From an uncultured delta proteobacterium (GTDB taxonomy: Bacteria > Desulfobacterota > Desulfobacteria > Desulfobacterales > B30-G6), in NCBI GenBank assembly GCA_963701385.1, contig CAVOZW010000006.1, positions 75,720 through 139,719 of the forward strand: 64,000 bases of DNA, given 5' to 3'. The notes under the pieces are model-generated. The model made no database searches. It was not told the DNA's origin and saw nothing but the letters and a program-made list of their open reading frames with translations. Positions 1 through 64,000 of the stretch are shown here, one piece after another. Position numbers and translations under genes: made by a program. Numbering within the stretch: the first letter of the stretch is position 1; each line of letters opens with the position of its first letter.

Positions 1-2329
1 CATCTGTCTTCGCGCTCATAGATGCGGGAAGATACCCATAACAGATGTTCTTTCCAATGCTGTGTCCGTACCCTGAACTGGTGGTCACCCCTACCACTTT
101 TCCCTTGTGCAGAATAGGCGCACTCCCCTGGAGCATCAGTGGCTTTTCTGCATCGATAGTGAAAGTGCACAGCTTCCAAGCGGGACCTTCGGACTTGATT
201 CTTGCCAGGGCCTCCTTGCCGATAAAATCATCTTTATCAAGCGCGACACAAAAACCCAGGCCGGCATCGAATGGCGTGTATTCAGGAGATAGTTCGGAGC
301 CCCAGTCGGCATATCCTTTTTCCAGATGTGTGGAGGCGATGGTTCGGTATCCGGCGTTTTTCACACCGAGCTCCTGTCCGGCCTCCCAAAGCGTTTCATA
401 TACATGGCCCGCAAATTCTGTGGGAATATACAGCTCGTAACCGAGCTCTCCGACATAGGTCACACGAAAAGAAATGACCGGTGCATACCCCACACTGAAC
501 GATTTGCACGTTGCAAACGGAAAGCCGTCGTTGCTTAGATCTTCTTGGGTTGTCTTATTCAACAGCGCTCTCGATTTGGGGCCGATGACATTGATGACCG
601 CATAGGCCGACGTCACGTCCTTGAACGAAACATAGCCGTCTTCGGGCATGTGGTTTTTTATCCACCAGGAGGTACGAAGACCGAAAGCGGTACCGACAAC
701 GATCATAAATTTGTTTGTTGTCAAGCGAGCGACGGTCATGTCGCATTCAATGGTGCCGCGTGCGTTGCACATCTGGGTGTAGATCACTTTCCCGACAGGC
801 TGGTCGATTTGATTGGCGCAAAGCCGGTTTAACAACGCTAGAGCGTCTGGACCCTGCAGCTCGAATTTGCAAAAAGAGGTCTGATCGATGAGCACCACGT
901 TTTCACGCGCATTTCGATGTTCGGCAGCCACGTATTCAAACCAGTTCGGTATTTCGAAAGTGAGCGCATCTTGCGGTCGAATATCGTCCGGTGCAAACCA
1001 GTTGGCCCTTTCCCACCCGTACTTGGCCCCATAAACAGCACCTTTATTTTTAAGCTGGTAATAGAGAGGGCTGCGCCTCACCCCGCGAGCGGAGTCATGC
1101 TCTTCGTGCGGCCAATGAATGGTGTAATGTTTGCCGTAGAGTTCCCTGGTTCTCTCTAAGTTGTACTTGCGGCTATGGTGATAGGGGCCGAATCTTCGAA
1201 TGTCCAGGGGCCAGATATCGAGGCTTGGCTCTCCCTCGATAATCCATTCAGCCATCATTCGTCCGGCCCCACCGCCGGCAGCTATGCCGAAGGCGTTGAA
1301 TCCCGCAGCTACGAAGCAATTGTCGAGCTCTGGGGCCGGCCCCATAATGGCATCGCCGTCCGGAGTAAAGGCCTCTGGTCCATTGACCAGACGGGCAATA
1401 CCGGCTTCTTTAAGACACGGCGTTCGGTGCATGGCCGGATCCGACAGGGATTGGAAGTGATCATAGTCGGGTTCCAGCAGTTGGGATATGAAATCGTTAT
1501 CAACACCATTAACAGACCATGGGATGCCGTTGCGTTCATAGCCGCCCATGACCAGGCCACCCACTTCGTCCTTATAATAGAGAAGGCTGTCCTTGTCGCG
1601 GATGGTGGGTAGGTTCGAAGGCATCCCCTCGATCTCGTCGGTGACGAGAAACTGGTGTTGGAATGGAACCAGGGGTATGTTGACGCCGAGCATTTCCCCT
1701 ACCTGGTAGCCCCACATTCCCGTACAGTTGACGACGATATCACACTGAATATCGCCCTGGTCGGTTTTCACCACGCTGACCCGTTTCTTGTCGAATTCAA
1801 AACCGGTCACCAGCGTGTGTTCATATATGTGCGCACCTCGATTTCTGGCCCCTTTGGCCATGGCCTGGGTAATGCCCGCTGGATCCGCCTGGCCGTCTGT
1901 GGGCATAAAGGCTGCGCCGATGATATCATCGATGGTAATGATCGGGCAGAGGTCGTAGGCCTGCTTGGGCGAAATAATATTCATCTCCAGACCGAAACTG
2001 CGGGCCGTGGTAGCTCCCTTCTTGAGCTCGTACATGCGTTCTTTGGTGCTGGCCAGATGAAGACAGCCACTTTTTTTCCAACCCGTCGTCAATCCCGTTT
2101 CTGCCTCGAGTTGTTCGTAGAGACCGACGCTGTACTGCAGCATACGGGTAATGTTTCGTTCACTGCGCAATTGGCCCACAAGCCCGGCAGCGTGCCAGGT
2201 AGAACCGCTGGTCAGCTCTCCCTTTTCGAGTATCACCACATCTTTCCATCCCATTTTGGTAAGATGGTAAGCTGTGCTGCAACCAATAATGCCACCTCCG
2301 ATAATGACAACTTGTGCACGATCTTGCAT
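1..2329 (-). CDS. Dimethylglycine/sarcosine dehydrogenase-like FAD oxidoreductase fused to a GcvT-type (folate-binding aminomethyltransferase) domain; 3' end lies beyond the window
   Basis: Absent from the ORF track because it has no stop inside the window. Minus-strand reading from ATG 2329 (GGAG 7 nt upstream) gives MQDRAQVVIIGGGIIGCSTAYHLTKMGW (GxGxxG FAD fold). The frame appears open to position 1 (spot-checked: RMMAEWIIEGEPSLDIWPLD around 1200-1260; ...IGKNICYGYLPASMSAKTD at the edge). No minus-strand ORF fragments are listed in this frame. The long + strand ORFs here look like antisense shadows. Confidence 0.8.
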   Translation of the reverse strand, partial: MQDRAQVVIIGGGIIGCSTAYHLTKMGWKDVVILEKGELTSGSTWHAAGLVGQLRSERNITRMLQYSVGLYEQLEAETGLTTGWKKSGCLHLASTKERMYELKKGATTARSFGLEMNIISPKQAYDLCPIITIDDIIGAAFMPTDGQADPAGITQAMAKGARNRGAHIYEHTLVTGFEFDKKRVSVVKTDQGDIQCDIVVNCTGMWGYQVGEMLGVNIPLVPFQHQFLVTDEIEGMPSNLPTIRDKDSLLYYKDEVGGLVMGGYERNGIPWSVNGVDNDFISQLLEPDYDHFQSLSDPAMHRTPCLKEAGIARLVNGPEAFTPDGDAIMGPAPELDNCFVAAGFNAFGIAAGGGAGRMMAEWIIEGEPSLDIWPLDIRRFGPYHHSRKYNLERTRELYGKHYTIHWPHEEHDSARGVRRSPLYYQLKNKGAVYGAKYGWERANWFAPDDIRPQDALTFEIPNWFEYVAAEHRNARENVVLIDQTSFCKFELQGPDALALLNRLCANQIDQPVGKVIYTQMCNARGTIECDMTVARLTTNKFMIVVGTAFGLRTSWWIKNHMPEDGYVSFKDVTSAYAVINVIGPKSRALLNKTTQEDLSNDGFPFATCKSFSVGYAPVISFRVTYVGELGYELYIPTEFAGHVYETLWEAGQELGVKNAGYRTIASTHLEKGYADWGSELSPEYTPFDAGLGFCVALDKDDFIGKEALARIKSEGPAWKLCTFTIDAEKPLMLQGSAPILHKGKVVGVTTSSGYGHSIGKNICYGYLPASMSAKTD

Positions 2330-2381
2330 GGGTCTTCTCCTGTGAATTAGTGAATCGCGTATTCTTTTGAGTTTACTGAGT

Positions 2382-4385
2382 TTATTGTGTTGCCTCATCG
2401 ACGATTTCAGCAATATCTTTGACAAGCATGCTTGCCTGGCAATCCGAAATGCCGTCACCAAGCATGGTCACGCAAAACGGACAGGCCGCAGCCAAGGTTT
2501 TACAGCCGGTTGACAGTAATTCTTGCGCTCGTTCTATGTTGATGCGCTTCCCCAACGTCTCTTCCATGAACATTCTTGCACCACCGGCACCACAGCAAAA
2601 TCCCTTGTCTCCGCTGCGTTTCGGAAAAACCAGCGCGCCACTTGTGTTTATGCTGCGCAGGAGTTCACGCGGGGCATTGAAAATGCCGTTCCAGCGTCCC
2701 AGGTAGCAGGAATCATGAAAGGCAATTTCACCCAAAGAGACGCCGTTGGGTTTCAGGCGACCCTGTTTCACCATATCCAGTAAAAAGGCAGTGTGGTGAA
2801 GCACTTCAAAATTAGCGCCGAATTGAGGGTATTCATTCTTAAGGATGTTGTAACAGTGGGGACAGCTGGTTAGGATCTTTTTGGGCTTGTATTGATTGAG
2901 AATCTCCACGTTTTCCTGAATCATCGTCTGGGCCAGGTATTCGTTTCCCGCCCGGCGGGCCATATCTCCGTTGCAGCGTTCCTCAGGGCCGAGTATGGCG
3001 AAGTTGATGCCGGCTCTTTTCAACACCCTGACCAGCGCCCGCGATATTTTCTTGCCCCGGTCGTCGAAAGATCCGGCACATCCGACGAAATAAAGAACAT
3101 CGGCTTCTGGTTGATCCGACATAAGTGACACATCCATATCTTTGCACCAGTCAGCCCGGGTGTCATTGGAAAATCCCCACGGATTCGACTGGTTTTCCAG
3201 ATTCGTGAACGTCTCCTGCATTTCCTGCGGGAATGCAGCTTCCATAAGAACCCGGTGTTTTCTAACTTCGAAAATAATATCCAGGTGCTGGATATTGACA
3301 GGACAAATGTCTTCACAGGCCCTGCAGGTGGTACATGACCAGAGGACGTCCTCCGTCAATGGGGCCCCCTCTCGAAGCAAGGGCTCGATTGCGCCGACAT
3401 TTCCTGCCAGGAGTAGCTCTGATTGATCGAAAAGATCGTGTTTGACATCCGTCACCACCCTCTTGGGAGACAGCGGCTTGCCGGTGTTGTCTGCCGGACA
3501 CTGCTCCTGGCAACGGCCGCATTCCGTACAAGCATAGAGATCGAGCACCGATTTCCAGTTTAGATCCGACACGCGGCCGAGCCCGAAACTTTCCGCATTC
3601 TCATCGTCGATATCCGTTTTGATGATCGACTTTTCTCGTTCCAGTGGCTTTAAAAAAACATTGGGCGCGGCTGCCAGCAGGTGCAAATGCTTCGAGCCGG
3701 GAATATAAATGAGAAACCCAAGAATCGTCAGGACGTGGATCCAGTAAGATATTTCATAGCCAAACGCCAATTGACCTGCAGCCAGAACGGAAGGACCGAA
3801 AAGACCCGCCAAACCAGCTGAAACCGTGAGATGGCTTGCATAGTCAAAGCCGCCATCATCGATTTTAAGCATCTGAAAGGCATTCACAAAGTGAAATGAC
3901 AAGATGATCACGGCGGTAAAAAGAAGGATGAGTTTTGCATCCAGACTGTTAGATAAATATTCCGGTTTCTCAAACGTGCGTCTGTAAAGCGCATATCCTA
4001 GCCCTAGCAGAACAAAGAAAGCGAGGGTGTCTGCGACCAGGAGGTATGCACCATATATGCCGGGGGATAAATGAAAGGCGTGAAAGCCGGGGAACACACC
4101 CTGAATCATCAATTCCAGGGAGTGGGGTTGGACGGCAAGGAAACCGAAAAAGATCAAGGTATGCGCCAGGCCCGGAAGGAATTTTTTTCTGACATTCGAC
4201 TGACCGATTACGTCCGTTAGAAGCGTTTTGATCCGCTCGGGAAAACGGTTGACTGTAAGCCTTGGTTCACCTTTTACCGCCAGCATAATCCGCACAAGAC
4301 GCCTGACCCTGACAAAAAAAAGACTCAACGCGGCTACGACGAAAGCTGCCATTAAGAAAGATTTGATGATTGTGTAAGTACCCAT
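2382..4385 (-). CDS. Membrane-anchored Fe-S oxidoreductase, HdrD/GlpC/DsrK-like (N-terminal polytopic membrane domain, two [4Fe-4S] motifs, two CCG-type cysteine-rich domains)
   Basis: Tracked ORF 2382..4499. The likely start is ATG 4385 (MGTYTIIKSF), 40 nt after the upstream stop. The first ~290 aa are hydrophobic. They are followed by CTECGRCQEQCP and CTTCRACEDICP, then YFVGCAGSFD, SCPHCYN, HDSCYLGR and FCCGAGG. Confidence 0.8.
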   Translation of the reverse strand: MGTYTIIKSFLMAAFVVAALSLFFVRVRRLVRIMLAVKGEPRLTVNRFPERIKTLLTDVIGQSNVRKKFLPGLAHTLIFFGFLAVQPHSLELMIQGVFPGFHAFHLSPGIYGAYLLVADTLAFFVLLGLGYALYRRTFEKPEYLSNSLDAKLILLFTAVIILSFHFVNAFQMLKIDDGGFDYASHLTVSAGLAGLFGPSVLAAGQLAFGYEISYWIHVLTILGFLIYIPGSKHLHLLAAAPNVFLKPLEREKSIIKTDIDDENAESFGLGRVSDLNWKSVLDLYACTECGRCQEQCPADNTGKPLSPKRVVTDVKHDLFDQSELLLAGNVGAIEPLLREGAPLTEDVLWSCTTCRACEDICPVNIQHLDIIFEVRKHRVLMEAAFPQEMQETFTNLENQSNPWGFSNDTRADWCKDMDVSLMSDQPEADVLYFVGCAGSFDDRGKKISRALVRVLKRAGINFAILGPEERCNGDMARRAGNEYLAQTMIQENVEILNQYKPKKILTSCPHCYNILKNEYPQFGANFEVLHHTAFLLDMVKQGRLKPNGVSLGEIAFHDSCYLGRWNGIFNAPRELLRSINTSGALVFPKRSGDKGFCCGAGGARMFMEETLGKRINIERAQELLSTGCKTLAAACPFCVTMLGDGISDCQASMLVKDIAEIVDEATQ

Positions 4386-4425
4386 TGATCCTCTGCTATG
4401 GTTCGAGATGCAACGTACGATGGTG

Positions 4426-5961
4426 TCATCCGGTAGGTTTCTTTTTGTTGTCAAGTACCAGTGTCGCCGGATCAAAGTCGGGGTTTTTCGCTTGAACACC
4501 CCATTCTTTTTCCACTTCCGTCACAAACCTTCTTAAATCATCGGCCACGCCATCAGGCAGTGCTGCCGGTTGATGGTTGACCAATAGTTCTTTGACCCTT
4601 TCATTGGCCAAATCATAAGGGTCTGGTTTCCCGGCATTGATCCAGGTGGTTCGATTCATGCGTTTAAAAAATTGCGGCCTACTTTGTGTGCGCATATGTT
4701 TCAGGGTCATCGGTGACATCAGAAAATCAGATTTATAGCCACCCGCCCTGACTTCATCCACACATAATGTCTCATCACTGACGACAACCCCTCCCAGAAA
4801 ATACTTAACCATATCGATAATGTCGCTATCCAATAACAATTGGGCATAATCCACAACCATGCCACACTCCAACATTCCTGCTCCGTATAGGACATTGTTC
4901 CCTGACATTGCCGCAATGAGAGCTGTTAGAGTCTTTTCATGGCCGGCTTGTACACCCCCGGCGATAGGGCTATCCGTCTACGTACCGCCGCTCCAGGATG
5001 GTACTTTGTAAAATTGTGCCATTTGGGCATTCATGGCAGCAAACAACGCCATTTCCGGAGAACCCACCGCAGCTTCGGCGCTTTTCAGATCCATCGAGGT
5101 CGTTGAACTGCTGCAAATCACCGGGGCTCCGGGTCGAACTGCTTGGTGCATCACGACACAGGCCAGAAATTCGGCATTCTGAACTGCCTGAGTGCCTGCC
5201 AAGGTAATTGGACTGGTAGCGCCCGACAACGCCATCGTTGTAAAGCGAACAGGAATGCTGAGTTCGGCGGCCTTCATACCGATCTCGCAGCAATGTTTGA
5301 CCAGACGCAAAGGGGTTACCGGGCAGGTTGAAGCGCATATCAGAGGATTATCCACCAAGGTGTCTTCTCCACCGGCTATGATGGCTGACATCTGATAAAT
5401 TTTTTCCAGACACTTGCCGTCACCAGGTCCCAAGCTTACCGGTTTGTCCGTGTTATTCACCAGTGCTTCATAATTATGGAGTGTGTAGGTGATGGGGTCT
5501 ACATCCAGTGAAGAAACCGGTCGATGACAAACGCCATAAGCATCCAATGCATCCATTAATCTTGTTCCGGCTGCCAGATCCTTTTTGGTCGAGTCCCGAA
5601 TGTCACCGCTATTGATATCGACAACGCTGACACCTTCGCCAAATGCGGTGAACGTCACTCTTTTACCTTCCATGATGTAGCTTTTATCATGGTTACGTGC
5701 GCCCAGAACAATTCTGGACGGGGCTGTCCGTATGGCTTTTTCTACAAGGTAGTGAGGAATTTTGACTATTTTTTTGTCCTTGTCTACCCGGCAGCCGATG
5801 GAATGAAAGAGATCAATGGCGTCATCATCTTCTACATAAACACCGGTTTTTTCGAGTATTTCAAGGCTGGCATAATGGATATCGGTAATCTCATCGTCGG
5901 TCAACACCTTGAAATCAACACCTTTAAGTTGAAATTTGCCGCTACAAATGGCACGATTCAT
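4426..5961 (-). CDS. mttB: MttB-superfamily (trimethylamine/quaternary-amine:corrinoid) methyltransferase with one in-frame TAG at 4978..4980; candidate pyrrolysine protein (511 codons)
   Basis: Tracked ORFs 4978..5961 and 4426..4908 share one frame. They are joined by TAG plus 23 stop-free codons (TDSPIAGGVQAGHEKTLTALIAA). There is a strong SD before 5961 only (AAGGAGGAAGAAAATG). The amber is codon 328 of 511. Confidence 0.8.
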
Positions 5962-6060
5962 TTTCTTCCTCCTTTGATAACGTTGGTGAACATTTCATTG
6001 TTATCCTCGTGGTTCAGAAAGGCCCTATGGTTGTTCCGGCGTCGATCCGAGCGTGTCTTG

Positions 6061-6192
6061 AACCGCAAAAGCGAGCGCATTCCCCGTGGCTTGCCGCGGG
6101 GTTAGCGAGCGAATCTAACTTAGACAGAATTCCTTACGGTCGATGCGTAGCACTGCCGCACGGCAGAACATTCCCCGCTGGTTGCGGCGGGG
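6061..6192 (+). repeat. Two REP-like hairpin units of the family CATTCC-CCGCNGC-TTGC-GCNGCGG, the first preceded by AACCGCAAAAGCGAGCGCATTC
   Basis: 6076..6101 is gcgcattccccgtggcttgccgcgggg and 6169..6192 is cattccccgctggttgcggcgggg. Related copies lie at 18993..19016, 19215..19234, 19930..19953 (opposite orientation) and 41952..41975. Confidence 0.7.
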
Positions 6193-6329
6193 AGCTTCAA
6201 ATCCCGTTTCCTTTCAATCCAGTTGAATCCGACGTCAGAGCCCAAGGTATACGCGGTGACCTTATTGTTATTGTTGACGAAGTATTTGGTCCTTATAGTA
6301 CGTCTGTTTATGATGTCAAGTGTTAGTTA

Positions 6330-6425
6330 GTGCCCGTCCAGAATTAGAAATTTTCGTATTTCGCCAAGACGGAAGGCAGATGTGACCCGCAGGAATAACG
6401 CGCTATTTGAGCCGCTTAACGCACC
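6330..6425 (-). repeat. Diverged, inverted copy of the 170-bp MITE-like element seen at 24650 and 56537
   Basis: gtgcccgtccagaattagaaattttcgtatttcgccaagacggaaggcagatgtgacccgcagg aligns base-for-base, with a few mismatches, to the reverse complement of the right arm of the other two copies. The second arm is degraded. Confidence 0.6.
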
Positions 6426-6578
6426 ATGCACCAGCACATGTCTCAGTATGGCTTAAAGTATTGACACGATTCAATTTGTTTACTATCGTTTATCTAGCGT
6501 GGTCGCATATATGGACAAAGGTTTTCGCGCCTGTTTCATTGCGGGCCAATTCTTTTCTATTTTAAAGGAACCTTCAAT

Positions 6579-7301
6579 ATGAGCACCCTTCGTTTAAAAA
6601 CTTGCATTGCTCTTTACGTTTTATTTTTTTGCCTGTGTGGCTTTGTTCCCATGCATACCGCCATGGCTGACGTTCAATACGTTTCAGATTTACTGATCAT
6701 TTCCGTCAAAGAGAACCAGGACCCGGATTCGTCTGTTGTAGGGTACTTGCGGTCCGCAGCAGCGGTCGAGATTCTGGATGAAACCGAAGAACTGATGCAA
6801 GTCCGGGCAGAAGACGGGATTCAAGGTTGGGTTAGAAAAAAATTCATTGTGGTGGATAAACCCAAAGCGATCATCATCAGGGAGCTTGAAGAGAAAATAG
6901 CTCTACTCGAGGACGACATCAAGACACTTCGACAAGGATCCGACGCCCAAGATTTGCACGCGGTGATCGATGGTTACAAGCAAGAGGTTGTGACCCTGAC
7001 GGCATCCTTGGAAAACGAAAAACAAATGCGATCGGCATTGCAGAAAGATTTGAAACAGGTCGATCAAAATTATCAACAGATCTTGGATAAAAATAAACAA
7101 AACGAAGGCATCGGCAAAGAGCTGGCGTCTGTAAGAAACGAAAACAAGGCCCTCAAAGAAAAAATTGCCGCACTAGCGCCTGTCACCGAAACACCCGCCC
7201 TGTCAGGAAACATGAAATGGTTTCTTATCGGCGGTGGTGTCCTGCTCTTTGGCTTTATCATCGGAAGGTCCATCAGGGGCAAGCGGACGTATCGGTATTG
7301 A
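6579..7301 (+). CDS. SH3-domain protein with signal peptide, coiled coil and C-terminal membrane anchor (YgiM/TIGR04211-like)
   Basis: 240 aa: N-terminal hydrophobic leader, an SH3b-like segment (VVGYLRSAAAVEILDE...GIQGWVRKKF), a long heptad-rich region and a terminal TM helix WFLIGGGVLLFGFIIG. AAAGGAA RBS 8 nt before the ATG. Confidence 0.65.
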   Translation: MSTLRLKTCIALYVLFFCLCGFVPMHTAMADVQYVSDLLIISVKENQDPDSSVVGYLRSAAAVEILDETEELMQVRAEDGIQGWVRKKFIVVDKPKAIIIRELEEKIALLEDDIKTLRQGSDAQDLHAVIDGYKQEVVTLTASLENEKQMRSALQKDLKQVDQNYQQILDKNKQNEGIGKELASVRNENKALKEKIAALAPVTETPALSGNMKWFLIGGGVLLFGFIIGRSIRGKRTYRY

Positions 7302-7344
7302 AACGCATTTCACCCTGAGCTGCATGCGATCTGCCGCCAACAGC

Positions 7345-8568
7345 TTAGGGCTTGCCTTCTGCAATCTTGCGAATCACTTGGGTGGTATAGGCCACATCTT
7401 CCAGGGTATTGAAGTACCCAAAACTAACCCGTATGGACCCTTCAGGATATGTACCCAGGGTCTGATGAGCCAAAGGGGCACAATGCAGACCGGATCTCAC
7501 CAAAATGTCGTGCTCGCTGTCGAGCAGATCGCCGGCTTCATTGGTGGTGATGCCCTCTTCCATCCATGCCAGGTTGATGGAACCACACCCGGTAAAACCC
7601 GCCTCGTCCTGATGGGGCATGAGGCTGTCGAAGGTAAAGGAAACGGTGGCCGTCTGACACGCCGCATCCAGGGGGCCATAAATCGTTAGCCCCTGGACAT
7701 CATACAGTTTGTCCAAAAAGGCCGTCGTTAAAACCTTTTCGTGTTCCCGAATGCTGTCGATTCCTTCACCCAACAAGAACGCGACACCGGCGCCGAGGCC
7801 AGCCAAGCCTACATTGTTCTGGGTGCCGCACTCCAAAGCGTCCGGCAGGAAATCGGGCTGTTCCATTTTTTCAGAAACACTTCCCGTGCCGCCCCGCTTC
7901 AAAGGACGGATGGACAATCCATTGCGCATATAAAACCCGCCAGTGCCCTGTGGACCCATGAGTCCTTTGTGGCCCGTAAAGGCTAGAAAATCGATATGAT
8001 CCGCCATCACGTCGATGGGATAACATCCGGCCGTCTGGGCTGCATCCACCAGCAAGGGGATTTCTCCGATGACGGTTTTGACTGCGCGAAGATCCTGAAT
8101 CGTGCCACAGACATTGGAGCCATGGTTGACAACCACCAGGGACGTTTTTTGATCGAGGGCTTCACCCAGCGCATCCATGTCCAGATACCCTTTGTGGTCA
8201 CAGGGAATCACGGACAAGGATATCAAGCCGGTCGTTTCCAAATATTTCAGTGGCCGCATGACAGAGTTGTGTTCCATGGCCGTGGTGATGACGTGGTCGC
8301 CCTGGTTCAGAAACCCGTTGATAATGGTGTTGAGGGATTCGGTTACGTTCTGGGTAAATACAATTCTCGATACATCGTCTATATGAAACAATCGGGCGAT
8401 ATTCTCCCGGGTGCCCTGGACGATCCGGGATGCCTCAACGGCCAGCTGATGACCTGAACGGCCTGGGTTTGCTCCCACATTTGTGAGATAATGGATCATC
8501 GCCTCCTTAACCTGGGTCGGTTTGGGGAAGGATGTGGAAGCATTGTCGAGATAGATCAATTTTTTCAT
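7345..8568 (-). CDS. Class V aminotransferase-fold PLP enzyme, cysteine desulfurase/selenocysteine lyase family
   Basis: 407 aa. MKKLIYLDNASTSFPKP, PLP-lysine context FTGHKGLMGP, and C-terminal RSGLHCAP active-site cysteine loop. Confidence 0.8.
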   Translation of the reverse strand: MKKLIYLDNASTSFPKPTQVKEAMIHYLTNVGANPGRSGHQLAVEASRIVQGTRENIARLFHIDDVSRIVFTQNVTESLNTIINGFLNQGDHVITTAMEHNSVMRPLKYLETTGLISLSVIPCDHKGYLDMDALGEALDQKTSLVVVNHGSNVCGTIQDLRAVKTVIGEIPLLVDAAQTAGCYPIDVMADHIDFLAFTGHKGLMGPQGTGGFYMRNGLSIRPLKRGGTGSVSEKMEQPDFLPDALECGTQNNVGLAGLGAGVAFLLGEGIDSIREHEKVLTTAFLDKLYDVQGLTIYGPLDAACQTATVSFTFDSLMPHQDEAGFTGCGSINLAWMEEGITTNEAGDLLDSEHDILVRSGLHCAPLAHQTLGTYPEGSIRVSFGYFNTLEDVAYTTQVIRKIAEGKP

Positions 8569-8603
8569 GGAAGATCTGTATAGCTGTTTAGGTTAACGTC
8601 TAA

Positions 8604-8654
8604 CTCAACTTATGGGTTTCACCACAAACTAGAGCGAAATGGGTGATCCAATGG
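8604..8654 (+). repeat. Interspersed intergenic repeat, family AACTT(TC/AT)GGG...CTAGAG(A)GCGAAATGGGTGATCCAATGG
   Basis: ctcaacttatgggtttcaccacaaactagagcgaaatgggtgatccaatgg. Near-identical copy at 27150..27201, partial copy at 29289..29313, shorter inverted forms at 27363..27397 and 30518..30552, and one arm at 53404..53430. Confidence 0.7.
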
Positions 8655-8704
8655 TGATATGACAACGTACAGTCTAATAGCCTACAGTCTATCCACCTAA
8701 TATG

Positions 8705-10009
8705 TCAGTGGAGCAAACCCGGAAGAAACAAAACAAGTTTTGGGAACAGCATCAGAACAAAGATACACAGAATATAGGCAGGTAAAAAATAGGCCACCCC
8801 CTTGAAAACATCTTCCAGGGGTACATCTTTTGCCATACCGCCAACAACATAGGTGGTCGCGCCCACCGGTGGTGTGACAGCACCCAGGGTTGTCACCACC
8901 GTGATGGTGACGCCAAACCAGATGGGGTCATAACCGAGTTCCATGGCGACAGGAAAGAAAATAGGGATCGTAATCAAAAGCAGTGCCAGGGCATCCATCA
9001 CGGCACCCCCCACAATGTAAATGCCAAAGATGATGGCCATGATGACCATGTCCGGAACAGGCAATCCCACAACCCATGACGCGATGTCATACGGAATTCG
9101 GGTTGCCGCTAGGAATCGACCGAATACCATGGCACCGGCAACGATGACGATCACCATACAGGAGACCCGAATGGTATCGGTAACAGCTTTCATGAAACCC
9201 GATAAGGTGAGCTTTCGCTGAACAACACTGAGCAGTATGGCAAAGAGAGACCCCACAGCACCGGCTTCCGTGGGCGTAAAAAACCCAAAATACAGGCCCA
9301 TCATCACCAGCAAGAACAGAATGGCCATTTCAAAAGCACCCGAGAGACCCTTTATCTTCTCAACAAAGGTGGTTCGGGGGCCCATCGGGCCCCAGTCCGG
9401 ATGCATTGTGCAGACAACATAGACGGTCAAAATCAAGAAAATAGCCAGAATAATACCGGCCCCGATTCCACCATAAAAGAGGCGTGCGATGGACTGCTCG
9501 GTGGAAAGCCCGATAACGATCAGGACCACGCTGGGTGGGATCACCACACCCAGTGTCGAGCCACATGCAATTGCCCCCGTACTCAGTCTCGAATCGTAAC
9601 GATATTTTTTCATCTGCGGAAGCGCTACGGTGGTCATGGTGGCAGCCGTAGCTGCGTTTGAACCACAAATCGCCGAAAATGCCGAACAAGCCAGAATGGT
9701 CGCCATGGCAACGCCACCGCGAATCTGGCCCACCCACCGATAGGCCGCTTTGTATAATTTTTCGTTGACGCCCGAATAAAACGCGATCTGGCCCATGAAT
9801 ATAAACAAAGGGATGACGGTCAGACCATACTTGGAAAATGTCTCCCACAAAACAGAGCCCAACATGTTCAAGCCTGCTTTGAAAGAGATTAGGTAACAAA
9901 AACCGCAGAATCCCACGATGCCCATGGCAAACCCCACCGGCGTACCGAGTAAAAAGAGCATCAACAAAAGGACGACGATGCCGAGAATGCCTATAACAGC
10001 CGGGGTCAC
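8705..10009 (-). CDS. dctM: TRAP transporter large permease
   Basis: 434 aa, polytopic, typical DctM N-terminus. The GTG start overlaps the dctQ stop (GTGA). Confidence 0.9.
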   Translation of the reverse strand: MTPAVIGILGIVVLLLMLFLLGTPVGFAMGIVGFCGFCYLISFKAGLNMLGSVLWETFSKYGLTVIPLFIFMGQIAFYSGVNEKLYKAAYRWVGQIRGGVAMATILACSAFSAICGSNAATAATMTTVALPQMKKYRYDSRLSTGAIACGSTLGVVIPPSVVLIVIGLSTEQSIARLFYGGIGAGIILAIFLILTVYVVCTMHPDWGPMGPRTTFVEKIKGLSGAFEMAILFLLVMMGLYFGFFTPTEAGAVGSLFAILLSVVQRKLTLSGFMKAVTDTIRVSCMVIVIVAGAMVFGRFLAATRIPYDIASWVVGLPVPDMVIMAIIFGIYIVGGAVMDALALLLITIPIFFPVAMELGYDPIWFGVTITVVTTLGAVTPPVGATTYVVGGMAKDVPLEDVFKGVAYFLPAYILCIFVLMLFPKLVLFLPGLLH

Positions 10010-10497
10010 GATTTTGTCTCCTTAGCGGGTATGAGTTGTCTTAGTAAATCTGTAAGAAGAATCAATGCAAGTACCCCGCACCCGAGGGCCACGGCATAGG
10101 TGAAAGGGTAATAGATGATTCTAAGCGTTTCCGTGACTTCACCGGTGGTTCTGAGGGTGTTTGCCTTTATCGCCAATTGCCATCCGGCCAATATGAAAAA
10201 TATACAGCACATGCCGTTGTTGATTGCCGATAAGACCGAGCGCGTTTTTTGCGGAAAAACATTTACCAGCACATCAACGGCAATATGACCTTTGTTGATT
10301 TGGGTGTAGGCCAGGGCAAAGGCTGTCAACAGGGCGCCTGCAAATCCCATGAGTTCATACGTCCCGCTGACGGGCACCCAAAAGATGCGAAAAGCGATAT
10401 TGGCACATGTCAAAAGGACCATGAAAATGAGAATAAGGCCCGCCAGAAATGTCAGTGTTTTGTTAAGGTACGCTGTAATCTTCGTTAAATATATCAT
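10006..10497 (-). CDS. dctQ: TRAP transporter small permease
   Basis: 163 aa with four hydrophobic helices, lying between dctP and dctM. Confidence 0.85.
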   Translation of the reverse strand: MIYLTKITAYLNKTLTFLAGLILIFMVLLTCANIAFRIFWVPVSGTYELMGFAGALLTAFALAYTQINKGHIAVDVLVNVFPQKTRSVLSAINNGMCCIFFILAGWQLAIKANTLRTTGEVTETLRIIYYPFTYAVALGCGVLALILLTDLLRQLIPAKETKS

Positions 10498-10510
10498 GAC
10501 AAATCCGAAG

Positions 10511-10590
10511 CACGAAATTCGAAATACGAAACAATACTCAATGACACAAATTCGATATTTGGATTTGTTTCGTATTTCGATATTCGAATT
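10511..10590 (-). other. Intercistronic stem-loop between dctP and dctQ
   Basis: cgaaatacgaaacaa (10520..10534) is the perfect reverse complement of ttgtttcgtatttcg (10565..10579). Flanking bases extend the stem imperfectly, and the loop is 30 nt. A related single arm lies at 44097..44120. Confidence 0.6.
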
Positions 10591-10614
10591 TAGAGTTTTA
10601 TTTCGACCGCATGT

Positions 10615-11640
10615 TTACTTCCCAGCGTGTTTCGCGGTCAAGGCCTTGATGTCCTTTACAATGGCTTCACCCGGATATCCCTTGGCCGTAGCACTTTTGA
10701 TCCAGTCTTCGGTCATGAAGGTCAGCTTGGCATCCCATTTGGCTTTTTCAGCAGCCGACAAGCGGATGAATTCAACACCTTGTTCTGTTTCCGACCATGC
10801 ATTGGCCTCTTTCACGTGGTTGTCCATGTATGTGCCTGTCCAAAGGGCCTGCTCCACACGTAAGTTTTCCATAACCGTTTTGACATCTTCGGGCAATGCA
10901 TTCCATTTCTCAATATTCATGACCACGGCAAAAGGATAAATAACCGTTTCGGTTAAGGTGACATACTTGCAGATCTCTGCAAATTTGAAATCTTTCATAA
11001 CCTCGGTCGAGGTAAACAAGCCCTGTACGACGCCTTTTTGCAAGGCCTCGGGGGTTTCCGACATGGGCATGCCGACCTGGTTGGCACCCCAGGCTTTGAG
11101 GATCTGGGCGGCCCCACCGGAGGCTCTCAAATCCAGCCCTTTGATATCATCCAAATTTCTTACCGGTACCTTGGACATGATATTGGCCGGCGCCGTTGTA
11201 AACATGGTCAGAACCCGGACTTTGGCAAAGGACGTGGGCAGATATTTCTGATAGAGATCCCAGAGTACCAGGCTGCCGGTTTTCGCATCCGGCAATCCCA
11301 ACGGCAGACTGGTGGCGTTGGTGGTGACAAAACGGCCGGGCTGGTAAGCCATGCAGAGGCACCCGATGTCGGCAGTTCCGGCGATGACACCGTCCATCAT
11401 GTCCATGGCACCCAGGAGCGTTCCCCCTGGATAGGTGTCGATGGCAACCTTGCCTGCGGTTCTTTTCTCGACTTCCGTTTTCCAGCGTTCCATTTGAACA
11501 CAGGGAAACGTCGGGGCCGGCGGAAAATTGGCATAGCTGAGTTTAACGGGTCCGGCCACCGTCATGCAAGGCACCAGAAAAGTTCCCACAACGACGACGA
11601 CAAAGAAAATGGCACATAAAAGAACAAGTTTTTTCTTCAT
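10615..11640 (-). CDS. dctP: TRAP transporter solute-binding protein (DctP family)
   Basis: 341 aa, signal anchor then periplasmic domain. Strong RBS AAAAAGGAGGATCTATCATG. Confidence 0.85.
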   Translation of the reverse strand: MKKKLVLLCAIFFVVVVVGTFLVPCMTVAGPVKLSYANFPPAPTFPCVQMERWKTEVEKRTAGKVAIDTYPGGTLLGAMDMMDGVIAGTADIGCLCMAYQPGRFVTTNATSLPLGLPDAKTGSLVLWDLYQKYLPTSFAKVRVLTMFTTAPANIMSKVPVRNLDDIKGLDLRASGGAAQILKAWGANQVGMPMSETPEALQKGVVQGLFTSTEVMKDFKFAEICKYVTLTETVIYPFAVVMNIEKWNALPEDVKTVMENLRVEQALWTGTYMDNHVKEANAWSETEQGVEFIRLSAAEKAKWDAKLTFMTEDWIKSATAKGYPGEAIVKDIKALTAKHAGK

Positions 11641-11742
11641 GATAGATCCTCCTTTTTGGGTTCAGTTTTTATCGATACCTTTCTGTTGAACAACACCGTC
11701 GCGTTCGACCGTGAGGAATTCTGTCAAAATTCATACCTCTTG

Positions 11743-14153
11743 CTAGTGCGGTTCACCGCATTCATCGCCTTCTTTTGTCTTGATGGCATCGAGGATCTTT
11801 TCCGGGGTAATGGGCAGTTCCGTCATTCGCACACCAATGGCATCGTATATGGCATTGGCGATTGCCGGCGCTGTGGGAACGAGTCCTGGTTCGCCGATTC
11901 CTTTGGCGCCATACGGTCCATCCGCATCTCCCAGTTCCACGACGACCGCTTCCACAGGGATCGCTATCCTTGGCTGTCAGAATATTGTAATCACGAAAAC
12001 TTGGGTTCATTACCTTGCCTTTTAATAGTTTTATCTCTTCCGTCAAGGCGAACCCGGTTCCCGTGTAGACAGCGCCGTATATCTGTCCCTTGATCAAGGT
12101 CGGGATTGATGGCTTTTCCAACATCATGGGCGGCAACCATATTCAGAATTTTGACTTGGCCGGTTTTCTTGTCCACCTCCACTTCTACGCCGGTGGTCCC
12201 AAACGCATAGGTCATGGAATAATTGCCTTTGAATTCCCTGTCCAGCATTTGGGTCGGTGGGTCGTAAAAAACTTCCGCCATGATGGTTTGGCTTTCCCCG
12301 GTGCCCACATGAAGTCCCTGTTTTAATACCTGGCTTACATCCATACCGCAATAGGGATTATTTGGTTCCGCTTTCAAGAAAATCTTTCGTTCCTGAATGT
12401 CGAGATTGTCCGGGTCGCCAAACAGGCTGAAATCGATATCCGGCAAATCGAAATCAGGGTCCATGCGTTGCTTTCTTTTTAAATTCGATTGAATAATCTT
12501 GGGCATCTGGAGCGTTGCCATTTCAAGAATCTGGCGGCGTATTTTCTTGCAGGCTTTGATGGCCGCATTGCCGGCGATGAAGGTATGCCTGCTGGCATGG
12601 GTTCCGGCATCCCACAGTGCCAGGGCGGTATCGCCGATCGTAAACGATATGTCATCGGGCCGAAAACCGAGCGCTTCGGCGATAATCTGCGAAAGCACGG
12701 TACTGGATCCCTGCCCCTGGTCTGTGCCACCACTGATGACATCCACATGCCCCTCTTCATCGACCTTGATCCGCATGCCGTGCCCATCTGATTTATATAC
12801 CCGGGCACCACCGGCCACGTGTATCAGGGATGCCATGCCGACACCCCTGCCGTTTCTCTTGCCGTGTTTCTCGTCCCATGATATTTTTTTCTTCACCGCC
12901 TGGATACAGTCTTCCAGCCCACAGGTGGTTATTTTAAGTCTCATGGGTGTGATATCACCACTGCGGTTTTGGTTGATGCTTCTGAATTCAGCCGGATCGA
13001 TTCCGGCGGCCTCTGCCAGTCGATCCATGGATGTTTCCACCGCAAACGTCGCCTGGGGTGTGCCGTAACCGCGCATGGCCTGGCAATAGATATTGTTCGT
13101 ATACACACAGCTTGCTTTGAAAAAAACATTGGCTACGCGATAAAGGGATGAAATGGGGGTCATCATGACCGATGGTGTCGTTGCCCCCCAGGAGGTGTAA
13201 GCGCCGTTATCAAGAACAGCTTCCACATACCGGAAAGTGAGCTTCCCATTTTTGTCGCATCCCTGTTCGATATCGAAAACAGCCGGCTGTCTTGGGGGTA
13301 GCGCTTTGAATTCCTCTTCCCGGGTAAACAGTATTTTTACAGGCTTTCGTGTTTTCAGGGCAAGCTGTACGGAGATGAATTCATAGATATCGGTATCCAG
13401 CTTGGTACCGAAGCTGCCCCCCACCACCATATTGCGAACGCGTATTTTTTTTCCCTGCAAACCAATTTTTGAGAAGTAATCCGCTAAACGTTGCTTGGCC
13501 CCAAAAATGACGTTGGTCTGACTGTAGAGGGTCAAGTTGTTGTTGGCGTCGAAATCCGCCACACACCCGCTGGTGCCCATACAGCACTGGTTGACCCAGG
13601 TCGTCGAGACACGATCTTTTACGATGAATGCGGAATCCTTTCTGCCCTGATCCAGATCGCCGGCACTGAATTGCCATGGCAAGGGTAAAATATTGCTGCG
13701 AATCGGTTTCCCACGCGCATCGACCTCGTGAACCAGGGGTGCTTCCTTCTTCATGGCCTCGAACGGGTCGAAGACAGCCGGCAGTTCTTCATATTCAACT
13801 TCGATCAGGTCGAGTGCGTCCTGGGCGATCTCAGGCGTGACCGCGGCAACGGCAGCGACTTCATCCCGAAATTGGCGAACACGATCCCGCTTGAGAACCG
13901 TCTGGTCTTTCAAGAACCCCACCCGCACGTCCGGAATATCCTGGCCCGTGAGAACGGCGCGGACGCCGGGCAGTTTTTTTGCGTTTGTGGTGTCGACACT
14001 CTTTATCCGGGCATTCACATAGCTGCTGTAAAGTATTTTACCATACAGCATGCCGGGGAGCTTGAGGTCATCGACATACACCGCTCGACCGGTCACTTTG
14101 TCCGTTTCCAGGGTTCTTGGAATATTTTTACCCACATAGTGGAATGTTGTCAT
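11743..14153 (-). pseudogene. Molybdopterin-binding large subunit of a xanthine-dehydrogenase/CO-dehydrogenase-family hydroxylase, interrupted by two +1 frame shifts (possibly assembly errors)
   Basis: Three tracked ORFs in three successive frames (11991..14234, 11762..12136, 11743..11955). They read through as ...VAAHDVGKAINP|TLIKGQIYGAVYTGTGFALTEE...ILTAKDSD|[24 protein letters not shown]. Junctions lie at about 12101..12104 and 11957..11959, both at a CCC run in the sense strand. Likely start is ATG 14153 after AGGAGG. Confidence 0.8.
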
Positions 14154-14236
14154 CTTGCCTCCTGAATTTGTTTTGCCGAAACTGGACGCTTTAAAGTATT
14201 TGACAAAAAGCGCCCGCCTTATGCCAAACACCATTG

Positions 14237-14707
14237 TTAAATGATTTTAGTGGCCATCTCGATCGACTCGACGATTTGAACATAACCAGTACACCGACAG
14301 ATGTTGCCTGAAATCGCCGTACGGATATCCGCTTCCGTGGGTTGCGGCTTTTCTTCCAACAGGGCCTTTGCAGACATGATCATGCCCGAGGTGCAGAATC
14401 CGCATTGTACCCCATTGTTTTCGAGAAAGGCTTTCTGGACCGGGTGCAATGAGCCGTCCGATTTTGCAACACCCTCGATGGTCAATACGTTTTTTCCCTC
14501 GATCTCCGGAATGGGATACAGGCATGCATTGACGGCAGCCCCATCGATGATCACGGTGCATGCGCCGCATTCACCCACGCCGCAACCCTCTTTTGCGCCC
14601 GTAAGCTCGAATGTTTCGCGAAGCGTTTTCAAGAGGGTCCAGCCCATGGGAACAACGGCTGTCACCGGGTTACCATTCAAGTTGAATGAAACAGATAGGG
14701 TGTTCAT
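14237..14707 (-). CDS. [2Fe-2S]-binding small subunit of the Mo-hydroxylase
   Basis: From ATG 14707 (AAGGAG RBS): MNTLSVSFNLNGN..., CGVGECGACTV and CGFCTSGM...CRCTGY cluster motifs. Confidence 0.9.
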   Translation of the reverse strand: MNTLSVSFNLNGNPVTAVVPMGWTLLKTLRETFELTGAKEGCGVGECGACTVIIDGAAVNACLYPIPEIEGKNVLTIEGVAKSDGSLHPVQKAFLENNGVQCGFCTSGMIMSAKALLEEKPQPTEADIRTAISGNICRCTGYVQIVESIEMATKII

Positions 14708-14748
14708 CGATAACTCCTTTCTATCAACAGTGTCTAACGGCTTGTCGC

Positions 14749-15636
14749 CTACTGCGAATGGCTTTGTTTTCTTTTGGCATCGATGGCAGCTTCTTTTGCC
14801 ACCCTGGGGATCAGAACCCTGACCATGTCTTCCCGGTACCACCCTTCACACCTGAGGCTGTCCCTTGGTGAGCAGCATTCCGGTGAAGCGGCAATCAAGC
14901 TTGCTTCTTTCAGGATGTCGTCCGTTAACGGCTTGCCACGCAAAAAATTTTCGGCCGGGTGGATACGAATGGGCGTGGGCGAGGCAACTGTCAAGGCAAT
15001 CCGTACATCGTCTATGATCTCGTCACGCCCCAGGGATAAGCCAACCGCGACACCGACAATCGGAAGGTTCATGGCCTGCCTGCGGGCATGTTTGCAGTAA
15101 GCGCTTCCAAAGGAGCCCATTTGTCCGGGTATGATGATCTCGGTGAGTATTTCGTCCCACGCTTTCACGGTTTCAGAGGGACCGGTAAAAAAATCTTCGA
15201 TGGGAACTTGTCGTTCGCTTTTGCTGCTCTTGAGCACCAGTAACGCATCCATGATCATCAAGGGCGCCGCTGTGTCTGCTGAAGGGGCGGCATTGCAGAT
15301 GTTGCCGCCGATGGTGGCCACATTCCTTACTTGCACGGAGCCTACCTGGGATGCCCCCTGGTGCAAGGCCGTCAACTCATTGGTCATGAGTCCCGATGTT
15401 TCAATCATACGGTGGGTGGTCAAGGCACCGATTCGATAGTCATCGTCTTTGTGAATATAACGAAGCGCCTCGATACCCCGCAAAGAAATGATGACTTCGG
15501 GGGACCGGTTACTTAGCTTGATAACCACCATGACATCGGTTCCACCGGCAATCAATTGCGCTTTTTCGCCGTGTTGCGCCAGCAGGTTGAATGTTTCTAG
15601 CAGATCCTTTGGTTTAAAATAAGCATAATCGATCAT
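14749..15636 (-). CDS. FAD-binding medium subunit of the Mo-hydroxylase (CoxM/XdhB-like)
   Basis: MIDYAYFKPKDLLETFNLL...AQLIAGGTDVMV..., NVATIGGNICNAAPSAD. The tracked start 15639 is GTG; the ATG at 15636 has the better spacing to GAAGGA. Confidence 0.85.
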   Translation of the reverse strand: MIDYAYFKPKDLLETFNLLAQHGEKAQLIAGGTDVMVVIKLSNRSPEVIISLRGIEALRYIHKDDDYRIGALTTHRMIETSGLMTNELTALHQGASQVGSVQVRNVATIGGNICNAAPSADTAAPLMIMDALLVLKSSKSERQVPIEDFFTGPSETVKAWDEILTEIIIPGQMGSFGSAYCKHARRQAMNLPIVGVAVGLSLGRDEIIDDVRIALTVASPTPIRIHPAENFLRGKPLTDDILKEASLIAASPECCSPRDSLRCEGWYREDMVRVLIPRVAKEAAIDAKRKQSHSQ

Positions 15637-15652
15637 CACCTAATCCTTCTCG

Positions 15653-16939
15653 TTAACGGTTGTCAAAAACGCGTTTCGATTTCCTCTCCGATCTCGGCAG
15701 GGAGCAGGTATCGAGCAATTCTACATCACAACTAACCATGATACTGTTTTTTATTTTTCGGCAAATGGCAGTCTCGAGCTCCCTCGATTTTTTGGCATTG
15801 CCACCCGACCCACACTCGACACGCAGGGTCATGCTTTCCCTGCCATCCGATTCCCGTTCAAGAATGACCTGGTATTCACAGGATATGTCGGGTATGGAGG
15901 AAAGCACTTCGTCGATCTGGCCCGGATAAATGTTGACAGCCCGGAAAATGATCATATCGTCTGAACGCCCCAGGATACTGTCATGCAAGGGGAGCGGGTT
16001 GCCGCAAGAACAGGCTGACGGTATCATGCGTGTCAAATCTCGTGTGCGATATCGTATCAATGGGGATGCTTCCTTGCACAGGGTTGTGACCACCATTTCT
16101 CCGATCTCGCCCTCGGGGACCGGTTCCAGTGTTTCCGGATCGAGGATTTCCAGAAGGTAATAGTCAGCCCAGTAGTGAATACCTTCGTGCCGGGAACATT
16201 CTAGGCCCGTTCCTGGACCATAGAGCTCGGTCATGCCGATGATATCGAACATGTCTTCCAGGCCCAACAAGGTCTTGATACGCTGGCGCATGGAATAACT
16301 GCTCCTCTCGGACCCAAAAATCATTTTCTTCAAAGCAATTTTGTCTTTCAGGTTTCTTCTTTCGATTTCTTCCGCCATGAGCAGTCCCATGCTGGCGGTG
16401 CAACACATGACCGTTGTTTGCAGGTCCACCAGGAACTGGCACTGCATATCGATATTCCCAGGCCCGATGGGTACTGCCATGGCACCGAAACGTTCACAGC
16501 CGAGTTGAAAACCGACCCCCGCGGTCCAGACACCGTAGCCAACAGCGATCTGAACACGATCCTCCTTGGAAAGGCCGGCCATTTCGTAGCAGCGTGCAAA
16601 AAAATGACACCAGTCATCGACATCTTTCTGGGTGTATGCCAGCACCTTTCGCTTGCCGGTGGTGCCCGACGATGCATGAATGCGAACGACATCGGATTCA
16701 GGAACAGACAAGAGGGGAAACGGATACTCGTTTCGCAAATCCTCTGCGCTGGTGAAAGGCAGTCTGCGAATATCGTCCAGGGTGCGGATGTCTTGCGTGC
16801 TTACACCTGAATCATCCAGGCGTTGGCGATAAAATGAAGACCCCTTGTATGCATGTGATAGCGTCCATTGAAGACCCTTGAGCTGGTGTGCCTTCAGTTC
16901 ATCCAGTGATTGAAGGGCCGGCATAAACGTTGCATTCAT
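15653..16939 (-). CDS. paaK: Phenylacetate-CoA ligase family (PaaK-type aryl/acyl-CoA ligase)
   Basis: 428 aa. ...LPFTSAEDLRNEYPFPLLSVP...IHASSGTTGKRKV...GPGNIDMQCQFLVDLQ. GGAGGTGGAAAATG RBS. Confidence 0.85.
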   Translation of the reverse strand: MNATFMPALQSLDELKAHQLKGLQWTLSHAYKGSSFYRQRLDDSGVSTQDIRTLDDIRRLPFTSAEDLRNEYPFPLLSVPESDVVRIHASSGTTGKRKVLAYTQKDVDDWCHFFARCYEMAGLSKEDRVQIAVGYGVWTAGVGFQLGCERFGAMAVPIGPGNIDMQCQFLVDLQTTVMCCTASMGLLMAEEIERRNLKDKIALKKMIFGSERSSYSMRQRIKTLLGLEDMFDIIGMTELYGPGTGLECSRHEGIHYWADYYLLEILDPETLEPVPEGEIGEMVVTTLCKEASPLIRYRTRDLTRMIPSACSCGNPLPLHDSILGRSDDMIIFRAVNIYPGQIDEVLSSIPDISCEYQVILERESDGRESMTLRVECGSGGNAKKSRELETAICRKIKNSIMVSCDVELLDTCSLPRSERKSKRVFDNR

Positions 16940-17022
16940 TTTCCACCTCCTTAACCCAGATATGTCATAAACCTTGACGAAGGGCTGCGGCTACAGGCTG
17001 AAATGCCTTGCGCCAGGGCCGA

Positions 17023-18810
17023 TCAGGTTCGTGAGGTATCCGGGTCAGCATCCAAGAACGCATTGCGATCGCTCATAGAAGCTCGTAAACCTCGGGTAGC
17101 CTCTTGATCGACTTTGAGGGACATCGTATCGATCACCACGCCATAATCGTTCTTGGCCTTTTCAATGCTCACATACCCGCAGGTGACATCCCTTTCAACA
17201 TCCATGATATCTCTCTCCAGCGGGGCCCCGAACCCTCCCCCGCCGGCACTCTGAAATTCGATGATATCTCCGGCATCGCACAGCGTCAGACCGCTGGGGT
17301 CTGCGGGTATATCGTTTTTTAGAAAGCGGGCCTTGGTGCCGGGTTTCCCACCAAATATTCCCTGGGGCGGATACCGATAGCGGCCGGCCTGGACAGCGAT
17401 GGCAACAGGGGGTACGGGCCCAAGCGCATCATCCGGGACACGAATACGCATGCGTCTTCCCAAACCGCCTCTCATTTTGCCGGCACCACCTGAATCACAG
17501 ATGAGTTCTCTTGCGAGTACCGTCAACGGGGTATCGCTTTCCAATATTTCAACCGGTGTGTTGGCACCATTGGCTGGGAAAATGGCACACTGGTGCCCGT
17601 CTTTGGTCCGACTTGCCCCCAGACCGCCGCCCCGAATGATCATGGTGTGGAAGGGTTTTCCATCATGTCGTTTTCCATAAAAAATATTGGTCTGTGCCGG
17701 CGTCCCGCCGCTGTCTGACATGATCCGGTCCGGCACGGCCGCGGACAGTGCCCTGAAAACCATTTCGGTCATGAAATGGCCGACCTGCATCCGTGCAGCG
17801 ACGGCAGCCGGGAACGTACAATTGACAACACAGCCTTCCGGCGCCGTCATCGTTAGCGGACGGATGGCTCCTTCATTGATGGGAAGATCCGGATCGAAGA
17901 CACTTTTAATTGCCATAAAAACATAGGCATAGGTAAAGTTATAAACCACATTGACCCCCCAAGTGACCTGGGGCGAGGTGTTCGAAAAATCCACTCGAAT
18001 GTCAGTTCCCTTTATCGTAACCGTTAGACAGATATTGATATCCTTTCGGTCTCCCGCCCCTTCGATAACGCCTTGGTAAGGATAAACGCCGTCGGGAATA
18101 ATGGCAATGGCCTTGCGCATACTCTGTTCGGTTCTCTCGATGATTTCATCGGCAAGATCTTCTAAGGTATCGAGATCTTCATCGGCCATCATTTCAATAA
18201 TTTTTTCGCCGCAGACATGGTTCGCCGCAACCTGGGAACGGATGTCACCGGTTACCTCCTCGGGCGTTCGAACATTCCAGCGGATCATTTTGAGAACATC
18301 CTCATTGAGGACACCCGCGTCGTATAATTTAATGCGCGGGATAAAAAGGCCTTCTTCAAAGACCTCACGATTATCCGACGACACCCGGCCGCCGATATCC
18401 GAGTGATGAAATACGCAAGCCGTAAATGCCACCGGCCGACCCTTGTAAAAAATAGGGCTCAAAACGCAGACATCGTTCAAATGACCCGCCAGCAACCACG
18501 GGTCGTTCACGATGATCACATCACCGCTCCTGTAATCCTCCAGCGGCGTCGACTGAATCACTTTCTTGACACCCAGGGCCATGGCCCCGGCCTGTCCCGG
18601 TGTACAAAACGTGCCTTGAACCAGTTCTTGCCCCCGATGATCCGTAAACATGCATGTATAATCATGCGCGTCGCGCAAAAGGCTCGAAAAGGCCGTTCTG
18701 GCCACCGATGCATCGGCTTCATCGACGATGGATATCAAACGTCGCCAAAGGATTTCGAGACGGATGGGGTCGAAATTCGATTTGAGTTGCTGGTTTGATT
18801 CAGTTGACAT
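17023..18810 (-). CDS. hyuB: Hydantoinase B/oxoprolinase family protein (beta subunit of an ATP-dependent hydantoinase/carboxylase-type enzyme)
   Basis: 595 aa. DPIRLEILWRRLISIVDEA...FSSLLRDAHDYTC... is a typical HyuB N-terminus. Confidence 0.9.
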   Translation of the reverse strand: MSTESNQQLKSNFDPIRLEILWRRLISIVDEADASVARTAFSSLLRDAHDYTCMFTDHRGQELVQGTFCTPGQAGAMALGVKKVIQSTPLEDYRSGDVIIVNDPWLLAGHLNDVCVLSPIFYKGRPVAFTACVFHHSDIGGRVSSDNREVFEEGLFIPRIKLYDAGVLNEDVLKMIRWNVRTPEEVTGDIRSQVAANHVCGEKIIEMMADEDLDTLEDLADEIIERTEQSMRKAIAIIPDGVYPYQGVIEGAGDRKDINICLTVTIKGTDIRVDFSNTSPQVTWGVNVVYNFTYAYVFMAIKSVFDPDLPINEGAIRPLTMTAPEGCVVNCTFPAAVAARMQVGHFMTEMVFRALSAAVPDRIMSDSGGTPAQTNIFYGKRHDGKPFHTMIIRGGGLGASRTKDGHQCAIFPANGANTPVEILESDTPLTVLARELICDSGGAGKMRGGLGRRMRIRVPDDALGPVPPVAIAVQAGRYRYPPQGIFGGKPGTKARFLKNDIPADPSGLTLCDAGDIIEFQSAGGGGFGAPLERDIMDVERDVTCGYVSIEKAKNDYGVVIDTMSLKVDQEATRGLRASMSDRNAFLDADPDTSRT

Positions 18811-18865
18811 CTGGATTTTCTTTCTTTTATATTTCGAGTGGTTATTTAAATAGTGTTAAGTTTTA

Positions 18866-20215
18866 GGTTTAAGGTTTGACGGTAGACGTCAAGTTTTTCG
18901 TGTCCAAGTCCCATGTTATTTCGATTTCGATAGCGATCCCGATTTCGATTTCGATTTCGATCATAGCGACAACCGCGCGCCTAAGTGAAGAATCTCGCAG
19001 CAAGCTGCGAGGAATGTTCAATATTTAACTGTGTTATAAGCAAGACGTCAATCGAGATACCCAGAGCTTCACGTCTCACGACTTACGTTTTATTGGGTTC
19101 GAAATCGCTATCGCTATCGGTATCGAAATCGATTTCCCCAGTTTCATAATGATCAGTGGAAAAGATAAAGGGGACGTTCCTTGATATATAAGTTTCTATC
19201 CATCCATTGAAGAACCTCGCAGCAAGCTGCAGAGTCCCTGGCCTTCTCGTAGACCCAACGCTACACAGCTTATCGAATGACAGTAGACGTCCAGTTTTTC
19301 GGGTCCAAGTTCCATATTTCTTCGATTTCGATCATAGCAACAACCGCGCTCCGAATTTAACTGTTTTATAAGCTGGACGTTAATCGAAATACCCAGAGCT
19401 TCGCGTCTCACGACTTACGTTTCATCGGGTTCGAAATCGTATCGCCATCGGTATCGGTATCGAAATCGATTTCCCCAGTTTCATAAGCAGCAGGCTCTTC
19501 CTTGACGCAGTAACCCCTTCCTCCCAATCGACTGAGCATGGCGGCCATGCGATCCAATTCAGCTTTATGATTTAAGCTTTCCTGCTCTTCCAGCACCTTG
19601 CCGACTACCAGAACATCCTGAACAGCAGCACATTCCAATGCTGAGCCACGTGCGATCTCAAAATAACGCCTTCTATCTGCTTTCGACGTCTTGCCATTAC
19701 CTTCCGCAATATTTAGCGGTATCGATTGACTGGCACGAAGCCACTGATCCCGTGCAGATCGATGAATTCCCGTCAGAACTCCTGCCTTCTCGTAGACCCA
19801 AGCAACATAGCCTATCGCAAGACGGTAGACGTCCAGTTTTTCGTGTCCAAGTCCCATGTCATCTCGATTTCGATAGCGATCCCGATTTCGATTTCGATCA
19901 TAGCAACAAACGGGCTCCATGGTGAAGCATCTCGCAGCAAGCTGTGAGGAATGTTCAATATTAAACTGTGTTATAAGCAAGACGTCAATCGAGCTACCCA
20001 GCGTCACGTCTCACGACTTACGTTTTATCGGGTTCGAAATCGCTATCGCTATCGGTATCGCAAGACGATAGACTCCAGTTTTTCGATCCAAGTCCCATGT
20101 CATCTCGATTTCGATAGCGATCCCGATTTCGATTTCGATCATAGCAACAACTGTGCTCCTAAGTGAAGAAGAATGCGCTCGCTGTTGCGGTTAGTTAAAA
20201 CCTAATACCCACCCA
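18866..20215 (-). repeat. Tandem array of four copies (one intact, three decayed) of a four-helix-bundle-protein cassette with a conserved leader and spacer
   Basis: Start-codon remnants gacgtc(c/a)agtttttcg(t/g)gtccaagt(c/t)ccat end at 18914, 19315, 19857 and 20098. 3' tails tcacgacttacgtt begin at 19076, 19408 and 20011. The same spacer precedes each copy (GAAATC hexamers, hairpin CTCGCAGCAAGCTGCGAG, ...aactgtgttataagcaagacgtcaatcgag). Confidence 0.85.
19408..19857 (-). CDS. Four-helix-bundle protein (TIGR02436 / 23S rRNA intervening-sequence protein family, Avd-like fold)
   Basis: 149 aa from ATG 19857: MGLGHEKLDVYRLAIGYVAWVYEKA...RDQWLRASQSIPLNIAEGNGKTSKADRRRYFEIARGSALECAA. The NIAEG and GS..E signature matches this family. 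The tracked 199-aa version only adds translation of the repeat leader. Confidence 0.8.
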   Translation of the reverse strand: MGLGHEKLDVYRLAIGYVAWVYEKAGVLTGIHRSARDQWLRASQSIPLNIAEGNGKTSKADRRRYFEIARGSALECAAVQDVLVVGKVLEEQESLNHKAELDRMAAMLSRLGGRGYCVKEEPAAYETGEIDFDTDTDGDTISNPMKRKS

Positions 20216-20231
20216 CCACCTCCTACCGCAA

Positions 20232-22316
20232 TTACATTTCAATCCAAACAAACCCGTAAGAATCCACTGTGCAGGCGGCATCTTCACCGATCACGATGGT
20301 CGATTCTCTTTCTTCTACAATTGCCGGTCCCTGGATGGCAGCACCCGGAAAGAGTTTCATTCGATCGTACACGTCGTGCGGCACAAACATCTTGCGCTGC
20401 AATGAAAATGCAGGCCGTGTTCCTTTCAAAGCATCTTCCAGTCGATCTGTCTGATGTTCAAATCTGGGCAGCTGAAACGGTCTTTGCGGTTCACTGACGC
20501 GGACCTTGAAGGTTACAAATTCGATCTGTGTTTCCGGATATGTCCTGCCATAGAGCTTCTCATAGACCTGGTCGAAAAGATGACGAATTTCCGAGACGCT
20601 CCAATCATAAAAGGGCTTGTTTTCCAAGAGGATATCGGTTTCGGCACCCTGGCCGATAAACCGCATCATAAGCGTTCTCTCAATAATCAAGGTATCGTCA
20701 TCGACAGCCTTTTGCAATATGTCGGCGCCTTCGGTCTCCAGGGTCTTAAAAAGGGTTTCGATTTCATTGAAATCGGCCTCGTCAAGCCTGATCCGGTGAC
20801 TTCGGGTCAGATCAAATGCCACCGGCGCCGTAAAAAAACCCAGGGCGGACCCAACACCGGCCAAGGGGGGTACCAGTATTCGAGGGGCATTGATTTTTTT
20901 TGCCAAACCAAAGGCATGAACCGGTCCGGCACCGCCAAACGCCGATATGGTTACGATGTTCGGGTTGCCGCCTTTTTCCGCGATGTGCGTTTTTGCCGCA
21001 GCCGCCATGGTTTCATTGATCAGGTCGTGGATACCAAATGCGGCCTCCACCAGTGTCGTGCCCAGCGGTTGAGCGATTTTTTCCTGAATCGCATTCTCGG
21101 CGGCCGATTTGTCCAGCACCATGCTGCCTCCCAGAAAATAATCCGGGTCCAGGTATCCCAATACCAGATCTGCGTCGGTAACGGTAGGGTGAATACCGCC
21201 TTTGCCATAGCAGACCGGTCCGGGATCTGCGCCAGCACTCTCCGGCCCCACCTGAAGCAGACCCATTTTGCTGATCTTTGCCATGCTTCCGCCGCCGGCA
21301 CCGATTTCCATGAGATCGACAACAGGCACCTGAATCGGTAGACCACTGCCCTTCTTGAATCGCTGAACCCTTCCGACCTCGAAAGTGGAGACCATGCCGG
21401 CCTGCCCTTTCTGTATCAGACACGATTTTGCCGTCGTACCTCCCATGTCGAAACAGAACATGTCCTTGATCTGGAACAGGCTGCCATAGTGCTGGGATGC
21501 AATCACGGCCGCCGTAGGGCCTGATTCGATAATGCGTACCGGGAATTTACGGGCGGTTTCGATGGAGGTAATTCCGCCGCTGGATAGCATAATAAACAGC
21601 TTTCCCTTGAATCCCAGGGCATCCAGTCTTGAGGACAGCTTTTCCAGGTATCTGGATGTTATGGGCTTGACATATGCGTTGGTAACCGTTGTGCAGGTCC
21701 TTTCGTATTCACGAATCTGCGGTAAAACCTCAAACGATGTGGATAGCGAGAGCTCCGGGGCGAGCCGCTCTATCGCCTCTTTGAGCACGTTTTCATGAAT
21801 CGGGTTTTCGTAGGAATTGAGAAGACACACCGCCAAAGATTCGATCTGCAGGTCCTGAAGTTCTCGCAATACGGCCGCGATGTCTTCTGCTTGGATTGGC
21901 AGCAAGACCCTGCCGTCGCTGGCCACCCGTTCGGCGACTTCCTTCCTGAGAAACCGGGGTACCAGGGGTTCAGGATACTCCGCAAAAATATCGTAAGCAT
22001 CGTAGCGCAGTTCTCTGCCTAGTTCCAGCACATCCCTGAAACCCTGGGTGGTGATGAGGCCCGTTCTGGCACCTTTTCTTTCGATGATGGCATTGATCAC
22101 CAGGGTTGTTCCGTGGATGAATTCATCGGTAAAGGCCATGAATCCGGGCGTGCTTATCTCGAGCTGGCCTACGCCTTCTGCAACGGCTGTGGACGGGTCT
22201 GAAGGGGTCGTCAGACACTTGTGCGTCTGGAATTCACCAGTATGATCATTCACCAGCACAAAATCGGTAAACGTGCCGCCAATATCACAGCCCAAACGAA
22301 AGGCATTTTTTTTCAC
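20232..22316 (-). CDS. hyuA: Hydantoinase A/oxoprolinase family protein (alpha subunit)
   Basis: ...KKNAFRLGCDIGGTFTDFVLV... is a typical HyuA N-terminus. The tracked start 22328 is TTG without an RBS. GTG 22316 sits 5 nt after GGAGA and is preferred. Confidence 0.9.
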   Translation of the reverse strand: MKKNAFRLGCDIGGTFTDFVLVNDHTGEFQTHKCLTTPSDPSTAVAEGVGQLEISTPGFMAFTDEFIHGTTLVINAIIERKGARTGLITTQGFRDVLELGRELRYDAYDIFAEYPEPLVPRFLRKEVAERVASDGRVLLPIQAEDIAAVLRELQDLQIESLAVCLLNSYENPIHENVLKEAIERLAPELSLSTSFEVLPQIREYERTCTTVTNAYVKPITSRYLEKLSSRLDALGFKGKLFIMLSSGGITSIETARKFPVRIIESGPTAAVIASQHYGSLFQIKDMFCFDMGGTTAKSCLIQKGQAGMVSTFEVGRVQRFKKGSGLPIQVPVVDLMEIGAGGGSMAKISKMGLLQVGPESAGADPGPVCYGKGGIHPTVTDADLVLGYLDPDYFLGGSMVLDKSAAENAIQEKIAQPLGTTLVEAAFGIHDLINETMAAAAKTHIAEKGGNPNIVTISAFGGAGPVHAFGLAKKINAPRILVPPLAGVGSALGFFTAPVAFDLTRSHRIRLDEADFNEIETLFKTLETEGADILQKAVDDDTLIIERTLMMRFIGQGAETDILLENKPFYDWSVSEIRHLFDQVYEKLYGRTYPETQIEFVTFKVRVSEPQRPFQLPRFEHQTDRLEDALKGTRPAFSLQRKMFVPHDVYDRMKLFPGAAIQGPAIVEERESTIVIGEDAACTVDSYGFVWIEM

Positions 22317-22353
22317 GACATTCTCCAATTATTTTTGATACCAACGTATCACC

Positions 22354-22456
22354 AACCCAACGAACCCAACAACCCAACAAACCCAACAAACCCAATGAAC
22401 CCAATGAACCCAACAAACCCAACAAACCCAATGAACCCAATGAACTCAACAAACCC
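22354..22456. repeat. 9-nt tandem repeat (AACAAACCC / AATGAACCC), 11 C3 tracts on the + strand (G3 on the mRNA-sense minus strand)
   Basis: Read directly: ...aacgaacccaacaacccaacaaacccaacaaacccaatgaacccaatgaacccaacaaacccaacaaacccaatgaacccaatgaactcaacaaaccc. It lies between the mutase stop (22477) and the hyuA start. A second array is at 61038..61106. Confidence 0.9.
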
Positions 22457-22476
22457 TATTCCCCACGTCCCCTTGT

Positions 22477-24111
22477 CTAGAAGATCCCCGGCTCCTCCCA
22501 CTCGCCGAAAACATCACGCAGGACGGCGGTCATTTCTCCGACCGTTGCATATTCCCGACAACATTCCACCAGCAATGGCATGACATTATCTCCCTTTCGG
22601 GTTCCCTTTTCGAGTTCTTTCAAGGTGCGCTTAACCGTCTGGCTGTTACGCGTGCGTTTGAGCGCCTCCAAATGCTTGATTTGTTTCTCAACCCAGGCTT
22701 CATTGTGTTCGTGAAGTTCTACATCCGGGCCGGACTCGCCAGCGTCGATATATTTATTCAACCCGACTTTGACATATTCCCCGCTTTGCAATCCCTTTTC
22801 ATATTCATATGCCTGCTGGGCCACTTTTCTCTGGATATATCCCGAAGACACTGCCGGAATCATCCCGCCCACTTGCTGGATGGCCGACATTTCTTCCTGA
22901 ATCTTCTCTTCCATCTGTTTGGTGAGCGTTTCAATAAAATAAGATCCTGCCAATGGGTCTACCGTGTCCCTAAGCCCGACTTCATCCATGATGATCTCGA
23001 GGGTTCTGAGTGAAAGCAAGGCCGCTCTGGGTGTGGGAATGGTATAAGCTTCGTCAAAAGAGCATAGTGCCGTAGTCTGGGCGCCGCTGAGGGCGGCCCC
23101 GAGTGCATAAAAGGCACTTCTCATAATGTTGTTTTCAGGCTGCTCCTTTGTAAGACCACTGCCACCGCCGCCGAAAAGGCCCCGCAAAAAAAGTTTCTTT
23201 TTGTCTTGAATACCATATTCGTCTCTTAACATGCGGGCCCACAGTTTTCTGGCTGCTCTGAATTTGGCTATCTGTTCCCAAAGGTTTCCAAAGACATTCA
23301 GGTTGAATGAAAAGCGCCCCACAAAGTCATCGGCATCGATACCCCGCTTCATTACATTGTCGATGTAGGATTTCGCAATTTCAAACGCGCAGGCAATTTC
23401 CTGTGAAGGCGTCGCACCCGACTCCCGAATATGGTAGCCGCAGATACTCACCGGGTTGCACCTGGGAAGGGCTTTCATGCTGTATTCAATACTGTCACCG
23501 ACCAGACGAACGGCATGATCAACAGGAAATATCCAGGCGCCGCGACCAATCATTTCCTTCAGGATATCGTTCTGGGGCGTGGCGCTGATTCGGTCTCTGG
23601 CGTAGCCGGATTTCTCCGCAAGTGCCTGATACATGGCAAGCATGATACAGGCGATGGCATTGATGGTGAGTCCGGTTCCAATCCGATCGAGAGGAATACC
23701 CTCAAATGCGATTTCAAAATCCCGCAGGGAGTCGACAGCCATGCCGACACGTCCGACTTCTCCGGCAGCAAGCGGGCTGTCTGAGTCCAGACCCATCTGT
23801 GTCGGAAGATCAAAGGCAACGTTCAGGCCTGTCTGCCCGTGTGAGATCATATATTTAAAACGTTCGTTGGTCTCTTCCGGGGTGCCGAAACCGGTATACT
23901 GACGTGTCGTCCAAGCCCGGCTGCGATAGCCCAGGGGATGCAGGCTCCGGGTAAACGGGTATTCTCCGGGATGCCCCAGATCTTTTTCATAATCAAACCC
24001 CACCGCCCCAAGATCGTCCGGCGTATACACCGGCTTGACCTTGATACCCGATTGATACGCGACCTCGGTTATGGCCCCTTTTTCATCTTTTGTGTACTTG
24101 GCAACGCCCAT
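22477..24111 (-). CDS. Coenzyme-B12-dependent acyl-CoA mutase, large (substrate-binding TIM barrel) subunit, methylmalonyl-CoA-mutase type
   Basis: 544 aa. ...WTTRQYTGFGTPEETNERFKY...GQTGLNVAFDLPTQMGLDSD...TPQNDILKEMIGRGAWIFP. The Tyr in RQY and the Arg in GRG correspond, from memory, to Tyr89/Arg207 of Propionibacterium MCM. These are Phe/Gln in isobutyryl-CoA mutases. Confidence 0.85.
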   Translation of the reverse strand: MGVAKYTKDEKGAITEVAYQSGIKVKPVYTPDDLGAVGFDYEKDLGHPGEYPFTRSLHPLGYRSRAWTTRQYTGFGTPEETNERFKYMISHGQTGLNVAFDLPTQMGLDSDSPLAAGEVGRVGMAVDSLRDFEIAFEGIPLDRIGTGLTINAIACIMLAMYQALAEKSGYARDRISATPQNDILKEMIGRGAWIFPVDHAVRLVGDSIEYSMKALPRCNPVSICGYHIRESGATPSQEIACAFEIAKSYIDNVMKRGIDADDFVGRFSFNLNVFGNLWEQIAKFRAARKLWARMLRDEYGIQDKKKLFLRGLFGGGGSGLTKEQPENNIMRSAFYALGAALSGAQTTALCSFDEAYTIPTPRAALLSLRTLEIIMDEVGLRDTVDPLAGSYFIETLTKQMEEKIQEEMSAIQQVGGMIPAVSSGYIQRKVAQQAYEYEKGLQSGEYVKVGLNKYIDAGESGPDVELHEHNEAWVEKQIKHLEALKRTRNSQTVKRTLKELEKGTRKGDNVMPLLVECCREYATVGEMTAVLRDVFGEWEEPGIF

Positions 24112-24124
24112 ATAGCCACCTTTT

Positions 24125-24526
24125 TTAAAGCGATAAGCTGATCTTCTCTATTCCTTCAATCATGTCATCAAATGACGTTCCGCCCGGATAGACACCCTTG
24201 ATACCCATTTGTTTCAGCTTTGGAATGTCTAGCGCAGGTATCACGCCGCCCACCACGACCCCAGTGGATTCGATTCCTTCTTTTTTCATCGTTTCGAGTA
24301 GTTTTTCGCAGATGGAGAGATGGGCGCCGGACATGATACTCAGGCCAATGATGTCGACGGCTTCTTGAAGGGCTGTTCTGACAATCTGGTCAACCTGTTG
24401 ATGAAGCCCGGTATAAAGCACCTCCATGCCGGCATCTCGCAGCGCCAGCGCAACGATCTTTGCGCCCCTGTCATGACCGTCCAATCCAGGCTTGGCAATG
24501 AGTATTTTTATTTTTTTTCCACGCAT
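24125..24526 (-). CDS. Acyl-CoA mutase small subunit, cobalamin-binding domain
   Basis: 133 aa. ILIAKPGLDGHDRGAKIVALALRDAGMEV contains the DxHxxG base-off B12 motif. Confidence 0.9.
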   Translation of the reverse strand: MRGKKIKILIAKPGLDGHDRGAKIVALALRDAGMEVLYTGLHQQVDQIVRTALQEAVDIIGLSIMSGAHLSICEKLLETMKKEGIESTGVVVGGVIPALDIPKLKQMGIKGVYPGGTSFDDMIEGIEKISLSL

Positions 24527-24649
24527 AGGGTGCCCCTTCTTTTACTTGACCGGTTGTTTAGACGGGAGACTGTTAGACATTCAGCCCTATTATTTCATGA
24601 AGTATGAAGAGATAAAACCTTGTTAGCAGTCTACCGTCGAACAGCCTAA

Positions 24650-24821
24650 CTAGTACCCATCCACAAATGGTCTTTTTGCGCTCTGCCGGCGTTGGAAGGC
24701 ATGATTTAACTCCTCAAAATAGCATACTATTCACCCCAAGGGCACTTCCTGCGGGCGCCTGCGGGTTAAATCTGCCTTCCGCCTTGGCAAAACACAAAAA
24801 TCCTTATTTCTGGACGGTCAC
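24650..24821 (+). repeat. MITE-like 170-bp element with ~55-bp imperfect terminal inverted repeats (copy A)
   Basis: Nearly identical to 56537..56706. The left arm gtacccatccacaaatggtctttttgcgctctgccggcgttggaaggcatgatttaac pairs with the right arm gttaaatctgccttccgccttggcaaaacacaaaaatccttatttctggacggtcac. The centre holds a direct repeat cctgcggg-cg-cctgcggg. Confidence 0.8.
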
Positions 24822-24824
24822 TAA

Positions 24825-25532
24825 CTACCTCAGCTTTTCATATAATTCCAACACTGCCTTTTGTCCACGGGTCAAATGCTCTCTGACGATGCGTTCAACA
24901 CCGTCTGCATCCCGCTGTCTGATTCGTTCAAGCATGTCCTTATGATCGTCATTGCTCCTTCTGGCATGCATCTCGTCCCTAAGAATTATCTGTCGAAAAC
25001 GATAGATTTGATCGCGCAGGTTATTGATCATGTGGATCAATTTCGGGCTTCTGCTCAGCGCATACAGCAGATCATGAAACTCCGTATTGATGTGCGGAAG
25101 TGGGTCGAGGTTTTTGCAATCCAGGTGTTTCTGAAATAGCTTGATTTTTTTTTCCAGGGGTATGAGGTCCGCCTTGCGATGTTTTTCGGCTGCCAGCCTG
25201 GCTGCATAACTTTCAAGAACGCTTCGAATACCGAATGTTTCCTCCACGTCATCCCGACTGAGTCCAAGAACGCTGAAACCGCCCCGGGGAAGTTTGCGCA
25301 AATAGCCTTCTCTTTCCAGCTTGTGAATAGCCTCTCTCACCGGTGTCCTGCTGATGCCGAGTGTTTCTGCCAGACGACTTTCGATGAGCCTTCCACCCGG
25401 CGGCATATCCCCTTTAATGATGGCGCTTTTTAAATTCTCGAACACATGCTGGCCGAGTGATTTTCGTTGACCGATTTTCCCGAGTTCCTTCAACCCCCTG
25501 TCGTGAGTATTTTTTTGAGAATCCATTGTCAT
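24825..25532 (-). CDS. GntR-family transcriptional regulator, FadR/FCD subfamily
   Basis: From ATG 25532 (or 25526): winged HTH ...GGRLIESRLAETLGISRTPVREAIHKLEREGYL, then a helical FCD-type C-terminal domain. The longer tracked N-terminus would run up to the upstream stop. Confidence 0.85.
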   Translation of the reverse strand: MTMDSQKNTHDRGLKELGKIGQRKSLGQHVFENLKSAIIKGDMPPGGRLIESRLAETLGISRTPVREAIHKLEREGYLRKLPRGGFSVLGLSRDDVEETFGIRSVLESYAARLAAEKHRKADLIPLEKKIKLFQKHLDCKNLDPLPHINTEFHDLLYALSRSPKLIHMINNLRDQIYRFRQIILRDEMHARRSNDDHKDMLERIRQRDADGVERIVREHLTRGQKAVLELYEKLR

Positions 25533-25628
25533 TCTCTTCTGATTTCCGTTTTCCCTGATGCGGGGAGTTGCAGGATGTGCTGTGCTTTTTTTTCTCCTTC
25601 TCCCAGCGGGTTGGATCCTGGCCAAACC

Positions 25629-26819
25629 TTAGATGATCCCTCTGCCTTGCATGTCTGCAAGGGTTTCTGCATCAGTCCCCAGTTTTTGAGAATAAATTTC
25701 ATTGTTGTGTTCACCAAAGCGGGGCGGAAATGTCAGCTCACCGGAGGTGCCTGCCAAAAAAGGTGTCATGATGGGAGGCGGGGCCAGCGTAATCCGTCGT
25801 GAGGTTATGGGGTCTTTGGCAAAGAGCAACTGTTTTTTCACCAGAGGGTCTTCAATGACATCCTCGAGGGACTTGATCTTGCTGACCGGAACCGTTATGG
25901 ACTGCAGTAGTTCGATGAGATCCTCGGATGTCATTTGTTGGGTGACGGCATTCATGGCCTTGTTCACATTTTCAACATCCCGTATTCGACCGGCATTTTT
26001 TTCATATTCGGGTTTGTCGAGCAGGTTAAAAACAGATTGCGACACCAGCGCCTTCCATTGGCGGTCGTTTCCAACAGCCAGGTAAACAAAACCGTTTTGG
26101 GTTTGATACACCGAAACAGGGCAAAAAAATTCATGGGTGTTTCCTCTTCGGCTAATCTTTTTTCCAAAACTGGACGTCAGGGTGATCGGAACCGTCAACC
26201 ATGACACAGACGATTCAAACATCGATAAATCAATGCGACTCCCCTCTCCTGTAACGTGTTTTTTGAGCAAAGCCTTCATCAAAAGCCCGTATGCGTGTTC
26301 GCTCGTCCCCATGTCCGGCAGTGGAATACCCAGCACCTGCGGATCGCCATCCGGCTGCCCCGTAAGATCCATCAATCCGGATCTTGCCTGCAAAATGGGA
26401 TCATAGGCGCCCTCGTTGCTGTGGGGCCCGAATCCGGTGACACCCAGCCAGATGATATCTTTCTTGACCCTTTTCAGCCTTTCGAAATCGATACCCAGTT
26501 TTTGATAATTCTTGGGCAACTGGTTGGTGATAAAAATATCGACGTTCAATTTCTGAATCAACTGATCAAATAATTCCTGGCCTTCCGGCTCCGCAAGATT
26601 GAGCGTCAAAGCCTTCTTGCCTGCATTGATACAAAGGTAATAGGCATTCATCTGTTTCTCACCCAGCACATTCTCTCCGATCATCCTGTTGGGGTCTCCG
26701 TAAACAGGATGCTCCAGACGAATGATTTGCATCCCGTCCTGAGCCAGTCGATAGGTGAGATACGGCACCACGGTTGCCTGTTCCAAGGATAACACCGTAA
26801 TGGTTTTCAGAAAGTCCAT
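25629..26819 (-). CDS. Family III CoA-transferase (CaiB/BaiF type)
   Basis: MDFLKTITVLSLEQATVVPYLTYRLAQDGMQIIRLEHP...GDPNR...; ...AYDPILQARSGLMDLTG...DMGTSEHA. The tracked start 26840 is TTG. ATG 26819 follows GGGAGAG. Confidence 0.85.
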   Translation of the reverse strand: MDFLKTITVLSLEQATVVPYLTYRLAQDGMQIIRLEHPVYGDPNRMIGENVLGEKQMNAYYLCINAGKKALTLNLAEPEGQELFDQLIQKLNVDIFITNQLPKNYQKLGIDFERLKRVKKDIIWLGVTGFGPHSNEGAYDPILQARSGLMDLTGQPDGDPQVLGIPLPDMGTSEHAYGLLMKALLKKHVTGEGSRIDLSMFESSVSWLTVPITLTSSFGKKISRRGNTHEFFCPVSVYQTQNGFVYLAVGNDRQWKALVSQSVFNLLDKPEYEKNAGRIRDVENVNKAMNAVTQQMTSEDLIELLQSITVPVSKIKSLEDVIEDPLVKKQLLFAKDPITSRRITLAPPPIMTPFLAGTSGELTFPPRFGEHNNEIYSQKLGTDAETLADMQGRGII

Positions 26820-26985
26820 CTGTCTCTCCCTGATGTTCAAATAGAAGGTCTATGCCAGTTGTCAGTAATATGTTGCGCATGAAAATCGGGTCTTAACACG
26901 CATCAGAACCTTATTATGACAATCATTATAGTAATTTCGCGGTTGCATGTCGACGCAGGTAGGCGGTAAACACCTCAATTCAATT

Positions 26986-27000
26986 TGTATACTGTATACA
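26986..27000. promoter_or_regulatory. 15-bp palindrome TGTATACTGTATACA, candidate GntR/FadR-type operator over the -10 of the minus-strand promoter of the CoA-transferase operon
   Basis: On the minus strand: TTGACA (27015..27010), 18 nt, TATACA (26991..26986). The palindrome covers the spacer and the -10. Confidence 0.6.
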
Positions 27001-27082
27001 TTGAACGCTTGTCAAGAACTGTTTGGGGTGCTACACAATTTGTATCGACCATTTTAGAGATGATCATTGACTTTCGATTACA

Positions 27083-27095
27083 GTATACAGTATAC
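27083..27095. promoter_or_regulatory. GTATACAGTATAC operator copy over the + strand promoter facing the biotin-carrier/carboxyltransferase operon
   Basis: TTGACT (27067..27072), 18 nt, TATACG (27091..27096). Same architecture as at 26986 and 34994. Confidence 0.6.
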
Positions 27096-27115
27096 GATTT
27101 TTATTGAACCCACAG

Positions 27116-27201
27116 GGAATGCGCTCGCTGTTGCGGTTAACCTACTTTTTTAACTTTCGGGTTGCACCATAAGCTAGAGAGCGAAATGGGTGATCCAATG
27201 G
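27116..27201 (+). repeat. Composite intergenic repeat: GGAATGCGCTCGCTGTTGCGGTT followed by the AACTTTCGGG...GCGAAATGGGTGATCCAATGG unit
   Basis: 27116..27138 equals 20171..20192 and the reverse complement of 6061..6082. 27150..27201 matches 8604..8654. Confidence 0.75.
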
Positions 27202-27362
27202 CGATTTGCGCTGTCTGAGTCGCTTAGGGCACCTTACATCAGCGCATGTTAATGAAAATCCAATATGAAAACATGGTCATTTGTAAGCTGTGCCTGTTTA
27301 ACCATATGGCCGGCGCTGATGTTAGGTGCCCTTGGGGCGAGTTCGCAAAGCGCCAGGGGATT

Positions 27363-27397
27363 ATTCATTTCGCGTTCGCTTTATCCCGAAAGTTGAC
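27363..27397 (-). repeat. Short inverted form of the same repeat family (ATTCATTTCGCGTTCGC..ATCCCGAAAGTTGA)
   Basis: Almost identical to 30518..30552. Its reverse complement aligns to AACTTTCGGG...GCGAAATG of 27150..27201, so the two form an inverted pair in the 5' leader of the 27428 gene. Confidence 0.7.
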
Positions 27398-27427
27398 TTT
27401 TTATCTCAAATTCAGGAGGTTCATGTT

Positions 27428-27640
27428 ATGTCTGATGTGATTGCACCCATGCCCGGAAAAATATGCGCTGTAAAAGTCAGTCCTGGGGATACCGTTATCG
27501 AGGATCAGGAAGTGCTGGTTCTCGAGGCCATGAAAATGGAAATGCCGATTGTCGCAACGGTCGCCGGTAGTGTTAAATCCGTAAACTGCAGTGAAGGGGA
27601 TGCGGTCCAGGGCGGCGATATCCTTATGGTCATCGATTGA
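27428..27640 (+). CDS. Biotin carboxyl-carrier / biotinyl-domain protein (70 aa)
   Basis: MSDVIAPMPGKICAVKVSPGD...VLVLEAMKMEMPIVA contains the EAMKM biotinylation motif. AGGAGG lies 9 nt before ATG 27428. Confidence 0.85.
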   Translation: MSDVIAPMPGKICAVKVSPGDTVIEDQEVLVLEAMKMEMPIVATVAGSVKSVNCSEGDAVQGGDILMVID

Positions 27641-27692
27641 TCGGGCGACCATTGGATATGCTACACATCTGAAGAAGTGAAAGGGGGACGGC

Positions 27693-29255
27693 ATGTCCGA
27701 CCAGACCACGCACGAAAGTGAGTTGAGCCGCCTTGCAACCCTTGCCCAAAGAGCCGAACAGGGGGGTGGCAGGAATGCTATCGAAAAACGCCACGCCCAG
27801 GGAAAACTCACTGCCAGGGAACGTTTGAATCTTCTATTCGATCCCCACACCTTCGTGGAGATAAACCAGCTTGCCGAGAGTCAGGCCGTCGATTTCGGCA
27901 TGCAGGAAAAAAAGGTTCCCGGCGACGGTGTCGTCATCGGCTATGGTGCCATCGACAAGCGGCTCGTTTTTGCCTATGCCCAGGACGCAACGGTGCTGGG
28001 AGGGTCCGTGGGAACCATTCACGGCCAGAAAATCTGCCGCATCATGGACGAGGCCTTGAAGGTTAAGGCACCCATCGTGGGACTTTTCGATTCAGGCGGC
28101 GGCAGGATCCATGAAGGCTTTTTCGCATCCAAAGGCGTGGCCGGCATGTTCTATCGCAACACGGCAGCCTCAGGCATCATCCCTCAGATATCGGCAATGA
28201 TGGGGCCGTGTGCCGGCGTGTCTGTATACTCCCCTGCCTTGACGGACTTCATTCTCATGGTTGAGGGAACCAGCCAGATGGCCATCACCGGCCCGGGGGT
28301 GATAAAATCCGTCACCGGTGAAGACGTGACCCTGGAAGAACTGGGTGGCGCCAAGGTCCACAGCGAAATTACCGGTCAGGCGCACATTGTCGTAAAAACA
28401 GATCAGGAGTGCATTCAGTCCATTCGAACCCTACTCGCCTATCTGCCCGCCAACAACGAAGAACGCCCACCCGTTGTTGACTTCGGAGACGACCCCTCTC
28501 GAGTCGATTCATCCTTGGCGGAATTGGTTCCCGCAGACTTTCGAAAAGCCTACGACATGCGACAGGTCATCACGCGCGTGGTGGACCATGGAACCTTCCA
28601 TGAACTGCTCGCCAAGTATGCAAAGAATATCATCATCGGTTTTGCACGAATGGATGGCCAAACCGTGGGCATCGTCGGCAATCAACCTATTTTTTTGGCA
28701 GGCTGTCTGGATGTGAACAGCTCGGACAAAGCCGCCCGGTTCATTCGATGTTGTGACGCTTTCAACATTCCTTTGATCAATTTCGTGGATGTGCCTGGCT
28801 ATTTTCCGGGCGTCAAACAAGAATACGCCGGTATTATCCGGCATGGTGCCAAAATGCTTTATGCCTATGCCGAGGCGACCGTCCCCAAAATTACCTTGGC
28901 GCTGAGAAAGGAATACGGAGGCGCCGTCATGGCCATGTGCTGTGTGGGGATGGGTGTGGACCAGATGCTGGCCTGGCCCATCGCCAAGCTGGTTGTCCTG
29001 GACACCACCACCGCCGTGAATCTGATTTTTCGAAAAGAAATTCAGGCTGCAGAGAACCCTCAAGAATTCAGGGATCGCATGATAAAAGCCTATGACCAAA
29101 AGTATTCGAATCCCTTTCATGCGGCTTCCAACATGCTCGTGGATGCGGTCATCGAACCGAGCAAAACAAGGCCCGAACTGATCAAAACACTGCGAATGCT
29201 TAAAAACAAAAAACGTCCTAAGCCCTTTCGACGGCATGGGAATATACCTTTGTGA
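27693..29255 (+). CDS. Acyl-CoA carboxyltransferase (propionyl-CoA carboxylase beta / methylmalonyl-CoA transcarboxylase 12S / glutaconyl-CoA decarboxylase alpha family)
   Basis: 520 aa. ...QGKLTARERLNLLFDPHTFVE...GDGVVIGYGAIDKRLVFAYAQDATVLGGSVG...DVPGYFPGVKQEYAGIIRHGAKMLYAY. Confidence 0.9.
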   Translation: MSDQTTHESELSRLATLAQRAEQGGGRNAIEKRHAQGKLTARERLNLLFDPHTFVEINQLAESQAVDFGMQEKKVPGDGVVIGYGAIDKRLVFAYAQDATVLGGSVGTIHGQKICRIMDEALKVKAPIVGLFDSGGGRIHEGFFASKGVAGMFYRNTAASGIIPQISAMMGPCAGVSVYSPALTDFILMVEGTSQMAITGPGVIKSVTGEDVTLEELGGAKVHSEITGQAHIVVKTDQECIQSIRTLLAYLPANNEERPPVVDFGDDPSRVDSSLAELVPADFRKAYDMRQVITRVVDHGTFHELLAKYAKNIIIGFARMDGQTVGIVGNQPIFLAGCLDVNSSDKAARFIRCCDAFNIPLINFVDVPGYFPGVKQEYAGIIRHGAKMLYAYAEATVPKITLALRKEYGGAVMAMCCVGMGVDQMLAWPIAKLVVLDTTTAVNLIFRKEIQAAENPQEFRDRMIKAYDQKYSNPFHAASNMLVDAVIEPSKTRPELIKTLRMLKNKKRPKPFRRHGNIPL

Positions 29256-29351
29256 TGTATTTGGTCATGCAATACTTGATAAGCTAGAGCAAAATGGGTG
29301 GTTTAATTTAGATCTTCGGAGTTAGTATTTCTTTTTGAAAGGAAAAATCAT

Positions 29352-30503
29352 ATGGATTTCACCCTCTCCAAGGAACACAAAGACATCCAAAAGGCAGCCA
29401 GAGAATTTGCCGTGGGCGAATTCACCCCTGTGGCACGTGAGTTTGATTTGCATGAAACCTTTCCGCAAAAAATTCTGGACAAGGCCCGCAAACTGGATCT
29501 TATCGGCTTGTTCATCCCCGAAGAATACGGCGGACCGGGTCTTGGTTACCTGGAGCATGCCATGGTGTTGGAAGAATTCTGGAAAATCGATCCGGGAATT
29601 AGCCAGCAATTATGTTCCGTGTCCTTCGGGGCCGAGGAACTGCTTCTTTTTGGTACCGAAGAACAAAAACAGACATTCCTGCCGCCATTGTTCAATGGAA
29701 ACGGCATCATGGGTTTTGCCATTACCGAACCCGATGCCGGAAGCGACACGGCTGCCGTAGCAACAACCGCGGTAAAAGATGGGGACGATTACGTCATCAA
29801 CGGCAGCAAGATCATGATCGGCAACGGTACGGTGGGAACGTTCTTGCTGGTCTTTTGTCTCACCAACCCGGATCAGAAATCAAAGACCGCCCGACACAGC
29901 GTCATCATTGTAGAAACAGATCGTGAGGGCTACAAAGCCGATAAAATGGACGGCAAGATGGGGCTGCGATGCTCTGATACAGCCGCCGTCTACTTCAACA
30001 ATGTCCGAGTACCCAAAGACAATTTGTTGGGCAAGGAGGGCAATGGCTTTATTCAACTGATGCATTTCTTCGATCGGTCCAGAGCCTATGTGGCTGCTCA
30101 CGGTGTTGGCTTGGCGCAAGGCGCCTTGGATCAGGCAGTTAAACACGTGAGGGGCAGAAAACAGTTCGGACGTCCCCTGGGTGCTTTCCAGGCCACCCAG
30201 TTTAAAATTGCTGAAATGGCAACCAAAATCGAAGCCGCAAGGAACATGGTCTACAAATCCGCCTGGCTTCTCGACAACGGCATGGCAGACACCAAGCTGA
30301 CCGCAATGGCCAAGCTGTATGCCTGCCACGTGGCCGTGACGGTGGTTGACGAGGCGCTTCAGCTGCACGGCGGATACGGGTATTTCAACGATTACGATAT
30401 CGAACGCTTCTACCGTGCTGCCAAAGTGCTTGAAATTTATGAAGGTACCAAGGAGGTCGAAAAGATTATCATTTCCCGGGAGATTTTGGGGAAATTGCAG
30501 TGA
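29352..30503 (+). CDS. Acyl-CoA dehydrogenase
   Basis: 383 aa. ...GFAITEPDAGSDTAAV..., C-terminal ...LQLHGGYGYFNDYDIERFYRAAKVLEIYEGTKEV with the catalytic Glu in YEGT. Confidence 0.9.
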   Translation: MDFTLSKEHKDIQKAAREFAVGEFTPVAREFDLHETFPQKILDKARKLDLIGLFIPEEYGGPGLGYLEHAMVLEEFWKIDPGISQQLCSVSFGAEELLLFGTEEQKQTFLPPLFNGNGIMGFAITEPDAGSDTAAVATTAVKDGDDYVINGSKIMIGNGTVGTFLLVFCLTNPDQKSKTARHSVIIVETDREGYKADKMDGKMGLRCSDTAAVYFNNVRVPKDNLLGKEGNGFIQLMHFFDRSRAYVAAHGVGLAQGALDQAVKHVRGRKQFGRPLGAFQATQFKIAEMATKIEAARNMVYKSAWLLDNGMADTKLTAMAKLYACHVAVTVVDEALQLHGGYGYFNDYDIERFYRAAKVLEIYEGTKEVEKIIISREILGKLQ

Positions 30504-30517
30504 ATCACCAAGCGCTT

Positions 30518-30552
30518 ATTCATTTCGCGTTCGCCGAATCCCGAAAGTTGAG
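30518..30552 (-). repeat. Second copy of the short ATTCATTTCGCGTTCGC..ATCCCGAAAGTTGA repeat
   Basis: attcatttcgcgttcgccgaatcccgaaagttgag compared with 27363..27397 attcatttcgcgttcgctttatcccgaaagttgac. Confidence 0.7.
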
Positions 30553-30613
30553 TCCTTAAGTCAATCCCAGGGCGCCAAACCTCATCACCCAGCAGATATG
30601 CCAAGGTAGACAC

Positions 30614-31570
30614 ATGTCGCGGATCCAACTATACATGGCCCCCATGAAGGGGATTAGCGATCATTTATTCAGGCGTGCGTTCGCAGACCATTTCGGGGGC
30701 TTCGATCTGGCGGTGGCACCCTTCATCACCACCAAGCAGGGTCATCGCATCAAGAGAAAATATGTCAAAGACGTCCTTCCGGAAAACAATGCCCGCCTGC
30801 CGGTTATTCCTCAGATTCTGAGTAAAACCGCAGATGAGTTTATCGTTCTGGCCAACTATCTATATGATCTGGGGTACGACACCGTCAACTGGAACCTGGG
30901 CTGCCCGTCTCCCATGGTAGCCAACAAGCAACGGGGCTCCGGCATGCTCCCCTACGCAGATCGGATTCAGGCATTTCTCGACTGGGTCATTCCTGAAATC
31001 AGGGGATCGCTTTCCATCAAAATGCGGCTGGGATGGAAGAACAAGCGTGATATTTTCAGATTGCTGCCCTTGATTGATCCCTACCCACTGGCGGAAATCA
31101 TCATTCATCCCCGGACCGGTCTGCAACGTTATCAAGGGACGGTGGATCTCAAGGCTTTCGAAGACTGTCTGGGCATGACACGTCACCGGACGGTTTACAA
31201 CGGGGACATTCGAAGCGTCGACGATTTCAAACGCCTTTACCATCGCTTTGGCCGCGTTCATGCCTGGATGATCGGCCGCGGGTGCATTGCCGATCCCTTT
31301 CTACCCGGTCGCATCACAAGCGGTGAGGATACTGTTGCGGATAAAATTCTTCGAATGCAACAGTTCCACGGAGCGCTCTTTGAAGCCTACAGCCGCGTGT
31401 TAGATGGTCCGTCACATGTGATGAACAAGATGAAAGGACTATGGCGCTATTTTTCGCTGTCCTTTGAAAACTGTAAAAAGGCGATGAAAAAAATCACCAA
31501 AACGCGCCAACCCGATCAGTACCTGGAACAGGTCAATCGGTTCTTTGAAACGGAAGCCCGGTTGCAGTGA
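30614..31570 (+). CDS. tRNA-dihydrouridine synthase family protein
   Basis: 318 aa. MAPMKGISDHLFRR..., NLGCPSPMV, IHPRTG... is the FMN TIM-barrel Dus pattern. Confidence 0.75.
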   Translation: MSRIQLYMAPMKGISDHLFRRAFADHFGGFDLAVAPFITTKQGHRIKRKYVKDVLPENNARLPVIPQILSKTADEFIVLANYLYDLGYDTVNWNLGCPSPMVANKQRGSGMLPYADRIQAFLDWVIPEIRGSLSIKMRLGWKNKRDIFRLLPLIDPYPLAEIIIHPRTGLQRYQGTVDLKAFEDCLGMTRHRTVYNGDIRSVDDFKRLYHRFGRVHAWMIGRGCIADPFLPGRITSGEDTVADKILRMQQFHGALFEAYSRVLDGPSHVMNKMKGLWRYFSLSFENCKKAMKKITKTRQPDQYLEQVNRFFETEARLQ

Positions 31571-31632
31571 ATCTACACGCGCTTACGCATGTGGCATCAC
31601 GGTCGGGGACAATGCCTGCGCATTTTCCGAAA

Positions 31633-31649
31633 AGCCGCCTTGGGCGGCT
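31633..31649. terminator. Stem-loop AGCCGCC-TTG-GGCGGCT between convergent dus and serA; on the minus strand it is followed by TTTTCGG
   Basis: aaaagccgccttgggcggcttta. The stem starts directly after the serA stop (31650..31652). Confidence 0.6.
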
Positions 31650-33230
31650 TTAGAGTTCCACCAGGTTAATACATTCCACCAGAGGCAAGGTCTCTATCTC
31701 TCTCAGAACACCCTCGGGGATCTCGGTATCCGTTGCCAGAAAAACGATATTGGTGTTTCCTTGATCACTTTCACCGACGTTCATCCGGCTGATGTTGATG
31801 CCCCGTTCGCCGAGCAATGCGGTTATGCTGCCAAATGCACCTGGTTTGTTGGCATTTCGTATGTAGGCAAAGTATCCTTTTGGTTCCATGGTAAGATGGA
31901 AGTCGTCGATTTTGACAATGGATGCGCGCTTCTTGCCGAATATCGTCCCGGATATATCACAGGTTCCTTCGGTGGTCACGACTCTCACCGAGATCAGATT
32001 GATATATTCATCCGGATCGGATGTCGTGGTTTCCGATACCTTGATACCCCTTTCCTGGGCCAGCACATTTGCGTTCACGTAGTTGACATCGTCTTTGACC
32101 ATGGGCGTCAGCAAGCCTTTTAACACACTGGTGGTAATCGGTGTATGATCCATGCCCTGGAAATCGCCGGCATATTCGATGCCAACCTCTTTTACAGCAC
32201 CTTTGCACAACTGGGTTACCAGACACCCGATCCGATCACCCAGGTTCAGATAAGGCCCTATCTTGGTCAAAAGCTCGCCTGCGACCGATGGCACATTGAC
32301 CGCGTTGGTAATGGTCCCTGTTTTCAGATAATCGATGATTTGCCTGGCCACGGCAACCGCTACATTTGTCTGGGCTTCCCTTGTCGAAGCGCCCAAATGG
32401 GGTGTGCAGATAACATTATCATGCTCGACCAAGGAGCAGGTTCCGGGGGGTTCGGTTTCAAACACATCCAATGCAGCGCCGGCAACCTTGCCCGAGGCGA
32501 TGGCATCGTTGAGATCCTTTTCATTGACAATACCACCCCTGGCACAGTTGATGATCATGACCCCATTTTTCATTTGGCTAAAGGCATCTTTGTTCAACAG
32601 CCCGGTGGTATTTTTTAATTTGGGAACATGAATGGTGATATAGTCGGCCCTTTGGTATAGTTCCTCCAGGGAGACACTTTCAAAACCATCTTTCTGTATC
32701 TGTTCCGGGGAGACAAAGGGATCGTAAACGATGACCAGCATTCGAAGACCCCTGGCCCTGTCTGCAACAATGGAGCCGATTTTTCCATAGCCCACAACAC
32801 CCAGGGTCTTATTGTATACCTCCCTACCCTGTAGCAGCTTCTTGTCCCACCTTCCGGATTTCAAGGAACGCGTTCCCCTGGGGATGTTCCTCGTCAATGC
32901 CATCATCATGGAGATGGCATGCTCTGCCGTTGTGATCACATTCCCGGTGGGTGTGTTCATCACCACAATACCGTGTTTTGTGGCCGCGGTGATATCGACA
33001 TTGTCCAATCCGATGCCAGCCCTTCCGACGACTTTAAGCTTTTTGGCTTCCCCGATGAGATCGGCCGTGACCTTGGTAGCACTCCGTATCACCAGTGCAT
33101 GGTATTCAGGGATGATTTTTTTAAGCTCCTCCGGCGGCAAGCCGGTCTTCACATCCACCGTTAGGCCCTCTTCTTCTTCGAACATCTTGATGCCGATGTC
33201 ACCCAGTTGGTCACTCACCAGAACTTTCAT
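31650..33230 (-). CDS. serA: D-3-phosphoglycerate dehydrogenase (long form with ACT domain)
   Basis: 526 aa. GRAGIGLDNVD, GVVGYGKIGS NAD site, catalytic ...TPHLGAST..., C-terminal regulatory domain. Confidence 0.9.
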   Translation of the reverse strand: MKVLVSDQLGDIGIKMFEEEEGLTVDVKTGLPPEELKKIIPEYHALVIRSATKVTADLIGEAKKLKVVGRAGIGLDNVDITAATKHGIVVMNTPTGNVITTAEHAISMMMALTRNIPRGTRSLKSGRWDKKLLQGREVYNKTLGVVGYGKIGSIVADRARGLRMLVIVYDPFVSPEQIQKDGFESVSLEELYQRADYITIHVPKLKNTTGLLNKDAFSQMKNGVMIINCARGGIVNEKDLNDAIASGKVAGAALDVFETEPPGTCSLVEHDNVICTPHLGASTREAQTNVAVAVARQIIDYLKTGTITNAVNVPSVAGELLTKIGPYLNLGDRIGCLVTQLCKGAVKEVGIEYAGDFQGMDHTPITTSVLKGLLTPMVKDDVNYVNANVLAQERGIKVSETTTSDPDEYINLISVRVVTTEGTCDISGTIFGKKRASIVKIDDFHLTMEPKGYFAYIRNANKPGAFGSITALLGERGINISRMNVGESDQGNTNIVFLATDTEIPEGVLREIETLPLVECINLVEL

Positions 33231-33330
33231 CTTTCACCCCCTGATAGATTCGTCTTTCGATTTGCACTCGGTGAACAAGCGTATATTTAATTTAAAATAT
33301 CAAGTTGTTATGATACATAAGTTGAACAAG

Positions 33331-33365
33331 AAAAGCGCTCCCCGTGCCAGGCACGAGAAGCGCTC
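33331..33365 (-). terminator. Rho-independent-type terminator downstream of trpB2 (minus strand)
   Basis: Minus strand reads GGAGCGCTTCTCGTGCC-TG-GCACGGGGAGCGCTTTTCTTGTT. This is a GC-rich stem with G-U pairs followed by a T run. Confidence 0.6.
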
Positions 33366-33509
33366 CTATCCGTCAGTTTCTAGCTCCTTTAAAGTTGATC
33401 GTTTTTCCCAAGGTATCGGTCGCGATGGTTTTTACATACCGATACGTCGGCCGGGACCTGGTCGAAGCGACAATGTCGCCTTTGCTAACATCGCCCAGTG
33501 ATTTAATAA

Positions 33510-34883
33510 TTAGCGACTCTTCAACAGCGCAGGCTTTGGATATTCCGCCAGCACTTTTTGAGATTCCAGGATGGCATCTTCGTCGAGGGTGATGTCTTCC
33601 AATTGCCCGGACAGATACTTGTCATAAGCCGCAAGGTCGATCAAACCGTGCCCGCTGAAATTAAAAAGGATCACCTTCTCCTTGCCCTCTTCTTTGGCCT
33701 TTCGGGCTTCATCCACCACACATGCCAGGGCATGATTGGTTTCAGGTGCCGGGATGACGCCTTCCGTACGCGCAACGAGCAGGCCTGCTTTATACGTGGC
33801 GAGCTGACCGACAGCTTTGGCTTCCAAGATCCCCTCGGAAACCAACTGACTGACAGTCGGCGCCATGCCGTGGTACCGCAACCCGCCCGCGTGAAGCGGT
33901 GGGGGCACAAAGGTATGACCCAGGCTGTGCATCGGAAGCAGGGGGGTCATTTTTGCATAATCACCATGGTCATAGGCAAAGGGCGCCCGTGTCAAAGTCG
34001 GGCACGCTTCAGGTTCCACCGGGTATATGGCGACGTCCTTGCCGTTGATTTTGTCGTGCGCAAATGGAAATGCAAGGCCGGCGAAATTGCTCCCCCCGCC
34101 TGCGCACCCGATAATGATATCCGGGTATTCGTTCACTTTTTCTAATTGTTTCTTGGCCTCAAGCCCGATGATGGTCTGGTGAAGCATCACGTGATTCAAG
34201 ACGCTGCCTAGGGCATATCGTGTCTCACCGGACGCATCCGTGACCGCTGCTTCGACGGCTTCACTAATGGCGATTCCCAGGCTGCCCGGCGTATCCGGGT
34301 CCATTTCGAGAACGGCCTTTCCGGCTTGTGTTTCCGTGCTTGGACTGGCAATACAGTTGGCACCCCAAGTGGCCATCATGGCTTTGCGATACGGTTTTTG
34401 ATCGAAACTGATTCGGACCATGAAGACCTTGCACTCGAGACCGAACTGGGAACAGGCAAATGCCAGGGCACTTCCCCACTGGCCGGCGCCGGTTTCGGTG
34501 GTCAAACGCTTGATGCCGAATTCCTTGTTGTAATAAGCTTGCGCAACGGCCGTGTTGGGTTTGTGGCTGCCCGGCGGACTGACGCCTTCATACTTGTAGT
34601 AGATGCGCGCCGGCGTATCGAGGGCTTTTTCCAGCTCAAAGGCCCGGATCAAAGGAGACGGCCGCCAGATTCTGAGGACCTTTAAAATTCCTTCAGGAAT
34701 ATCAATCCAGCGTTCGCTGCTGACCTCTTGTTCAATCAGGTTCATGGGAAAAACCGGGGCAAGCATGTCCGGTGTGATGGGTCCATCCGGCCCCAGGGGT
34801 GGATTCATTTTGATATCCGCAAGAATATTGTACCACTGCCGCGGCATCTCATCTTCTGACAAGAGTATTTTTTTTGTTTCCAT
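33510..34883 (-). CDS. trpB: TrpB2-type tryptophan synthase beta-like PLP enzyme
   Basis: 457 aa with the long N-terminal extension typical of TrpB2. ...[24 protein letters not shown] (PLP lysine). AGGAAGGAGGAGCCTATG RBS. Confidence 0.85.
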
Positions 34884-34993
34884 AGGCTCCTCCTTCCTGA
34901 TTAGGTATGGTGATGGTTTGATGAATTGTTCTACAGGGTAAGAATCGGTCTAACACGCTGAAACAGATTCATTTTTTAACTTGACTTCAAACG

Positions 34994-35008
34994 TGTATAC
35001 AGTATACA
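34994..35008. promoter_or_regulatory. Third copy of the palindromic operator TGTATACAGTATACA, over the promoter of the 35074 operon
   Basis: TTGACT (34981..34986), 16 nt, TATACA (35003..35008), 66 nt upstream of ATG 35074. Confidence 0.6.
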
Positions 35009-35073
35009 GGTGTTAGTCAAGAGAATAATGGACTATAATCTATTTTTTACCTTAAATAAACAAGGAAATCCCC

Positions 35074-37095
35074 ATGAAATCAAACACCGACCTTTACCCG
35101 ACCGCCTGTAACCCCCTCCTGATCAAACCGGATCGCGGACTGCCCCGCGCCGCTGCCGTTGTTGGCGCCGGCACCATCGGTCCTGATATTGGATATTACC
35201 TGAAAAGCGCCTTGCCCGACATGACACTGACGCTGGTGGACATTGACGACAAACCCTTAATGGCGGCCGAAAAACGCTTGGCTGCTTATGCGTCAAAGGC
35301 TGTCGAGCGAAGGAAAATGAAGCCGGAACAAGCACAAGCCGTTCTTAAAAATATTCGCTACAGCACGGATTACGACCAGCTGAAGGATTGTGAGTTGGTC
35401 ATCGAAGCGGCAACCGAAAACATTCCCTTGAAGCGAAGAATCTTCGATCAGATCGAATCCATTGTCAGTCAAGACACCATCATTACATCCAACACCAGCT
35501 CTATTCCGGCCGACCGATTATTCTTGAAAATGAAACACCCGCAGCGAACTTCGGTCACCCATTTTTTTGCACCTGCCTGGCGGAGTCTTCCCGTCGAACT
35601 CATATCATGGTCCGGTGCCGATCAGAAAACCATCGATTATTTGTTCTGGTTTCTGGCAAAAACCGGCAAAGCACCTATCGTGACGGACAATGCCATCTGT
35701 TTTGTCCTGGATCGAATTTTCGACAACTGGTGCAATGAATCCGCTTTTCTCTTGAGCCAGGCAACGGCCAGTCAAATTGACAAAGTGGCCGAGGAATTTG
35801 TTTATGCCGGTCCCTTTTTCGTTCTCAACATGGCCAACGGCAATCCGATCATCGTGGAAACCAACACCCTGCAGATGGAAGAAGGTGCCCATTACAAACC
35901 GGCACCGATACTCAACTCCGTCGACCGCTGGGCGACCCATCGCCCCGGTTCGGCCCCCGATATTCCTGAGAGCCTTAGAAATGTCATTCGAGATCGATTG
36001 CTGGGCATTCTGTTTTCCCAGTCATTTGACGTTGTCGACCGGGGGATCGGTACCATCGCAGATCTCAATTTCGGCTGTCAGATAGCCCTGGGATTTAGAG
36101 AGGGGCCTCTCGATATCATGAAACGTCTCGGTAAAAACGAAGTGCATCGTATTATGACCCGCTTTCAACAGGAGCGCCCCGGTTTTCCTGAGGCGGTCGA
36201 GTCATTTGAAACCTATCAATCGTTTTATCGACATATTCTGACGGACGACCGAGACGGGGTGAGAATTATCACCATCCGTCGTCCCCAGGCCATGAATGCG
36301 CTCAATGACGAGGTTACGGACGAAATATACCGGGTCCTGAAATCCAGTGAAAAAGATCCTGCGCTAAAAGGGTTCGTCATTACCGGGTTCGGTAATGTCG
36401 CTTTCTCCGCCGGTGCCGATATCGGCAAGTTTCCCACCATGCTGGGAGATAAGAAGGCATCCGTTCAATATGCCAGGGACTGTGCGAAAGTTCAACGCCA
36501 CATGGATCAAATGAATAAACCCGTGGTTGCGGCTCTCAACGGGCTGGCCATGGGCGGTGGCCTGGAGGTCGCCATTCGGTGCCATGGCATTGTGTCGGTT
36601 GAAAAGGCCGTGCTGCAATTTCCGGAAATCACCCTCGGTATCCTGCCCGGCATTGGCGGCTGTGTGGTGCCTTATCGCAAATGGCCCCAGGGGGCAGCCC
36701 TCTTTCATGAAATGATCCTGTTCGGAAAACCGGTCCCGGCGGCCACTGCCGCTGAAGTGGGGATCATAGACAGTGTTGTCAGCGACCCATCCGATCTGAT
36801 AGGCGCCGCCATCGAAACGGTGCACCGACTTCAAAACAAGCTGTCGAGAATCCGTAACACGGCTGTCGATATTCCCGAGATAATCATTCCCGAGGCACCT
36901 GTTGCCGGAAAGCAGCCCTTGAGCAAAGAAGCCGTTTCCATTACCGCAAATACTGTCCGAAATGCAGCGGCTGCCGACGATCTCGAAGCAGCCCTGGAGA
37001 TAGGCTATCAAGGTTTCGGCGACATCGCTTGCTCTGACGCCGCCAAAGAAGGCATATCTGCATTCCTGCAAAAACGAAAACCGATTTTCAAATAA
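35074..37095 (+). CDS. Fused 3-hydroxyacyl-CoA dehydrogenase (N-terminal) / enoyl-CoA hydratase (C-terminal)
   Basis: 673 aa. AAVVGAGTIGPDIG NAD site, ...TSNTSSI..., then a crotonase half ...FVITGFGNVAFSAGADI...LNGLAMGGGLEVA. Confidence 0.85.
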   Translation: MKSNTDLYPTACNPLLIKPDRGLPRAAAVVGAGTIGPDIGYYLKSALPDMTLTLVDIDDKPLMAAEKRLAAYASKAVERRKMKPEQAQAVLKNIRYSTDYDQLKDCELVIEAATENIPLKRRIFDQIESIVSQDTIITSNTSSIPADRLFLKMKHPQRTSVTHFFAPAWRSLPVELISWSGADQKTIDYLFWFLAKTGKAPIVTDNAICFVLDRIFDNWCNESAFLLSQATASQIDKVAEEFVYAGPFFVLNMANGNPIIVETNTLQMEEGAHYKPAPILNSVDRWATHRPGSAPDIPESLRNVIRDRLLGILFSQSFDVVDRGIGTIADLNFGCQIALGFREGPLDIMKRLGKNEVHRIMTRFQQERPGFPEAVESFETYQSFYRHILTDDRDGVRIITIRRPQAMNALNDEVTDEIYRVLKSSEKDPALKGFVITGFGNVAFSAGADIGKFPTMLGDKKASVQYARDCAKVQRHMDQMNKPVVAALNGLAMGGGLEVAIRCHGIVSVEKAVLQFPEITLGILPGIGGCVVPYRKWPQGAALFHEMILFGKPVPAATAAEVGIIDSVVSDPSDLIGAAIETVHRLQNKLSRIRNTAVDIPEIIIPEAPVAGKQPLSKEAVSITANTVRNAAAADDLEAALEIGYQGFGDIACSDAAKEGISAFLQKRKPIFK

Positions 37096-37209
37096 ATTTG
37101 CTGCACGAATTTTTTTGAAGGGTTCGTGGATTTGAAACATAGGGAATAACAGGTCATCGGAAACCTAACACATATACCCTTGGACCCTTTCTCCCAATCA
37201 GGAGGTATA

Positions 37210-39066
37210 ATGAAAGAAGACTTTTTGCTCGGTAACGGCGCCATCGCCCTGGGCCTTCTGGAAGCTGGATGCCAGGTGCTCACGTCTTATCCGGGAACGC
37301 CCAGCTCAGAGATACTGCCCGAAGCGGTTCGACTGATCAAATCGGAAAAACTCAATACCTACGTGGAGTGGTCAACCAATGAAAAGGTGGCCCTCGACAA
37401 TGCTTACGCTGCCGCCATTGCCGGCAAACGATCTGCATGCTGCATGAAACAGGTCGGCTTGAATGTTGCAGCCGATTCACTGATGAGCGCCGCTTACCTT
37501 GGGACCGTTGGCGGACTGGTCATTATCTCCTGTGATGACCCCGGGCCCCATTCCTCCCAGACGGAACAGGATACGCGTCTGATGGCCAGATTGGCGAAGG
37601 TTCCGGTACTGGACCCGTCTACTCCCCAGGAAGCCCGGGAGATGGTCAAAACAGCCTTCGACCTTTCCGAGAAATACAGGATACCGGTCATCCTGAGACC
37701 CGCTATCCGGGTATGTCATGCCAGACAAAACCTTTCCTGGGGCAATCTTAAAGCCAACCAACGCCCTGCTGCATTTAAGAAGGATCCCCGCCGCTGGGCA
37801 GCCACACCAAAGTTTCGATACCTGCTTCACAAGGAACTCAACCAAAAGTTGAAAAAAATTGCAGAGGCTTTCAACCACCTGCAGCCCTACAACTCGCATA
37901 ACCTGAAATCGGGCCAGCATGCCCCGCTGGGCGTTATTGCAGGCGGTGTTCCAAGTTCCGTCGTTGAAGATATTCTGAGCGAGCATGGGCGCAACGATAT
38001 CCCAATGCTGAAAATCGGGGCACCCTATCCCTTTCCCGACAGCCTTGCCATGGCCTTTTTGCAGGCCTGCGACAGGGTTCTGGTGATCGAGGAAACCGAC
38101 ACCTTGATCGAGTATAGCCTGCGCAATCGTGAACAGGTTTTGGGTCGCTTTTCCGGTCATGTTCCGCTGGAAGGTGAACTCGTACCGCAGATAATCGAAG
38201 GGATTCTAGAAAAGGCCCTGGCAGAGCTCGCGCTGGCATCGCTAAACATCGACCCCCAGGACAGTGCCCAGGCACTTGTAAAGAGCCTGGACCTGCCGAT
38301 ACGGAAACCGACCCTCTGCCCCGGGTGTATGCACCGGGCCGTTTTCTATAGCATCCGCAAATCTCGACCCAAGGCCATTTTTACTTCCGATATCGGATGT
38401 TATACATTGGGCCTCAATCTGGGGAGCGTCGATACGGTTCTCGACATGGGCGCCTCCATCACGATGGCTTCGGGGTTTTACCATGCCTATGCCCAGGATG
38501 GTACGCAACAACCCATCGTGGCTACCATCGGTGACTCAACCTTCTATCATTCAGGACCGGCAGGCTTGTTGAATGCCGTCTACAACGACGCCAGGTTTGT
38601 CCTGGTCATTCTGGACAACATGACGACCGCCATGACAGGCATGCAGCCGACCCCATCACTCGGGATACGGGCCGACGGCAGCATGGGCAAACAAATATCA
38701 CTGGAGCGAATCATATCAGGGTGCGGTATCGACTACCTTGAGGTACTCGATCCATACGAGATAAAAAATCTGCGCAAAACACTCAAAAAAGCCTTTGCCT
38801 ATACCAAGGATCCGGACGGTGGCATCGCGGTTATCATTGCCCGTCACCCGTGTGTCATTGCATACAGAGATCTCGCGATCAAGATCAGGAAAGACATCAC
38901 CATCACCGATGATTGCATCGCCTGCAACCATTGCATAGATCGTTTCGAGTGCCCGGCCCTTTACCATGACGCCGACAACGATAAGACGGCCATCAACCCG
39001 GCGCTGTGTATCGGCTGTGCTGTCTGCGTGGATGTCTGCCCCAAGGGGGCCATTGTAGCAGAATAA
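37210..39066 (+). CDS. iorA: Indolepyruvate:ferredoxin oxidoreductase alpha subunit
   Basis: From ATG 37210 (GGAGG RBS): MKEDFLLGNGAIALGLLEAGCQVLTSYPGTPSSEI, TPP motif GDSTFYHSG...LDN, and C-terminal ferredoxin motifs CIACNHCIDRFECP and CIGCAVCVDVCP. Confidence 0.9.
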   Translation: MKEDFLLGNGAIALGLLEAGCQVLTSYPGTPSSEILPEAVRLIKSEKLNTYVEWSTNEKVALDNAYAAAIAGKRSACCMKQVGLNVAADSLMSAAYLGTVGGLVIISCDDPGPHSSQTEQDTRLMARLAKVPVLDPSTPQEAREMVKTAFDLSEKYRIPVILRPAIRVCHARQNLSWGNLKANQRPAAFKKDPRRWAATPKFRYLLHKELNQKLKKIAEAFNHLQPYNSHNLKSGQHAPLGVIAGGVPSSVVEDILSEHGRNDIPMLKIGAPYPFPDSLAMAFLQACDRVLVIEETDTLIEYSLRNREQVLGRFSGHVPLEGELVPQIIEGILEKALAELALASLNIDPQDSAQALVKSLDLPIRKPTLCPGCMHRAVFYSIRKSRPKAIFTSDIGCYTLGLNLGSVDTVLDMGASITMASGFYHAYAQDGTQQPIVATIGDSTFYHSGPAGLLNAVYNDARFVLVILDNMTTAMTGMQPTPSLGIRADGSMGKQISLERIISGCGIDYLEVLDPYEIKNLRKTLKKAFAYTKDPDGGIAVIIARHPCVIAYRDLAIKIRKDITITDDCIACNHCIDRFECPALYHDADNDKTAINPALCIGCAVCVDVCPKGAIVAE

Positions 39067-39276
39067 GGTTTAGAAAGTGGAAAAAGAGAGGCTTGATAAA
39101 TTAAGAGTGGAGATAGGGGATAATGTTCCCTAAACGTCTAGAATTATTTTGATGAAATCAACACCAAAGCGGTTGTCACAATCTCATATAAATCTAGGCT
39201 GTTAGACAAAAACGTATTTGCTTGTTTAAACGAACCTCAATCGGAACCTATGACAACCGCTATCGTCGGAGGGGAA

Positions 39277-39846
39277 ATGTCTACGATCAACTTCGTTCTC
39301 AGCGGCCTGGGTGGCCAGGGCATCCTGTTTATGACCAAAATAATTGCCCAAACGGCATTGCGTAAGGGTTTCAGTGTCATGGGGGCGGAAACACATGGTA
39401 TGGCACAGCGGGGTGGATCAGTCATTTCCCACCTCAGGCTGGGCAAGGTCAACAGCAGTCTCATCAAACCCGGATCAGCGCAGTTTCTGCTGGCCCTCGA
39501 AGAAAATGAGGCCTACCGAAACCTGCCCTTTCTGGCAAGAAACGGTCACCTCTACAGCGACACGCTAGAAGACGATTTTCCAAGACACAGCGTCAAGACC
39601 TATCTCGATACAATGGCCATGCACTATCATGCGCTGCCGGCCGGGAAAATTGCCCTCGATCTGGGTGCCCCTGTTTCCTCAAATCTGGCCATGATTGGTT
39701 TTTTTGCTGCATTTCACGATGATCCCTTTACCGCGCATGATTTTCGAGAGACCATCGAGAGCATCAGTCCGGAATCGTACAAGGACATCAATTTGAAGGT
39801 TTTTGAAAAAGGCCTTTCTTTCGGAACCGACGCCCGGGCCTTGTAA
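39277..39846 (+). CDS. iorB: Indolepyruvate:ferredoxin oxidoreductase beta subunit
   Basis: MSTINFVLSGLGGQGILFMTKIIAQ...GAETHGMAQRGGSV. ATG 39277 follows GGAGG. An alternative start at ATG 39250 has no RBS. Confidence 0.85.
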   Translation: MSTINFVLSGLGGQGILFMTKIIAQTALRKGFSVMGAETHGMAQRGGSVISHLRLGKVNSSLIKPGSAQFLLALEENEAYRNLPFLARNGHLYSDTLEDDFPRHSVKTYLDTMAMHYHALPAGKIALDLGAPVSSNLAMIGFFAAFHDDPFTAHDFRETIESISPESYKDINLKVFEKGLSFGTDARAL

Positions 39847-39861
39847 CGATTGGAGGAATAT

Positions 39862-41406
39862 TTATTGTTCCAGCTGTCTGCGCAACTCATTTTTTCTCAC
39901 CTTCCCAAGCGCCGTCCGGGGTAGCTCTTTTACGAATGACATCTGTTTTGGGATTTTGAAGCGCGCCAATCGTTCATGGCAGAACTGCTGTACATGCGTC
40001 AATTCAACGCGACACCCCTTCTGGGGTAAGATAAAGGCATGACCGGTCGCCCCCCAGGTCTCATCCGGCACACCGACAACGGCGATGTCATCGATGCCTT
40101 CCATTTCCCGTAATACCGTCTCCACCTCGGCGGGATAGACGTTTTCACCCCCGGAAATGTACATGTCGTCGACCCTGTCCACCAGATAGTAATAGCCGTC
40201 CTGATCCACATATGCCAGGTCACCGGTGTGTAAAAATCCATTCTTGATGGTTGCATCGGTCTGTTCAGGATCCTGCCAGTATTCTTTCATCATAATGGAT
40301 CCTCGTACCACGATTTCACCGATTTCCCCTGGTCTTACACGACGACCGTTTCTATCCAGGATACTGACCTCCGCATGGAAGACGGGTCTTCCGACGGTTC
40401 CAGGTCTCGTCAAGGAAACCTCTTCCGAAGCCCACAAAAGGATCGATGTTTCCGTTTGTCCCATGATTTGGCGAAAGCCGAACCCGGCTTCCTTGCAGGC
40501 CTGAAATAGCGCCTTGGATGTTTTTTCGCCGCCGCCGGCGACCGTTTTTAAGGACGACACATCGCCGCGCTGTTTGGGCGGGACATTGAGAAGTGATCGA
40601 AAGACCGTGGGGACACCTAAAAATTTGCTCACCCGGTATTTTTCAATGTCGCGATAGACGGATATGGGGTCAAATTTTGAGTGAAGCAGGATGGTCGCAC
40701 CTTTATAAAGACTCGGGGCCGCTTGGATGAAGAGACCGCCGGAGTGAAATAGAGGCAGCACAATCAACATGATATCATCAAAATTGAGCTTGAAAAATAT
40801 TTCTGCATTCAGACAGTTAAAAAAGGTTTTGCGGTGGGATAGGACGGCACCTTTGGGAGCTCCTGTTGTTCCAGATGTGTACATGATCACTTGCGGCTCT
40901 TCAGGGTCCGAAGGTCCCAGAGACCTCGAAACAAAAGGCCGCTGGCCTTCGAAATCGGCGGTCTCACGATTGTAGCAGCGCTGCTTACCCGGTGGCGACA
41001 CATCTCCGACCACAGCCAGAAGCATGGGCGGAAGCTGGTTCGCCAATCCAAGAGAATCAATCATATTCAAAAACGATTGATCAAAGATAAACAGCCTGGG
41101 CCTGGCATTGGCGATAGGATGGTTCAGCTCTCTGCCAGTGATACGGTAGTTGATGGGAACAAAAATAGCCCCAAGCCTGGAGCAAGCCAGAAACACCTCG
41201 ATGAACTCCAGGGAGTTCATAAGCATCACGGCGACCCGGTCGCCCTTTTCTATCCCCAGGGACTGCAGCCAGGCAGCGGTTCGGTTGGCACGGTGATGCA
41301 GTTCGCGGTAACTAATGACACGGTCGTTAAAAATGACAGCCGGTTTTTCTGGGTTCAGTTCCCGCCATCGCTGAACCCAGAATGCAATGTTCATGGATTT
41401 GATCAT
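39862..41406 (-). CDS. AMP-forming acyl-CoA synthetase/ligase
   Basis: 514 aa. YTSGTTGAPKGAVLSH (AMP-binding box), ...GYYYLVDRVDDMYISGGENVYPAEVE... Confidence 0.85.
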   Translation of the reverse strand: MIKSMNIAFWVQRWRELNPEKPAVIFNDRVISYRELHHRANRTAAWLQSLGIEKGDRVAVMLMNSLEFIEVFLACSRLGAIFVPINYRITGRELNHPIANARPRLFIFDQSFLNMIDSLGLANQLPPMLLAVVGDVSPPGKQRCYNRETADFEGQRPFVSRSLGPSDPEEPQVIMYTSGTTGAPKGAVLSHRKTFFNCLNAEIFFKLNFDDIMLIVLPLFHSGGLFIQAAPSLYKGATILLHSKFDPISVYRDIEKYRVSKFLGVPTVFRSLLNVPPKQRGDVSSLKTVAGGGEKTSKALFQACKEAGFGFRQIMGQTETSILLWASEEVSLTRPGTVGRPVFHAEVSILDRNGRRVRPGEIGEIVVRGSIMMKEYWQDPEQTDATIKNGFLHTGDLAYVDQDGYYYLVDRVDDMYISGGENVYPAEVETVLREMEGIDDIAVVGVPDETWGATGHAFILPQKGCRVELTHVQQFCHERLARFKIPKQMSFVKELPRTALGKVRKNELRRQLEQ

Positions 41407-41426
41407 ATGCGTACGATGGTGTTGGG

Positions 41427-41858
41427 TTATCGTTCCGGGCTTTTTTCAAACTCCTTCCACTTGTAATCGATCAGCTCGAGCAACACCCCGTTCATCTTAG
41501 TTGGGTGAATAAAGGCGAATTCACAATCGCGGAACGGTCGGGCGCCACCGATAAATGGATAGGATTGGGACTCAAGCTCTTTGATGGCCTCGCGGGTATT
41601 GTCGACGTTCAGGCTGAGGAGCATGATGCCTTCGCCTCTTTTTTCAATGAACTTTGCGACTTCACCGTCAGGGGCCGTTGACGCCATCAGTTCGAATCCG
41701 ACGTCACCGACCCAGTAACGGGCAACCTTTATCTTCTCGAGTTCATCCACATATTCGTCATCCGGTTTCTCTTTGCCCAGAATCGGCTCCCAAATCTTTC
41801 TAGCGTCCGCCAAATTCCTGACAGCGATACAAATGTGATCGATCTTATTTGTTTTCAT
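41427..41858 (-). CDS. VOC/glyoxalase-fold protein, methylmalonyl-CoA epimerase-like
   Basis: 143 aa. IDHICIAVRNLADARKIW...GFELMAST...KFIEKRGEGIMLLSLNV...AFIHPTKMNGVLLELID. GGAGGAAGAAAATG RBS. Confidence 0.7.
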   Translation of the reverse strand: MKTNKIDHICIAVRNLADARKIWEPILGKEKPDDEYVDELEKIKVARYWVGDVGFELMASTAPDGEVAKFIEKRGEGIMLLSLNVDNTREAIKELESQSYPFIGGARPFRDCEFAFIHPTKMNGVLLELIDYKWKEFEKSPER

Positions 41859-41933
41859 TTTCTTCCTCCGGCTTTGCAGTGAACAAGCCCTGGCTAAAAT
41901 TGAACTCTCTTAAAAAAGGCGCCCGTAAAGTTT

Positions 41934-41975
41934 GAACCAAAACAGCGCGCGCATTCCCCGCAGCTTGCTGCGAGA
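41934..41975 (+). repeat. REP-like unit: GAACCAAAACAGCGCGCGCATTCC plus hairpin CCGCAGCTTGCTGCGAG
   Basis: Same composite as 6061..6101 and the reverse complement of the spacer hairpins in the 18.9-20.0 kb array. Confidence 0.7.
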
Positions 41976-42340
41976 AATCTTCAACCGTCGCATACTCTAT
42001 GCTACCCTTGAACGGCAAGTCAAGTGATAAGCATTATCGAATGCAGGCGAATCGATTGCGATGCGCTGCTTGTTTCACGACAGGCTTTTCTTGCGCCTTG
42101 ACGCCGGTGCATATTTCTGCAATATAGTGATACCTTTCCTTAACAGGTGTTTCATTGTTTCCCATTCCAGAAATAAATTCGATGCGCGAATTTATTCATC
42201 GCGACTTCGTTGCTCATATAATCGAAGCGTTTTTTGCAACATATCTAGCGCAGCGCCCGGAAGTTTTGCCAACAATTCCTCAAGACAAAAACATCCCGTG
42301 GCCCTGCTTTCTAACCCTTTGATATAGGAGGAAAGCCACT

Positions 42341-44044
42341 ATGTATGCCGACAGATTTTGGAAAAAGAATTGGGACGATGGCGTTGATGACTTAGATCCG
42401 AAGCTGTTTGAAACAACCTTTGTCAGCATGATTGAAAAGGCGTTCCAAGACGTTCCGGATAAAACCGCCATGGGGTTTCTGGGTGTCGATGTAACGTTCG
42501 GCGAATTAAATGATTATGCCAATCAGTTTGCCAACATGCTCAAGGAGAACGGTTTCGAGAAAGGGGATGTGGTGGGAATCAATTTGCCAAATATTCCCCA
42601 GTACGTCATCAGCGTTATCGGAACCTTACGGGCGGGATGTATTGTATCGGGCGTTTCGCCGCTTCTCTCGGCAGAACAGATCAAATATCAGCTTAACGAT
42701 TTGGGTAGTAGCGGAAAAAAAGTGGCCCTGGTCACCCTCGATGCAATTTTCGCCGGTCATCTCGTAAAAATTGCCGCTGGCATACCCCAGTTGAAGTTGG
42801 TGATTGCAACGAGTGTTGCCAGTTTCTTGCCCAAAATCAAACAATTTCTTGGGAAGCTATTAAAAAAAATTCCCAGCGGAAAAATAACGCCCCTGCCAGG
42901 TATCACCGTTTTAGATTACCACAAAGATGTCCTTGCCCGATATGGGACCGAACCTACAGCTGTCGATTTATCACCGGATGACCTTGGCTGGATCCAATAT
43001 ACAGGCGGCACAACCGGTGATCCCAAGGGTGCCATGCTGACCCACAGAAACGGGTGCCACAACATCATGAGTATTGCCGTTTGGCTTGGCTGGGCTCGCA
43101 ATGAAGGTGTTCTGCTGTCGGGTTTCCCTTTTTTCCATATTGCCGGGCTGACGGTATGTGAGAGCGCCATCTACATGGGTTGGACACAGGTCCTGATCCC
43201 CAATCCGCGCGACACCGATCACATTTGCAATGAAATGCTAAAGTATCACCCGACCAACATGGCCAACGTTCCGTCCCTGTATCAGATGCTGATCGAAAAC
43301 CCAAAATTCAAGACCATGGACCATACAAAACTCGGAACCTGCATTTCCGCTGCGGCACCTTTTCCGAAGGAATCTCAGGTGGTTCTGGAAAATATTATCG
43401 GAAAAGGAAAACTGCTGGAACTTTACGGCATGACGGAGACATCACCCGTGTCGACCATGAACCCATCCCTGGGAAAAAAGAAACTCGGAACTGTCGGTCT
43501 GCCCTTTTTGAATACCCAAATCAAACTGGTGGATCCGGCTACAGGGGAAGACGTTCCCTTAGGCGAGCCAGGTGAGTTGTGTGTCAAAGGCCCGCTTGTC
43601 ATGAAAGGATATTTCAACAAACCCGAAGCCACCGCCCAGGCCATCGATGGTGATGGCTACATGCACACCGGCGACGTGGGTATTATGGACGAAGAAGGCT
43701 ACATCAAGATTGTTGACCGGACAAAAGATATGATTATAGTAGGCGGGTTCAAAGTTTTCTCCAGCAAGGTGGAAGACATACTGTCCCAGCACCCGGCTGT
43801 GTCTGTACTGGCGCTGATCGGTGTGCCCAATCCGGATCGTCCGGGCTCGGAAATCGTGAAGGCCTTTATACAATTGACACCTGAAGCCTTAAAGGAAAGC
43901 GATGCGGAGACCCTGAAGCAAGACATCATGGCTTTTGCCAAGGAAAAGTGCGCTCCCTATGAGATTCCCAAACTCATTGAATTTATGGATGAAATACCCC
44001 TGACGGCGGTTGGAAAAATAGACAAGAAGGTGCTTCGACGCTAA
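42341..44044 (+). CDS. AMP-forming (long/medium-chain type) acyl-CoA synthetase
   Basis: 567 aa. YTGGTTGDPKGAMLTHRN, ...GDVGIMDEEGYIKIVDRTKDMIIVGGFKV. TAGGAGGAAAGCCACTATG RBS. Confidence 0.85.
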   Translation: MYADRFWKKNWDDGVDDLDPKLFETTFVSMIEKAFQDVPDKTAMGFLGVDVTFGELNDYANQFANMLKENGFEKGDVVGINLPNIPQYVISVIGTLRAGCIVSGVSPLLSAEQIKYQLNDLGSSGKKVALVTLDAIFAGHLVKIAAGIPQLKLVIATSVASFLPKIKQFLGKLLKKIPSGKITPLPGITVLDYHKDVLARYGTEPTAVDLSPDDLGWIQYTGGTTGDPKGAMLTHRNGCHNIMSIAVWLGWARNEGVLLSGFPFFHIAGLTVCESAIYMGWTQVLIPNPRDTDHICNEMLKYHPTNMANVPSLYQMLIENPKFKTMDHTKLGTCISAAAPFPKESQVVLENIIGKGKLLELYGMTETSPVSTMNPSLGKKKLGTVGLPFLNTQIKLVDPATGEDVPLGEPGELCVKGPLVMKGYFNKPEATAQAIDGDGYMHTGDVGIMDEEGYIKIVDRTKDMIIVGGFKVFSSKVEDILSQHPAVSVLALIGVPNPDRPGSEIVKAFIQLTPEALKESDAETLKQDIMAFAKEKCAPYEIPKLIEFMDEIPLTAVGKIDKKVLRR

Positions 44045-44130
44045 ATATGTAGGATCAATGGGATCATTATGATAAAACCTCCAACTGATTTTTAACTTTT
44101 CGATATTCGTGCTTCGGATTACAATCTGTT

Positions 44131-45555
44131 ATGATCAACAGAACCAAAATTATCGCCACCCTGGGGCCGGCGTCCAATTCCCGGGCAGTGCTCAAAGATA
44201 TGATTGACGCCGGGATGAATGTTGCCCGGCTCAATTTTTCCCACGGTGCGTATGAAACCCATGCGGAGTCCATCAAGCTGATTCGTTCGCTTTCACGTAC
44301 CATGAACCGCCATATCGGTATTCTACTCGATCTCCAGGGACCCAAGATCAGAACCGGAAAATTGAAGGACGGTGGACCGGTTTACCTGGAAACCGGTCAA
44401 ACGGTCCGCATAACGACCCAGGGCCTTCTCGGTACGGCCGAATTGATATCAGCCACCTACAAAGATCTCGCCAACGACGTCAAGAAGGGGGCCACCATTC
44501 TTCTTGACGACGGTCTGCTCGAGTTGACCGTCATGTATAAACGAAAAGATATTATCACCTGCAAGATCATCAACGGTGGCTGGCTGAAAGAAAACAAAGG
44601 CATCAATCTGCCCGGGGTGTCGGTGAGTGCGCCCTCGCTGACGGAAAAAGACATCAAGGACCTGAATTTCGGTATCAAGATGGGCGTCGACTACTTCGCC
44701 CTATCCTTTGTCCGAAGTGCCGATGACGTGTTAGAGATCAAAAGGCAACTGCGAAAACAGGGGCAGGACACGCCGGTTATCGCAAAAATTGAAAAACAGG
44801 AAGCTGTGGACAACCTGAACGCCATTCTGAAGGTAGCCGATGGCATCATGGTTGCCAGGGGTGATCTCGGCGTTGAGATGAAACCCGAGAAAGTACCGAC
44901 GATTCAGAAAACAATTATCAAAGCCGCCATCCTGGCCAACAAACCGGTCATTACGGCGACACAGATGCTTGAAACCATGTCTGTCAACCCGATCCCCACC
45001 AGAGCTGAAGCATCCGATGTAGCCAATGCGATATATGACGGCACGGATGCGGTCATGCTTTCAGGTGAAACCGCCACCGGAAAGTATCCGGTGGAAACGG
45101 TGGGCATGATGGCAAGAATTGCATCCAGAACCGAGCATTCTGCCTTCATGAAATACAATCTCAAGCATCGCTGTATTCCGGATGACCCGGTAGCGCATGC
45201 GGTTTCCCGGTCTGCGGTGAAAATTCTTCACGAACTTCGCGCCAAAGGCATCCTGGTCTTTTCCGTGTCAGGCAATACGGTCAGGCTGATTTCCAAAAAC
45301 CGTCCTTTCGAACCCGTTTTTGCCTTTTCACCCAGTATGGCTACCTGCAATCAACTGACCCTTGTCTGGGGCGTCAGGCCACTATACCTGCCCAACATCA
45401 AAGTTGCCAAACACCTTATCGAAGCCAGCGTGCGCATACTGATCCAAAAGGAATTGGCCAAAACCAATGACCTTATCGTGATCGTGATTGGGCTTGGGTT
45501 TAAAAAGGGTTCCACCAATGTGATCAAGATACATCGAATCGGTCAGGACGACTAG
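44131..45555 (+). CDS. pyk: Pyruvate kinase
   Basis: 474 aa. NRTKIIATLGPAS..., ...MVARGDLGVEM..., ...ATQMLETM... Confidence 0.9.
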   Translation: MINRTKIIATLGPASNSRAVLKDMIDAGMNVARLNFSHGAYETHAESIKLIRSLSRTMNRHIGILLDLQGPKIRTGKLKDGGPVYLETGQTVRITTQGLLGTAELISATYKDLANDVKKGATILLDDGLLELTVMYKRKDIITCKIINGGWLKENKGINLPGVSVSAPSLTEKDIKDLNFGIKMGVDYFALSFVRSADDVLEIKRQLRKQGQDTPVIAKIEKQEAVDNLNAILKVADGIMVARGDLGVEMKPEKVPTIQKTIIKAAILANKPVITATQMLETMSVNPIPTRAEASDVANAIYDGTDAVMLSGETATGKYPVETVGMMARIASRTEHSAFMKYNLKHRCIPDDPVAHAVSRSAVKILHELRAKGILVFSVSGNTVRLISKNRPFEPVFAFSPSMATCNQLTLVWGVRPLYLPNIKVAKHLIEASVRILIQKELAKTNDLIVIVIGLGFKKGSTNVIKIHRIGQDD

Positions 45556-45567
45556 GAGCCATTTTAA

Positions 45568-46087
45568 ATGAAGGAACCCATCAATTGCTTTTATCTTGGC
45601 AAAACACGAACGACGAAATTTCGATTTTTCTAGTGCTTTGGATACTGGGCAGTGTCCTGCTGTCCGGGACGCTTGTCTCGGGCAACGGAAATGACGGGCA
45701 ACTGGCTGGCGATAGATGCGGCAGGCGACAGCGTCTTTTTCTCCTTCGGGGCCGAGGATCGACTTTTTGATCGAGGATGACAGCTTCCTGGATCCAGGGC
45801 ACGTACATCATTCGGACCGGCACCTTCCCCGGGCAAGTGGACCTATATATCGAAGAGGGGTCCCATGCCGAAGATGTCGGCAAGACAGCTCCGCTATCAG
45901 TTACGATATTCACGGACAATTTACTGAGTTCTCTCCGGAAACGGCCAGGGTGCAACCGACCTCCCGGCAACCCTCGGCGGGGAAAATGCCGCCGGCGGCT
46001 ATGTCTACATCGGCATCAACCTCGGTTCGTCTGACGAGGATGACGATGACGACAACAATTTCAGTATCTATGCAAGCTGCTTCGTAA
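45568..46087 (+). other. Possible decayed or mis-assembled small secreted-protein gene; the protein-like reading hops frames several times
   Basis: ATG 45568 follows AGGAG. A signal-peptide-like stretch (ISIFLVLWILGSVLLSGTLVSG) is followed by protein-like segments: NWLAIDAAGDSVFFSFGAEDRLF, LIEDDSFLDPG, SWIQGTYIIRTGTFPGQVDLYIEEGSHAEDVGKTAPLSVTIF and [47 protein letters not shown]. From the signal-peptide frame onward these fall in frames 0,1,2,0,1. No recognisable domain. Confidence 0.2.
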
Positions 46088-49000
46088 ACAGTCTTCAGCC
46101 AGTATCTTCCCCAGCACCGCCACGATATCGTCGGCATTCTGCTCGGTGATTACCATGGGTGGTTTCAACTTCAACACATTGTGCAGGGGGCCGTCCGTAC
46201 TGATCAACATACCGTGTTCCCGCAAGCGGTTGATAATATAGGCCGCCTCTTCAGGAGCGGGTTCCAGGGTTTCGCGGTCTTTAACCAGTTCCACGCCGAC
46301 AAAAAGCCCCTGACCACGAACGTCACCGATCAGTGGAAAGCTTTGCTTCAATTGCTCGAATCCCTGCAACAGTCGCTGTCCAACCTTGTGTGCATTTTCC
46401 TGCAAATGCTCTTTTTCGATGACATCCAGCACGGCCATAGCGATGGCACATGAAACGGGGTTTCCGCCAAAGGTATTGAAATACTCCATTCCGTTGTGAA
46501 ACGCTGCGGCAATCTCCGGGGTCGTAACGACCACGGCCATGGGATGCCCGTTAGCGATGGGTTTTCCCAAGGTCACGATATCGGGAACCACGGCTTGGGT
46601 TTCAAAGGCCCAGAAATGGCTTCCCACCCGTCCAAAACCGACTTGGACCTCATCGGCAATACAGACGCCCCCGGCATCTCTGACGTGTCGGAATGCATTT
46701 TCCAAATAGGTGTCCGGGAGTACAACCTGGCCGCCGCATCCCAAAAGGCTCTCGCAGATAAAGGCTGCTGGGCCCCTATCCCGGGATGTCACGCGCCTGA
46801 CGGCTTTTTTAACATCCTCGGCGTATGCCGCGCCCGTGGCTGGCGATTGGCCCTTGAACGGCCCTCGATACCCATCCGGCATGGACACCGTCTGCACCCA
46901 GGCGGGCGCGCCCCGACCCCCTGGGCCGTCATGCTTGTATGGGCTGATATCCACCAGCAGATTGGTGTTGCCGTGATAGGCGCCCGCCACGGTGATGATA
47001 TCCTTTTGACCGGTATAAGTGCGTGCCAATCGAAGTGCCAGCTCGTTGGCTTCGCTGCCTGTGCACACAAAAAAGCAAACGCTCAAGGGCGCGGGAAATT
47101 TGGCCAGCAGCTTTTCGGTATAAGAGATGATATGATCGTGAAGATAACGGGTGTTGGTGTTGAGTATCGCCATCTGACGCTGTCCAGCCTCAACCACCTC
47201 GGGATGGCAGTGACCCACATGGGTGACGTTGTTGACACCGTCAAGATATGCCTGGCCGTCCTGGTCGATCAGGTATTGCGCTTGGCCCCTGACAATTTTC
47301 AGGGGCTCGGTATAGGCAATGCTGTAGTTTTTACCCATGTGCCTGCTTCGAATCCTCAAGATATCTTCCCGGCTCCTTGTCTTTAACGGGAACAAGGCGT
47401 CGGGTATGCCCAATATCAGGTTGGGGTCGGGTGAAAGCGATTTCCACACCCGTCGCTGGCTTGGGGGTGCCACACCCTTGTAATTCCCCGTCTCCCCCAA
47501 CATGTCGGTAATGATCTGAAAGTGAAGATGCGGGGGCCACCCGCCGTTGACACGGGTGTCGCCAACCTCGGCGATTTTCTCACCGGCCGCCACTGGCTGC
47601 CCGATGGCTGAGTTTTTCAAGCGATGCAAGGCTTAAATGGCCGTAGAGGGTATAGAATGTCAGGCCATCGCCGGTTTCATGGGCAAGGATGATGGTCGGG
47701 CCATAGTCGAAAGGCGTCGCATTGTTATTAAAACTATGGACCTTCCCAGGATAAAAGGCACGAATAGCGGAACCCGGAAGCAAATGAAGATCGATGCCCA
47801 GATGAATCGTTCGCATTTCGGGCATCTGCTCGCTCTTTTGCCTGTAAGCCTTCGAAAGGTATATCGCTCTTGCTTCATCGTAACGACCGATACCGATGAC
47901 TGCGCCTCCTTGACGCATTTGTTCAAAAATTGCCTGGGACATGCTGGTGGTGTCACCCTGAACAGCATTGACATCGACCAATGGGCTTTCGACACTCAGA
48001 TCGAGTACGATCGCTGCGCCGCTCGCCGGGTCTGGATCGACCAAGGGTTTAAACTGGCTCTTTGCCCCACCAAACCAGGCCAGCAGTTTTTGCGTGTGGG
48101 GCACCGGGGACATGTTGCAGGCATCCCTGAATTGGTATTCGGCAAAGCGCGGGTGAATGTCCCTGAGCTGGCCAAGCAACCGCCAGGCAGGTTTCTCCGA
48201 AATTTGAAGGTAGGCATTGTGCGGTGCCATGCGGGATTGGTGGGCGGCATGGCACACGCTCATGCACAGGCGCATGAGGATAAGATCGAACAGCACAGAC
48301 AGTTCGATATCTTGCAGGGGGTATGCCTGGTGATAGCCGGCCACAACCTGTTTTGCGGCTGCGATCGGATCTGCCTTTCCCATCATGACGTAGGCACAAG
48401 CGATGGCCAGTTCATTGACCGTGTGTGTGTAGACCATATCACCGTAATCGATGACGCCGTCTACCCTGTTTTGCCAGACATCCTTCGGTGCGACCAGCAC
48501 GTTGTTGTCGTTGCCGTCGTTGTGAATCACGCTTTGCCGTATCTTGTCCAGCTTTGGCTGGGTGTGAGACCGATAGTGGGCCAAAAAGCCCTTGATCATG
48601 GCCTGATTTTCCTGTCCGCGAACCCGATTGACCAGGCTCTCGATGACCGGGGATGCTTGTTTGAGATCCCAGTGAAACGCCCGGTGGGCCGCTTGATGGT
48701 CAAAACTGCCCAGCGCCGCATCCAGATGGCCGAAAAATTCACCCAAGCTCTTCAAAAGTCCCGCGTCATGGGGCCTTACCTTTGCCAGTGGCTTGCCCGG
48801 GAGGAAAGACAGCATTCGTACAAAATGACTGTCACCGGCAGGGTTGGCGACGGTTTCGATCATAGGTCCCTTTCGGGATTTGCATATCTCAGGAACCACC
48901 GCCATCGTCTTTGCAAAAAGATCTTTATGGCGATTCACATGGATCATGGCCTTATTCTGAAATTCAAGGGCCGCTCGTTTTTCGGTTTGATTGGCTATCT

Positions 49001-49160
49001 TGAGGACATATTCCTTCTGGTCCTCGGTCCGGACATGATAATTCTGATCCCGTTCGCTGGGAAGCGGCCTGAATATGCCACAAACACCGAAGATTTCCTT
49101 TGCGATTTTCTCTGCTTCAGCTGCTGAGAAATGAGGCGCTTGGGTCACGATGGATGACAT
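46061..49160 (-). pseudogene. Fusion protein: APH/homoserine-kinase-like phosphotransferase + M23 peptidase-like domain + class III aminotransferase (phospho-lyase-like), split by one +1 frame shift (possibly an assembly error)
   Basis: ORF 47580..49160 carries the kinase loop VIHNDGNDNN and IDYGD, then the M23 start ...[16 protein letters not shown] 46061..47629 continues in the adjacent frame with ...[31 protein letters not shown], then ...[14 protein letters not shown]...[15 protein letters not shown]... The junction is at about 47604..47617 and includes an A5 run in the sense strand. Confidence 0.8.
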
Positions 49161-49424
49161 GGTTTTTGTCCTTGCTCCTTTTTTTGGAGAAGATTGCTAT
49201 TGTTAAATGGATTTATTGAGCTTCGAAAAGTTTTTATCACAAACAATCGCAAATTAAAATAACGAGACCATACTGAGTAAAAAACGACGACACCACCCTC
49301 GGGCTAGACGCTGAAGCCCTTCGATTTTTGTAACCTTAGGGTAAAGAAACAATCTTTATTCTGTTATTTTTATCATTTATGCGATAGATGGTTTCAATGG
49401 GAAATTAGAAAAACAAGGAGATAA

Positions 49425-50324
49425 ATGATGCTCGAAAAAACCAAGGTATCACTTTTACAGACAGACAACCGTGAGACCGGCATCGGACAATGCATCGATG
49501 CCCTGGGTGTCAATCCGGTAGCAAACAAGAACGTGCTCATCAAACCCAATTTCAACACGGCCGATCCGGCTCCGGGGTCTACGCACAATGACACGCTGGT
49601 GTCCCTCGTCAAAAAGGTTTGGGATATGGGCGCAATATCCATCAAAATTGGAGAACGAAGCTATCCCCTGACCCGTCAAGTCATGGAGCAGAAAGGCATC
49701 TTGCCGCTTCTAAAAGAACTGGATGTCGAGGTTGTGGACTTTGACGAGCTGAACAAAAAAGATTGGGTGAAAGTGAATCCAAGCGATACACACTGGCGTG
49801 ATGGGTTCCGGGTTGCCAGACCTGTTCTGGAAGCAGAATGCCTAATTTCCACGGGCTGTTTGAAAACGCATCAGTTCGGCGGTGTGTTTACCTTATCCCT
49901 GAAACTTCATGTGGGGGTCGTGCCCACAACCCGTCACGGGTTTGATTACATGGTCGAACTGCACAGCTCCCCCCATCAGAACAAATTGATCGCTGAAATC
50001 AATCAGCCCTTTCGACCCGACTTGGTTCTTATTGACGGTATCGATGCGTTTGTGGACGGCGGTCCTGCCACGGGAAAACATGTTTCCGGAAACCTTCTGT
50101 TGGCAGCCACCGATCGTGTGGCCATAGATGCCGTGGGTGTTGCCGCGCTAAAAACGCTCGGTAGCAATCCAACGATGATGCAAACCAGAATTTTCGATCA
50201 CGAGCAAATTGCCAGGGCTGCGGAAATAGGCATCGGTGTGACGTCTGTCGAACAGATCGAGATTGTCCCGGCCACAAAAGACAGTCGGCCGGCCAAAGAC
50301 AGGATACTTGCCCAACTAAAATAG
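49425..50324 (+). CDS. DUF362-domain protein
   Basis: 299 aa. ...KNVLIKPNFNTADPAPGSTHNDTL..., ...CLKTHQFGGVFTLSLKLHVG... ACAAGGAGATAAATG RBS. Family assignment is by recollection of the DUF362 pattern. Confidence 0.6.
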   Translation: MMLEKTKVSLLQTDNRETGIGQCIDALGVNPVANKNVLIKPNFNTADPAPGSTHNDTLVSLVKKVWDMGAISIKIGERSYPLTRQVMEQKGILPLLKELDVEVVDFDELNKKDWVKVNPSDTHWRDGFRVARPVLEAECLISTGCLKTHQFGGVFTLSLKLHVGVVPTTRHGFDYMVELHSSPHQNKLIAEINQPFRPDLVLIDGIDAFVDGGPATGKHVSGNLLLAATDRVAIDAVGVAALKTLGSNPTMMQTRIFDHEQIARAAEIGIGVTSVEQIEIVPATKDSRPAKDRILAQLK

Positions 50325-50521
50325 TTCTTGACACCAAATCCATGCATCCGTTATGTTATTAGTATCATTCCTATAGTACCGCATTGTGGTTATTGTATCC
50401 ATACTGGAATACGCGTTCAACAATTGAAAATTCCTAGCGCCAAACCACTGGAATGCTCTTGCAGTAGTCGTTCGTTTGATCCACTCGCGCGTCCTTGTCA
50501 CCCAATACCTGAGGAAGTGAA

Positions 50522-51086
50522 ATGAAAAAAATCCTTATCGCTACCGCCCTGATAGGTTTTGGGGTATTCATTGCATTTCCTCTTTTCAGCCTGGCCTATT
50601 ATACCATGGTCAGAACGTCCACACCCCAATTCTGCGCATCCTGTCATGAAATCAAGCCGGCCGTTGTGGCATGGCGATCCAGCACCCATACCAACAACGC
50701 TGCCGGCGTTGTGGTGGACTGCATGGATTGCCATTTACCAGCCCCCCAGGACACTTTCGACTTTTTCTTTGCCAAGTCGTATCATGGTCTCAAAGATGTG
50801 GCCGTCCATTTCTTTGGAGGAGAATATGATCGCGCAGCAAGCGCGTGAAGCCGCTTATGCCGCCTTTAACAATAAAATGTGCCAAAAATGTCACCGCAAT
50901 TTACTGTACATGCCAACCCGGCGGGGAGCCATGCTGGCTCACAGATCGGTGGTATATGCCCGCTCGGGTTATGAGAAGAAATGCATCGACTGTCACTACG
51001 ACTTGGTTCATTCAGACCGGGGCATGGTGATGTTTCGCCAGACCCGTAATGTGCCCTACCAGGCCAAAGGGCTGCGGCAACTATAA
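50522..51086 (+). pseudogene. NapC/NirT/NrfH-family membrane tetrahaem cytochrome c, split by one +1 frame shift
   Basis: N-terminal TM helix, then four CxxCH motifs: CASCH and CMDCH in ORF 50522..50848, CQKCH and CIDCH in the overlapping ORF 50559..51086. The junction is near 50831..50835 (...GGEYD|(R)QQAREAAY...). Confidence 0.8.
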
Positions 51087-51125
51087 TTGTAAAACGCTCA
51101 ATTTAGGTTGAAAGGAGTGATACCC

Positions 51126-52525
51126 ATGAGGAGACTCAATCCAATCATGCTGGTGGGCATGCTGAGCACCCTGCTGCTGGTGACCAATGTCTTGGTGGTA
51201 GCAGCCCAGCCCAACTTCGCCAAAGTCAAGGAATACCGGATCGAGCGTAGCGTGCCCCCTGAAGCGCAGGCTTGCATCGGCTGTCACCAGGTCAGCACGC
51301 CGGGCGTATTTGCGGACTGGGCCAAGAGCCGGCACGCCAATGCCAATATCACCTGTCTGGATTGCCATCTAATCCAACCCGGTGATCAGGACGTGGCCCA
51401 GGCGCATGAAAAGTATTACAGCCGTTCGGACCTGCCCTGGGGTGAAGGCAAATACAAGATGCCGATTGCCTCGATCGTGACGCCCAAGGACTGCTCGCGC
51501 TGCCACCCCGATGAAGCAACCCAGTACAGCAAATCCAAGCATGCCAACACCATCGAAATCATATGGAAAATCGACCCCTGGCTCAACAAGGGCATGAATT
51601 CGGACAACGAGCGTAAGACGGGATGCTTCAATTGTCACGGCACCGTTATCCGGTATCGATGACAACGGCAAGATTGATCCGGCCACCTGGCCCAACGCCG
51701 GTGTCGGCCGCATTAATCTGGACAACAGCAAGGGGTCCTGCACCTCCTGCCACACGCGTCATCGCTTCTCCGTGGCCGAGGCCCGCAAGCCTGAGGCCTG
51801 TGATCAGTGTCATTTAGGGCCCGATCATCCCCAGATCGAAATCTACGAGGAGTCCAAACACGGCACGATTTACCACGCCTATCAGGACGAATACAATTTC
51901 GATGCGGCCGGCGGCACCTGGACGCCCGGCGTGGATTATCGTGCGCCCACCTGTGCGGCGTGTCATATGTCCGGATCCGGCAAAGAGCCCACCAGCCACG
52001 ATGTCACCCAGCGCCTGTCTTGGGAAACCCAGGCCCCCTTAACGGTCCGCCCCCAGGATTTCAAAGCCGTTCCCTTCCGGAACCAACTGGCAGGATGAAC
52101 GCCAGAAAATGAAGAACATCTGCAGCGCCTGCCACGGGGACGCCTGGATCAACGATTTTTACGAGGGATTCGACAAGGCCGTAGACGAGTATAACGAGAT
52201 TTATTTTAAGCCGGCAAAAGCCAAACTCGACGAGCTCTACGGCAAAGGTCTGCTGGACGATACCAAGTTTTTCGACGAGCGCCTGGAAGTCGACTACTAC
52301 GAACTCTGGCACCACGAAGGCCGGCGAGCTCGTATGGGCACCATGATGATGGCCCCGGATTATGCCTGGTGGCACGGCTTCTACGAATGCAAGCTTCGAT
52401 TTGTCAACTACATGGAAGAGGCCAACCACCTGATCGAGCAGAATCAGAAGGCTTACATTGCGATCGATTTCCCCAATGCCACTGGGGATACCACCAAGCC
52501 AAAAAAGGTGTTTCCGGACAACTGA
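51126..52525 (+). pseudogene. Octahaem cytochrome c of the hydroxylamine-oxidoreductase (epsilon-Hao-like) family, split by two +1 frame shifts
   Basis: Signal peptide MRRLNPIMLVGMLSTLLLV and eight CxxCH motifs (CIGCH, CLDCH, CSRCH, CFNCH | CTSCH, CDQCH, CAACH | CSACH) spread over three successive frames. It includes the ...CDQCHLGPDHPQIEIYEESKHG signature. Junctions lie at about 51651 and 52078. Confidence 0.75.
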
Positions 52526-52527
52526 TG

Positions 52528-52623
52528 AGCTGATAGCTCATAGGCGATGGGTTTCCACCATCCCCAAGCGGGACACTAAAAGGCCACTATCACCTATCAG
52601 CTATGAACTATGAGCTATCAGCT
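52528..52623. repeat. 16-bp perfect inverted repeat AGCTGATAGCTCATAG / CTATGAGCTATCAGCT with a 64-nt spacer, between convergent gene ends
   Basis: 52528..52543 and 52608..52623 are exact reverse complements. Further CTATCAGCT words lie at 52594..52602 and 53397..53405. Confidence 0.8.
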
Positions 52624-53359
52624 AGGTTATTCCAAACCTAAGCCATTTAAATTTCTTCCTATTTTCTTCCGATACTCCCTGTCCAACACGCGCCATAAAC
52701 AGGTTTTCGGGTTTGAGACAAATATTCGGCTCGTTGGTCTGCATTTCCTGAAATTCAAAGGGTTCAAACAAGCGAATGAGCATGTTCCGATAAGCCAGTG
52801 CCGAGTGACCCGTCCCATCCAGATCCCAGGTCCATGAATATCCAACCATGTAAATAATTTTGTCCCGAATCTGCGGCGGCGTCACAAGCATTTCCAGGAT
52901 TTGTGCCGCAATGCCCAGAGATCGATAGCGCCGGCAGACTTCGATGGCTTTGACTTCCATCATCAAGCCGTCCCCCAGCTCCAGCCATCTTTCACCCGCC
53001 TCAGGATGGTTGAGGACACCAAAACCAATAATGTTTTTATCATCCAACGCCAGGGTTACATTGGCGTTTTTTTCCACGGCGTTGGCTTGCAGGGTTTCCT
53101 TTTTTGTATAGATTGACTTGTATTGAGCATGCATGCCGAATTGCGGATCAAAGGTGAAACCATTTATCTCGTCAGCCGTGCAAAAGGTGCGAATACAGAT
53201 CTGGGTGCCTTGAATGGTCAGACATTTCTCGATGGGTGTGGCTAGAGCAGGATCAGGATTGAAGGTTTCAAGGGACCCAGTGGTCGAGGGGGATAGCGCA
53301 GGGTCCGGGGGTTCGATGATTCGTGGGTCCGAGGGTTTGTCGTCGCTAGAATGTGTCAT
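52622..53359 (-). CDS. GNAT-fold acyltransferase-like protein (function unknown)
   Basis: 245 aa with a Pro/Ser-rich N-terminus. It has an acetyl-CoA-site-like motif ...EVCRRYRSLGIAAQILEML (R-x-x-G-x-A). Confidence 0.45.
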   Translation of the reverse strand: MTHSSDDKPSDPRIIEPPDPALSPSTTGSLETFNPDPALATPIEKCLTIQGTQICIRTFCTADEINGFTFDPQFGMHAQYKSIYTKKETLQANAVEKNANVTLALDDKNIIGFGVLNHPEAGERWLELGDGLMMEVKAIEVCRRYRSLGIAAQILEMLVTPPQIRDKIIYMVGYSWTWDLDGTGHSALAYRNMLIRLFEPFEFQEMQTNEPNICLKPENLFMARVGQGVSEENRKKFKWLRFGIT

Positions 53360-53506
53360 GGCTCAATGCGTAACCCCGGTATCCTTGAATGATAGCCTAT
53401 CAGCTCAACTTTCGGGACTCACCATAGATCGTGCCCATCCACAAATGGTCTTTTTCCGCGATAATCGTATGAAAACGCGGTCCTTTGGCAGCCCTTGCCC
53501 CCTGCC

Positions 53507-54061
53507 CTAATAATCCGTCCACGATGCATGCAGCCGCTTGATCATGACCACCATGTCGTGCTTGCTGCCATCCGGGCCGATGGCATAGTTCTTGAGCACG
53601 GCGCGTTGAATGAAGTCGAATTTCTTGACGGCCTCGATGGCTGCATCTTCCATACCCCTGATCAGGTCCGTTCGCAATATTTCCAGTCCCTTGTCCATGG
53701 CAGCTTGAATCAGGTCCAGCAATATCCAGGTGCCCAAGCGTTTGTTGCGGAATTCAGGCATCACCACGATGCGAAATCGTCCGACATGCTTGGTGACCCC
53801 GAACTTTCGTAAATGTAAGCTCCCGTGTCCCACCATCTCGGCGTTGCAGAGGGCGATGATGGAGAACACGGCGCCGGCATCCATGTTCGTAATCCATTTG
53901 CGAACCACCTCTGGCTTGGTGGTGTCATAGCGCATGCACCAACGATCGTTTTCAGGTATTTGTTGATAAAAATGGCGCAACAGGGCTTCGTCGTCCGGAG
54001 TCAAGGGCCGAATCACAGCCTCTTCACAATCTTTGAGGATACATTCTTTGGGGTATCTCAC
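53507..54061 (-). CDS. GNAT-family N-acetyltransferase, resembling the acetyltransferase domain of Pat-type protein lysine acetyltransferases
   Basis: GTG 54061 lies 10 nt after AAGGGAGG: (M)RYPKECILKDCEEAVIRPLTPDDEALLRHFYQQ...VVMPEFRNKRLGTWILLDLI. The longer tracked ORF would overlap the oah stop region and has no ATG. Confidence 0.65.
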   Translation of the reverse strand: MRYPKECILKDCEEAVIRPLTPDDEALLRHFYQQIPENDRWCMRYDTTKPEVVRKWITNMDAGAVFSIIALCNAEMVGHGSLHLRKFGVTKHVGRFRIVVMPEFRNKRLGTWILLDLIQAAMDKGLEILRTDLIRGMEDAAIEAVKKFDFIQRAVLKNYAIGPDGSKHDMVVMIKRLHASWTDY

Positions 54062-54203
54062 CGCTCGGCAACCTCCCTTTCTCAACCTGGAACACGCATT
54101 CGATTCCAGGTGTGGATCGATGGATTTTAACGGGCACTCCCGTGGTATTTTGCGCAGGTAGACAAAGCGACAACGTCGCGTTTCATAAAATCGCGCAGCG
54201 ATT

Positions 54204-55337
54204 TTATTTCGGTTTCCCCATGACGTCTGCGAACATCTCCATGTCCCAGCTCCGGCATTCGGCAATGTTTTGCCGGAACTTGATAAAATCGATGGTATCC
54301 TGTCCGGTGATCTTTTTGGTGTTGAAAGCCCCAAAACCGAGAAACGCTTCGCCACCCATGTTGGCGGCAAGCCAGTGTCTGTGAGAATTTTTCATGGTAT
54401 CCCAGAAATATTTTTTCTTCTGGCGGACACTGTCGATGGACTCTATCAGACACCCCGGAAAAAGGTTGGCAAATGTCCAGACTATTTTATCGACTTCCTT
54501 GTCCAGGCGCTCAAAATCGGCATTGGCTTGATGTTCTTTGACAAAAGCACGCGCTTGTTTCAAGGCCTCACCGGACTTGTATTCACCAAAGACAATCTCG
54601 CCGTCTTGCACATATTTGTCAATGATGAGCATGGGGTTGCGAACCCATTCGCCATCGACTTTAAGAACCGGAACCACTTTGCTGATCAGGTTCTTGGCTT
54701 TCATCTTATAAGCGGACCACATTTCGCAGGAAATACAGTTCCACATGGCGTCTTCCATGCTCAGGAACCAGGGCAAGAAATCCGAAGATCCGCCCACCGG
54801 GGCCGACCCGTGTTTGGGTCCAGCCTGCCCAAAAATGGCCAGATCCGACGAAATGGCAAGGTCACAGGCCATGCCGATCTCTTGACCGCCGGCCACCCGC
54901 ATCCCATTGACACGACAAATAACCGGCTTTTTGCAGGCTAGAATGGCATCGACCATGTGATTGAAGAGCTCCATATATTGGCCGTATTCATCGGGTCGGC
55001 GACTGTAGTATTCACTATATTCTTTGGTATTGCCTCCGGTGCAGAAGGCATAGGGCCCGGTACCGGTAAAGACGACCGCTACAACACGCCGATCAAGAGA
55101 GGCATTTTCAAACCCGGCAATCACGCCCTTGACCATTTCCGTTGTGTACGAGTTATACTGTTTGGGGTTGTTGAGGCGAATCCATTGGGTGTACAATCCA
55201 TCGACCACTTTTCCCGAAGGGTCCTGCAAGGGTTTTTTCTCCACGACAACACAGGGCGCTTCGCTTCCCCAGTGCGTTTGGGTATGCAGGGAATGATCTT
55301 TTTCATCGTCGTCCCGGGGCATCCATTCTAAGGCCAT
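54204..55337 (-). CDS. oah: 6-oxocyclohex-1-ene-1-carbonyl-CoA hydrolase (ring-cleaving enzyme of the anaerobic benzoyl-CoA pathway)
   Basis: 377 aa, crotonase-family. It contains QYNSYTT and GGQEIGMACD, the peptide regions I recall as targets of the standard bamA primers. AAAGGAGAAAATCATG RBS. Confidence 0.85.
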   Translation of the reverse strand: MALEWMPRDDDEKDHSLHTQTHWGSEAPCVVVEKKPLQDPSGKVVDGLYTQWIRLNNPKQYNSYTTEMVKGVIAGFENASLDRRVVAVVFTGTGPYAFCTGGNTKEYSEYYSRRPDEYGQYMELFNHMVDAILACKKPVICRVNGMRVAGGQEIGMACDLAISSDLAIFGQAGPKHGSAPVGGSSDFLPWFLSMEDAMWNCISCEMWSAYKMKAKNLISKVVPVLKVDGEWVRNPMLIIDKYVQDGEIVFGEYKSGEALKQARAFVKEHQANADFERLDKEVDKIVWTFANLFPGCLIESIDSVRQKKKYFWDTMKNSHRHWLAANMGGEAFLGFGAFNTKKITGQDTIDFIKFRQNIAECRSWDMEMFADVMGKPK

Positions 55338-55409
55338 GATTTTCTCCTTTTACGTATAGTTTATGAGTGAAAGCATTAAAGCAGTTACACAACGCAGCGC
55401 CGTAGCCCA

Positions 55410-56513
55410 TCAAAAATCGGGAACCAGTACGATGCGCTTGTCCGGCGACTTATGATGCGCTTCTTCAAACGCAGCCGCAATCGTACTCATGGGACGGGTC
55501 TGCACAAAAGGACCCATATCGATCTTTCCGGAAAGAACCATCCCTAACACCTGTGGGTAATACTCCGGCAGGCATCCCCATGTCCCGATAATTTCTGCAT
55601 CGAAAGCCATGAGCCGACTGATGGAATATTCCAGTTTTTGCATGCCAAAGCCCACAACGATCAATTTTCCCGTAAAACTGAGCAGCCCCAGGGCTGTTTC
55701 CTGTCCAGGCTTGCTGCCGGTCACCTCGAATATCTTCCAACCATAGCCGGGAAGATCTTTCTGTTTTCGAATGGCTTTGATTTCAGTCGAAATATCCCTG
55801 GGTCCCTTGCCAGTGGCATTGATAGCCGCATCGGCACCATAATGTTGTATCTGTTGCAGTCGTTTTTCGTCAATATCAACAGCCACCACGCATCCCGCTC
55901 CAAGCGCCTTGGCTATCTGAACCATATATTGCCCCACCCCACCGATACCAATGACAATAACGTTGTCACCCATTTGCAGATCAGCCCTTTTGGCGGCTTG
56001 AAATGGGGTCGTTGCGGCGTCCGCCACCACCGCCAGGTGCGCCAAAGGCGTCTCTCCCCTGTCCTTGATTTCACAAAGATCGATACTCGGCACCGGGATA
56101 TGGCTCGAAAAGCCCCCGTAAATACCGATACTGTTGCCGGGCATTTTTTGATTCAAGCAGCGGTTTCCCCGTCCGGTCTTACACAAGTAACAACGGCGGC
56201 AAGGCATGACGGCCGGTATCAGGACTTCTTTTCCTATCCATTCATCATCACCGGCCACAACTTTACCGGATATTTCGTGACCAAGCGTTAACGGGGGTTT
56301 TGAAACCGTTGGAACGCCGTCGTAAAAATATCCCAAATCTGTGTGACAAACACCGCAACCGGCGATTTCTACCAATACATCCTGGGGGCCTAGCTCGGGA
56401 AGCGGAAGCGATTTCTTCTCTAACTTTCCCGGAATGATGTCATTCGTCTCCTTGTTCCGGGTTGTCGGTTTTACCATTTGCCAGGTCTGAATCTTCTCGG
56501 GGACGTTTCCCAT
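55410..56513 (-). CDS. had: Zn-dependent alcohol-dehydrogenase family; probable 6-hydroxycyclohex-1-ene-1-carbonyl-CoA dehydrogenase
   Basis: 367 aa. GCGVCHTDLGY, GHEISGKV, structural-Zn loop CRRCYLCKTGRGNRC, GIGGVGQY. It lies immediately upstream of oah, as in known had-oah pairs. Confidence 0.75.
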   Translation of the reverse strand: MGNVPEKIQTWQMVKPTTRNKETNDIIPGKLEKKSLPLPELGPQDVLVEIAGCGVCHTDLGYFYDGVPTVSKPPLTLGHEISGKVVAGDDEWIGKEVLIPAVMPCRRCYLCKTGRGNRCLNQKMPGNSIGIYGGFSSHIPVPSIDLCEIKDRGETPLAHLAVVADAATTPFQAAKRADLQMGDNVIVIGIGGVGQYMVQIAKALGAGCVVAVDIDEKRLQQIQHYGADAAINATGKGPRDISTEIKAIRKQKDLPGYGWKIFEVTGSKPGQETALGLLSFTGKLIVVGFGMQKLEYSISRLMAFDAEIIGTWGCLPEYYPQVLGMVLSGKIDMGPFVQTRPMSTIAAAFEEAHHKSPDKRIVLVPDF

Positions 56514-56536
56514 GCGCTACCTCCTTGGTTTGATAA

Positions 56537-56706
56537 CTAGTACCCATTCACAAAGGGTTTTTTGCGTCCTGCCGGTGTTGGAAGGCCTGATTTAACGCCT
56601 CAAAATAGCACACGATTCACCCCAAGGGCACTTCCTGCGGGCGCCTGCGGGTTAAATCTGTCTTCCGCCTTGGCAAAACACGAAAATCCTATTTGTGGAC
56701 GGACAC
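56537..56706 (+). repeat. MITE-like 170-bp element, copy B
   Basis: Same orientation as 24650..24821 and near-identical to it. It starts 24 nt upstream of the had start codon. Confidence 0.8.
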
Positions 56707-57041
56707 GAATTAGCTTTCGTTGATGAAATAAAATCGTATGAACGATAAAAGTTATAAATTAGCTATAATGTAACTTTCGAATCTGTTTAAAGTCAATAAT
56801 AAAATCGCGGCGCAGATTTATATGTCACGACCGTGTCGCTTCCAAAGGTTGGGGAGATAGCCTTGCCCTATTGTAATGCCGTATTTTTATCTTGACTATT
56901 TTTGTAGCTAATATATAGCTATCAGAGACGCATGAAAGAACCTCACAGCAGGTTGCGCGGTATATTCGACCGTAAGAAATTCTGTCTAATTCTGCGGACT
57001 GGCAAACACCAGGTGTCAGCCAGACCCAAAAAGGAGTTTTC

Positions 57042-57794
57042 ATGAAATTAAAGGGAAAAGTCGCATTGGTAACCGGAAGCAGTCGTGGTGTCGGCAAGGC
57101 CGTGGCACTCGGATTTGCAGCCAGCGGAGCGGATCTGGTCATCAACTATACGTCCAACCAGAGTGCCGCCGATAGCGTCGTATCAGAAATCCAATCCATG
57201 GGTTGCGCTGCGGTGGCCGTAAAGGCAGATGTTGCCGTCAAAGCGGATGTCGAGCGTCTCGTAAACAGTGCTGCCGAAAAATTCGGGAAACTCGACATCC
57301 TGGTCAACAACGCCGGGTTCACCCGGCCGGCCATGATGATAAAAATGAGTGAAGATCAATGGGATCAGGTGGTGGACATTCATTTGAAAGGCGCCTTTTT
57401 GTGTTCCCAGGCCGCCGGAAAACTGATGAAGGAACAAAACAGCGGCAAAATTATCAACGTCACCTCGGTGGCCGGTATCGTCGGGACCGTCGGGCAGATC
57501 AACTACAGCGCTGCCAAGGGCGGCATCATTAGCATGACCAAATCCATCGCCAGGGAAATGGCAAGATACCATGTCTGTGCGAATGTCATTTCATTGGGAA
57601 TCGTCGCCACGGACATGACGGAAAAGATCAGAACCGATGAAAAGCTCAAAGAGATCTATATGAATCGCATTCTGCTCAAGCGCTTTGCAGAACCTCATGA
57701 CATAGCGCCCGCTTTTGTATTTTTTGCCTCTGACGAGAGTAGCTACATCACAGGTCAGCTGATATGTGTTGATGGCGGATATGGAATGATCTAA
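57042..57794 (+). CDS. Short-chain dehydrogenase/reductase (FabG/BbsCD-like 3-hydroxyacyl/3-oxoacyl reductase)
   Basis: 250 aa. TGSSRGVGKA, NNAG, YSAAK. Confidence 0.85.
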   Translation: MKLKGKVALVTGSSRGVGKAVALGFAASGADLVINYTSNQSAADSVVSEIQSMGCAAVAVKADVAVKADVERLVNSAAEKFGKLDILVNNAGFTRPAMMIKMSEDQWDQVVDIHLKGAFLCSQAAGKLMKEQNSGKIINVTSVAGIVGTVGQINYSAAKGGIISMTKSIAREMARYHVCANVISLGIVATDMTEKIRTDEKLKEIYMNRILLKRFAEPHDIAPAFVFFASDESSYITGQLICVDGGYGMI

Positions 57795-57973
57795 ATGAGC
57801 GTCAATAAAATTTGAAACGATTTAAACACCTGTTTAAAGGGGGCTCGCGGTTAATAAAAGAAGGGTTGGAGGGTCTGAGGAGTGAAGGGTGACTGAAAGC
57901 TTACAGCGGAGAGCACCTAACAGCCGACAGTCTAAGCCCCTAAAAAGCTAACAATAAATAGGAGATGCCACAT

Positions 57974-59140
57974 ATGAGTAAAGTAGCCATCATCGGCGTC
58001 GGTCAGAGCACCTTTGTTCGATCGTACCCTGGATCCATTCGAGAACTTGTCTTTGAAGGATTTAAAGACTGCATGCAGGATGCACAGATCGCCACCAGCG
58101 ATATCGATGCCTCGATCGTCTGTTCGGCTCCCGAATATGACAAGCAACGATCCCCGGCGGGTGTCTTCGCAGAATATCTGGGACTGAACCCGCAACCCAC
58201 ATTTTATGTCGAGAGCCTCTGTTCATCCAGCACAACGGGTTTGAAACTGGCATATTCCCTGGTAAAATCCGGCCTTCACGATGTTGTGGCTGTTCTCGGC
58301 TTTCAGAAAATGTCCGAAATCTCCTCTTCGGAATCTCAGGAAAGAATGGGGCGCGGGGCTGACATTCAATGGGAAAGCCCCTTCGGTACCATGATGCCGG
58401 CCTATTACGCCATGTATGCCCGTGCATACCTGGAGCGGTACGGCGCAAGTCTGGATGACCTTTCCCTGATTCGGGTCAAAGCCGCAACCTACGGCCAGAT
58501 CAATGAAAAGGCTGTCTATCGCAAACCCGTGACATTTGAAATGTTTCAGGACCCCGATCATATCATGGGAAGACCCGTGTCCACGCCCCTTCGGGTTGGC
58601 GATTGCTGTGCAAATGCGGATGGCAGTTCCTGCATTATCGTTGCCAGTGAGGAAAGGGCCAAATCCTTGTGCGCCAAACCCGTCTATATCTTGGGTTTGG
58701 GTTCTGCCACCACCAGCGTAAACCTGGCCGGCCGGGATCTTTTTTCAGGCCTCTCGGTGGCGCAGCATGCTGCCAGCCAGGCCTACAACATGGCAGGCAT
58801 TACACCCAAGCATGTGGATGTTGCGGAAGTGCATGACTGCTTTACCATCGCCGAAATGATGGCCTATGAGAACCTCGGTTTTGCCGGTCCAGGCGAAGGC
58901 AAAGACCTCATTCAAGGCAAGGAAACCTACAAGGAGGGACATATTCCCGTAAATGTGGATGGTGGGCTTCTCTCGAAAGGACATCCCATCGGTGCCACCG
59001 GCGGCTCTCAGGTACGAACCATCGTTATGCAGCTCAGGGACGAAGCCGGTGATATCCAGGTAAAGAATCCCGAAATCGGTCTGATCCATAATATCGGCGG
59101 GGTCGGGCTCTACGGGAATGTCACCATACTGGGGCGTTAA
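57974..59140 (+). CDS. Thiolase-like protein of the SCP-x/BbsB type
   Basis: MSKVAIIGVGQSTF..., ESLCSSS active-site cysteine region, C-terminal GHPIGATGG. ATG 57974 is 9 nt after AGGAG. Confidence 0.8.
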   Translation: MSKVAIIGVGQSTFVRSYPGSIRELVFEGFKDCMQDAQIATSDIDASIVCSAPEYDKQRSPAGVFAEYLGLNPQPTFYVESLCSSSTTGLKLAYSLVKSGLHDVVAVLGFQKMSEISSSESQERMGRGADIQWESPFGTMMPAYYAMYARAYLERYGASLDDLSLIRVKAATYGQINEKAVYRKPVTFEMFQDPDHIMGRPVSTPLRVGDCCANADGSSCIIVASEERAKSLCAKPVYILGLGSATTSVNLAGRDLFSGLSVAQHAASQAYNMAGITPKHVDVAEVHDCFTIAEMMAYENLGFAGPGEGKDLIQGKETYKEGHIPVNVDGGLLSKGHPIGATGGSQVRTIVMQLRDEAGDIQVKNPEIGLIHNIGGVGLYGNVTILGR

Positions 59141-59306
59141 ATTAAATACCATATCAGATTCTTAACAATAAGGGTTTATCAATTATCTTACAATAAGGAT
59201 TCGAGGGGTCCAGGATTCAAGGGTTCAAGTGTGGCTGAGGGCGATAAGCAGACAGCAGCATACCAGCCTTCATGCATCCTCGCTTCCCAGCATACATGGA
59301 GGTAAC

Positions 59307-59741
59307 ATGGGAAAAAAACATGAAATAGACGATCGTTTTAATAAATTTGGCACAGTCAGCTTCACTGCCACCACCAAAACCAATGACTTTATCGACGCCC
59401 TGGAGAAGGGCAAGGTCATGGGATCCCGATGCAAGGATTGCGGTCTGGTGTTTTTTCCTCCCCGGGCAGATTGTCACCATTGTCTGAACAGTAACATGGA
59501 GTGGTTCGAAGTTACCGGTACCGGCAAGTTGGTTACCTACAGTAAGCTGACATTTGCGCCCATCGGCTTCGAAGCCGACGTGCCCTACGCTATAGCGCTT
59601 TTGGATTATGGTGCATTTAAGGTTTTCGGAAGAATCGCATCCGACATTGCGGATCAAGACTTGCAGATCGGAATGGACATGAAAACAAGGGCCAATACAC
59701 TTTCAAACGGCCAGTTGAATTATGTTTTCGAAAAAGTGTGA
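59307..59741 (+). CDS. DUF35 Zn-ribbon/OB-fold protein (BbsA-like thiolase partner)
   Basis: From ATG 59307 (GGAGG RBS): ...CKDCGLVFFPPRADCHHC... followed by an OB-fold segment. Confidence 0.8.
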   Translation: MGKKHEIDDRFNKFGTVSFTATTKTNDFIDALEKGKVMGSRCKDCGLVFFPPRADCHHCLNSNMEWFEVTGTGKLVTYSKLTFAPIGFEADVPYAIALLDYGAFKVFGRIASDIADQDLQIGMDMKTRANTLSNGQLNYVFEKV

Positions 59742-59775
59742 CCATCACATTGAATACAAACCCGAGGATAAAGAC

Positions 59776-60543
59776 ATGCCAGACAAAACGATTATAATCG
59801 AAAAATCAAACAGCGTTGCAAGCATTTTTTTTGCACGGCCCAAGCACAATGTGTTCAACATCGATATGATGACGCTTTTCTGTGAGACCTTGGAAGACGT
59901 GTCAAACGATCCTGAGATCAAATGCCTGGTTGTCAAAGGTCAGGGATCGAGCTGGTGCGCCGGCGTCGATGTGGGGGACCACAAGCCGGACATGGCGGAC
60001 GAGATGATTGCCACCTTCAACCGTTCCCTATTGCTTTTAGAAGCTCTCGAGATACCCACCCTGGCAGCCGTGCACGGAGCGTGCCTGGGCGGTGGCATGG
60101 AATACGCCATCGCCTGCGACGTGATTATCGCCGCGAAAAGTGCAAAATTCGGACAACCTGAAGTGAAACTGGGCTTCCTGCCGCCCTATGCAGCCATACG
60201 CCTTCCGCAATTGGTGGGTCCTGCAAAAGCCATTGAAATCTGCTGCTCCGGAAAAGTCTACCCTGCCGACACTGCCAAATCCATGGGGTTTGTCAGCCAG
60301 ACCATTCCGGACGATCAATTCAATGCGGCCGTTGACGACTGGGTCGAAGATATTAGGGCAAGTAGCCCGTTAATTCTTCGTCTCAACAAACAGGCCGTGA
60401 CGCAACACCTTGGCATGCGAACGCCGGAGGCACTGCAGAGCGTCAGCAACCTGTTTCTCAATACCCTCATGAAAACAGAAGACACCCTGGAAGGGATTGC
60501 AAGTTTCTACGAAAAGAGAAAACCCAGCTGGAAAAATAAATAG
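59776..60543 (+). CDS. Enoyl-CoA hydratase/isomerase (crotonase) family
   Basis: From ATG 59776: ...VVKGQGSSWCAGVDVGD..., ...ACLGGGMEYAIACD... Confidence 0.85.
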   Translation: MPDKTIIIEKSNSVASIFFARPKHNVFNIDMMTLFCETLEDVSNDPEIKCLVVKGQGSSWCAGVDVGDHKPDMADEMIATFNRSLLLLEALEIPTLAAVHGACLGGGMEYAIACDVIIAAKSAKFGQPEVKLGFLPPYAAIRLPQLVGPAKAIEICCSGKVYPADTAKSMGFVSQTIPDDQFNAAVDDWVEDIRASSPLILRLNKQAVTQHLGMRTPEALQSVSNLFLNTLMKTEDTLEGIASFYEKRKPSWKNK

Positions 60544-60730
60544 CCCCTAAACAATAGACTGTTAGACCTTTAGGCTGTAGGCGGCTAACCGTCTAACAGC
60601 CTAAAACCTAATAGGCTAAATGGTTTTTGCAAATGCATAGAAGCTGCCGGTTGCTGATAGGTCGTAGGCTGTGATGATAGGAGACGATGATGCGGTGTCA
60701 GCTCAAAGATGATGGTAGTTGTAATTTTTC

Positions 60731-61016
60731 TTGACAGGATTAACAGGATTGACAAGATATCTTTTGTGCTTTCCTGAAGAAAGCACAAAACCATCATCGC
60801 CTGGGGCGAAATACCTTATCTTCTAAATCGAACCATATTTTTAACAGATAACAAAGAATTTGTATTTTGAAATAGTTTACCAGATGAATGCATAATTTAG
60901 CACCAAAGGTAGGATTGTCACGACGAAGCCTTGGCAAAGGTGGATTGGGTTTTCCCTCTTTCGTCCGGAAAGAGGGAAAGGTCAAAAAAATCCTGTTAAA
61001 TCCTGTTAATCCTGTC
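60731..61016. repeat. 286-bp segment bounded by 27-bp inverted repeats, each built of three ACAGGATT-type iterations, with two internal perfect hairpins
   Basis: Left end: ttgacaggattaacaggattgacaaga (60731..60757). Right end: atcctgttaaatcctgttaatcctgtc (60990..61016). Hairpins: cttttgtgctttc-ctgaa-gaaagcacaaaa (60761..60790) and ttccctctttc-gtccg-gaaagagggaa (60952..60978). Confidence 0.75.
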
Positions 61017-61037
61017 TAAATATAAAGTTACCTGAAG

Positions 61038-61106
61038 CCAACAAACCCAATAAACCCAACAAACTCAACAAACCCAATGAACCCAACAAACCAACAAACC
61101 CAAAAA
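61038..61106. repeat. Second array of the 9-nt AACAAACCC/AATGAACCC tandem repeat, overlapping the start of the next gene
   Basis: gccaacaaacccaataaacccaacaaactcaacaaacccaatgaacccaacaaaccaacaaacccaaaaaactc. ATG 61077 lies inside a repeat unit. Confidence 0.85.
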
Positions 61107-61676
61107 ACTCAAGGCACCGAAACCCCCGCCCTGCTCATTATCGACATGGTCAAAGACAACTTCAAGGCCCAAAGAAACCTTCCCATAACCCCCCTGGCAA
61201 AAAAAACCATCGATCCGATCAATAAAACCATCCGCTTTTTCCGTTCGCATGCATGGCCGGTTGTTTTTTCAACAGATGCCTTTAAGGAAGAAGATTTTAT
61301 ATTCACCGGCAGAATGCCGCCCCATTCCCTGGCCGGCACCGAAGGTGCCGAAGTAGTGGACGATTTGGATTTTCAGACCTCGGATATCTGGCTTCCCAAG
61401 CCCCGATTTTCGGCATTTTTCAAAACCGGACTCGAAAACCGACTGCATGATTTAGGAATCAGTCTTTGTGCAGTGGCAGGTATCGCCACACCCTTTTGTG
61501 TGCTGACAACCGCCATGGATGCCCTGTGCCACGACTTCAAGGCCGTGATTTTAGAAGACTGCAGCACCGCTTTCTCGAATGACCTGCATCGTCAAACCCT
61601 CGAAATCTACCGCCGCAACCCACTCTACCCACTTTTTCGTGTCATGACATCAACGGAGATGATAAAGGAATTATAG
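61077..61676 (+). CDS. Isochorismatase-family cysteine hydrolase
   Basis: 199 aa. ...PALLIIDMVKDNF..., ...GIATPFCVLTTAMDA (nucleophile Cys). The first ~12 codons (MNPTNQQTQKTQ) are encoded by the 9-nt repeat. Confidence 0.8.
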   Translation: MNPTNQQTQKTQGTETPALLIIDMVKDNFKAQRNLPITPLAKKTIDPINKTIRFFRSHAWPVVFSTDAFKEEDFIFTGRMPPHSLAGTEGAEVVDDLDFQTSDIWLPKPRFSAFFKTGLENRLHDLGISLCAVAGIATPFCVLTTAMDALCHDFKAVILEDCSTAFSNDLHRQTLEIYRRNPLYPLFRVMTSTEMIKEL

Positions 61677-61995
61677 CGCAAATTTTTTTGTCAATTCATT
61701 AGCGCGTGGAAAGACGCTAGGTTCTGAATTACGGGATTCTCCATTATGTTCTGCTTTGCTTACTTCAAGGCCTTAACGCCACAAGCGGCGAAGCCCCCAA
61801 AGATAAAATCAACCCCTGATTTTATCTTGACTTAACCGTTTTGTAGCTGTAATGTAGCTTCGAATTAACGATGCATCTGAAGACCCGCGCAGCACGTCGC
61901 AAAGAATGTTCTGCCGTGCGGCAGTGCTCTGCTGCGTGCGCTTTTGCGCTTCGTTCGCGTTTAACCCTTCTTCGAAATATTCTGAGGAAAAGATC

Positions 61996-63847
61996 ATGCA
62001 CAAACTACTCCTTGATGAGCCCGGCAAGAAAATGCTTATGCTTGGAAACGAAGCCATCGCCAGGGGCGCAATCGAGGCCGGTGTTGCCTTTGCTACCACA
62101 TACCCAGGTACGCCGTCTTCTGAAATATCTCTTTCCCTTTTCCAAATGTCCCAGGAATGCGACCTCTACTTCGAATACAGCACCAATGAAAAGGTAGCCC
62201 TCGAAGTGGCCGCCGGCGCAGCCAACTCAGGTGTCAAAACCATGTGCATGATGAAGCATGTAGGACTGAATGTTGCTGCGGACCCCCTCATGACCCTTGC
62301 TTATGTGGGTGTCAAAGCCGGTCTTGTCATCTTGACGGCAGATGATCCCTTTATGTTCTCGAGCCAGAATGAGCAGGACAACCGCTATTACGGAAAACTC
62401 TCGGGTTTGTCAATCATCGAACCTTCTTCTGTGGAAGAAGCCAAGGAAATGATTCCCTATGCCTTCGACCTTTCCGAAAAATTAAAGGAACCCGTGCTCT
62501 TCCGTACCACGACACGTGTGAACCACTCCACGGGAATCGTCACCCTCGGTGCCATTCAGGAACGCAACACCAAGGGCGATTTTACCAAAGACCCGTTCAA
62601 CCTGGTAACCGTACCGGCCGTTTCACGGAAACTGCATGTAAAGCTTCTTGAAAACATTCACAAAGCGCAAGCCCTGTCCGAAACATCGCCCTACAACTTT
62701 TCCTCCGGCAATGGTGCCTGGGGTATTGTCTGCAACGGGGTCAGCTATAATTACGTATGCGATGCCATCAAGGACCTGGGTATCGCTGATAAAACCAAAA
62801 TTCTGCGAATTGGATTCTCACACCCCTTGCCGGAAGCCCTTATCAAGCAGTTTGCCGTTGACTGCGAGAAAATTCTCGTGGTGGAAGAAGGCGAACCCTA
62901 TTTGGAAGAGGCCATTCAAGCCTTTGCCCAGCAAGCCCGGATAACGATTCCCATTCAAGGAAAAGGAGAAGGTCTTTTCAGCCGGCTTTACGAGTTCGAC
63001 CCCTCACTGGTCCGACAGGTCATGGCCCGATTCTTCGGGCTTGCCTATACGCCGGCTGTTATCCCGGACCTGGCCGATGTTCCGGAAATTCCCCAACGCC
63101 CACCCAATCTTTGTGCAGGCTGTTCCCACCGCGCCACGTTTTATGCCGTGAAAAAAGCCGTCGAAGGCCAAGAAACCATATACCCAACCGATATCGGATG
63201 CTACACCCTCGGCTTTCTGCCACCCTTGTCAATGGGTGATTTTCTCATTTGCATGGGTTCCTCCGTGAGCACGGCCTGTGGCTTCGCCCAGGCAACCGAC
63301 AAGAAGATCATCGCCTTTATCGGGGATTCTACCTTCTTTCACTCAGGCATTACCGGGCTCGTCAATGCCGTGTTCAACAACCATAATATTCACGCTGGTC
63401 ATTCTCGATAACGGCACCACCGCCATGACGGGTCATCAACCGAACCCCGGCGTCGATATGGACAATTTGAATTTGAGCAATTACGGCCGCATCTCCATTG
63501 AAGCGGTGGTCAAAGGCATCGGTGTGAAACATGTCACGGTCATCAAGCCTTTCAGAATCAAGAAAAGCATTGCGGCCATCAAAGAAGCGGTTAACTACGA
63601 GGGTGTTTCGGTCGTCATTTCTCAGGAAATCTGCACCTTGTACGCCAAAGGCCTGAAGCAGCTCAAGGCACGCCCCTTTTATGTAAGCGATAAGTGCAAG
63701 GACCACAAGGTTTGCATAACCAGTTTGGGATGTCCGGCATTTTATATCGCTCAAAAGCGTGTTAAAATTGATCCGGATATCTGTGTGGGATGTGCTGTCT
63801 GTGCTCAGATCTGTCCTGAAAACGCCATATTGCCCTTAAAGCCCTAA
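61996..63847 (+). pseudogene. iorA: Second indolepyruvate:ferredoxin oxidoreductase alpha subunit, split by one +1 frame shift
   Basis: From ATG 61996: MHKLLLDEPGKKMLMLGNEAIARGAIEAGVAFATTYPGTPSSEI, GDSTFFHSGITGLVNAVFNNHN|(I)TLVILDNGTTAMTGHQPNPG, C-terminal CVGCAVCAQICP. The junction is near 63386..63392. Confidence 0.85.
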
Positions 63848-63938
63848 CAGCATGAGGGGTTCCTTGAACCCTTTCTCCCAATTAATTGAGAGAAGAACCT
63901 AAATTTAAAGATTGGATACATCATGGAAACAAAGACGA

Positions 63939-64000
63939 TTGATAATTGTGGCGGTGGGTGGCCAGGGAAATCTCCTGGCGTCAAAAGTTCTCGGCGAAGC
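63939..64000 (+). CDS. iorB: Start of a second iorB (beta subunit), running off the window; start uncertain
   Basis: The frame from 63939 reads LIIVAVGGQGNLLASKVLGEA, the GGQG motif of IorB. The only nearby ATG (63923, METKT...) is one base out of frame with it. Confidence 0.6.
   Translation, partial: MIIVAVGGQGNLLASKVLGE

Follow-up and report, generated by a model that had tools for sequence, protein, structure and literature searches.

The window analyzed here is a 64-kb stretch of DNA from a Desulfobacterales bacterium, in which our interest centered upon an mttB-family gene that contains a single in-frame amber codon. This gene and the neighbors considered below are arranged on the minus strand as follows:

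1..2329, minus strand: dimethylglycine/sarcosine-dehydrogenase-like gene with DAO, FAO_M, and GCV_T domains, truncated at the window edge
2382..4385, minus strand: membrane Fe-S/CCG-domain oxidoreductase (HdrD/GlpC/DsrK-like), directly 3' of mttB, from domain matches
4426..5961, minus strand: mttB-family gene, homologue of the Pyl-type trimethylamine:corrinoid methyltransferases, 511 codons including the amber (TIGR02369 and 7XCL matches)
4426..4977, minus strand: post-amber part of mttB, 183 codons plus TGA, including Y359, the equivalent of catalytic Y364 (assessed by dN/dS)
4978..4980, minus strand: in-frame TAG, codon 328, predicted pyrrolysine codon aligned with X334 of 7XCL
5968..5974, minus strand: Shine-Dalgarno sequence AAGGAGG, 6-12 nt 5' of the ATG at 5961
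8705..11640, minus strand: TRAP transporter genes upstream of mttB, from domain matches, syntenic with mttB in relatives
8705-10009, minus strand: dctM of the TRAP transporter
10006-10497, minus strand: dctQ of the TRAP transporter
10615-11640, minus strand: dctP of the TRAP transporter

Beyond the dimethylglycine/sarcosine-dehydrogenase-like gene, past the window edge, the ETF alpha and beta genes come next, and the Fe-S/CCG oxidoreductase, whose synteny is kept in six related loci (L008, L011, L013, L015, L016, and L020), is probably the electron outlet for this ETF. Elsewhere in the window, the molybdopterin-subunit gene contains frameshifts at ~11950-12000, and an ORF ending at 11743 is its frameshifted tail rather than a separate gene. 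An IOR-alpha homologue is frameshifted at ~63385, and there is a probable split in an APH/aminotransferase gene at 47580-47632.

A preliminary description of this locus had proposed one 511-codon frame with a single amber at codon 328, which is borne out by translation of the minus strand from 5961 to 4426: it yields 327 aa, TAG (4978-4980), 183 aa, and TGA (4426-4428), with the TAG as the only internal stop. As also described, the TAG is separated from the ATG at 4908 by 23 sense codons (TDSPIAGGVQAGHEKTLTALIAA) without a further stop, and reading through the amber would give a product containing VPSWSGGT-O-TDSPIAGGVQAGHEK, with O as the predicted pyrrolysine (Pyl). Because the Pfam MTTB profile (PF06253) spans both halves in consecutive ranges (30-337 for the N-terminal part and 347-498 for the C-terminal part), these constitute one MttB-superfamily protein, in agreement with the earlier view. 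It was likewise correct that only the start at 5961 has a Shine-Dalgarno sequence, as inspection of the region upstream of the ATG at 4908 revealed no such motif. Among the ORFs of ≥200 codons, mttB alone continues for a long distance past its TAG (183 codons) with family-level homology, and its extension is therefore more than chance; the real genes with a terminal TAG have extensions of only 3-66 codons. The ten other ORFs that had been listed as ending in TAG all do so, and UAG otherwise terminates about one-fifth of the genes in this genome. Such a dual role as an ordinary stop is typical of Pyl-using bacteria.

The amber codon occupies an informative position within the family. X328 of the window protein aligns exactly to X334, the pyrrolysine of Methanosarcina barkeri MttB in structure 7XCL (K in the 7XCM sequence), within an ungapped and highly conserved block. 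The preliminary description had named Pyl334 and suggested examining the Pyl column; the number is correct per 7XCL, and the TAG falls precisely in that column. The 7XCL match covers residues 7-486 (E=6e-93, 315 bits), compared with 211 bits for the non-Pyl MtgB structures. The read-through product, entered with X at codon 328, scored 567.9 bits for the 'trimeth_pyl' equivalog TIGR02369, for which the curated NCBIfam cutoff is 525 bits. In M. barkeri MttB, residues G110, T111, M249, and Y364 activate Pyl or move upon MttC binding (PMC9842639). G110, M249, and Y364 are kept in the window protein as G108, M243, and Y359, while T111, of which the M. barkeri enzyme uses the backbone alone (PMC9842639), is replaced by E109. 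The 86 full-length non-Pyl homologues carry assorted sense residues in the Pyl column (L, C, M, W, A, H, and others), as had been anticipated for this group.

Pyrrolysine insertion would require the corresponding machinery. In the 64-kb window, ARAGORN detected no tRNA and hence no pylT; Pfam and NCBIfam searches of ~50 ORFs did not find PylS, PylB, PylC, or PylD; and tblastn with M. mazei PylRS and with PylB/C/D/Sn/Sc queries yielded no match. Both tRNA-Pyl and PylRS were also absent from the 10-kb flanks of 36 genome loci of relatives, and PylB/C/D were not found within 10 kb of mttB in close relatives. A non-Pyl MttB locus of a Desulfobacterales MAG (L042) does carry PylC, PylD, and PylSn, whereas two 'Deltaproteobacteria bacterium' MAG contigs encode tRNA-Pyl and PylSc (L046) or PylSc, PylD, PylB, and PylC (L047). 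The pyl clusters of L046, L047, and L049 were rejected as belonging to the window lineage, since these contigs come from other organisms, as were the PylSc sequences P0248 and P0462, whose pyl clusters stem from unrelated samples. Clustering of PylSc at 50% gave ~25 full-length representatives, and names and trees point to P0245, P0255, P0265, and P0261 as being from Desulfobacterota. With a D. hafniense PylSc query, the best 120 of 3,729 matches were all from Firmicutes, and a PylSc profile search for the window lineage was dominated by Clostridia. As for a corrinoid partner, tblastn with two MttC sequences found no match in the window or the clade loci, no RamA or MtbA/MetH-like gene lies beside the window mttB, and only one B12-binding protein, the small subunit of methylmalonyl-CoA mutase (24125-24526), is encoded in the window. 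An adjacent MttC is a usual, but not strictly defining, feature of Pyl-type MttB. Canonical mttBC operons with an adjacent mttC occur at L002 and L044, and an MttC or pyl cluster adjoins mttB at canonical TAG-mttBs, but at none of ~30 loci of the clade to which the window gene belongs. Presumably, both pylTSBCD and MttC are encoded elsewhere in the window genome.

This clade comprises sequences from Desulfobacterales, Ca. Adiutrix, and termite-gut Deltaproteobacteria and is separate and deep, with 36-42% identity to the canonical Pyl-MttBs. Its neighborhood, with a dimethylglycine/sarcosine-dehydrogenase-like gene, ETF, and TRAP transporter, is also unusual. Together with the isolation from MttC and pyl clusters, which sets the clade apart from canonical TAG-mttBs, these features are compatible with a Pyl enzyme for a tertiary amine other than trimethylamine (TMA), namely N,N-dimethylglycine in the window clade and N,N-dimethylethanolamine in the Adiutrix clade. 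Pyrrolysine would then serve the same chemistry, forming a quaternary adduct from an uncharged amine. Such a substrate would be in keeping with the DAO/FAO_M/GCV_T gene, which is linked to mttB in three gene orders (window type, L012, and L035), with the EutB, EutC, BMC shell protein, HAD, APH, and non-Pyl MttB genes surrounding the Adiutrix/Smac51 mttB, and with the creatininase gene adjoining the L018 copy. However, the window protein passes the TIGR02369 cutoff for TMA methyltransferases, three of its MtgB-contact sites resemble those of M. barkeri MttB (Y329, Y364, and G372, with E109 replacing T111), and a basic residue for a carboxylate is absent according to hand mapping. A carboxylate-binding mode of the MtgB type was considered as a hint of dimethylglycine and rejected because the MtgB binding residues are not conserved. 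The neighboring dehydrogenase could also handle dimethylglycine itself, and the neighborhood, which does not by itself point to TMA, is weak evidence for any substrate. On balance, we consider a substrate other than TMA unlikely.

We also examined how widely the internal TAG is conserved. A genome scan run with a 6-sequence alignment found it in 30 of 30 informative loci, which derive from Desulfobacterales, Ca. Adiutrix, the complete genome CP026657, and one Bacillota MAG, and it was read at the DNA level in 7/7 metagenome loci (L001-L007). Protein identity across these TAG-carrying loci lies between 40% and 98%, with TGA, TAA, or TAG serving as the terminal stop. Of the best 120 database homologues, ~45 are 326-333 aa in length and mostly exactly 327 aa, with identities from 94% to 40%; it follows that gene callers truncated every one of these at this codon. 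Relative to 8 species-level relatives, dN/dS was 0.12-0.23 for the 183 codons after the TAG, and it was 0.13-0.40 for the 23 codons ahead of the first Met. Judged by these ratios, the codons after the TAG, including those 23, are under purifying selection, and the post-TAG sequence behaves as coding. The annotated downstream ORFs start 61-103 nt past the TAG and differ between loci, while codon 352 is ATG in the window clade only, TTG in the Adiutrix clade, and neither in other clades; a conserved restart after the TAG is thus lacking.

The two ORFs that gene callers annotate everywhere, along with the Pyl machinery not found in the window or in the 10-kb flanks of relatives, might instead suggest a split enzyme lacking pyrrolysine, composed of a 327-aa N-terminal and a 160-aa C-terminal fragment from the Met at 4908, or a UAG that is read as a canonical amino acid. 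We judge this highly improbable, as the stretch from the TAG to the Met is both conserved and under purifying selection, the Met lacks both a Shine-Dalgarno sequence and conservation (Leu in the Adiutrix clade), the break would coincide precisely with the family's catalytic residue, and the non-Pyl relatives are all single chains. A nonsense pseudogene, or a sequencing or assembly error in a sense codon, has a negligible chance of being correct: the window assembly does have defects (the molybdopterin-subunit and IOR-alpha frameshifts and the APH/aminotransferase split), but these are indels and include no substitutions, whereas the TAG recurs in another assembly of this organism (L001, an ENA contig), in 12 or more relatives at the species level, and in clades with identities of just 40-57%; in every case it occupies the Pyl column, and the frame that follows is under purifying selection. 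Thus, pseudogene, sequencing error, and split gene are effectively excluded by the combination of Pyl-column match, family score, TAG conservation, and purifying selection, and the suspicion of a pyrrolysine site is supported by the alignment, the conservation, and the selection past the TAG.

The region downstream of the amber codon exhibits additional features at the nucleotide level:

4878..4980, minus strand: match to PYLIS_3 (Rfam RF02510, mttB) from the TAG onward, 45.3 bits, model positions 1-100
4866..4932, minus strand: predicted hairpin, candidate cis element, columns 49-115 with the T of the TAG as column 1, or 46-112 nt past the codon
4852..4929, minus strand: lowest synonymous diversity in mttB, codons 345-370, from a synonymous-rate scan

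RF02510, with a gathering score of 38, is the sole Rfam match in the window, and it matches at every other TAG-mttB tested with 57-82 bits. As four of the consensus pairs are non-canonical in the window, its match mainly reflects sequence similarity. The PYLIS_3 consensus structure found no support as a real fold, given its broken pairs and the folding of a 126-nt segment comprising the TAG and its downstream flank, which was no better than that of shuffles (z=-0.18). The predicted hairpin folds with z=-2.27 in the window. Across 24 sequences, pairing reaches 99-100% in its helices at columns 58-62/97-101 and 74-76/83-85, with one covarying pair per helix as limited support. An extended 9-bp basal helix (columns 49-57/107-115) was discarded, being only 80% paired with no compensatory changes. 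Synonymous diversity (pS) at codons 345-370 was 0.068 vs 0.415 gene-wide (0/5000 column shuffles), a dip that coincides with the predicted hairpin, and the Adiutrix clade has its synonymous minimum at codons 351-370 (17/5000). The hairpin starts 46 nt past the UAG, which is farther than in bacterial SECIS elements or the mtmB PYLIS of Methanosarcina. A common structure was not found among bacterial Pyl genes by Zhang & Gladyshev (PMC1976440). We would only tentatively suggest that 4866-4932 is a functional PYLIS-like hairpin that selection at synonymous sites maintains and that aids the decoding of UAG as Pyl, and/or that this orphan clade uses Pyl on a non-TMA tertiary amine such as dimethylglycine or dimethylethanolamine; this combined reading is possible, yet doubtful. 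If the constraint does represent a read-through element, it would offer a concrete and mutable target for how bacteria with a dual-use UAG distinguish stop from Pyl.

From the comparisons above, we consider it very likely that the locus is an intact gene encoding a pyrrolysine-dependent MttB-family methyltransferase of a Desulfosarcina-like member of the Desulfobacterales, with TMA as its most likely substrate. Translation would start at the ATG at 5961, insert pyrrolysine at the UAG of codon 328 via a Pyl-tRNA(CUA) charged by PylS, both putatively encoded elsewhere in the genome, and continue to the TGA at 4426 to produce a TIM-barrel enzyme of 510 residues. If it works as M. barkeri MttB does, Pyl328 would add the tertiary amine, presumably TMA, at its pyrroline imine to form a quaternary adduct with assistance from Y359 and the carbonyl of G108. 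A corrinoid protein would then accept the methyl group on its Co(I), from which, in a sulfate reducer, it would presumably pass to tetrahydrofolate (THF).

Since Pyl-MttBs have already been published in Desulfobacterales, the window gene is a further case that is sound but not surprising; literature searches on pyrrolysine with Desulfosarcina and on Smac51 returned nothing useful. Once the amber is read as pyrrolysine, the 'MTTB' fragments of 327 and ~160 aa into which gene callers split this gene join into one complete enzyme, and the organism is marked as one that probably uses the 22nd amino acid and consumes methylated amines, in which case it may compete with methylotrophic methanogens in anoxic sediments or soils. 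The clade is distinct and widespread, its mttB lies apart from mttC and the pyl operon within islands of N-methyl amino acid or ethanolamine catabolism, and it shows localized, statistically significant synonymous constraint shortly past the UAG.

Among known systems, the non-Pyl MttB superfamily (MtgB 2QNE/9YCE, MtpB, MtcB, and MtyB) shares PF06253, the TIM-barrel fold, and corrinoid-dependent methyl transfer from an N-methyl compound, but it has a sense residue in the Pyl column and quaternary amines as substrates, whereas the window gene has a TAG. MtgB contacts the carboxylate and quaternary nitrogen of glycine betaine through Y97, R312, H348, and F356 (PMC13080624), which by hand mapping on the 2QNE alignment (chain numbering = paper numbering + 16) correspond to E109, W323, Y359, and G367; accordingly, the glycine betaine binding residues are not conserved in the window protein. 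The window match to PYLIS (RF02510) begins at the UAG, exceeds the gathering score, and likewise is accompanied by nucleotide-level constraint downstream, but its consensus pairs are partly broken and the covarying hairpin is a different one. M. barkeri MttB (7XCL/7XCM/7XCN; PMC9842639) belongs to the same superfamily, has its UAG in the identical column (Pyl334 vs codon 328), and has the GHEKT and YGAGMLE motifs in common with the window protein. The latter is only ~37% identical and is bacterial rather than archaeal, with E109 for T111, W323 for Y329, no adjacent mttC, and THF instead of CoM as the presumed acceptor; its C-terminus is also ~20 residues longer than in close relatives (505 aa). 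Closest in setting are the marine Desulfobacterales 'bbl' genomes (Kivenson et al. 2021), in which pylTSBCD are present and position 327 of the 485 in MttB is an amber (PMC8318568), and the delta-1 symbiont of Olavius algarvensis, which has a full Pyl system (Zhang & Gladyshev 2007, PMC1976440). Those genomes contain pylTSBCD, a cognate corrinoid protein, and a MetH-like methyltransferase, some of these within 10 genes of mttB, whereas the window mttB is without such genes for 58 kb on one side and ~15 kb on the other (window plus L001) and is instead surrounded by the dimethylglycine/sarcosine-dehydrogenase-like gene, ETF, Fe-S/CCG oxidoreductase, and TRAP transporter. Nevertheless, both are sulfate-reducing Deltaproteobacteria in which, as here, the Pyl-MttB amber lies at ~327 and TAG is also an ordinary stop, and the route proposed for them, from TMA via a corrinoid protein to THF and the Wood-Ljungdahl pathway, is the one that we propose for the window organism.

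Translation of the reverse strand from position 5961 to 4426 gave a single frame of 327 sense codons, a TAG at 4978-4980 (codon 328), 183 sense codons, and a TGA, just as the preliminary description had proposed when it joined two apparent ORFs through one amber codon. It had also assigned a Shine-Dalgarno sequence to the first start only; upon inspection of the upstream sequences, a strong AAGGAGG was indeed found ahead of the ATG at 5961 and nothing comparable ahead of the ATG at 4908. The sequence ahead of the TAG matches positions 30-337 of the Pfam MTTB profile and that beyond it matches positions 347-498; the two ORFs are therefore parts of one MttB-superfamily protein, as had been suspected. 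When all long ORFs of the window were compared, mttB was the sole one with a long homologous run-on past its TAG, the run-on of the other real genes ending in TAG being just 3-66 codons. The ten further ORF ends at TAG listed in the preliminary description were all correct, and about one real gene in five within the window stops at TAG. A common TAG stop is reportedly usual in bacteria that use pyrrolysine (Pyl), whose pyl genes are probably conditionally expressed.

A PDB sequence search placed codon 328 exactly on X334 of M. barkeri MttB (7XCL; lysine in 7XCM), and a multiple alignment likewise put it in the pyrrolysine column, where it had been expected to fall. The block around the TAG aligned without gaps (PSW-SGGT-X-TDS versus PSY-VAGS-X-SDA in M. 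barkeri, then QAGHEKT and YGAGMLE), and the PDB match scores were 315 bits for M. barkeri MttB versus 211 bits for non-Pyl glycine betaine methyltransferases. In the multiple alignment, M. barkeri G110, M249, and Y364, residues said to activate pyrrolysine or to shift when MttC binds (PMC9842639), are kept as G108, M243, and Y359, whereas T111 is replaced by E109. The complete protein, written with X at codon 328, reached 567.9 bits (cutoff 525) with NCBIfam TIGR02369, which models the Pyl-type trimethylamine methyltransferase as an equivalog. Ordinary residues (L, C, M, W, A, H, and others) occupy the Pyl column in 86 full-length single-ORF homologues, in keeping with the earlier claim that non-Pyl relatives carry a sense codon there. 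The pyrrolysine interpretation of the mttB TAG is well supported. These comparisons establish the family membership of the mttB product and the conservation of its active site; we infer its partners, its substrate, and Pyl insertion. Judging from its homologues, this TIM-barrel enzyme of 510 residues would bind a tertiary methylamine at the pyrroline ring of Pyl328, trimethylamine (TMA) being the most likely one. A quaternary adduct would then form, aided by Y359 and the G108 carbonyl, and a methyl group would pass to a corrinoid protein in its Co(I) state and, in a sulfate reducer, on to tetrahydrofolate.

The order of genes around mttB, which is kept from the TRAP to the ETF genes in several species-level relatives, is as follows:

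TRAP transporter dctPQM
cysteine-desulfurase-like gene
hypothetical gene
mttB(TAG), 5961..4426, minus strand
membrane Fe-S/CCG oxidoreductase
dimethylglycine/sarcosine-dehydrogenase-like gene (domains DAO, FAO_M, and GCV_T)
ETF alpha
ETF beta

In relatives, a DeoR-family regulator lies between mttB and the Fe-S/CCG gene (L008, 11549-12361; L013, 11577-12371); the window is without it, and the two genes are ~40 nt apart. L012 and L035 show two more gene orders that link mttB(TAG) with the dehydrogenase-like gene. The mttB neighbours in the sister group of Ca. Adiutrix and Smac51 are the following:

L024, 3310-19424 (CP026657, Smac51), and L006, one side of TAG-mttB: two EutB, one EutC, and a microcompartment (BMC) shell protein
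L024 and L006, other side of TAG-mttB: HAD phosphatase, APH-family kinase, EamA transporter, and a non-Pyl MttB (545 aa)

This region could be an island demethylating choline or methylated ethanolamines. Together, the window and Adiutrix groups form a deep clade that is 36-42% identical to canonical Pyl-MttBs, which, unlike this clade, adjoin mttC or a pyl cluster. Such unusual neighbourhoods and the deep separate clade raise the possibility of action upon a tertiary amine other than TMA; we regard this as highly improbable, as the product exceeds the TIGR02369 cutoff for TMA and the glycine betaine-binding positions known from MtgB are not of the MtgB type here, three of them resembling M. 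barkeri MttB and none being basic. A creatininase-domain protein is also present near a TAG-mttB paralogue in L018 (947-3337), and hydantoinase A/B genes are located at 17023-22328 of the window, 11-16 kb from mttB; with the sarcosine/dimethylglycine-dehydrogenase-like gene, these hint that N-methylated compounds (creatinine, N-methylhydantoin, sarcosine) are broken down. A gene of the four-helix-bundle '23S rRNA intervening sequence protein' family (19408-20007, minus strand) separates the hydantoinase B and A genes.

Among the best 120 protein homologues of mttB, ~45 are 326-333 aa long, the majority precisely 327 aa, and their identities range between 94% and 40%; gene callers therefore halt at the same codon in each. 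At the DNA level, the TAG and the continuing conserved frame were present in L001 (ENA ERZ25039514 contig_66689), which is another assembly of this organism, and in metagenome contigs of 42-57% identity. When one genome per species was scanned, 36 loci were obtained; the site is covered in 30 of these, every one of which has TAG. They come from a dozen Desulfobacterales/Desulfosarcina MAGs (93-98% identity), Ca. Adiutrix, termite-gut Deltaproteobacteria, the complete genome CP026657 (about 55% identity), and a Bacillota MAG (40%), among others. The codon that actually ends the gene differs between TAG-mttB loci (TGA, TAA, or TAG). Against eight species-level relatives, dN/dS was 0.02-0.06 before the TAG, 0.12-0.23 after it, and 0.13-0.40 over the 23 codons from the TAG to the first Met. 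That Met is not conserved, being TTG/Leu in the Adiutrix clade, and the predicted restart points vary between loci. Consequently, neither a two-piece enzyme (constrained codons ahead of an unconserved Met, with varying restarts), nor a pseudogene (conserved TAG, low downstream dN/dS), nor a sequencing error (TAG in L001 and in 30/30 covering loci) is tenable. One of three TAG-mttB copies in L040 (Desulfosarcina sp. MAG_Ve_Sed_11, JARFPZ010000289.1) has a second in-frame TAG 55 codons past the first and may be a pseudogene or assembly artefact; the other copies of this MAG run 177 codons. Several MAGs carry 2-3 paralogues of the clade.

The only gathering-level Rfam match in the 64 kb was PYLIS_3 (mttB), which starts at the TAG and also matches every other TAG-mttB tested. 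This model has few pairs, four of which are broken in the window, and folding of the 126 nt that surround and follow the TAG does not surpass that of shuffled sequences; the match probably owes most to coding similarity. A sliding-window scan of synonymous diversity (pS) in the window clade (nine species-level genomes) gave 0.415 gene-wide and 0.068 at codons 345-364, the minimum of the whole gene, which was reached by 0/5000 column shuffles. In the independent Adiutrix clade (15 sequences), the lowest value also falls nearby, at codons 351-370 (0.35 versus 0.627; 17/5000). Elsewhere, in stretches whose protein sequence does not vary, pS stays 0.47-0.58. The features concerned are:

4852-4932, minus strand, lowest synonymous diversity of mttB, 17-42 codons past the TAG in two independent clades, with the ATG at 4908 inside
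4866-4932, minus strand, predicted hairpin overlapping the synonymous dip

The predicted helices, which occupy alignment columns 58-62/97-101 and 74-76/83-85 when numbering begins at the TAG, show 99-100% pairing among 24 sequences and have one covarying pair each, one of which joins two third-codon positions (UA in 16, CG in 6, and GC in 1 sequences). The covariation score was 0.178 versus 0.104 for shuffles (0/500) and at most 0.118 for slid controls. For the 71-nt hairpin, z was -2.27 in the window, and relatives gave values of -0.6 to -2.2. Since independent compensatory events are few and the hairpin starts 46 nt after the UAG, further than any recoding stimulator known to us, it is only a candidate, and we consider a role in UAG decoding unlikely.

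No tRNA, PylS, PylB, PylC, PylD, or MttC-type corrinoid protein was found in the 64-kb window, nor was tRNA-Pyl, PylS/B/C/D, or MttC within the 10-kb flanks of any close relative. ARAGORN detected tRNA-Pyl in the control loci L044, L045, and L046. Protein searches and contig look-ups identified PylSc along with the tRNA-Pyl in L046, PylSc with PylD, PylB, and PylC in L047, and a partial cluster (PylC, PylD, PylSc) in L049, all on contigs of other 'Deltaproteobacteria bacterium' MAGs and unplaced bacteria; a Desulfobacterales MAG (L042) has PylC, PylD, and PylSn. None of these four loci could be linked to the window organism. Given the strong selection on the read-through frame and the published cases, namely Desulfobacterales genomes that have pylTSBCD and whose MttB has its amber at position 327 of 485 (PMC8318568) and the Olavius delta-1 symbiont (PMC1976440), the decoding machinery is presumably present in this genome. 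Rfam PYLIS_2 (mtbB) matches were also seen at 11800-11899 of L036, a Bacillota MAG, and 7809-7908 of L044, an unplaced 2.45-Mb contig that also has tRNA-Pyl, PylSc, PylB, and PylD; both are TAG-containing dimethylamine methyltransferase genes near TAG-mttB.

The assembly-type defects present in the window are frameshifts. A molybdopterin-binding subunit gene of the xanthine-dehydrogenase family (11743-14234, minus strand) has frameshifts near 11950-12000, and the 77-codon ORF with a TAG end at 11743 is its frameshifted C-terminal tail; the gene is intact in L001 (819 aa). An indolepyruvate:ferredoxin oxidoreductase alpha homologue (61906-63847, plus strand) is split by a frameshift near 63385, where tblastn with the paralogue at 37180-39066 revealed a frame switch. 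Overlapping minus-strand ORFs at 47580-49160 (APH and the first Peptidase_M23 half) and 46061-47629 (the second M23 half and a class-III aminotransferase) look like one fused gene across 46061-49160 with a frameshift at about 47580-47632. L001 in turn has frameshift-like splits where the window is intact (DctM, 216+233 aa; FAD-binding subunit, 154+139 aa). The indel errors of the two assemblies are thus at different places, yet the TAG is in both.

Overall, the window mttB goes with a known type, Pyl-MttB having already been described in Desulfobacterota in 2007 and 2021; only its unusual neighbourhood and the synonymous-constraint/hairpin signal are beyond expectation.

Follow-up and report, generated by a model that had tools for sequence, protein, structure and literature searches.

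Gene content of the island

The window, a stretch of 64,000 nucleotides, comes from the genome of an uncultured Desulfobacterales-like sediment bacterium. Between positions 8705 and 26840, all genes are encoded on the minus strand (Table 1). According to the ORF listing and Pfam analysis, the block consists of 13 pathway or regulator genes and one inserted ORF. The first-pass annotation had described 15 minus-strand genes; the uniform strand was confirmed, while this exact number could not be reproduced. The gaps between genes are short, as had been stated, the exceptions being three repeat insertions. The largest gap (1421 nt, between hyuA and hyuB) measures 116-308 nt in four relatives. It holds an inserted array of four-helix-bundle cassettes, which is no part of the pathway. 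The gene for a GntR/FCD regulator also lies inside the block, and had been missing from the title of the earlier description.

Conservation of the gene set in other anaerobes had been proposed as a check, and the whole layout is indeed kept at four loci (L009, L010, L012 and L013). Compared with the best 80 genome loci, 69-88% identity is seen for the transferase, the mutase, HyuAB and the ligase. The genes for DctPQM are found within iaa-type clusters of 13 relatives.

Table 1. Features of the island, of the operator-linked units and of the benzoyl-CoA pathway genes in the window.
Feature	Position	Strand	Basis or location
DctM, TRAP transporter	8705-10009	-	Pfam DctM
DctQ, TRAP transporter	10006-10497	-	Pfam DctQ
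DctP, TRAP transporter	10615-11640	-	Pfam DctP
Mo-hydroxylase molybdopterin large subunit, IaaK-like	11743-14234	-	Pfam Ald_Xan_dh_C, MoCoBD_1, MoCoBD_2
Mo-hydroxylase 2Fe-2S subunit, IaaJ-like	14237-14842	-	Pfam Fer2 + Fer2_2
Mo-hydroxylase FAD subunit, IaaI-like	14749-15639	-	Pfam FAD_binding_5 + CO_deh_flav_C
PaaK-type aryl-acetate-CoA ligase, presumed IaaB role	15653-16939	-	Pfam AMP-binding + AMP-binding_C_2
HyuB-type lactamase subunit, IaaE-like	17023-18810	-	Pfam Hydantoinase_B
Four-helix-bundle (23S rRNA IVS protein family) cassette array, inserted	18866-20215	-	Pfam 23S_rRNA_IVP on ORF 19408-20007
HyuA-type ATP-dependent lactamase subunit, IaaC-like	20232-22328	-	Pfam Hydantoinase_A + N-, C-terminal domains
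Acyl-CoA mutase large subunit, IaaH-like	22477-24111	-	Pfam MM_CoA_mutase
Acyl-CoA mutase B12-binding small subunit, IaaG-like	24125-24526	-	Pfam B12-binding
GntR/FCD (FadR-type) regulator	24825-25625	-	Pfam GntR + FCD
Family III CoA-transferase, IaaL-like, 396 aa	25629-26819	-	Pfam CoA_transf_3
Operator palindrome GTATACTGTATAC	26987-26999	.	promoter region of island
Operator, second copy	27083-27095	.	divergent promoter region
Biotin carboxyl carrier protein, 70 aa, EAMKME biotinyl-lysine motif	27428-27640	+	read from sequence
Carboxyltransferase, methylmalonyl-CoA type	27693-29255	+	Pfam Carboxyl_trans
Acyl-CoA dehydrogenase, ordinary, YEG motif	29352-30503	+	alignment + tree vs IaaF
Operator, third copy	34995-35007	.	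between TrpB2 gene and Had/Ech-IorAB operon
3-Hydroxyacyl-CoA dehydrogenase/enoyl-CoA hydratase fusion (Had/Ech)	35074-37095	+	Pfam 3HCDH_N + ECH_1
IorA, indolepyruvate:ferredoxin oxidoreductase	37180-39066	+	NCBIfam IOR_alpha
IorB, indolepyruvate:ferredoxin oxidoreductase	39250-39846	+	NCBIfam IOR_beta, sub-cut-off
Oah and Had of the benzoyl-CoA pathway	54204-56513		both over cut-offs

Comparison with the Aromatoleum iaa locus

The first-pass annotation could name no characterised pathway encoded by such a set of genes, and considered the substrate unreadable from the sequence. Neither view can be maintained. The block matches the iaa locus (iaaABCDEFGHIJKLMPQR; PMC9613470), by which Aromatoleum aromaticum and A. 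evansii degrade indoleacetate anaerobically (PMC9613470, PMC8360864, PMC8453981, PMC5214803), and sequence comparison ties it to this locus. The clusters of A. aromaticum EbN1 and A. evansii KB740 convert indoleacetate to 2-aminobenzoyl-CoA (Ebenau-Jehle et al., 2012; Schuhle et al., 2016; 2021). IaaB, IaaL, IaaGH, IaaF and IaaM have been described (PMC8360864), and IaaCE is an ATP-dependent lactam hydrolase (PMC8453981, PMC5214803).

In both systems, a PaaK-type ligase, a three-subunit Mo-hydroxylase, a HyuAB-type lactamase, a family III CoA-transferase and a split B12 mutase are encoded together in one co-directional block, which also specifies binding-protein-dependent uptake. Protein identities range from 28.5% to 54%, and six genes have reciprocal best hits between the two systems. 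For the comparison, an Aromatoleum-type reference locus (L115) was used, which carries IaaL at 98% and whose proteins cluster at ≥90% with IaaF, IaaJ and IaaK of EbN1. Its IaaE has 564 aa, in agreement with published IaaE.

For IaaC, E, G, H, K and L, the island gene is the best or only match in the genome. The CoA-transferase is 37% identical to EbN1 IaaL (Q5P5Z3) over the full length (E 2e-96) and was the sole match when the genome was searched with IaaL. When 1.84 billion representatives were searched, the IaaL group came directly after the enzyme's own subfamily. By sequence, we place the enzyme in a sister subfamily of IaaL, outside the tight group of the latter. The Mo subunit shows 40% identity to EbN1 IaaK (Q5P5Z4) over 700 aa (E 4e-169) and is the best match to IaaK in the genome. 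The mutase large subunit and its L115 counterpart are reciprocal best hits (54% identity), with two paralogues in the genome behind at 46% and 42%. The B12-binding subunit (48% identity to L115) is likewise the best match in the genome.

The 2Fe-2S subunit is 45% identical to that of L115, whose IaaJ clusters with EbN1 CAI07266, and the FAD subunit 33%; for IaaI and IaaJ, another Mo-enzyme cluster, located immediately beyond the window, gives matches of about the same quality. HyuA has 33% identity to the portion of IaaC present in L115, and HyuB 28.5% to L115 IaaE; the genome yields no other match for either. HyuAB are about as close to caprolactamase (HyuA to CapA) and N-methylhydantoinase as to IaaC/IaaE, and the assignment as 2-oxoindoleacetyl-CoA lactamase is putative. 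The ligase scores 406 bits against the NCBIfam PaaK model, under the cut-off of 646, and its nearest solved structures are PaaK-type ligases. We presume that it acts as indoleacetate-CoA ligase (IaaB role).

The two systems also differ. The gene order is not the same, the transferase and HyuAB represent sister subfamilies rather than the same tight groups, and IorAB and TrpB2-SerA are attached here. A GntR/FCD regulator with its own palindromic operator is present, and an enzyme of the IaaF (GGG) type is missing from this genome; a biotin carrier, a carboxyltransferase and an acyl-CoA dehydrogenase with a YEG motif are co-regulated instead.

The operator and the carboxyltransferase module

The operator of the promoter postulated upstream of the island is real. 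Across the 4.69 Mb of the genome, just three copies of the palindrome GTATAC-W-GTATAC are present, and all are within the window; a control pattern gave 0 and shuffled sequences 0 expected copies. Many relatives have an exact copy at the same site upstream of the transferase gene, and in L009, L012 and L013 the third copy is found at the equivalent intergenic position. The operator joins the island to two operons, one for the biotin carrier, carboxyltransferase and ordinary acyl-CoA dehydrogenase, the other for the beta-oxidation enzyme and indolepyruvate oxidoreductase. No thiolase gene was found in the operator-marked units. The GntR/FCD gene holds its position in most relatives, and no GntR homologue was found in the Aromatoleum-type loci. 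The protein is probably a repressor controlling the three transcription units via this operator.

In the second operon, IorA exceeds the equivalog cut-off of IOR_alpha (671.8 versus 650.9 bits), and IorB scores under that of IOR_beta. Genes for IorAB are near iaa genes in L013, L047, L069 and four Aromatoleum-type loci. Of 80 iaa loci of the Aromatoleum type, 26 contain a homologue of the Had/Ech fusion, at ≤60% identity.

IaaF orthologues were found neither in this genome nor in the five others of the same layout (absent from 6/6). Predicted iaa operons with IaaF and a dedicated ETF have been reported for Desulfatiglans anilini, strain NaphS2, Desulfocarbo indianensis and Ferroglobus placidus (PMC8360864). 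These operons of strict anaerobes share with our locus the phylum-level setting, the GntR gene and the operator; however, they have an IaaF orthologue beside the transferase, which is absent from the clade of this window. About 27 of 80 related loci in Desulfobacterota encode a GGG-motif acyl-CoA dehydrogenase at a distance of 2-3 kb from the transferase, and such enzymes of the sister clusters form a single clade with Aromatoleum IaaF (SH-aLRT 99).

The dehydrogenase of the module shares 33% identity with EbN1 IaaF, whose GGG is aligned to YEG here. The retained YEG motif indicates that it is not IaaF, and in the tree it falls into a clade apart. Among solved structures, it comes nearest to CarC and to the butyryl- and medium-chain acyl-CoA dehydrogenases; together with the alignment, this rules out both glutaryl-CoA dehydrogenase and IaaF.

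With 736 bits, the carboxyltransferase matches the mmdA subfamily model of NCBIfam below its cut-off. Of the solved structures, PccB, MmdA and 12S come closest (604-546 bits); glutaconyl-CoA decarboxylase is absent among those listed. As with PccB, MmdA and 12S, its partner is a small biotin carrier with an AMKM motif, whose gene also adjoins that of the carboxyltransferase in L009-L013; unlike theirs, its proposed substrate would be an arylmethyl-malonyl-CoA. An orthologue is present at 13 of the 80 loci. Among 401 sampled genomes, four have an orthologue, all four with the transferase, which is present in 80 overall.

We infer that the module of biotin carrier, carboxyltransferase and dehydrogenase replaces IaaF. 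That it does not, and that an unrecognised enzyme takes the IaaF step, is a serious possibility, if somewhat short of an even chance. The module might then serve a carboxyl-saving transcarboxylation, the other malonyl-CoA enantiomer or an unrelated acyl-CoA. In three other genomes (G173, G316 and G364), the carboxyltransferase orthologue adjoins a GGG-type dehydrogenase; because both are adjacent there, the carboxyltransferase is not always exclusive of an IaaF-like enzyme and another role may apply. Further, neither a membrane beta subunit, a 5S subunit nor a biotin carboxylase was seen adjacent to the carboxyltransferase, the sole copy of the membrane decarboxylase beta subunit being located elsewhere in the genome. 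Against this stand the lack of IaaF throughout this layout, the operator and divergent promoter region common to module and island, the nature of the dehydrogenase, and the action of the carboxyltransferase family on 2-substituted malonyl-CoA.

A proposed route for indoleacetate degradation

Homology and context underlie every enzymatic step of the route proposed here. The TRAP system DctPQM is predicted to take up indoleacetate, which the PaaK-type ligase would convert to indoleacetyl-CoA. IorAB would provide a second entry from tryptophan by forming indoleacetyl-CoA from indolepyruvate. The three-subunit Mo-hydroxylase would form 2-oxoindoleacetyl-CoA by hydroxylating the pyrrole ring at C2, and HyuAB would open the lactam with ATP to (2-aminophenyl)succinyl-CoA. 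The IaaL-like transferase, whose predicted reaction is CoA transfer within, or onto, (2-aminophenyl)succinate, would place the CoA on the other carboxyl group. The B12 mutase is then predicted to convert (2-aminophenyl)succinyl-CoA to (2-aminobenzyl)malonyl-CoA. The logic of the first-pass annotation (carboxylate uptake, CoA activation, Mo-dependent hydroxylation of the CoA ester, ATP-dependent lactam opening, B12-dependent rearrangement and CoA transfer) was essentially right and is that of the published pathway, except for the order of the final steps: CoA transfer had been put after the mutase, but precedes it, by IaaL, in the published scheme.

In Aromatoleum, (2-aminobenzyl)malonyl-CoA is the substrate of the decarboxylating dehydrogenase IaaF. 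Here, the carboxyltransferase and biotin carrier would remove its carboxyl group by decarboxylation or transcarboxylation, and the ordinary acyl-CoA dehydrogenase would oxidize 3-(2-aminophenyl)propionyl-CoA to 2-aminocinnamoyl-CoA. The fused hydratase/dehydrogenase and a thiolase would lead on to 2-aminobenzoyl-CoA, which could enter the benzoyl-CoA pathway, whose Had and Oah genes are in the window.

Another aromatic or N-heterocyclic acetate, such as oxindole-3-acetate or another aryl-acetate, might undergo the same reaction types, indoleacetate not being the physiological substrate. The sub-cut-off score of the ligase, the merely distant kinship of HyuAB and the transferase to IaaCE and IaaL, and a regulator type unlike that of Aromatoleum would fit such a substrate. 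We consider it unlikely: the full enzyme set and the implied reaction order suit an indole-3-acetyl thioester whose pyrrole ring is opened, an indolepyruvate oxidoreductase over its equivalog cut-off is under the same operator, the sister clusters have a true IaaF, and iaa operons have already been reported for sulfate reducers (PMC8360864).

In the assembly, the Mo subunit gene has two single extra bases compared with three intact relatives, near 12102-12105 and 11961-11962. They spread the final ~120 codons, among them the conserved GIGEP region of the C-terminus, over three frames. Short-read contigs from four sediment metagenome runs of two studies (X1-X4) lack the extra base wherever the site is covered, and a 1132-nt metagenome contig of ~99.6% identity shows exactly these two one-base deletions. 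The frameshifts are therefore probably assembly errors, and do not support the decay to which they would have pointed if real. Another window gene also appears split by an indel, as would be expected if the assembly contained consensus errors; with all remaining genes intact, it is highly improbable that the island is a decaying, non-functional remnant, as the frameshifts and the repeats inserted in the operon (the 1.4-kb array between hyuA and hyuB) might suggest.

From homology and context, we take the island to be the core of an iaa-type regulon degrading indoleacetate, or tryptophan-derived indoleacetyl-CoA, anaerobically (probability about 0.8). Judged from its sequence, the block is a sulfate-reducer version of the known iaa route which dispenses with IaaF and is co-regulated with a carboxyltransferase module dependent on biotin and with an entry route from tryptophan.

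The island and its counterparts in Aromatoleum

Judged by sequence, the minus-strand gene block (the island) has the enzyme set of the iaa locus, which serves the anaerobic degradation of indoleacetate. This answers the remark of the first-pass annotation that it knew of no characterised pathway with such genes. Its description of a co-directional island is borne out, as every gene from 26819 down to 8705 lies on the minus strand. All enzymes that it listed were recovered; its count of 15 genes was not exactly reproduced, and its title omitted the regulator. The coordinates of the features, the gene order and the identities to the Aromatoleum-type locus L115 are compiled in the table. None of the island enzymes passed an NCBIfam equivalog model. 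The current annotation names of these genes (formyl-CoA transferase, CaiB-like CoA-transferase, generic CoA transferase) conceal the pathway. A scan for promoters and terminators gave counts at chance level, which are uninformative on internal transcription units.

The window (G000:C6:75720-139719) comes from the metagenome-assembled genome of an uncultured organism, of 4.69 Mb in 27 contigs, and its closest relatives are uncultured Desulfobacterales and 'delta proteobacterium' MAGs. The sequence is also present in sediment metagenome runs; no RNA run is among the sequencing runs listed for this stretch.

To our knowledge, the biochemistry of oxygen-free indole-ring breakdown has been studied only in Aromatoleum. 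There, in the 2012 work of Ebenau-Jehle, the pyrrole ring is said to be hydroxylated by the Mo enzyme. The locus is named iaaABCDEFGHIJKLMPQR in A. evansii KB740 and A. aromaticum EbN1 (PMC9613470). IaaM is a binding protein, IaaB the indoleacetate-CoA ligase, IaaL the phenylsuccinyl-CoA transferase and IaaGH the mutase (PMC8360864). IaaCE is a hydantoinase-like, ATP-dependent lactam hydrolase, predicted to be a 2-oxoindoleacetyl-CoA gamma-lactamase (PMC8453981, PMC5214803). IaaF is a decarboxylating benzylmalonyl-CoA dehydrogenase in which GGG replaces the YEG motif; its physiological electron acceptor is still unknown, and benzylmalonyl-CoA can be used as proxy substrate for its step (PMC8360864).

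The connection to Aromatoleum was made in two steps. A representative search with the window transferase gave a tight group of its own and then a high-GC group at 37–38% identity; a search with a member of the latter led to the EbN1 'Phenylsuccinyl-CoA transferase' (CAI07268 / Q5P5Z3), that is, IaaL. No Aromatoleum was reached by the genome-contig scan (the best 80 of 577 loci, all Desulfobacterota at 69% identity or more) or by a search with protein P0130, which gave relatives from Planctomycetota, Thermoplasmata and Chloroflexi. Plasmids contained only ~31% identical paralogues, and an Atlas look-up of the ligase returned generic PaaK names only. The window transferase aligns with EbN1 IaaL over the full length (37% identity, E 2e-96) and is the sole IaaL match in the genome. 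IaaL is nearer to it than any solved CoA-transferase. The window transferase sits in a sister subfamily, outside the 50% cluster of IaaL.

L115 was obtained by a metagenome scan with IaaL, and has the order iaaC(part)-E-F-G-H-I-J-K-L. Its IaaL shares 98% identity with the EbN1 protein, its IaaE has the published length of 564 aa, and its ORFs share 90% clusters with EbN1 IaaF (CAI07262), IaaJ (CAI07266) and IaaK (CAI07267). The comparison covers the proteins encoded on L115; IaaA, IaaB and the N-terminal half of IaaC lie beyond its sequence. For IaaC, E, G, H, K and L the island gene is the best or sole match in the genome. Both mutase subunits are the top matches of IaaGH, ahead of two paralogues, and the large Mo subunit, which is also 40% identical to EbN1 IaaK, is the best match of IaaK. 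IaaI and IaaJ score similarly with the island subunits and with another Mo-enzyme cluster outside the window. This three-subunit cluster of the xanthine dehydrogenase family lies about 16 kb past the window end and matches IaaK at 37%. The HyuAB pair is the only one in the genome and the only match of IaaC/IaaE; caprolactamase and N-methylhydantoinase resemble it about as closely as IaaCE does. A PaaK-family ligase is present, the presumed counterpart of IaaB. HyuAB and this ligase are the weaker parts of the assignment. The island shares with the Aromatoleum cluster the IaaL-type transferase, the IaaGH mutase and the IaaIJK Mo enzyme of the xanthine dehydrogenase family; the Aromatoleum cluster has IaaF with GGG, whereas the dehydrogenase of the window keeps YEG.

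Features in and around the window. Island genes are listed in the order from 26819 down to 8705; identities are to L115 proteins.
Feature	Position	Strand	Identity to L115
MttB-family methyltransferase	4426-5961	-	
Cysteine desulfurase family	7345-8568	-	
Island	8705-26819	-	
Family III CoA-transferase		-	37%
GntR/FCD regulator		-	
B12-binding (small) mutase subunit		-	48%
Mutase large subunit		-	54%
HyuA		-	33% (IaaC part)
Four-helix-bundle ORF array (hyuB-hyuA gap)	18811-20231	-	
HyuB		-	28.5%
PaaK-type ligase		-	
FAD subunit		-	33%
2Fe-2S subunit		-	45%
Molybdopterin subunit		-	40%
DctP, DctQ, DctM		-	
Operator copies between island and carboxyltransferase operon	26987, 27083		
Biotin carrier	27428-27640	+	
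Carboxyltransferase	27693-29255	+	
Acyl-CoA dehydrogenase	29352-30503	+	
SerA	31650-33230	-	
TrpB2	33510-34883	-	
Operator copy upstream of fusion, IorA and IorB	34995		
3-Hydroxyacyl-CoA dehydrogenase/enoyl-CoA hydratase (Had/Ech) fusion	35074-37095	+	
IorA/IorB	37180-39846	+	
ORF with half Peptidase_M23, APH kinase	46061-47629	-	
ORF with half Peptidase_M23, class III aminotransferase	47580-49160	-	
Oah	54204-55337	-	
Had	55410-56513	-	
Thiolase-domain protein	57965-59140		
Enoyl-CoA hydratase	59722-60543		
Second IorA-like gene	61906-63411	+	
Second Mo-enzyme cluster	G000:C6:155369-159270		
Divergently adjacent carboxyltransferase and IaaF-like genes	L198 (G364) 3975-6886		
The same	L199 (G316) 4155-7066		
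The same	L201 (G173) 3043-6273		

Distribution of the gene set and state of the molybdopterin subunit

A genome scan yielded 577 stretches encoding transferase relatives, the best 80 of which were analysed. All 80 are from Desulfobacterota MAGs (transferase identity 69–88%). Recurrent gene arrangements among them are transferase-GntR-mutase-HyuAB-ligase-Mo enzyme and a version that includes DctPQM. About 27 of these loci carry, 2–3 kb from the transferase, an acyl-CoA dehydrogenase ending in ...LL(Y/S/N)GGGTHE... that is 43–48% identical to Aromatoleum IaaF. In a quick tree these dehydrogenases and Aromatoleum IaaF form one clade (SH-aLRT 99), separate from all acyl-CoA dehydrogenases of the window's genome. 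Therefore, this cluster family is the iaa family. The island belongs to a known pathway family, previously reported in sulfate reducers: iaa operons have been predicted in Desulfatiglans anilini, other sulfate reducers and Ferroglobus placidus (PMC8360864). The clade of the window is a variant without IaaF, with a regulator and entry modules of its own.

The distribution was sampled in 401 genomes of one phylum, drawn around G001, a MAG labelled Hyphomicrobiales; by its hit rates and identities and by the GC of the loci, the sample is evidently Desulfobacterota-like. A transferase orthologue was found in 80 genomes (about 20%), an IaaF-like gene in 79 and both in 70, often side by side. The transferase of G001 itself (locus L080, 'Hyphomicrobiales bacterium') is 70% identical to that of the window. 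Its label or binning looks wrong, because the hit rates and identities of the phylum sample are typical of Desulfobacterota.

The last ~120 codons of the molybdopterin subunit are spread over three frames. Alignment with three intact relatives (open frames of 809–857 aa) revealed exactly two single extra bases, from which decay of the island had been considered. We placed Logan contigs from four metagenome runs of two studies on the island. Each contig spanning either site is one base shorter there, and one of 1132 nt differs by 4 substitutions and precisely the two one-base gaps. As the covering contigs are without the extra bases, the frame shifts most likely stem from errors in the assembly consensus; at most, they are peculiar to this assembly, and decay of the island is not supported. 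The two overlapping ORFs with half a Peptidase_M23 domain each may belong to a single gene broken by a one-base indel, an assembly error like those in the Mo subunit; such a split fits occasional indel errors. The MttB-family gene is interrupted by an in-frame stop. The gap between hyuB and hyuA, 1421 nt long with a cassette array of the four-helix-bundle (23S rRNA IVS protein) family, measures 116–308 nt in four relatives. Metagenome contig joints skip 19019-20171 in this array; their flanks of only about 22 letters are too short to interpret.

The cysteine desulfurase family gene (TIGR01977 above cut-off), which follows dctM on the minus strand after 136 nt, is also similar to selenocysteine lyase SclA. 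The order Mo subunit-DctPQM-cysteine desulfurase also occurs in genome G406. Its product may mature the Mo cofactor by insertion of sulfur or selenium.

The carboxyltransferase module and the absence of IaaF

No IaaF orthologue was found in the window's genome, where the best matches are 33–38% identical, or in five genomes with the same layout. Divergent from the island are a biotin carrier of 70 aa with the motif EAMKME (AMKM biotinyl-lysine), a carboxyltransferase of the methylmalonyl-CoA type, and a dehydrogenase that keeps YEG and resembles butyryl-CoA, medium-chain and caffeyl-CoA reductase types. This module stands in place of IaaF in 13 of the 80 loci; in eight, the direct neighbour of the transferase is a YEG dehydrogenase of a third type. 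In the simplest reading, we infer a two-step route: the carboxyltransferase and biotin carrier would strip the carboxyl group from (2-aminobenzyl)malonyl-CoA, and the ordinary acyl-CoA dehydrogenase would then form 2-aminocinnamoyl-CoA. The sole gene of the genome for a membrane beta subunit (OAD_beta) is on another contig.

The distribution of the carboxyltransferase cuts against a simple replacement of IaaF. Orthologues (74–77% identity) occur in four of the 401 sampled genomes, all with the transferase, and in three of the four the gene (74–76% identity) adjoins a divergent GGG-type dehydrogenase. The latter has a VGGGTSD motif and is 40–41% identical to a Desulfobacterota IaaF.

A glutaconyl-CoA decarboxylase with a non-decarboxylating glutaryl-CoA dehydrogenase, as in the benzoyl-CoA pathway, was rejected for the module: the carboxyltransferase matches PccB, MmdA and 12S. 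The dehydrogenase was likewise rejected as a glutaryl-CoA dehydrogenase, as its match to 3MPI is poorer than that to butyryl- and medium-chain types.

Two enzymes of the benzoyl-CoA pathway are encoded in the window, 6-oxocyclohex-1-ene-1-carbonyl-CoA hydratase (Oah) and 6-hydroxycyclohex-1-ene-1-carbonyl-CoA dehydrogenase (Had), both above NCBIfam cut-offs, so that the expected product can be broken down further. Genes for a thiolase-domain protein and an enoyl-CoA hydratase lie nearby.

Predicted operator sites and a proposed entry of tryptophan and indole

The island regulator contains both a GntR winged helix and an FCD domain. The genome contains exactly three copies of the palindrome GTATAC-W-GTATAC, always at promoter regions. 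In many relatives, of IaaF type and carboxyltransferase type alike, an exact copy immediately precedes the transferase gene. The three-site layout is retained in loci L009, L012 and L013. A repressor of the GntR/FadR type with this palindrome as its predicted operator is consistent with these data.

Downstream of the third site, IorA exceeds the equivalog threshold of NCBIfam for indolepyruvate:ferredoxin oxidoreductase. Homologues of the Had/Ech fusion, at up to 60% identity, are present in 26 Aromatoleum-type loci. The regulon is thereby linked to indole chemistry, and tryptophan would provide another way into indoleacetyl-CoA. The second IorA-like gene near the window end reaches 604 bits with IOR_alpha, just under the cut-off.

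Between the two plus-strand operons, beside the third operator, are the genes for SerA and a TrpB2-type enzyme (NCBIfam 710 bits, cut-off 366). Their position is kept in L009, L010, L012 and L013, and TrpB2 homologues also neighbour the iaa genes of L047 and of L016, in the latter next to a partial match to SerA. Tight indole binding and use of O-phosphoserine as substrate are attributed to TrpB2 enzymes in PMC11917138 (citing Busch 2014; Hettwer and Sterner 2002). TrpB2 and SerA would trap free indole as tryptophan with O-phosphoserine, a transaminase and IorAB would turn tryptophan into indoleacetyl-CoA, and the iaa enzymes would then degrade this thioester. That indole is fed into the pathway in this way is a tentative proposal, and rather unlikely. 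At a probability of roughly one in five (0.2), the regulon as a whole would serve the catabolism of tryptophan and indole and not of auxin only. In this clade a biotin-dependent decarboxylation, possibly energy-conserving, and then an ordinary acyl-CoA dehydrogenase would take the place of IaaF.

Sediments, guts and rhizospheres commonly contain indoleacetate and other products of tryptophan, and the core of the oxygen-free indole-ring route is widespread in Desulfobacterota. If the carboxyltransferase module does the job of IaaF, it would be a testable answer to the question how strict anaerobes handle this step. The feeding of indole, if true, would constitute an anaerobic route of indole mineralisation through tryptophan.
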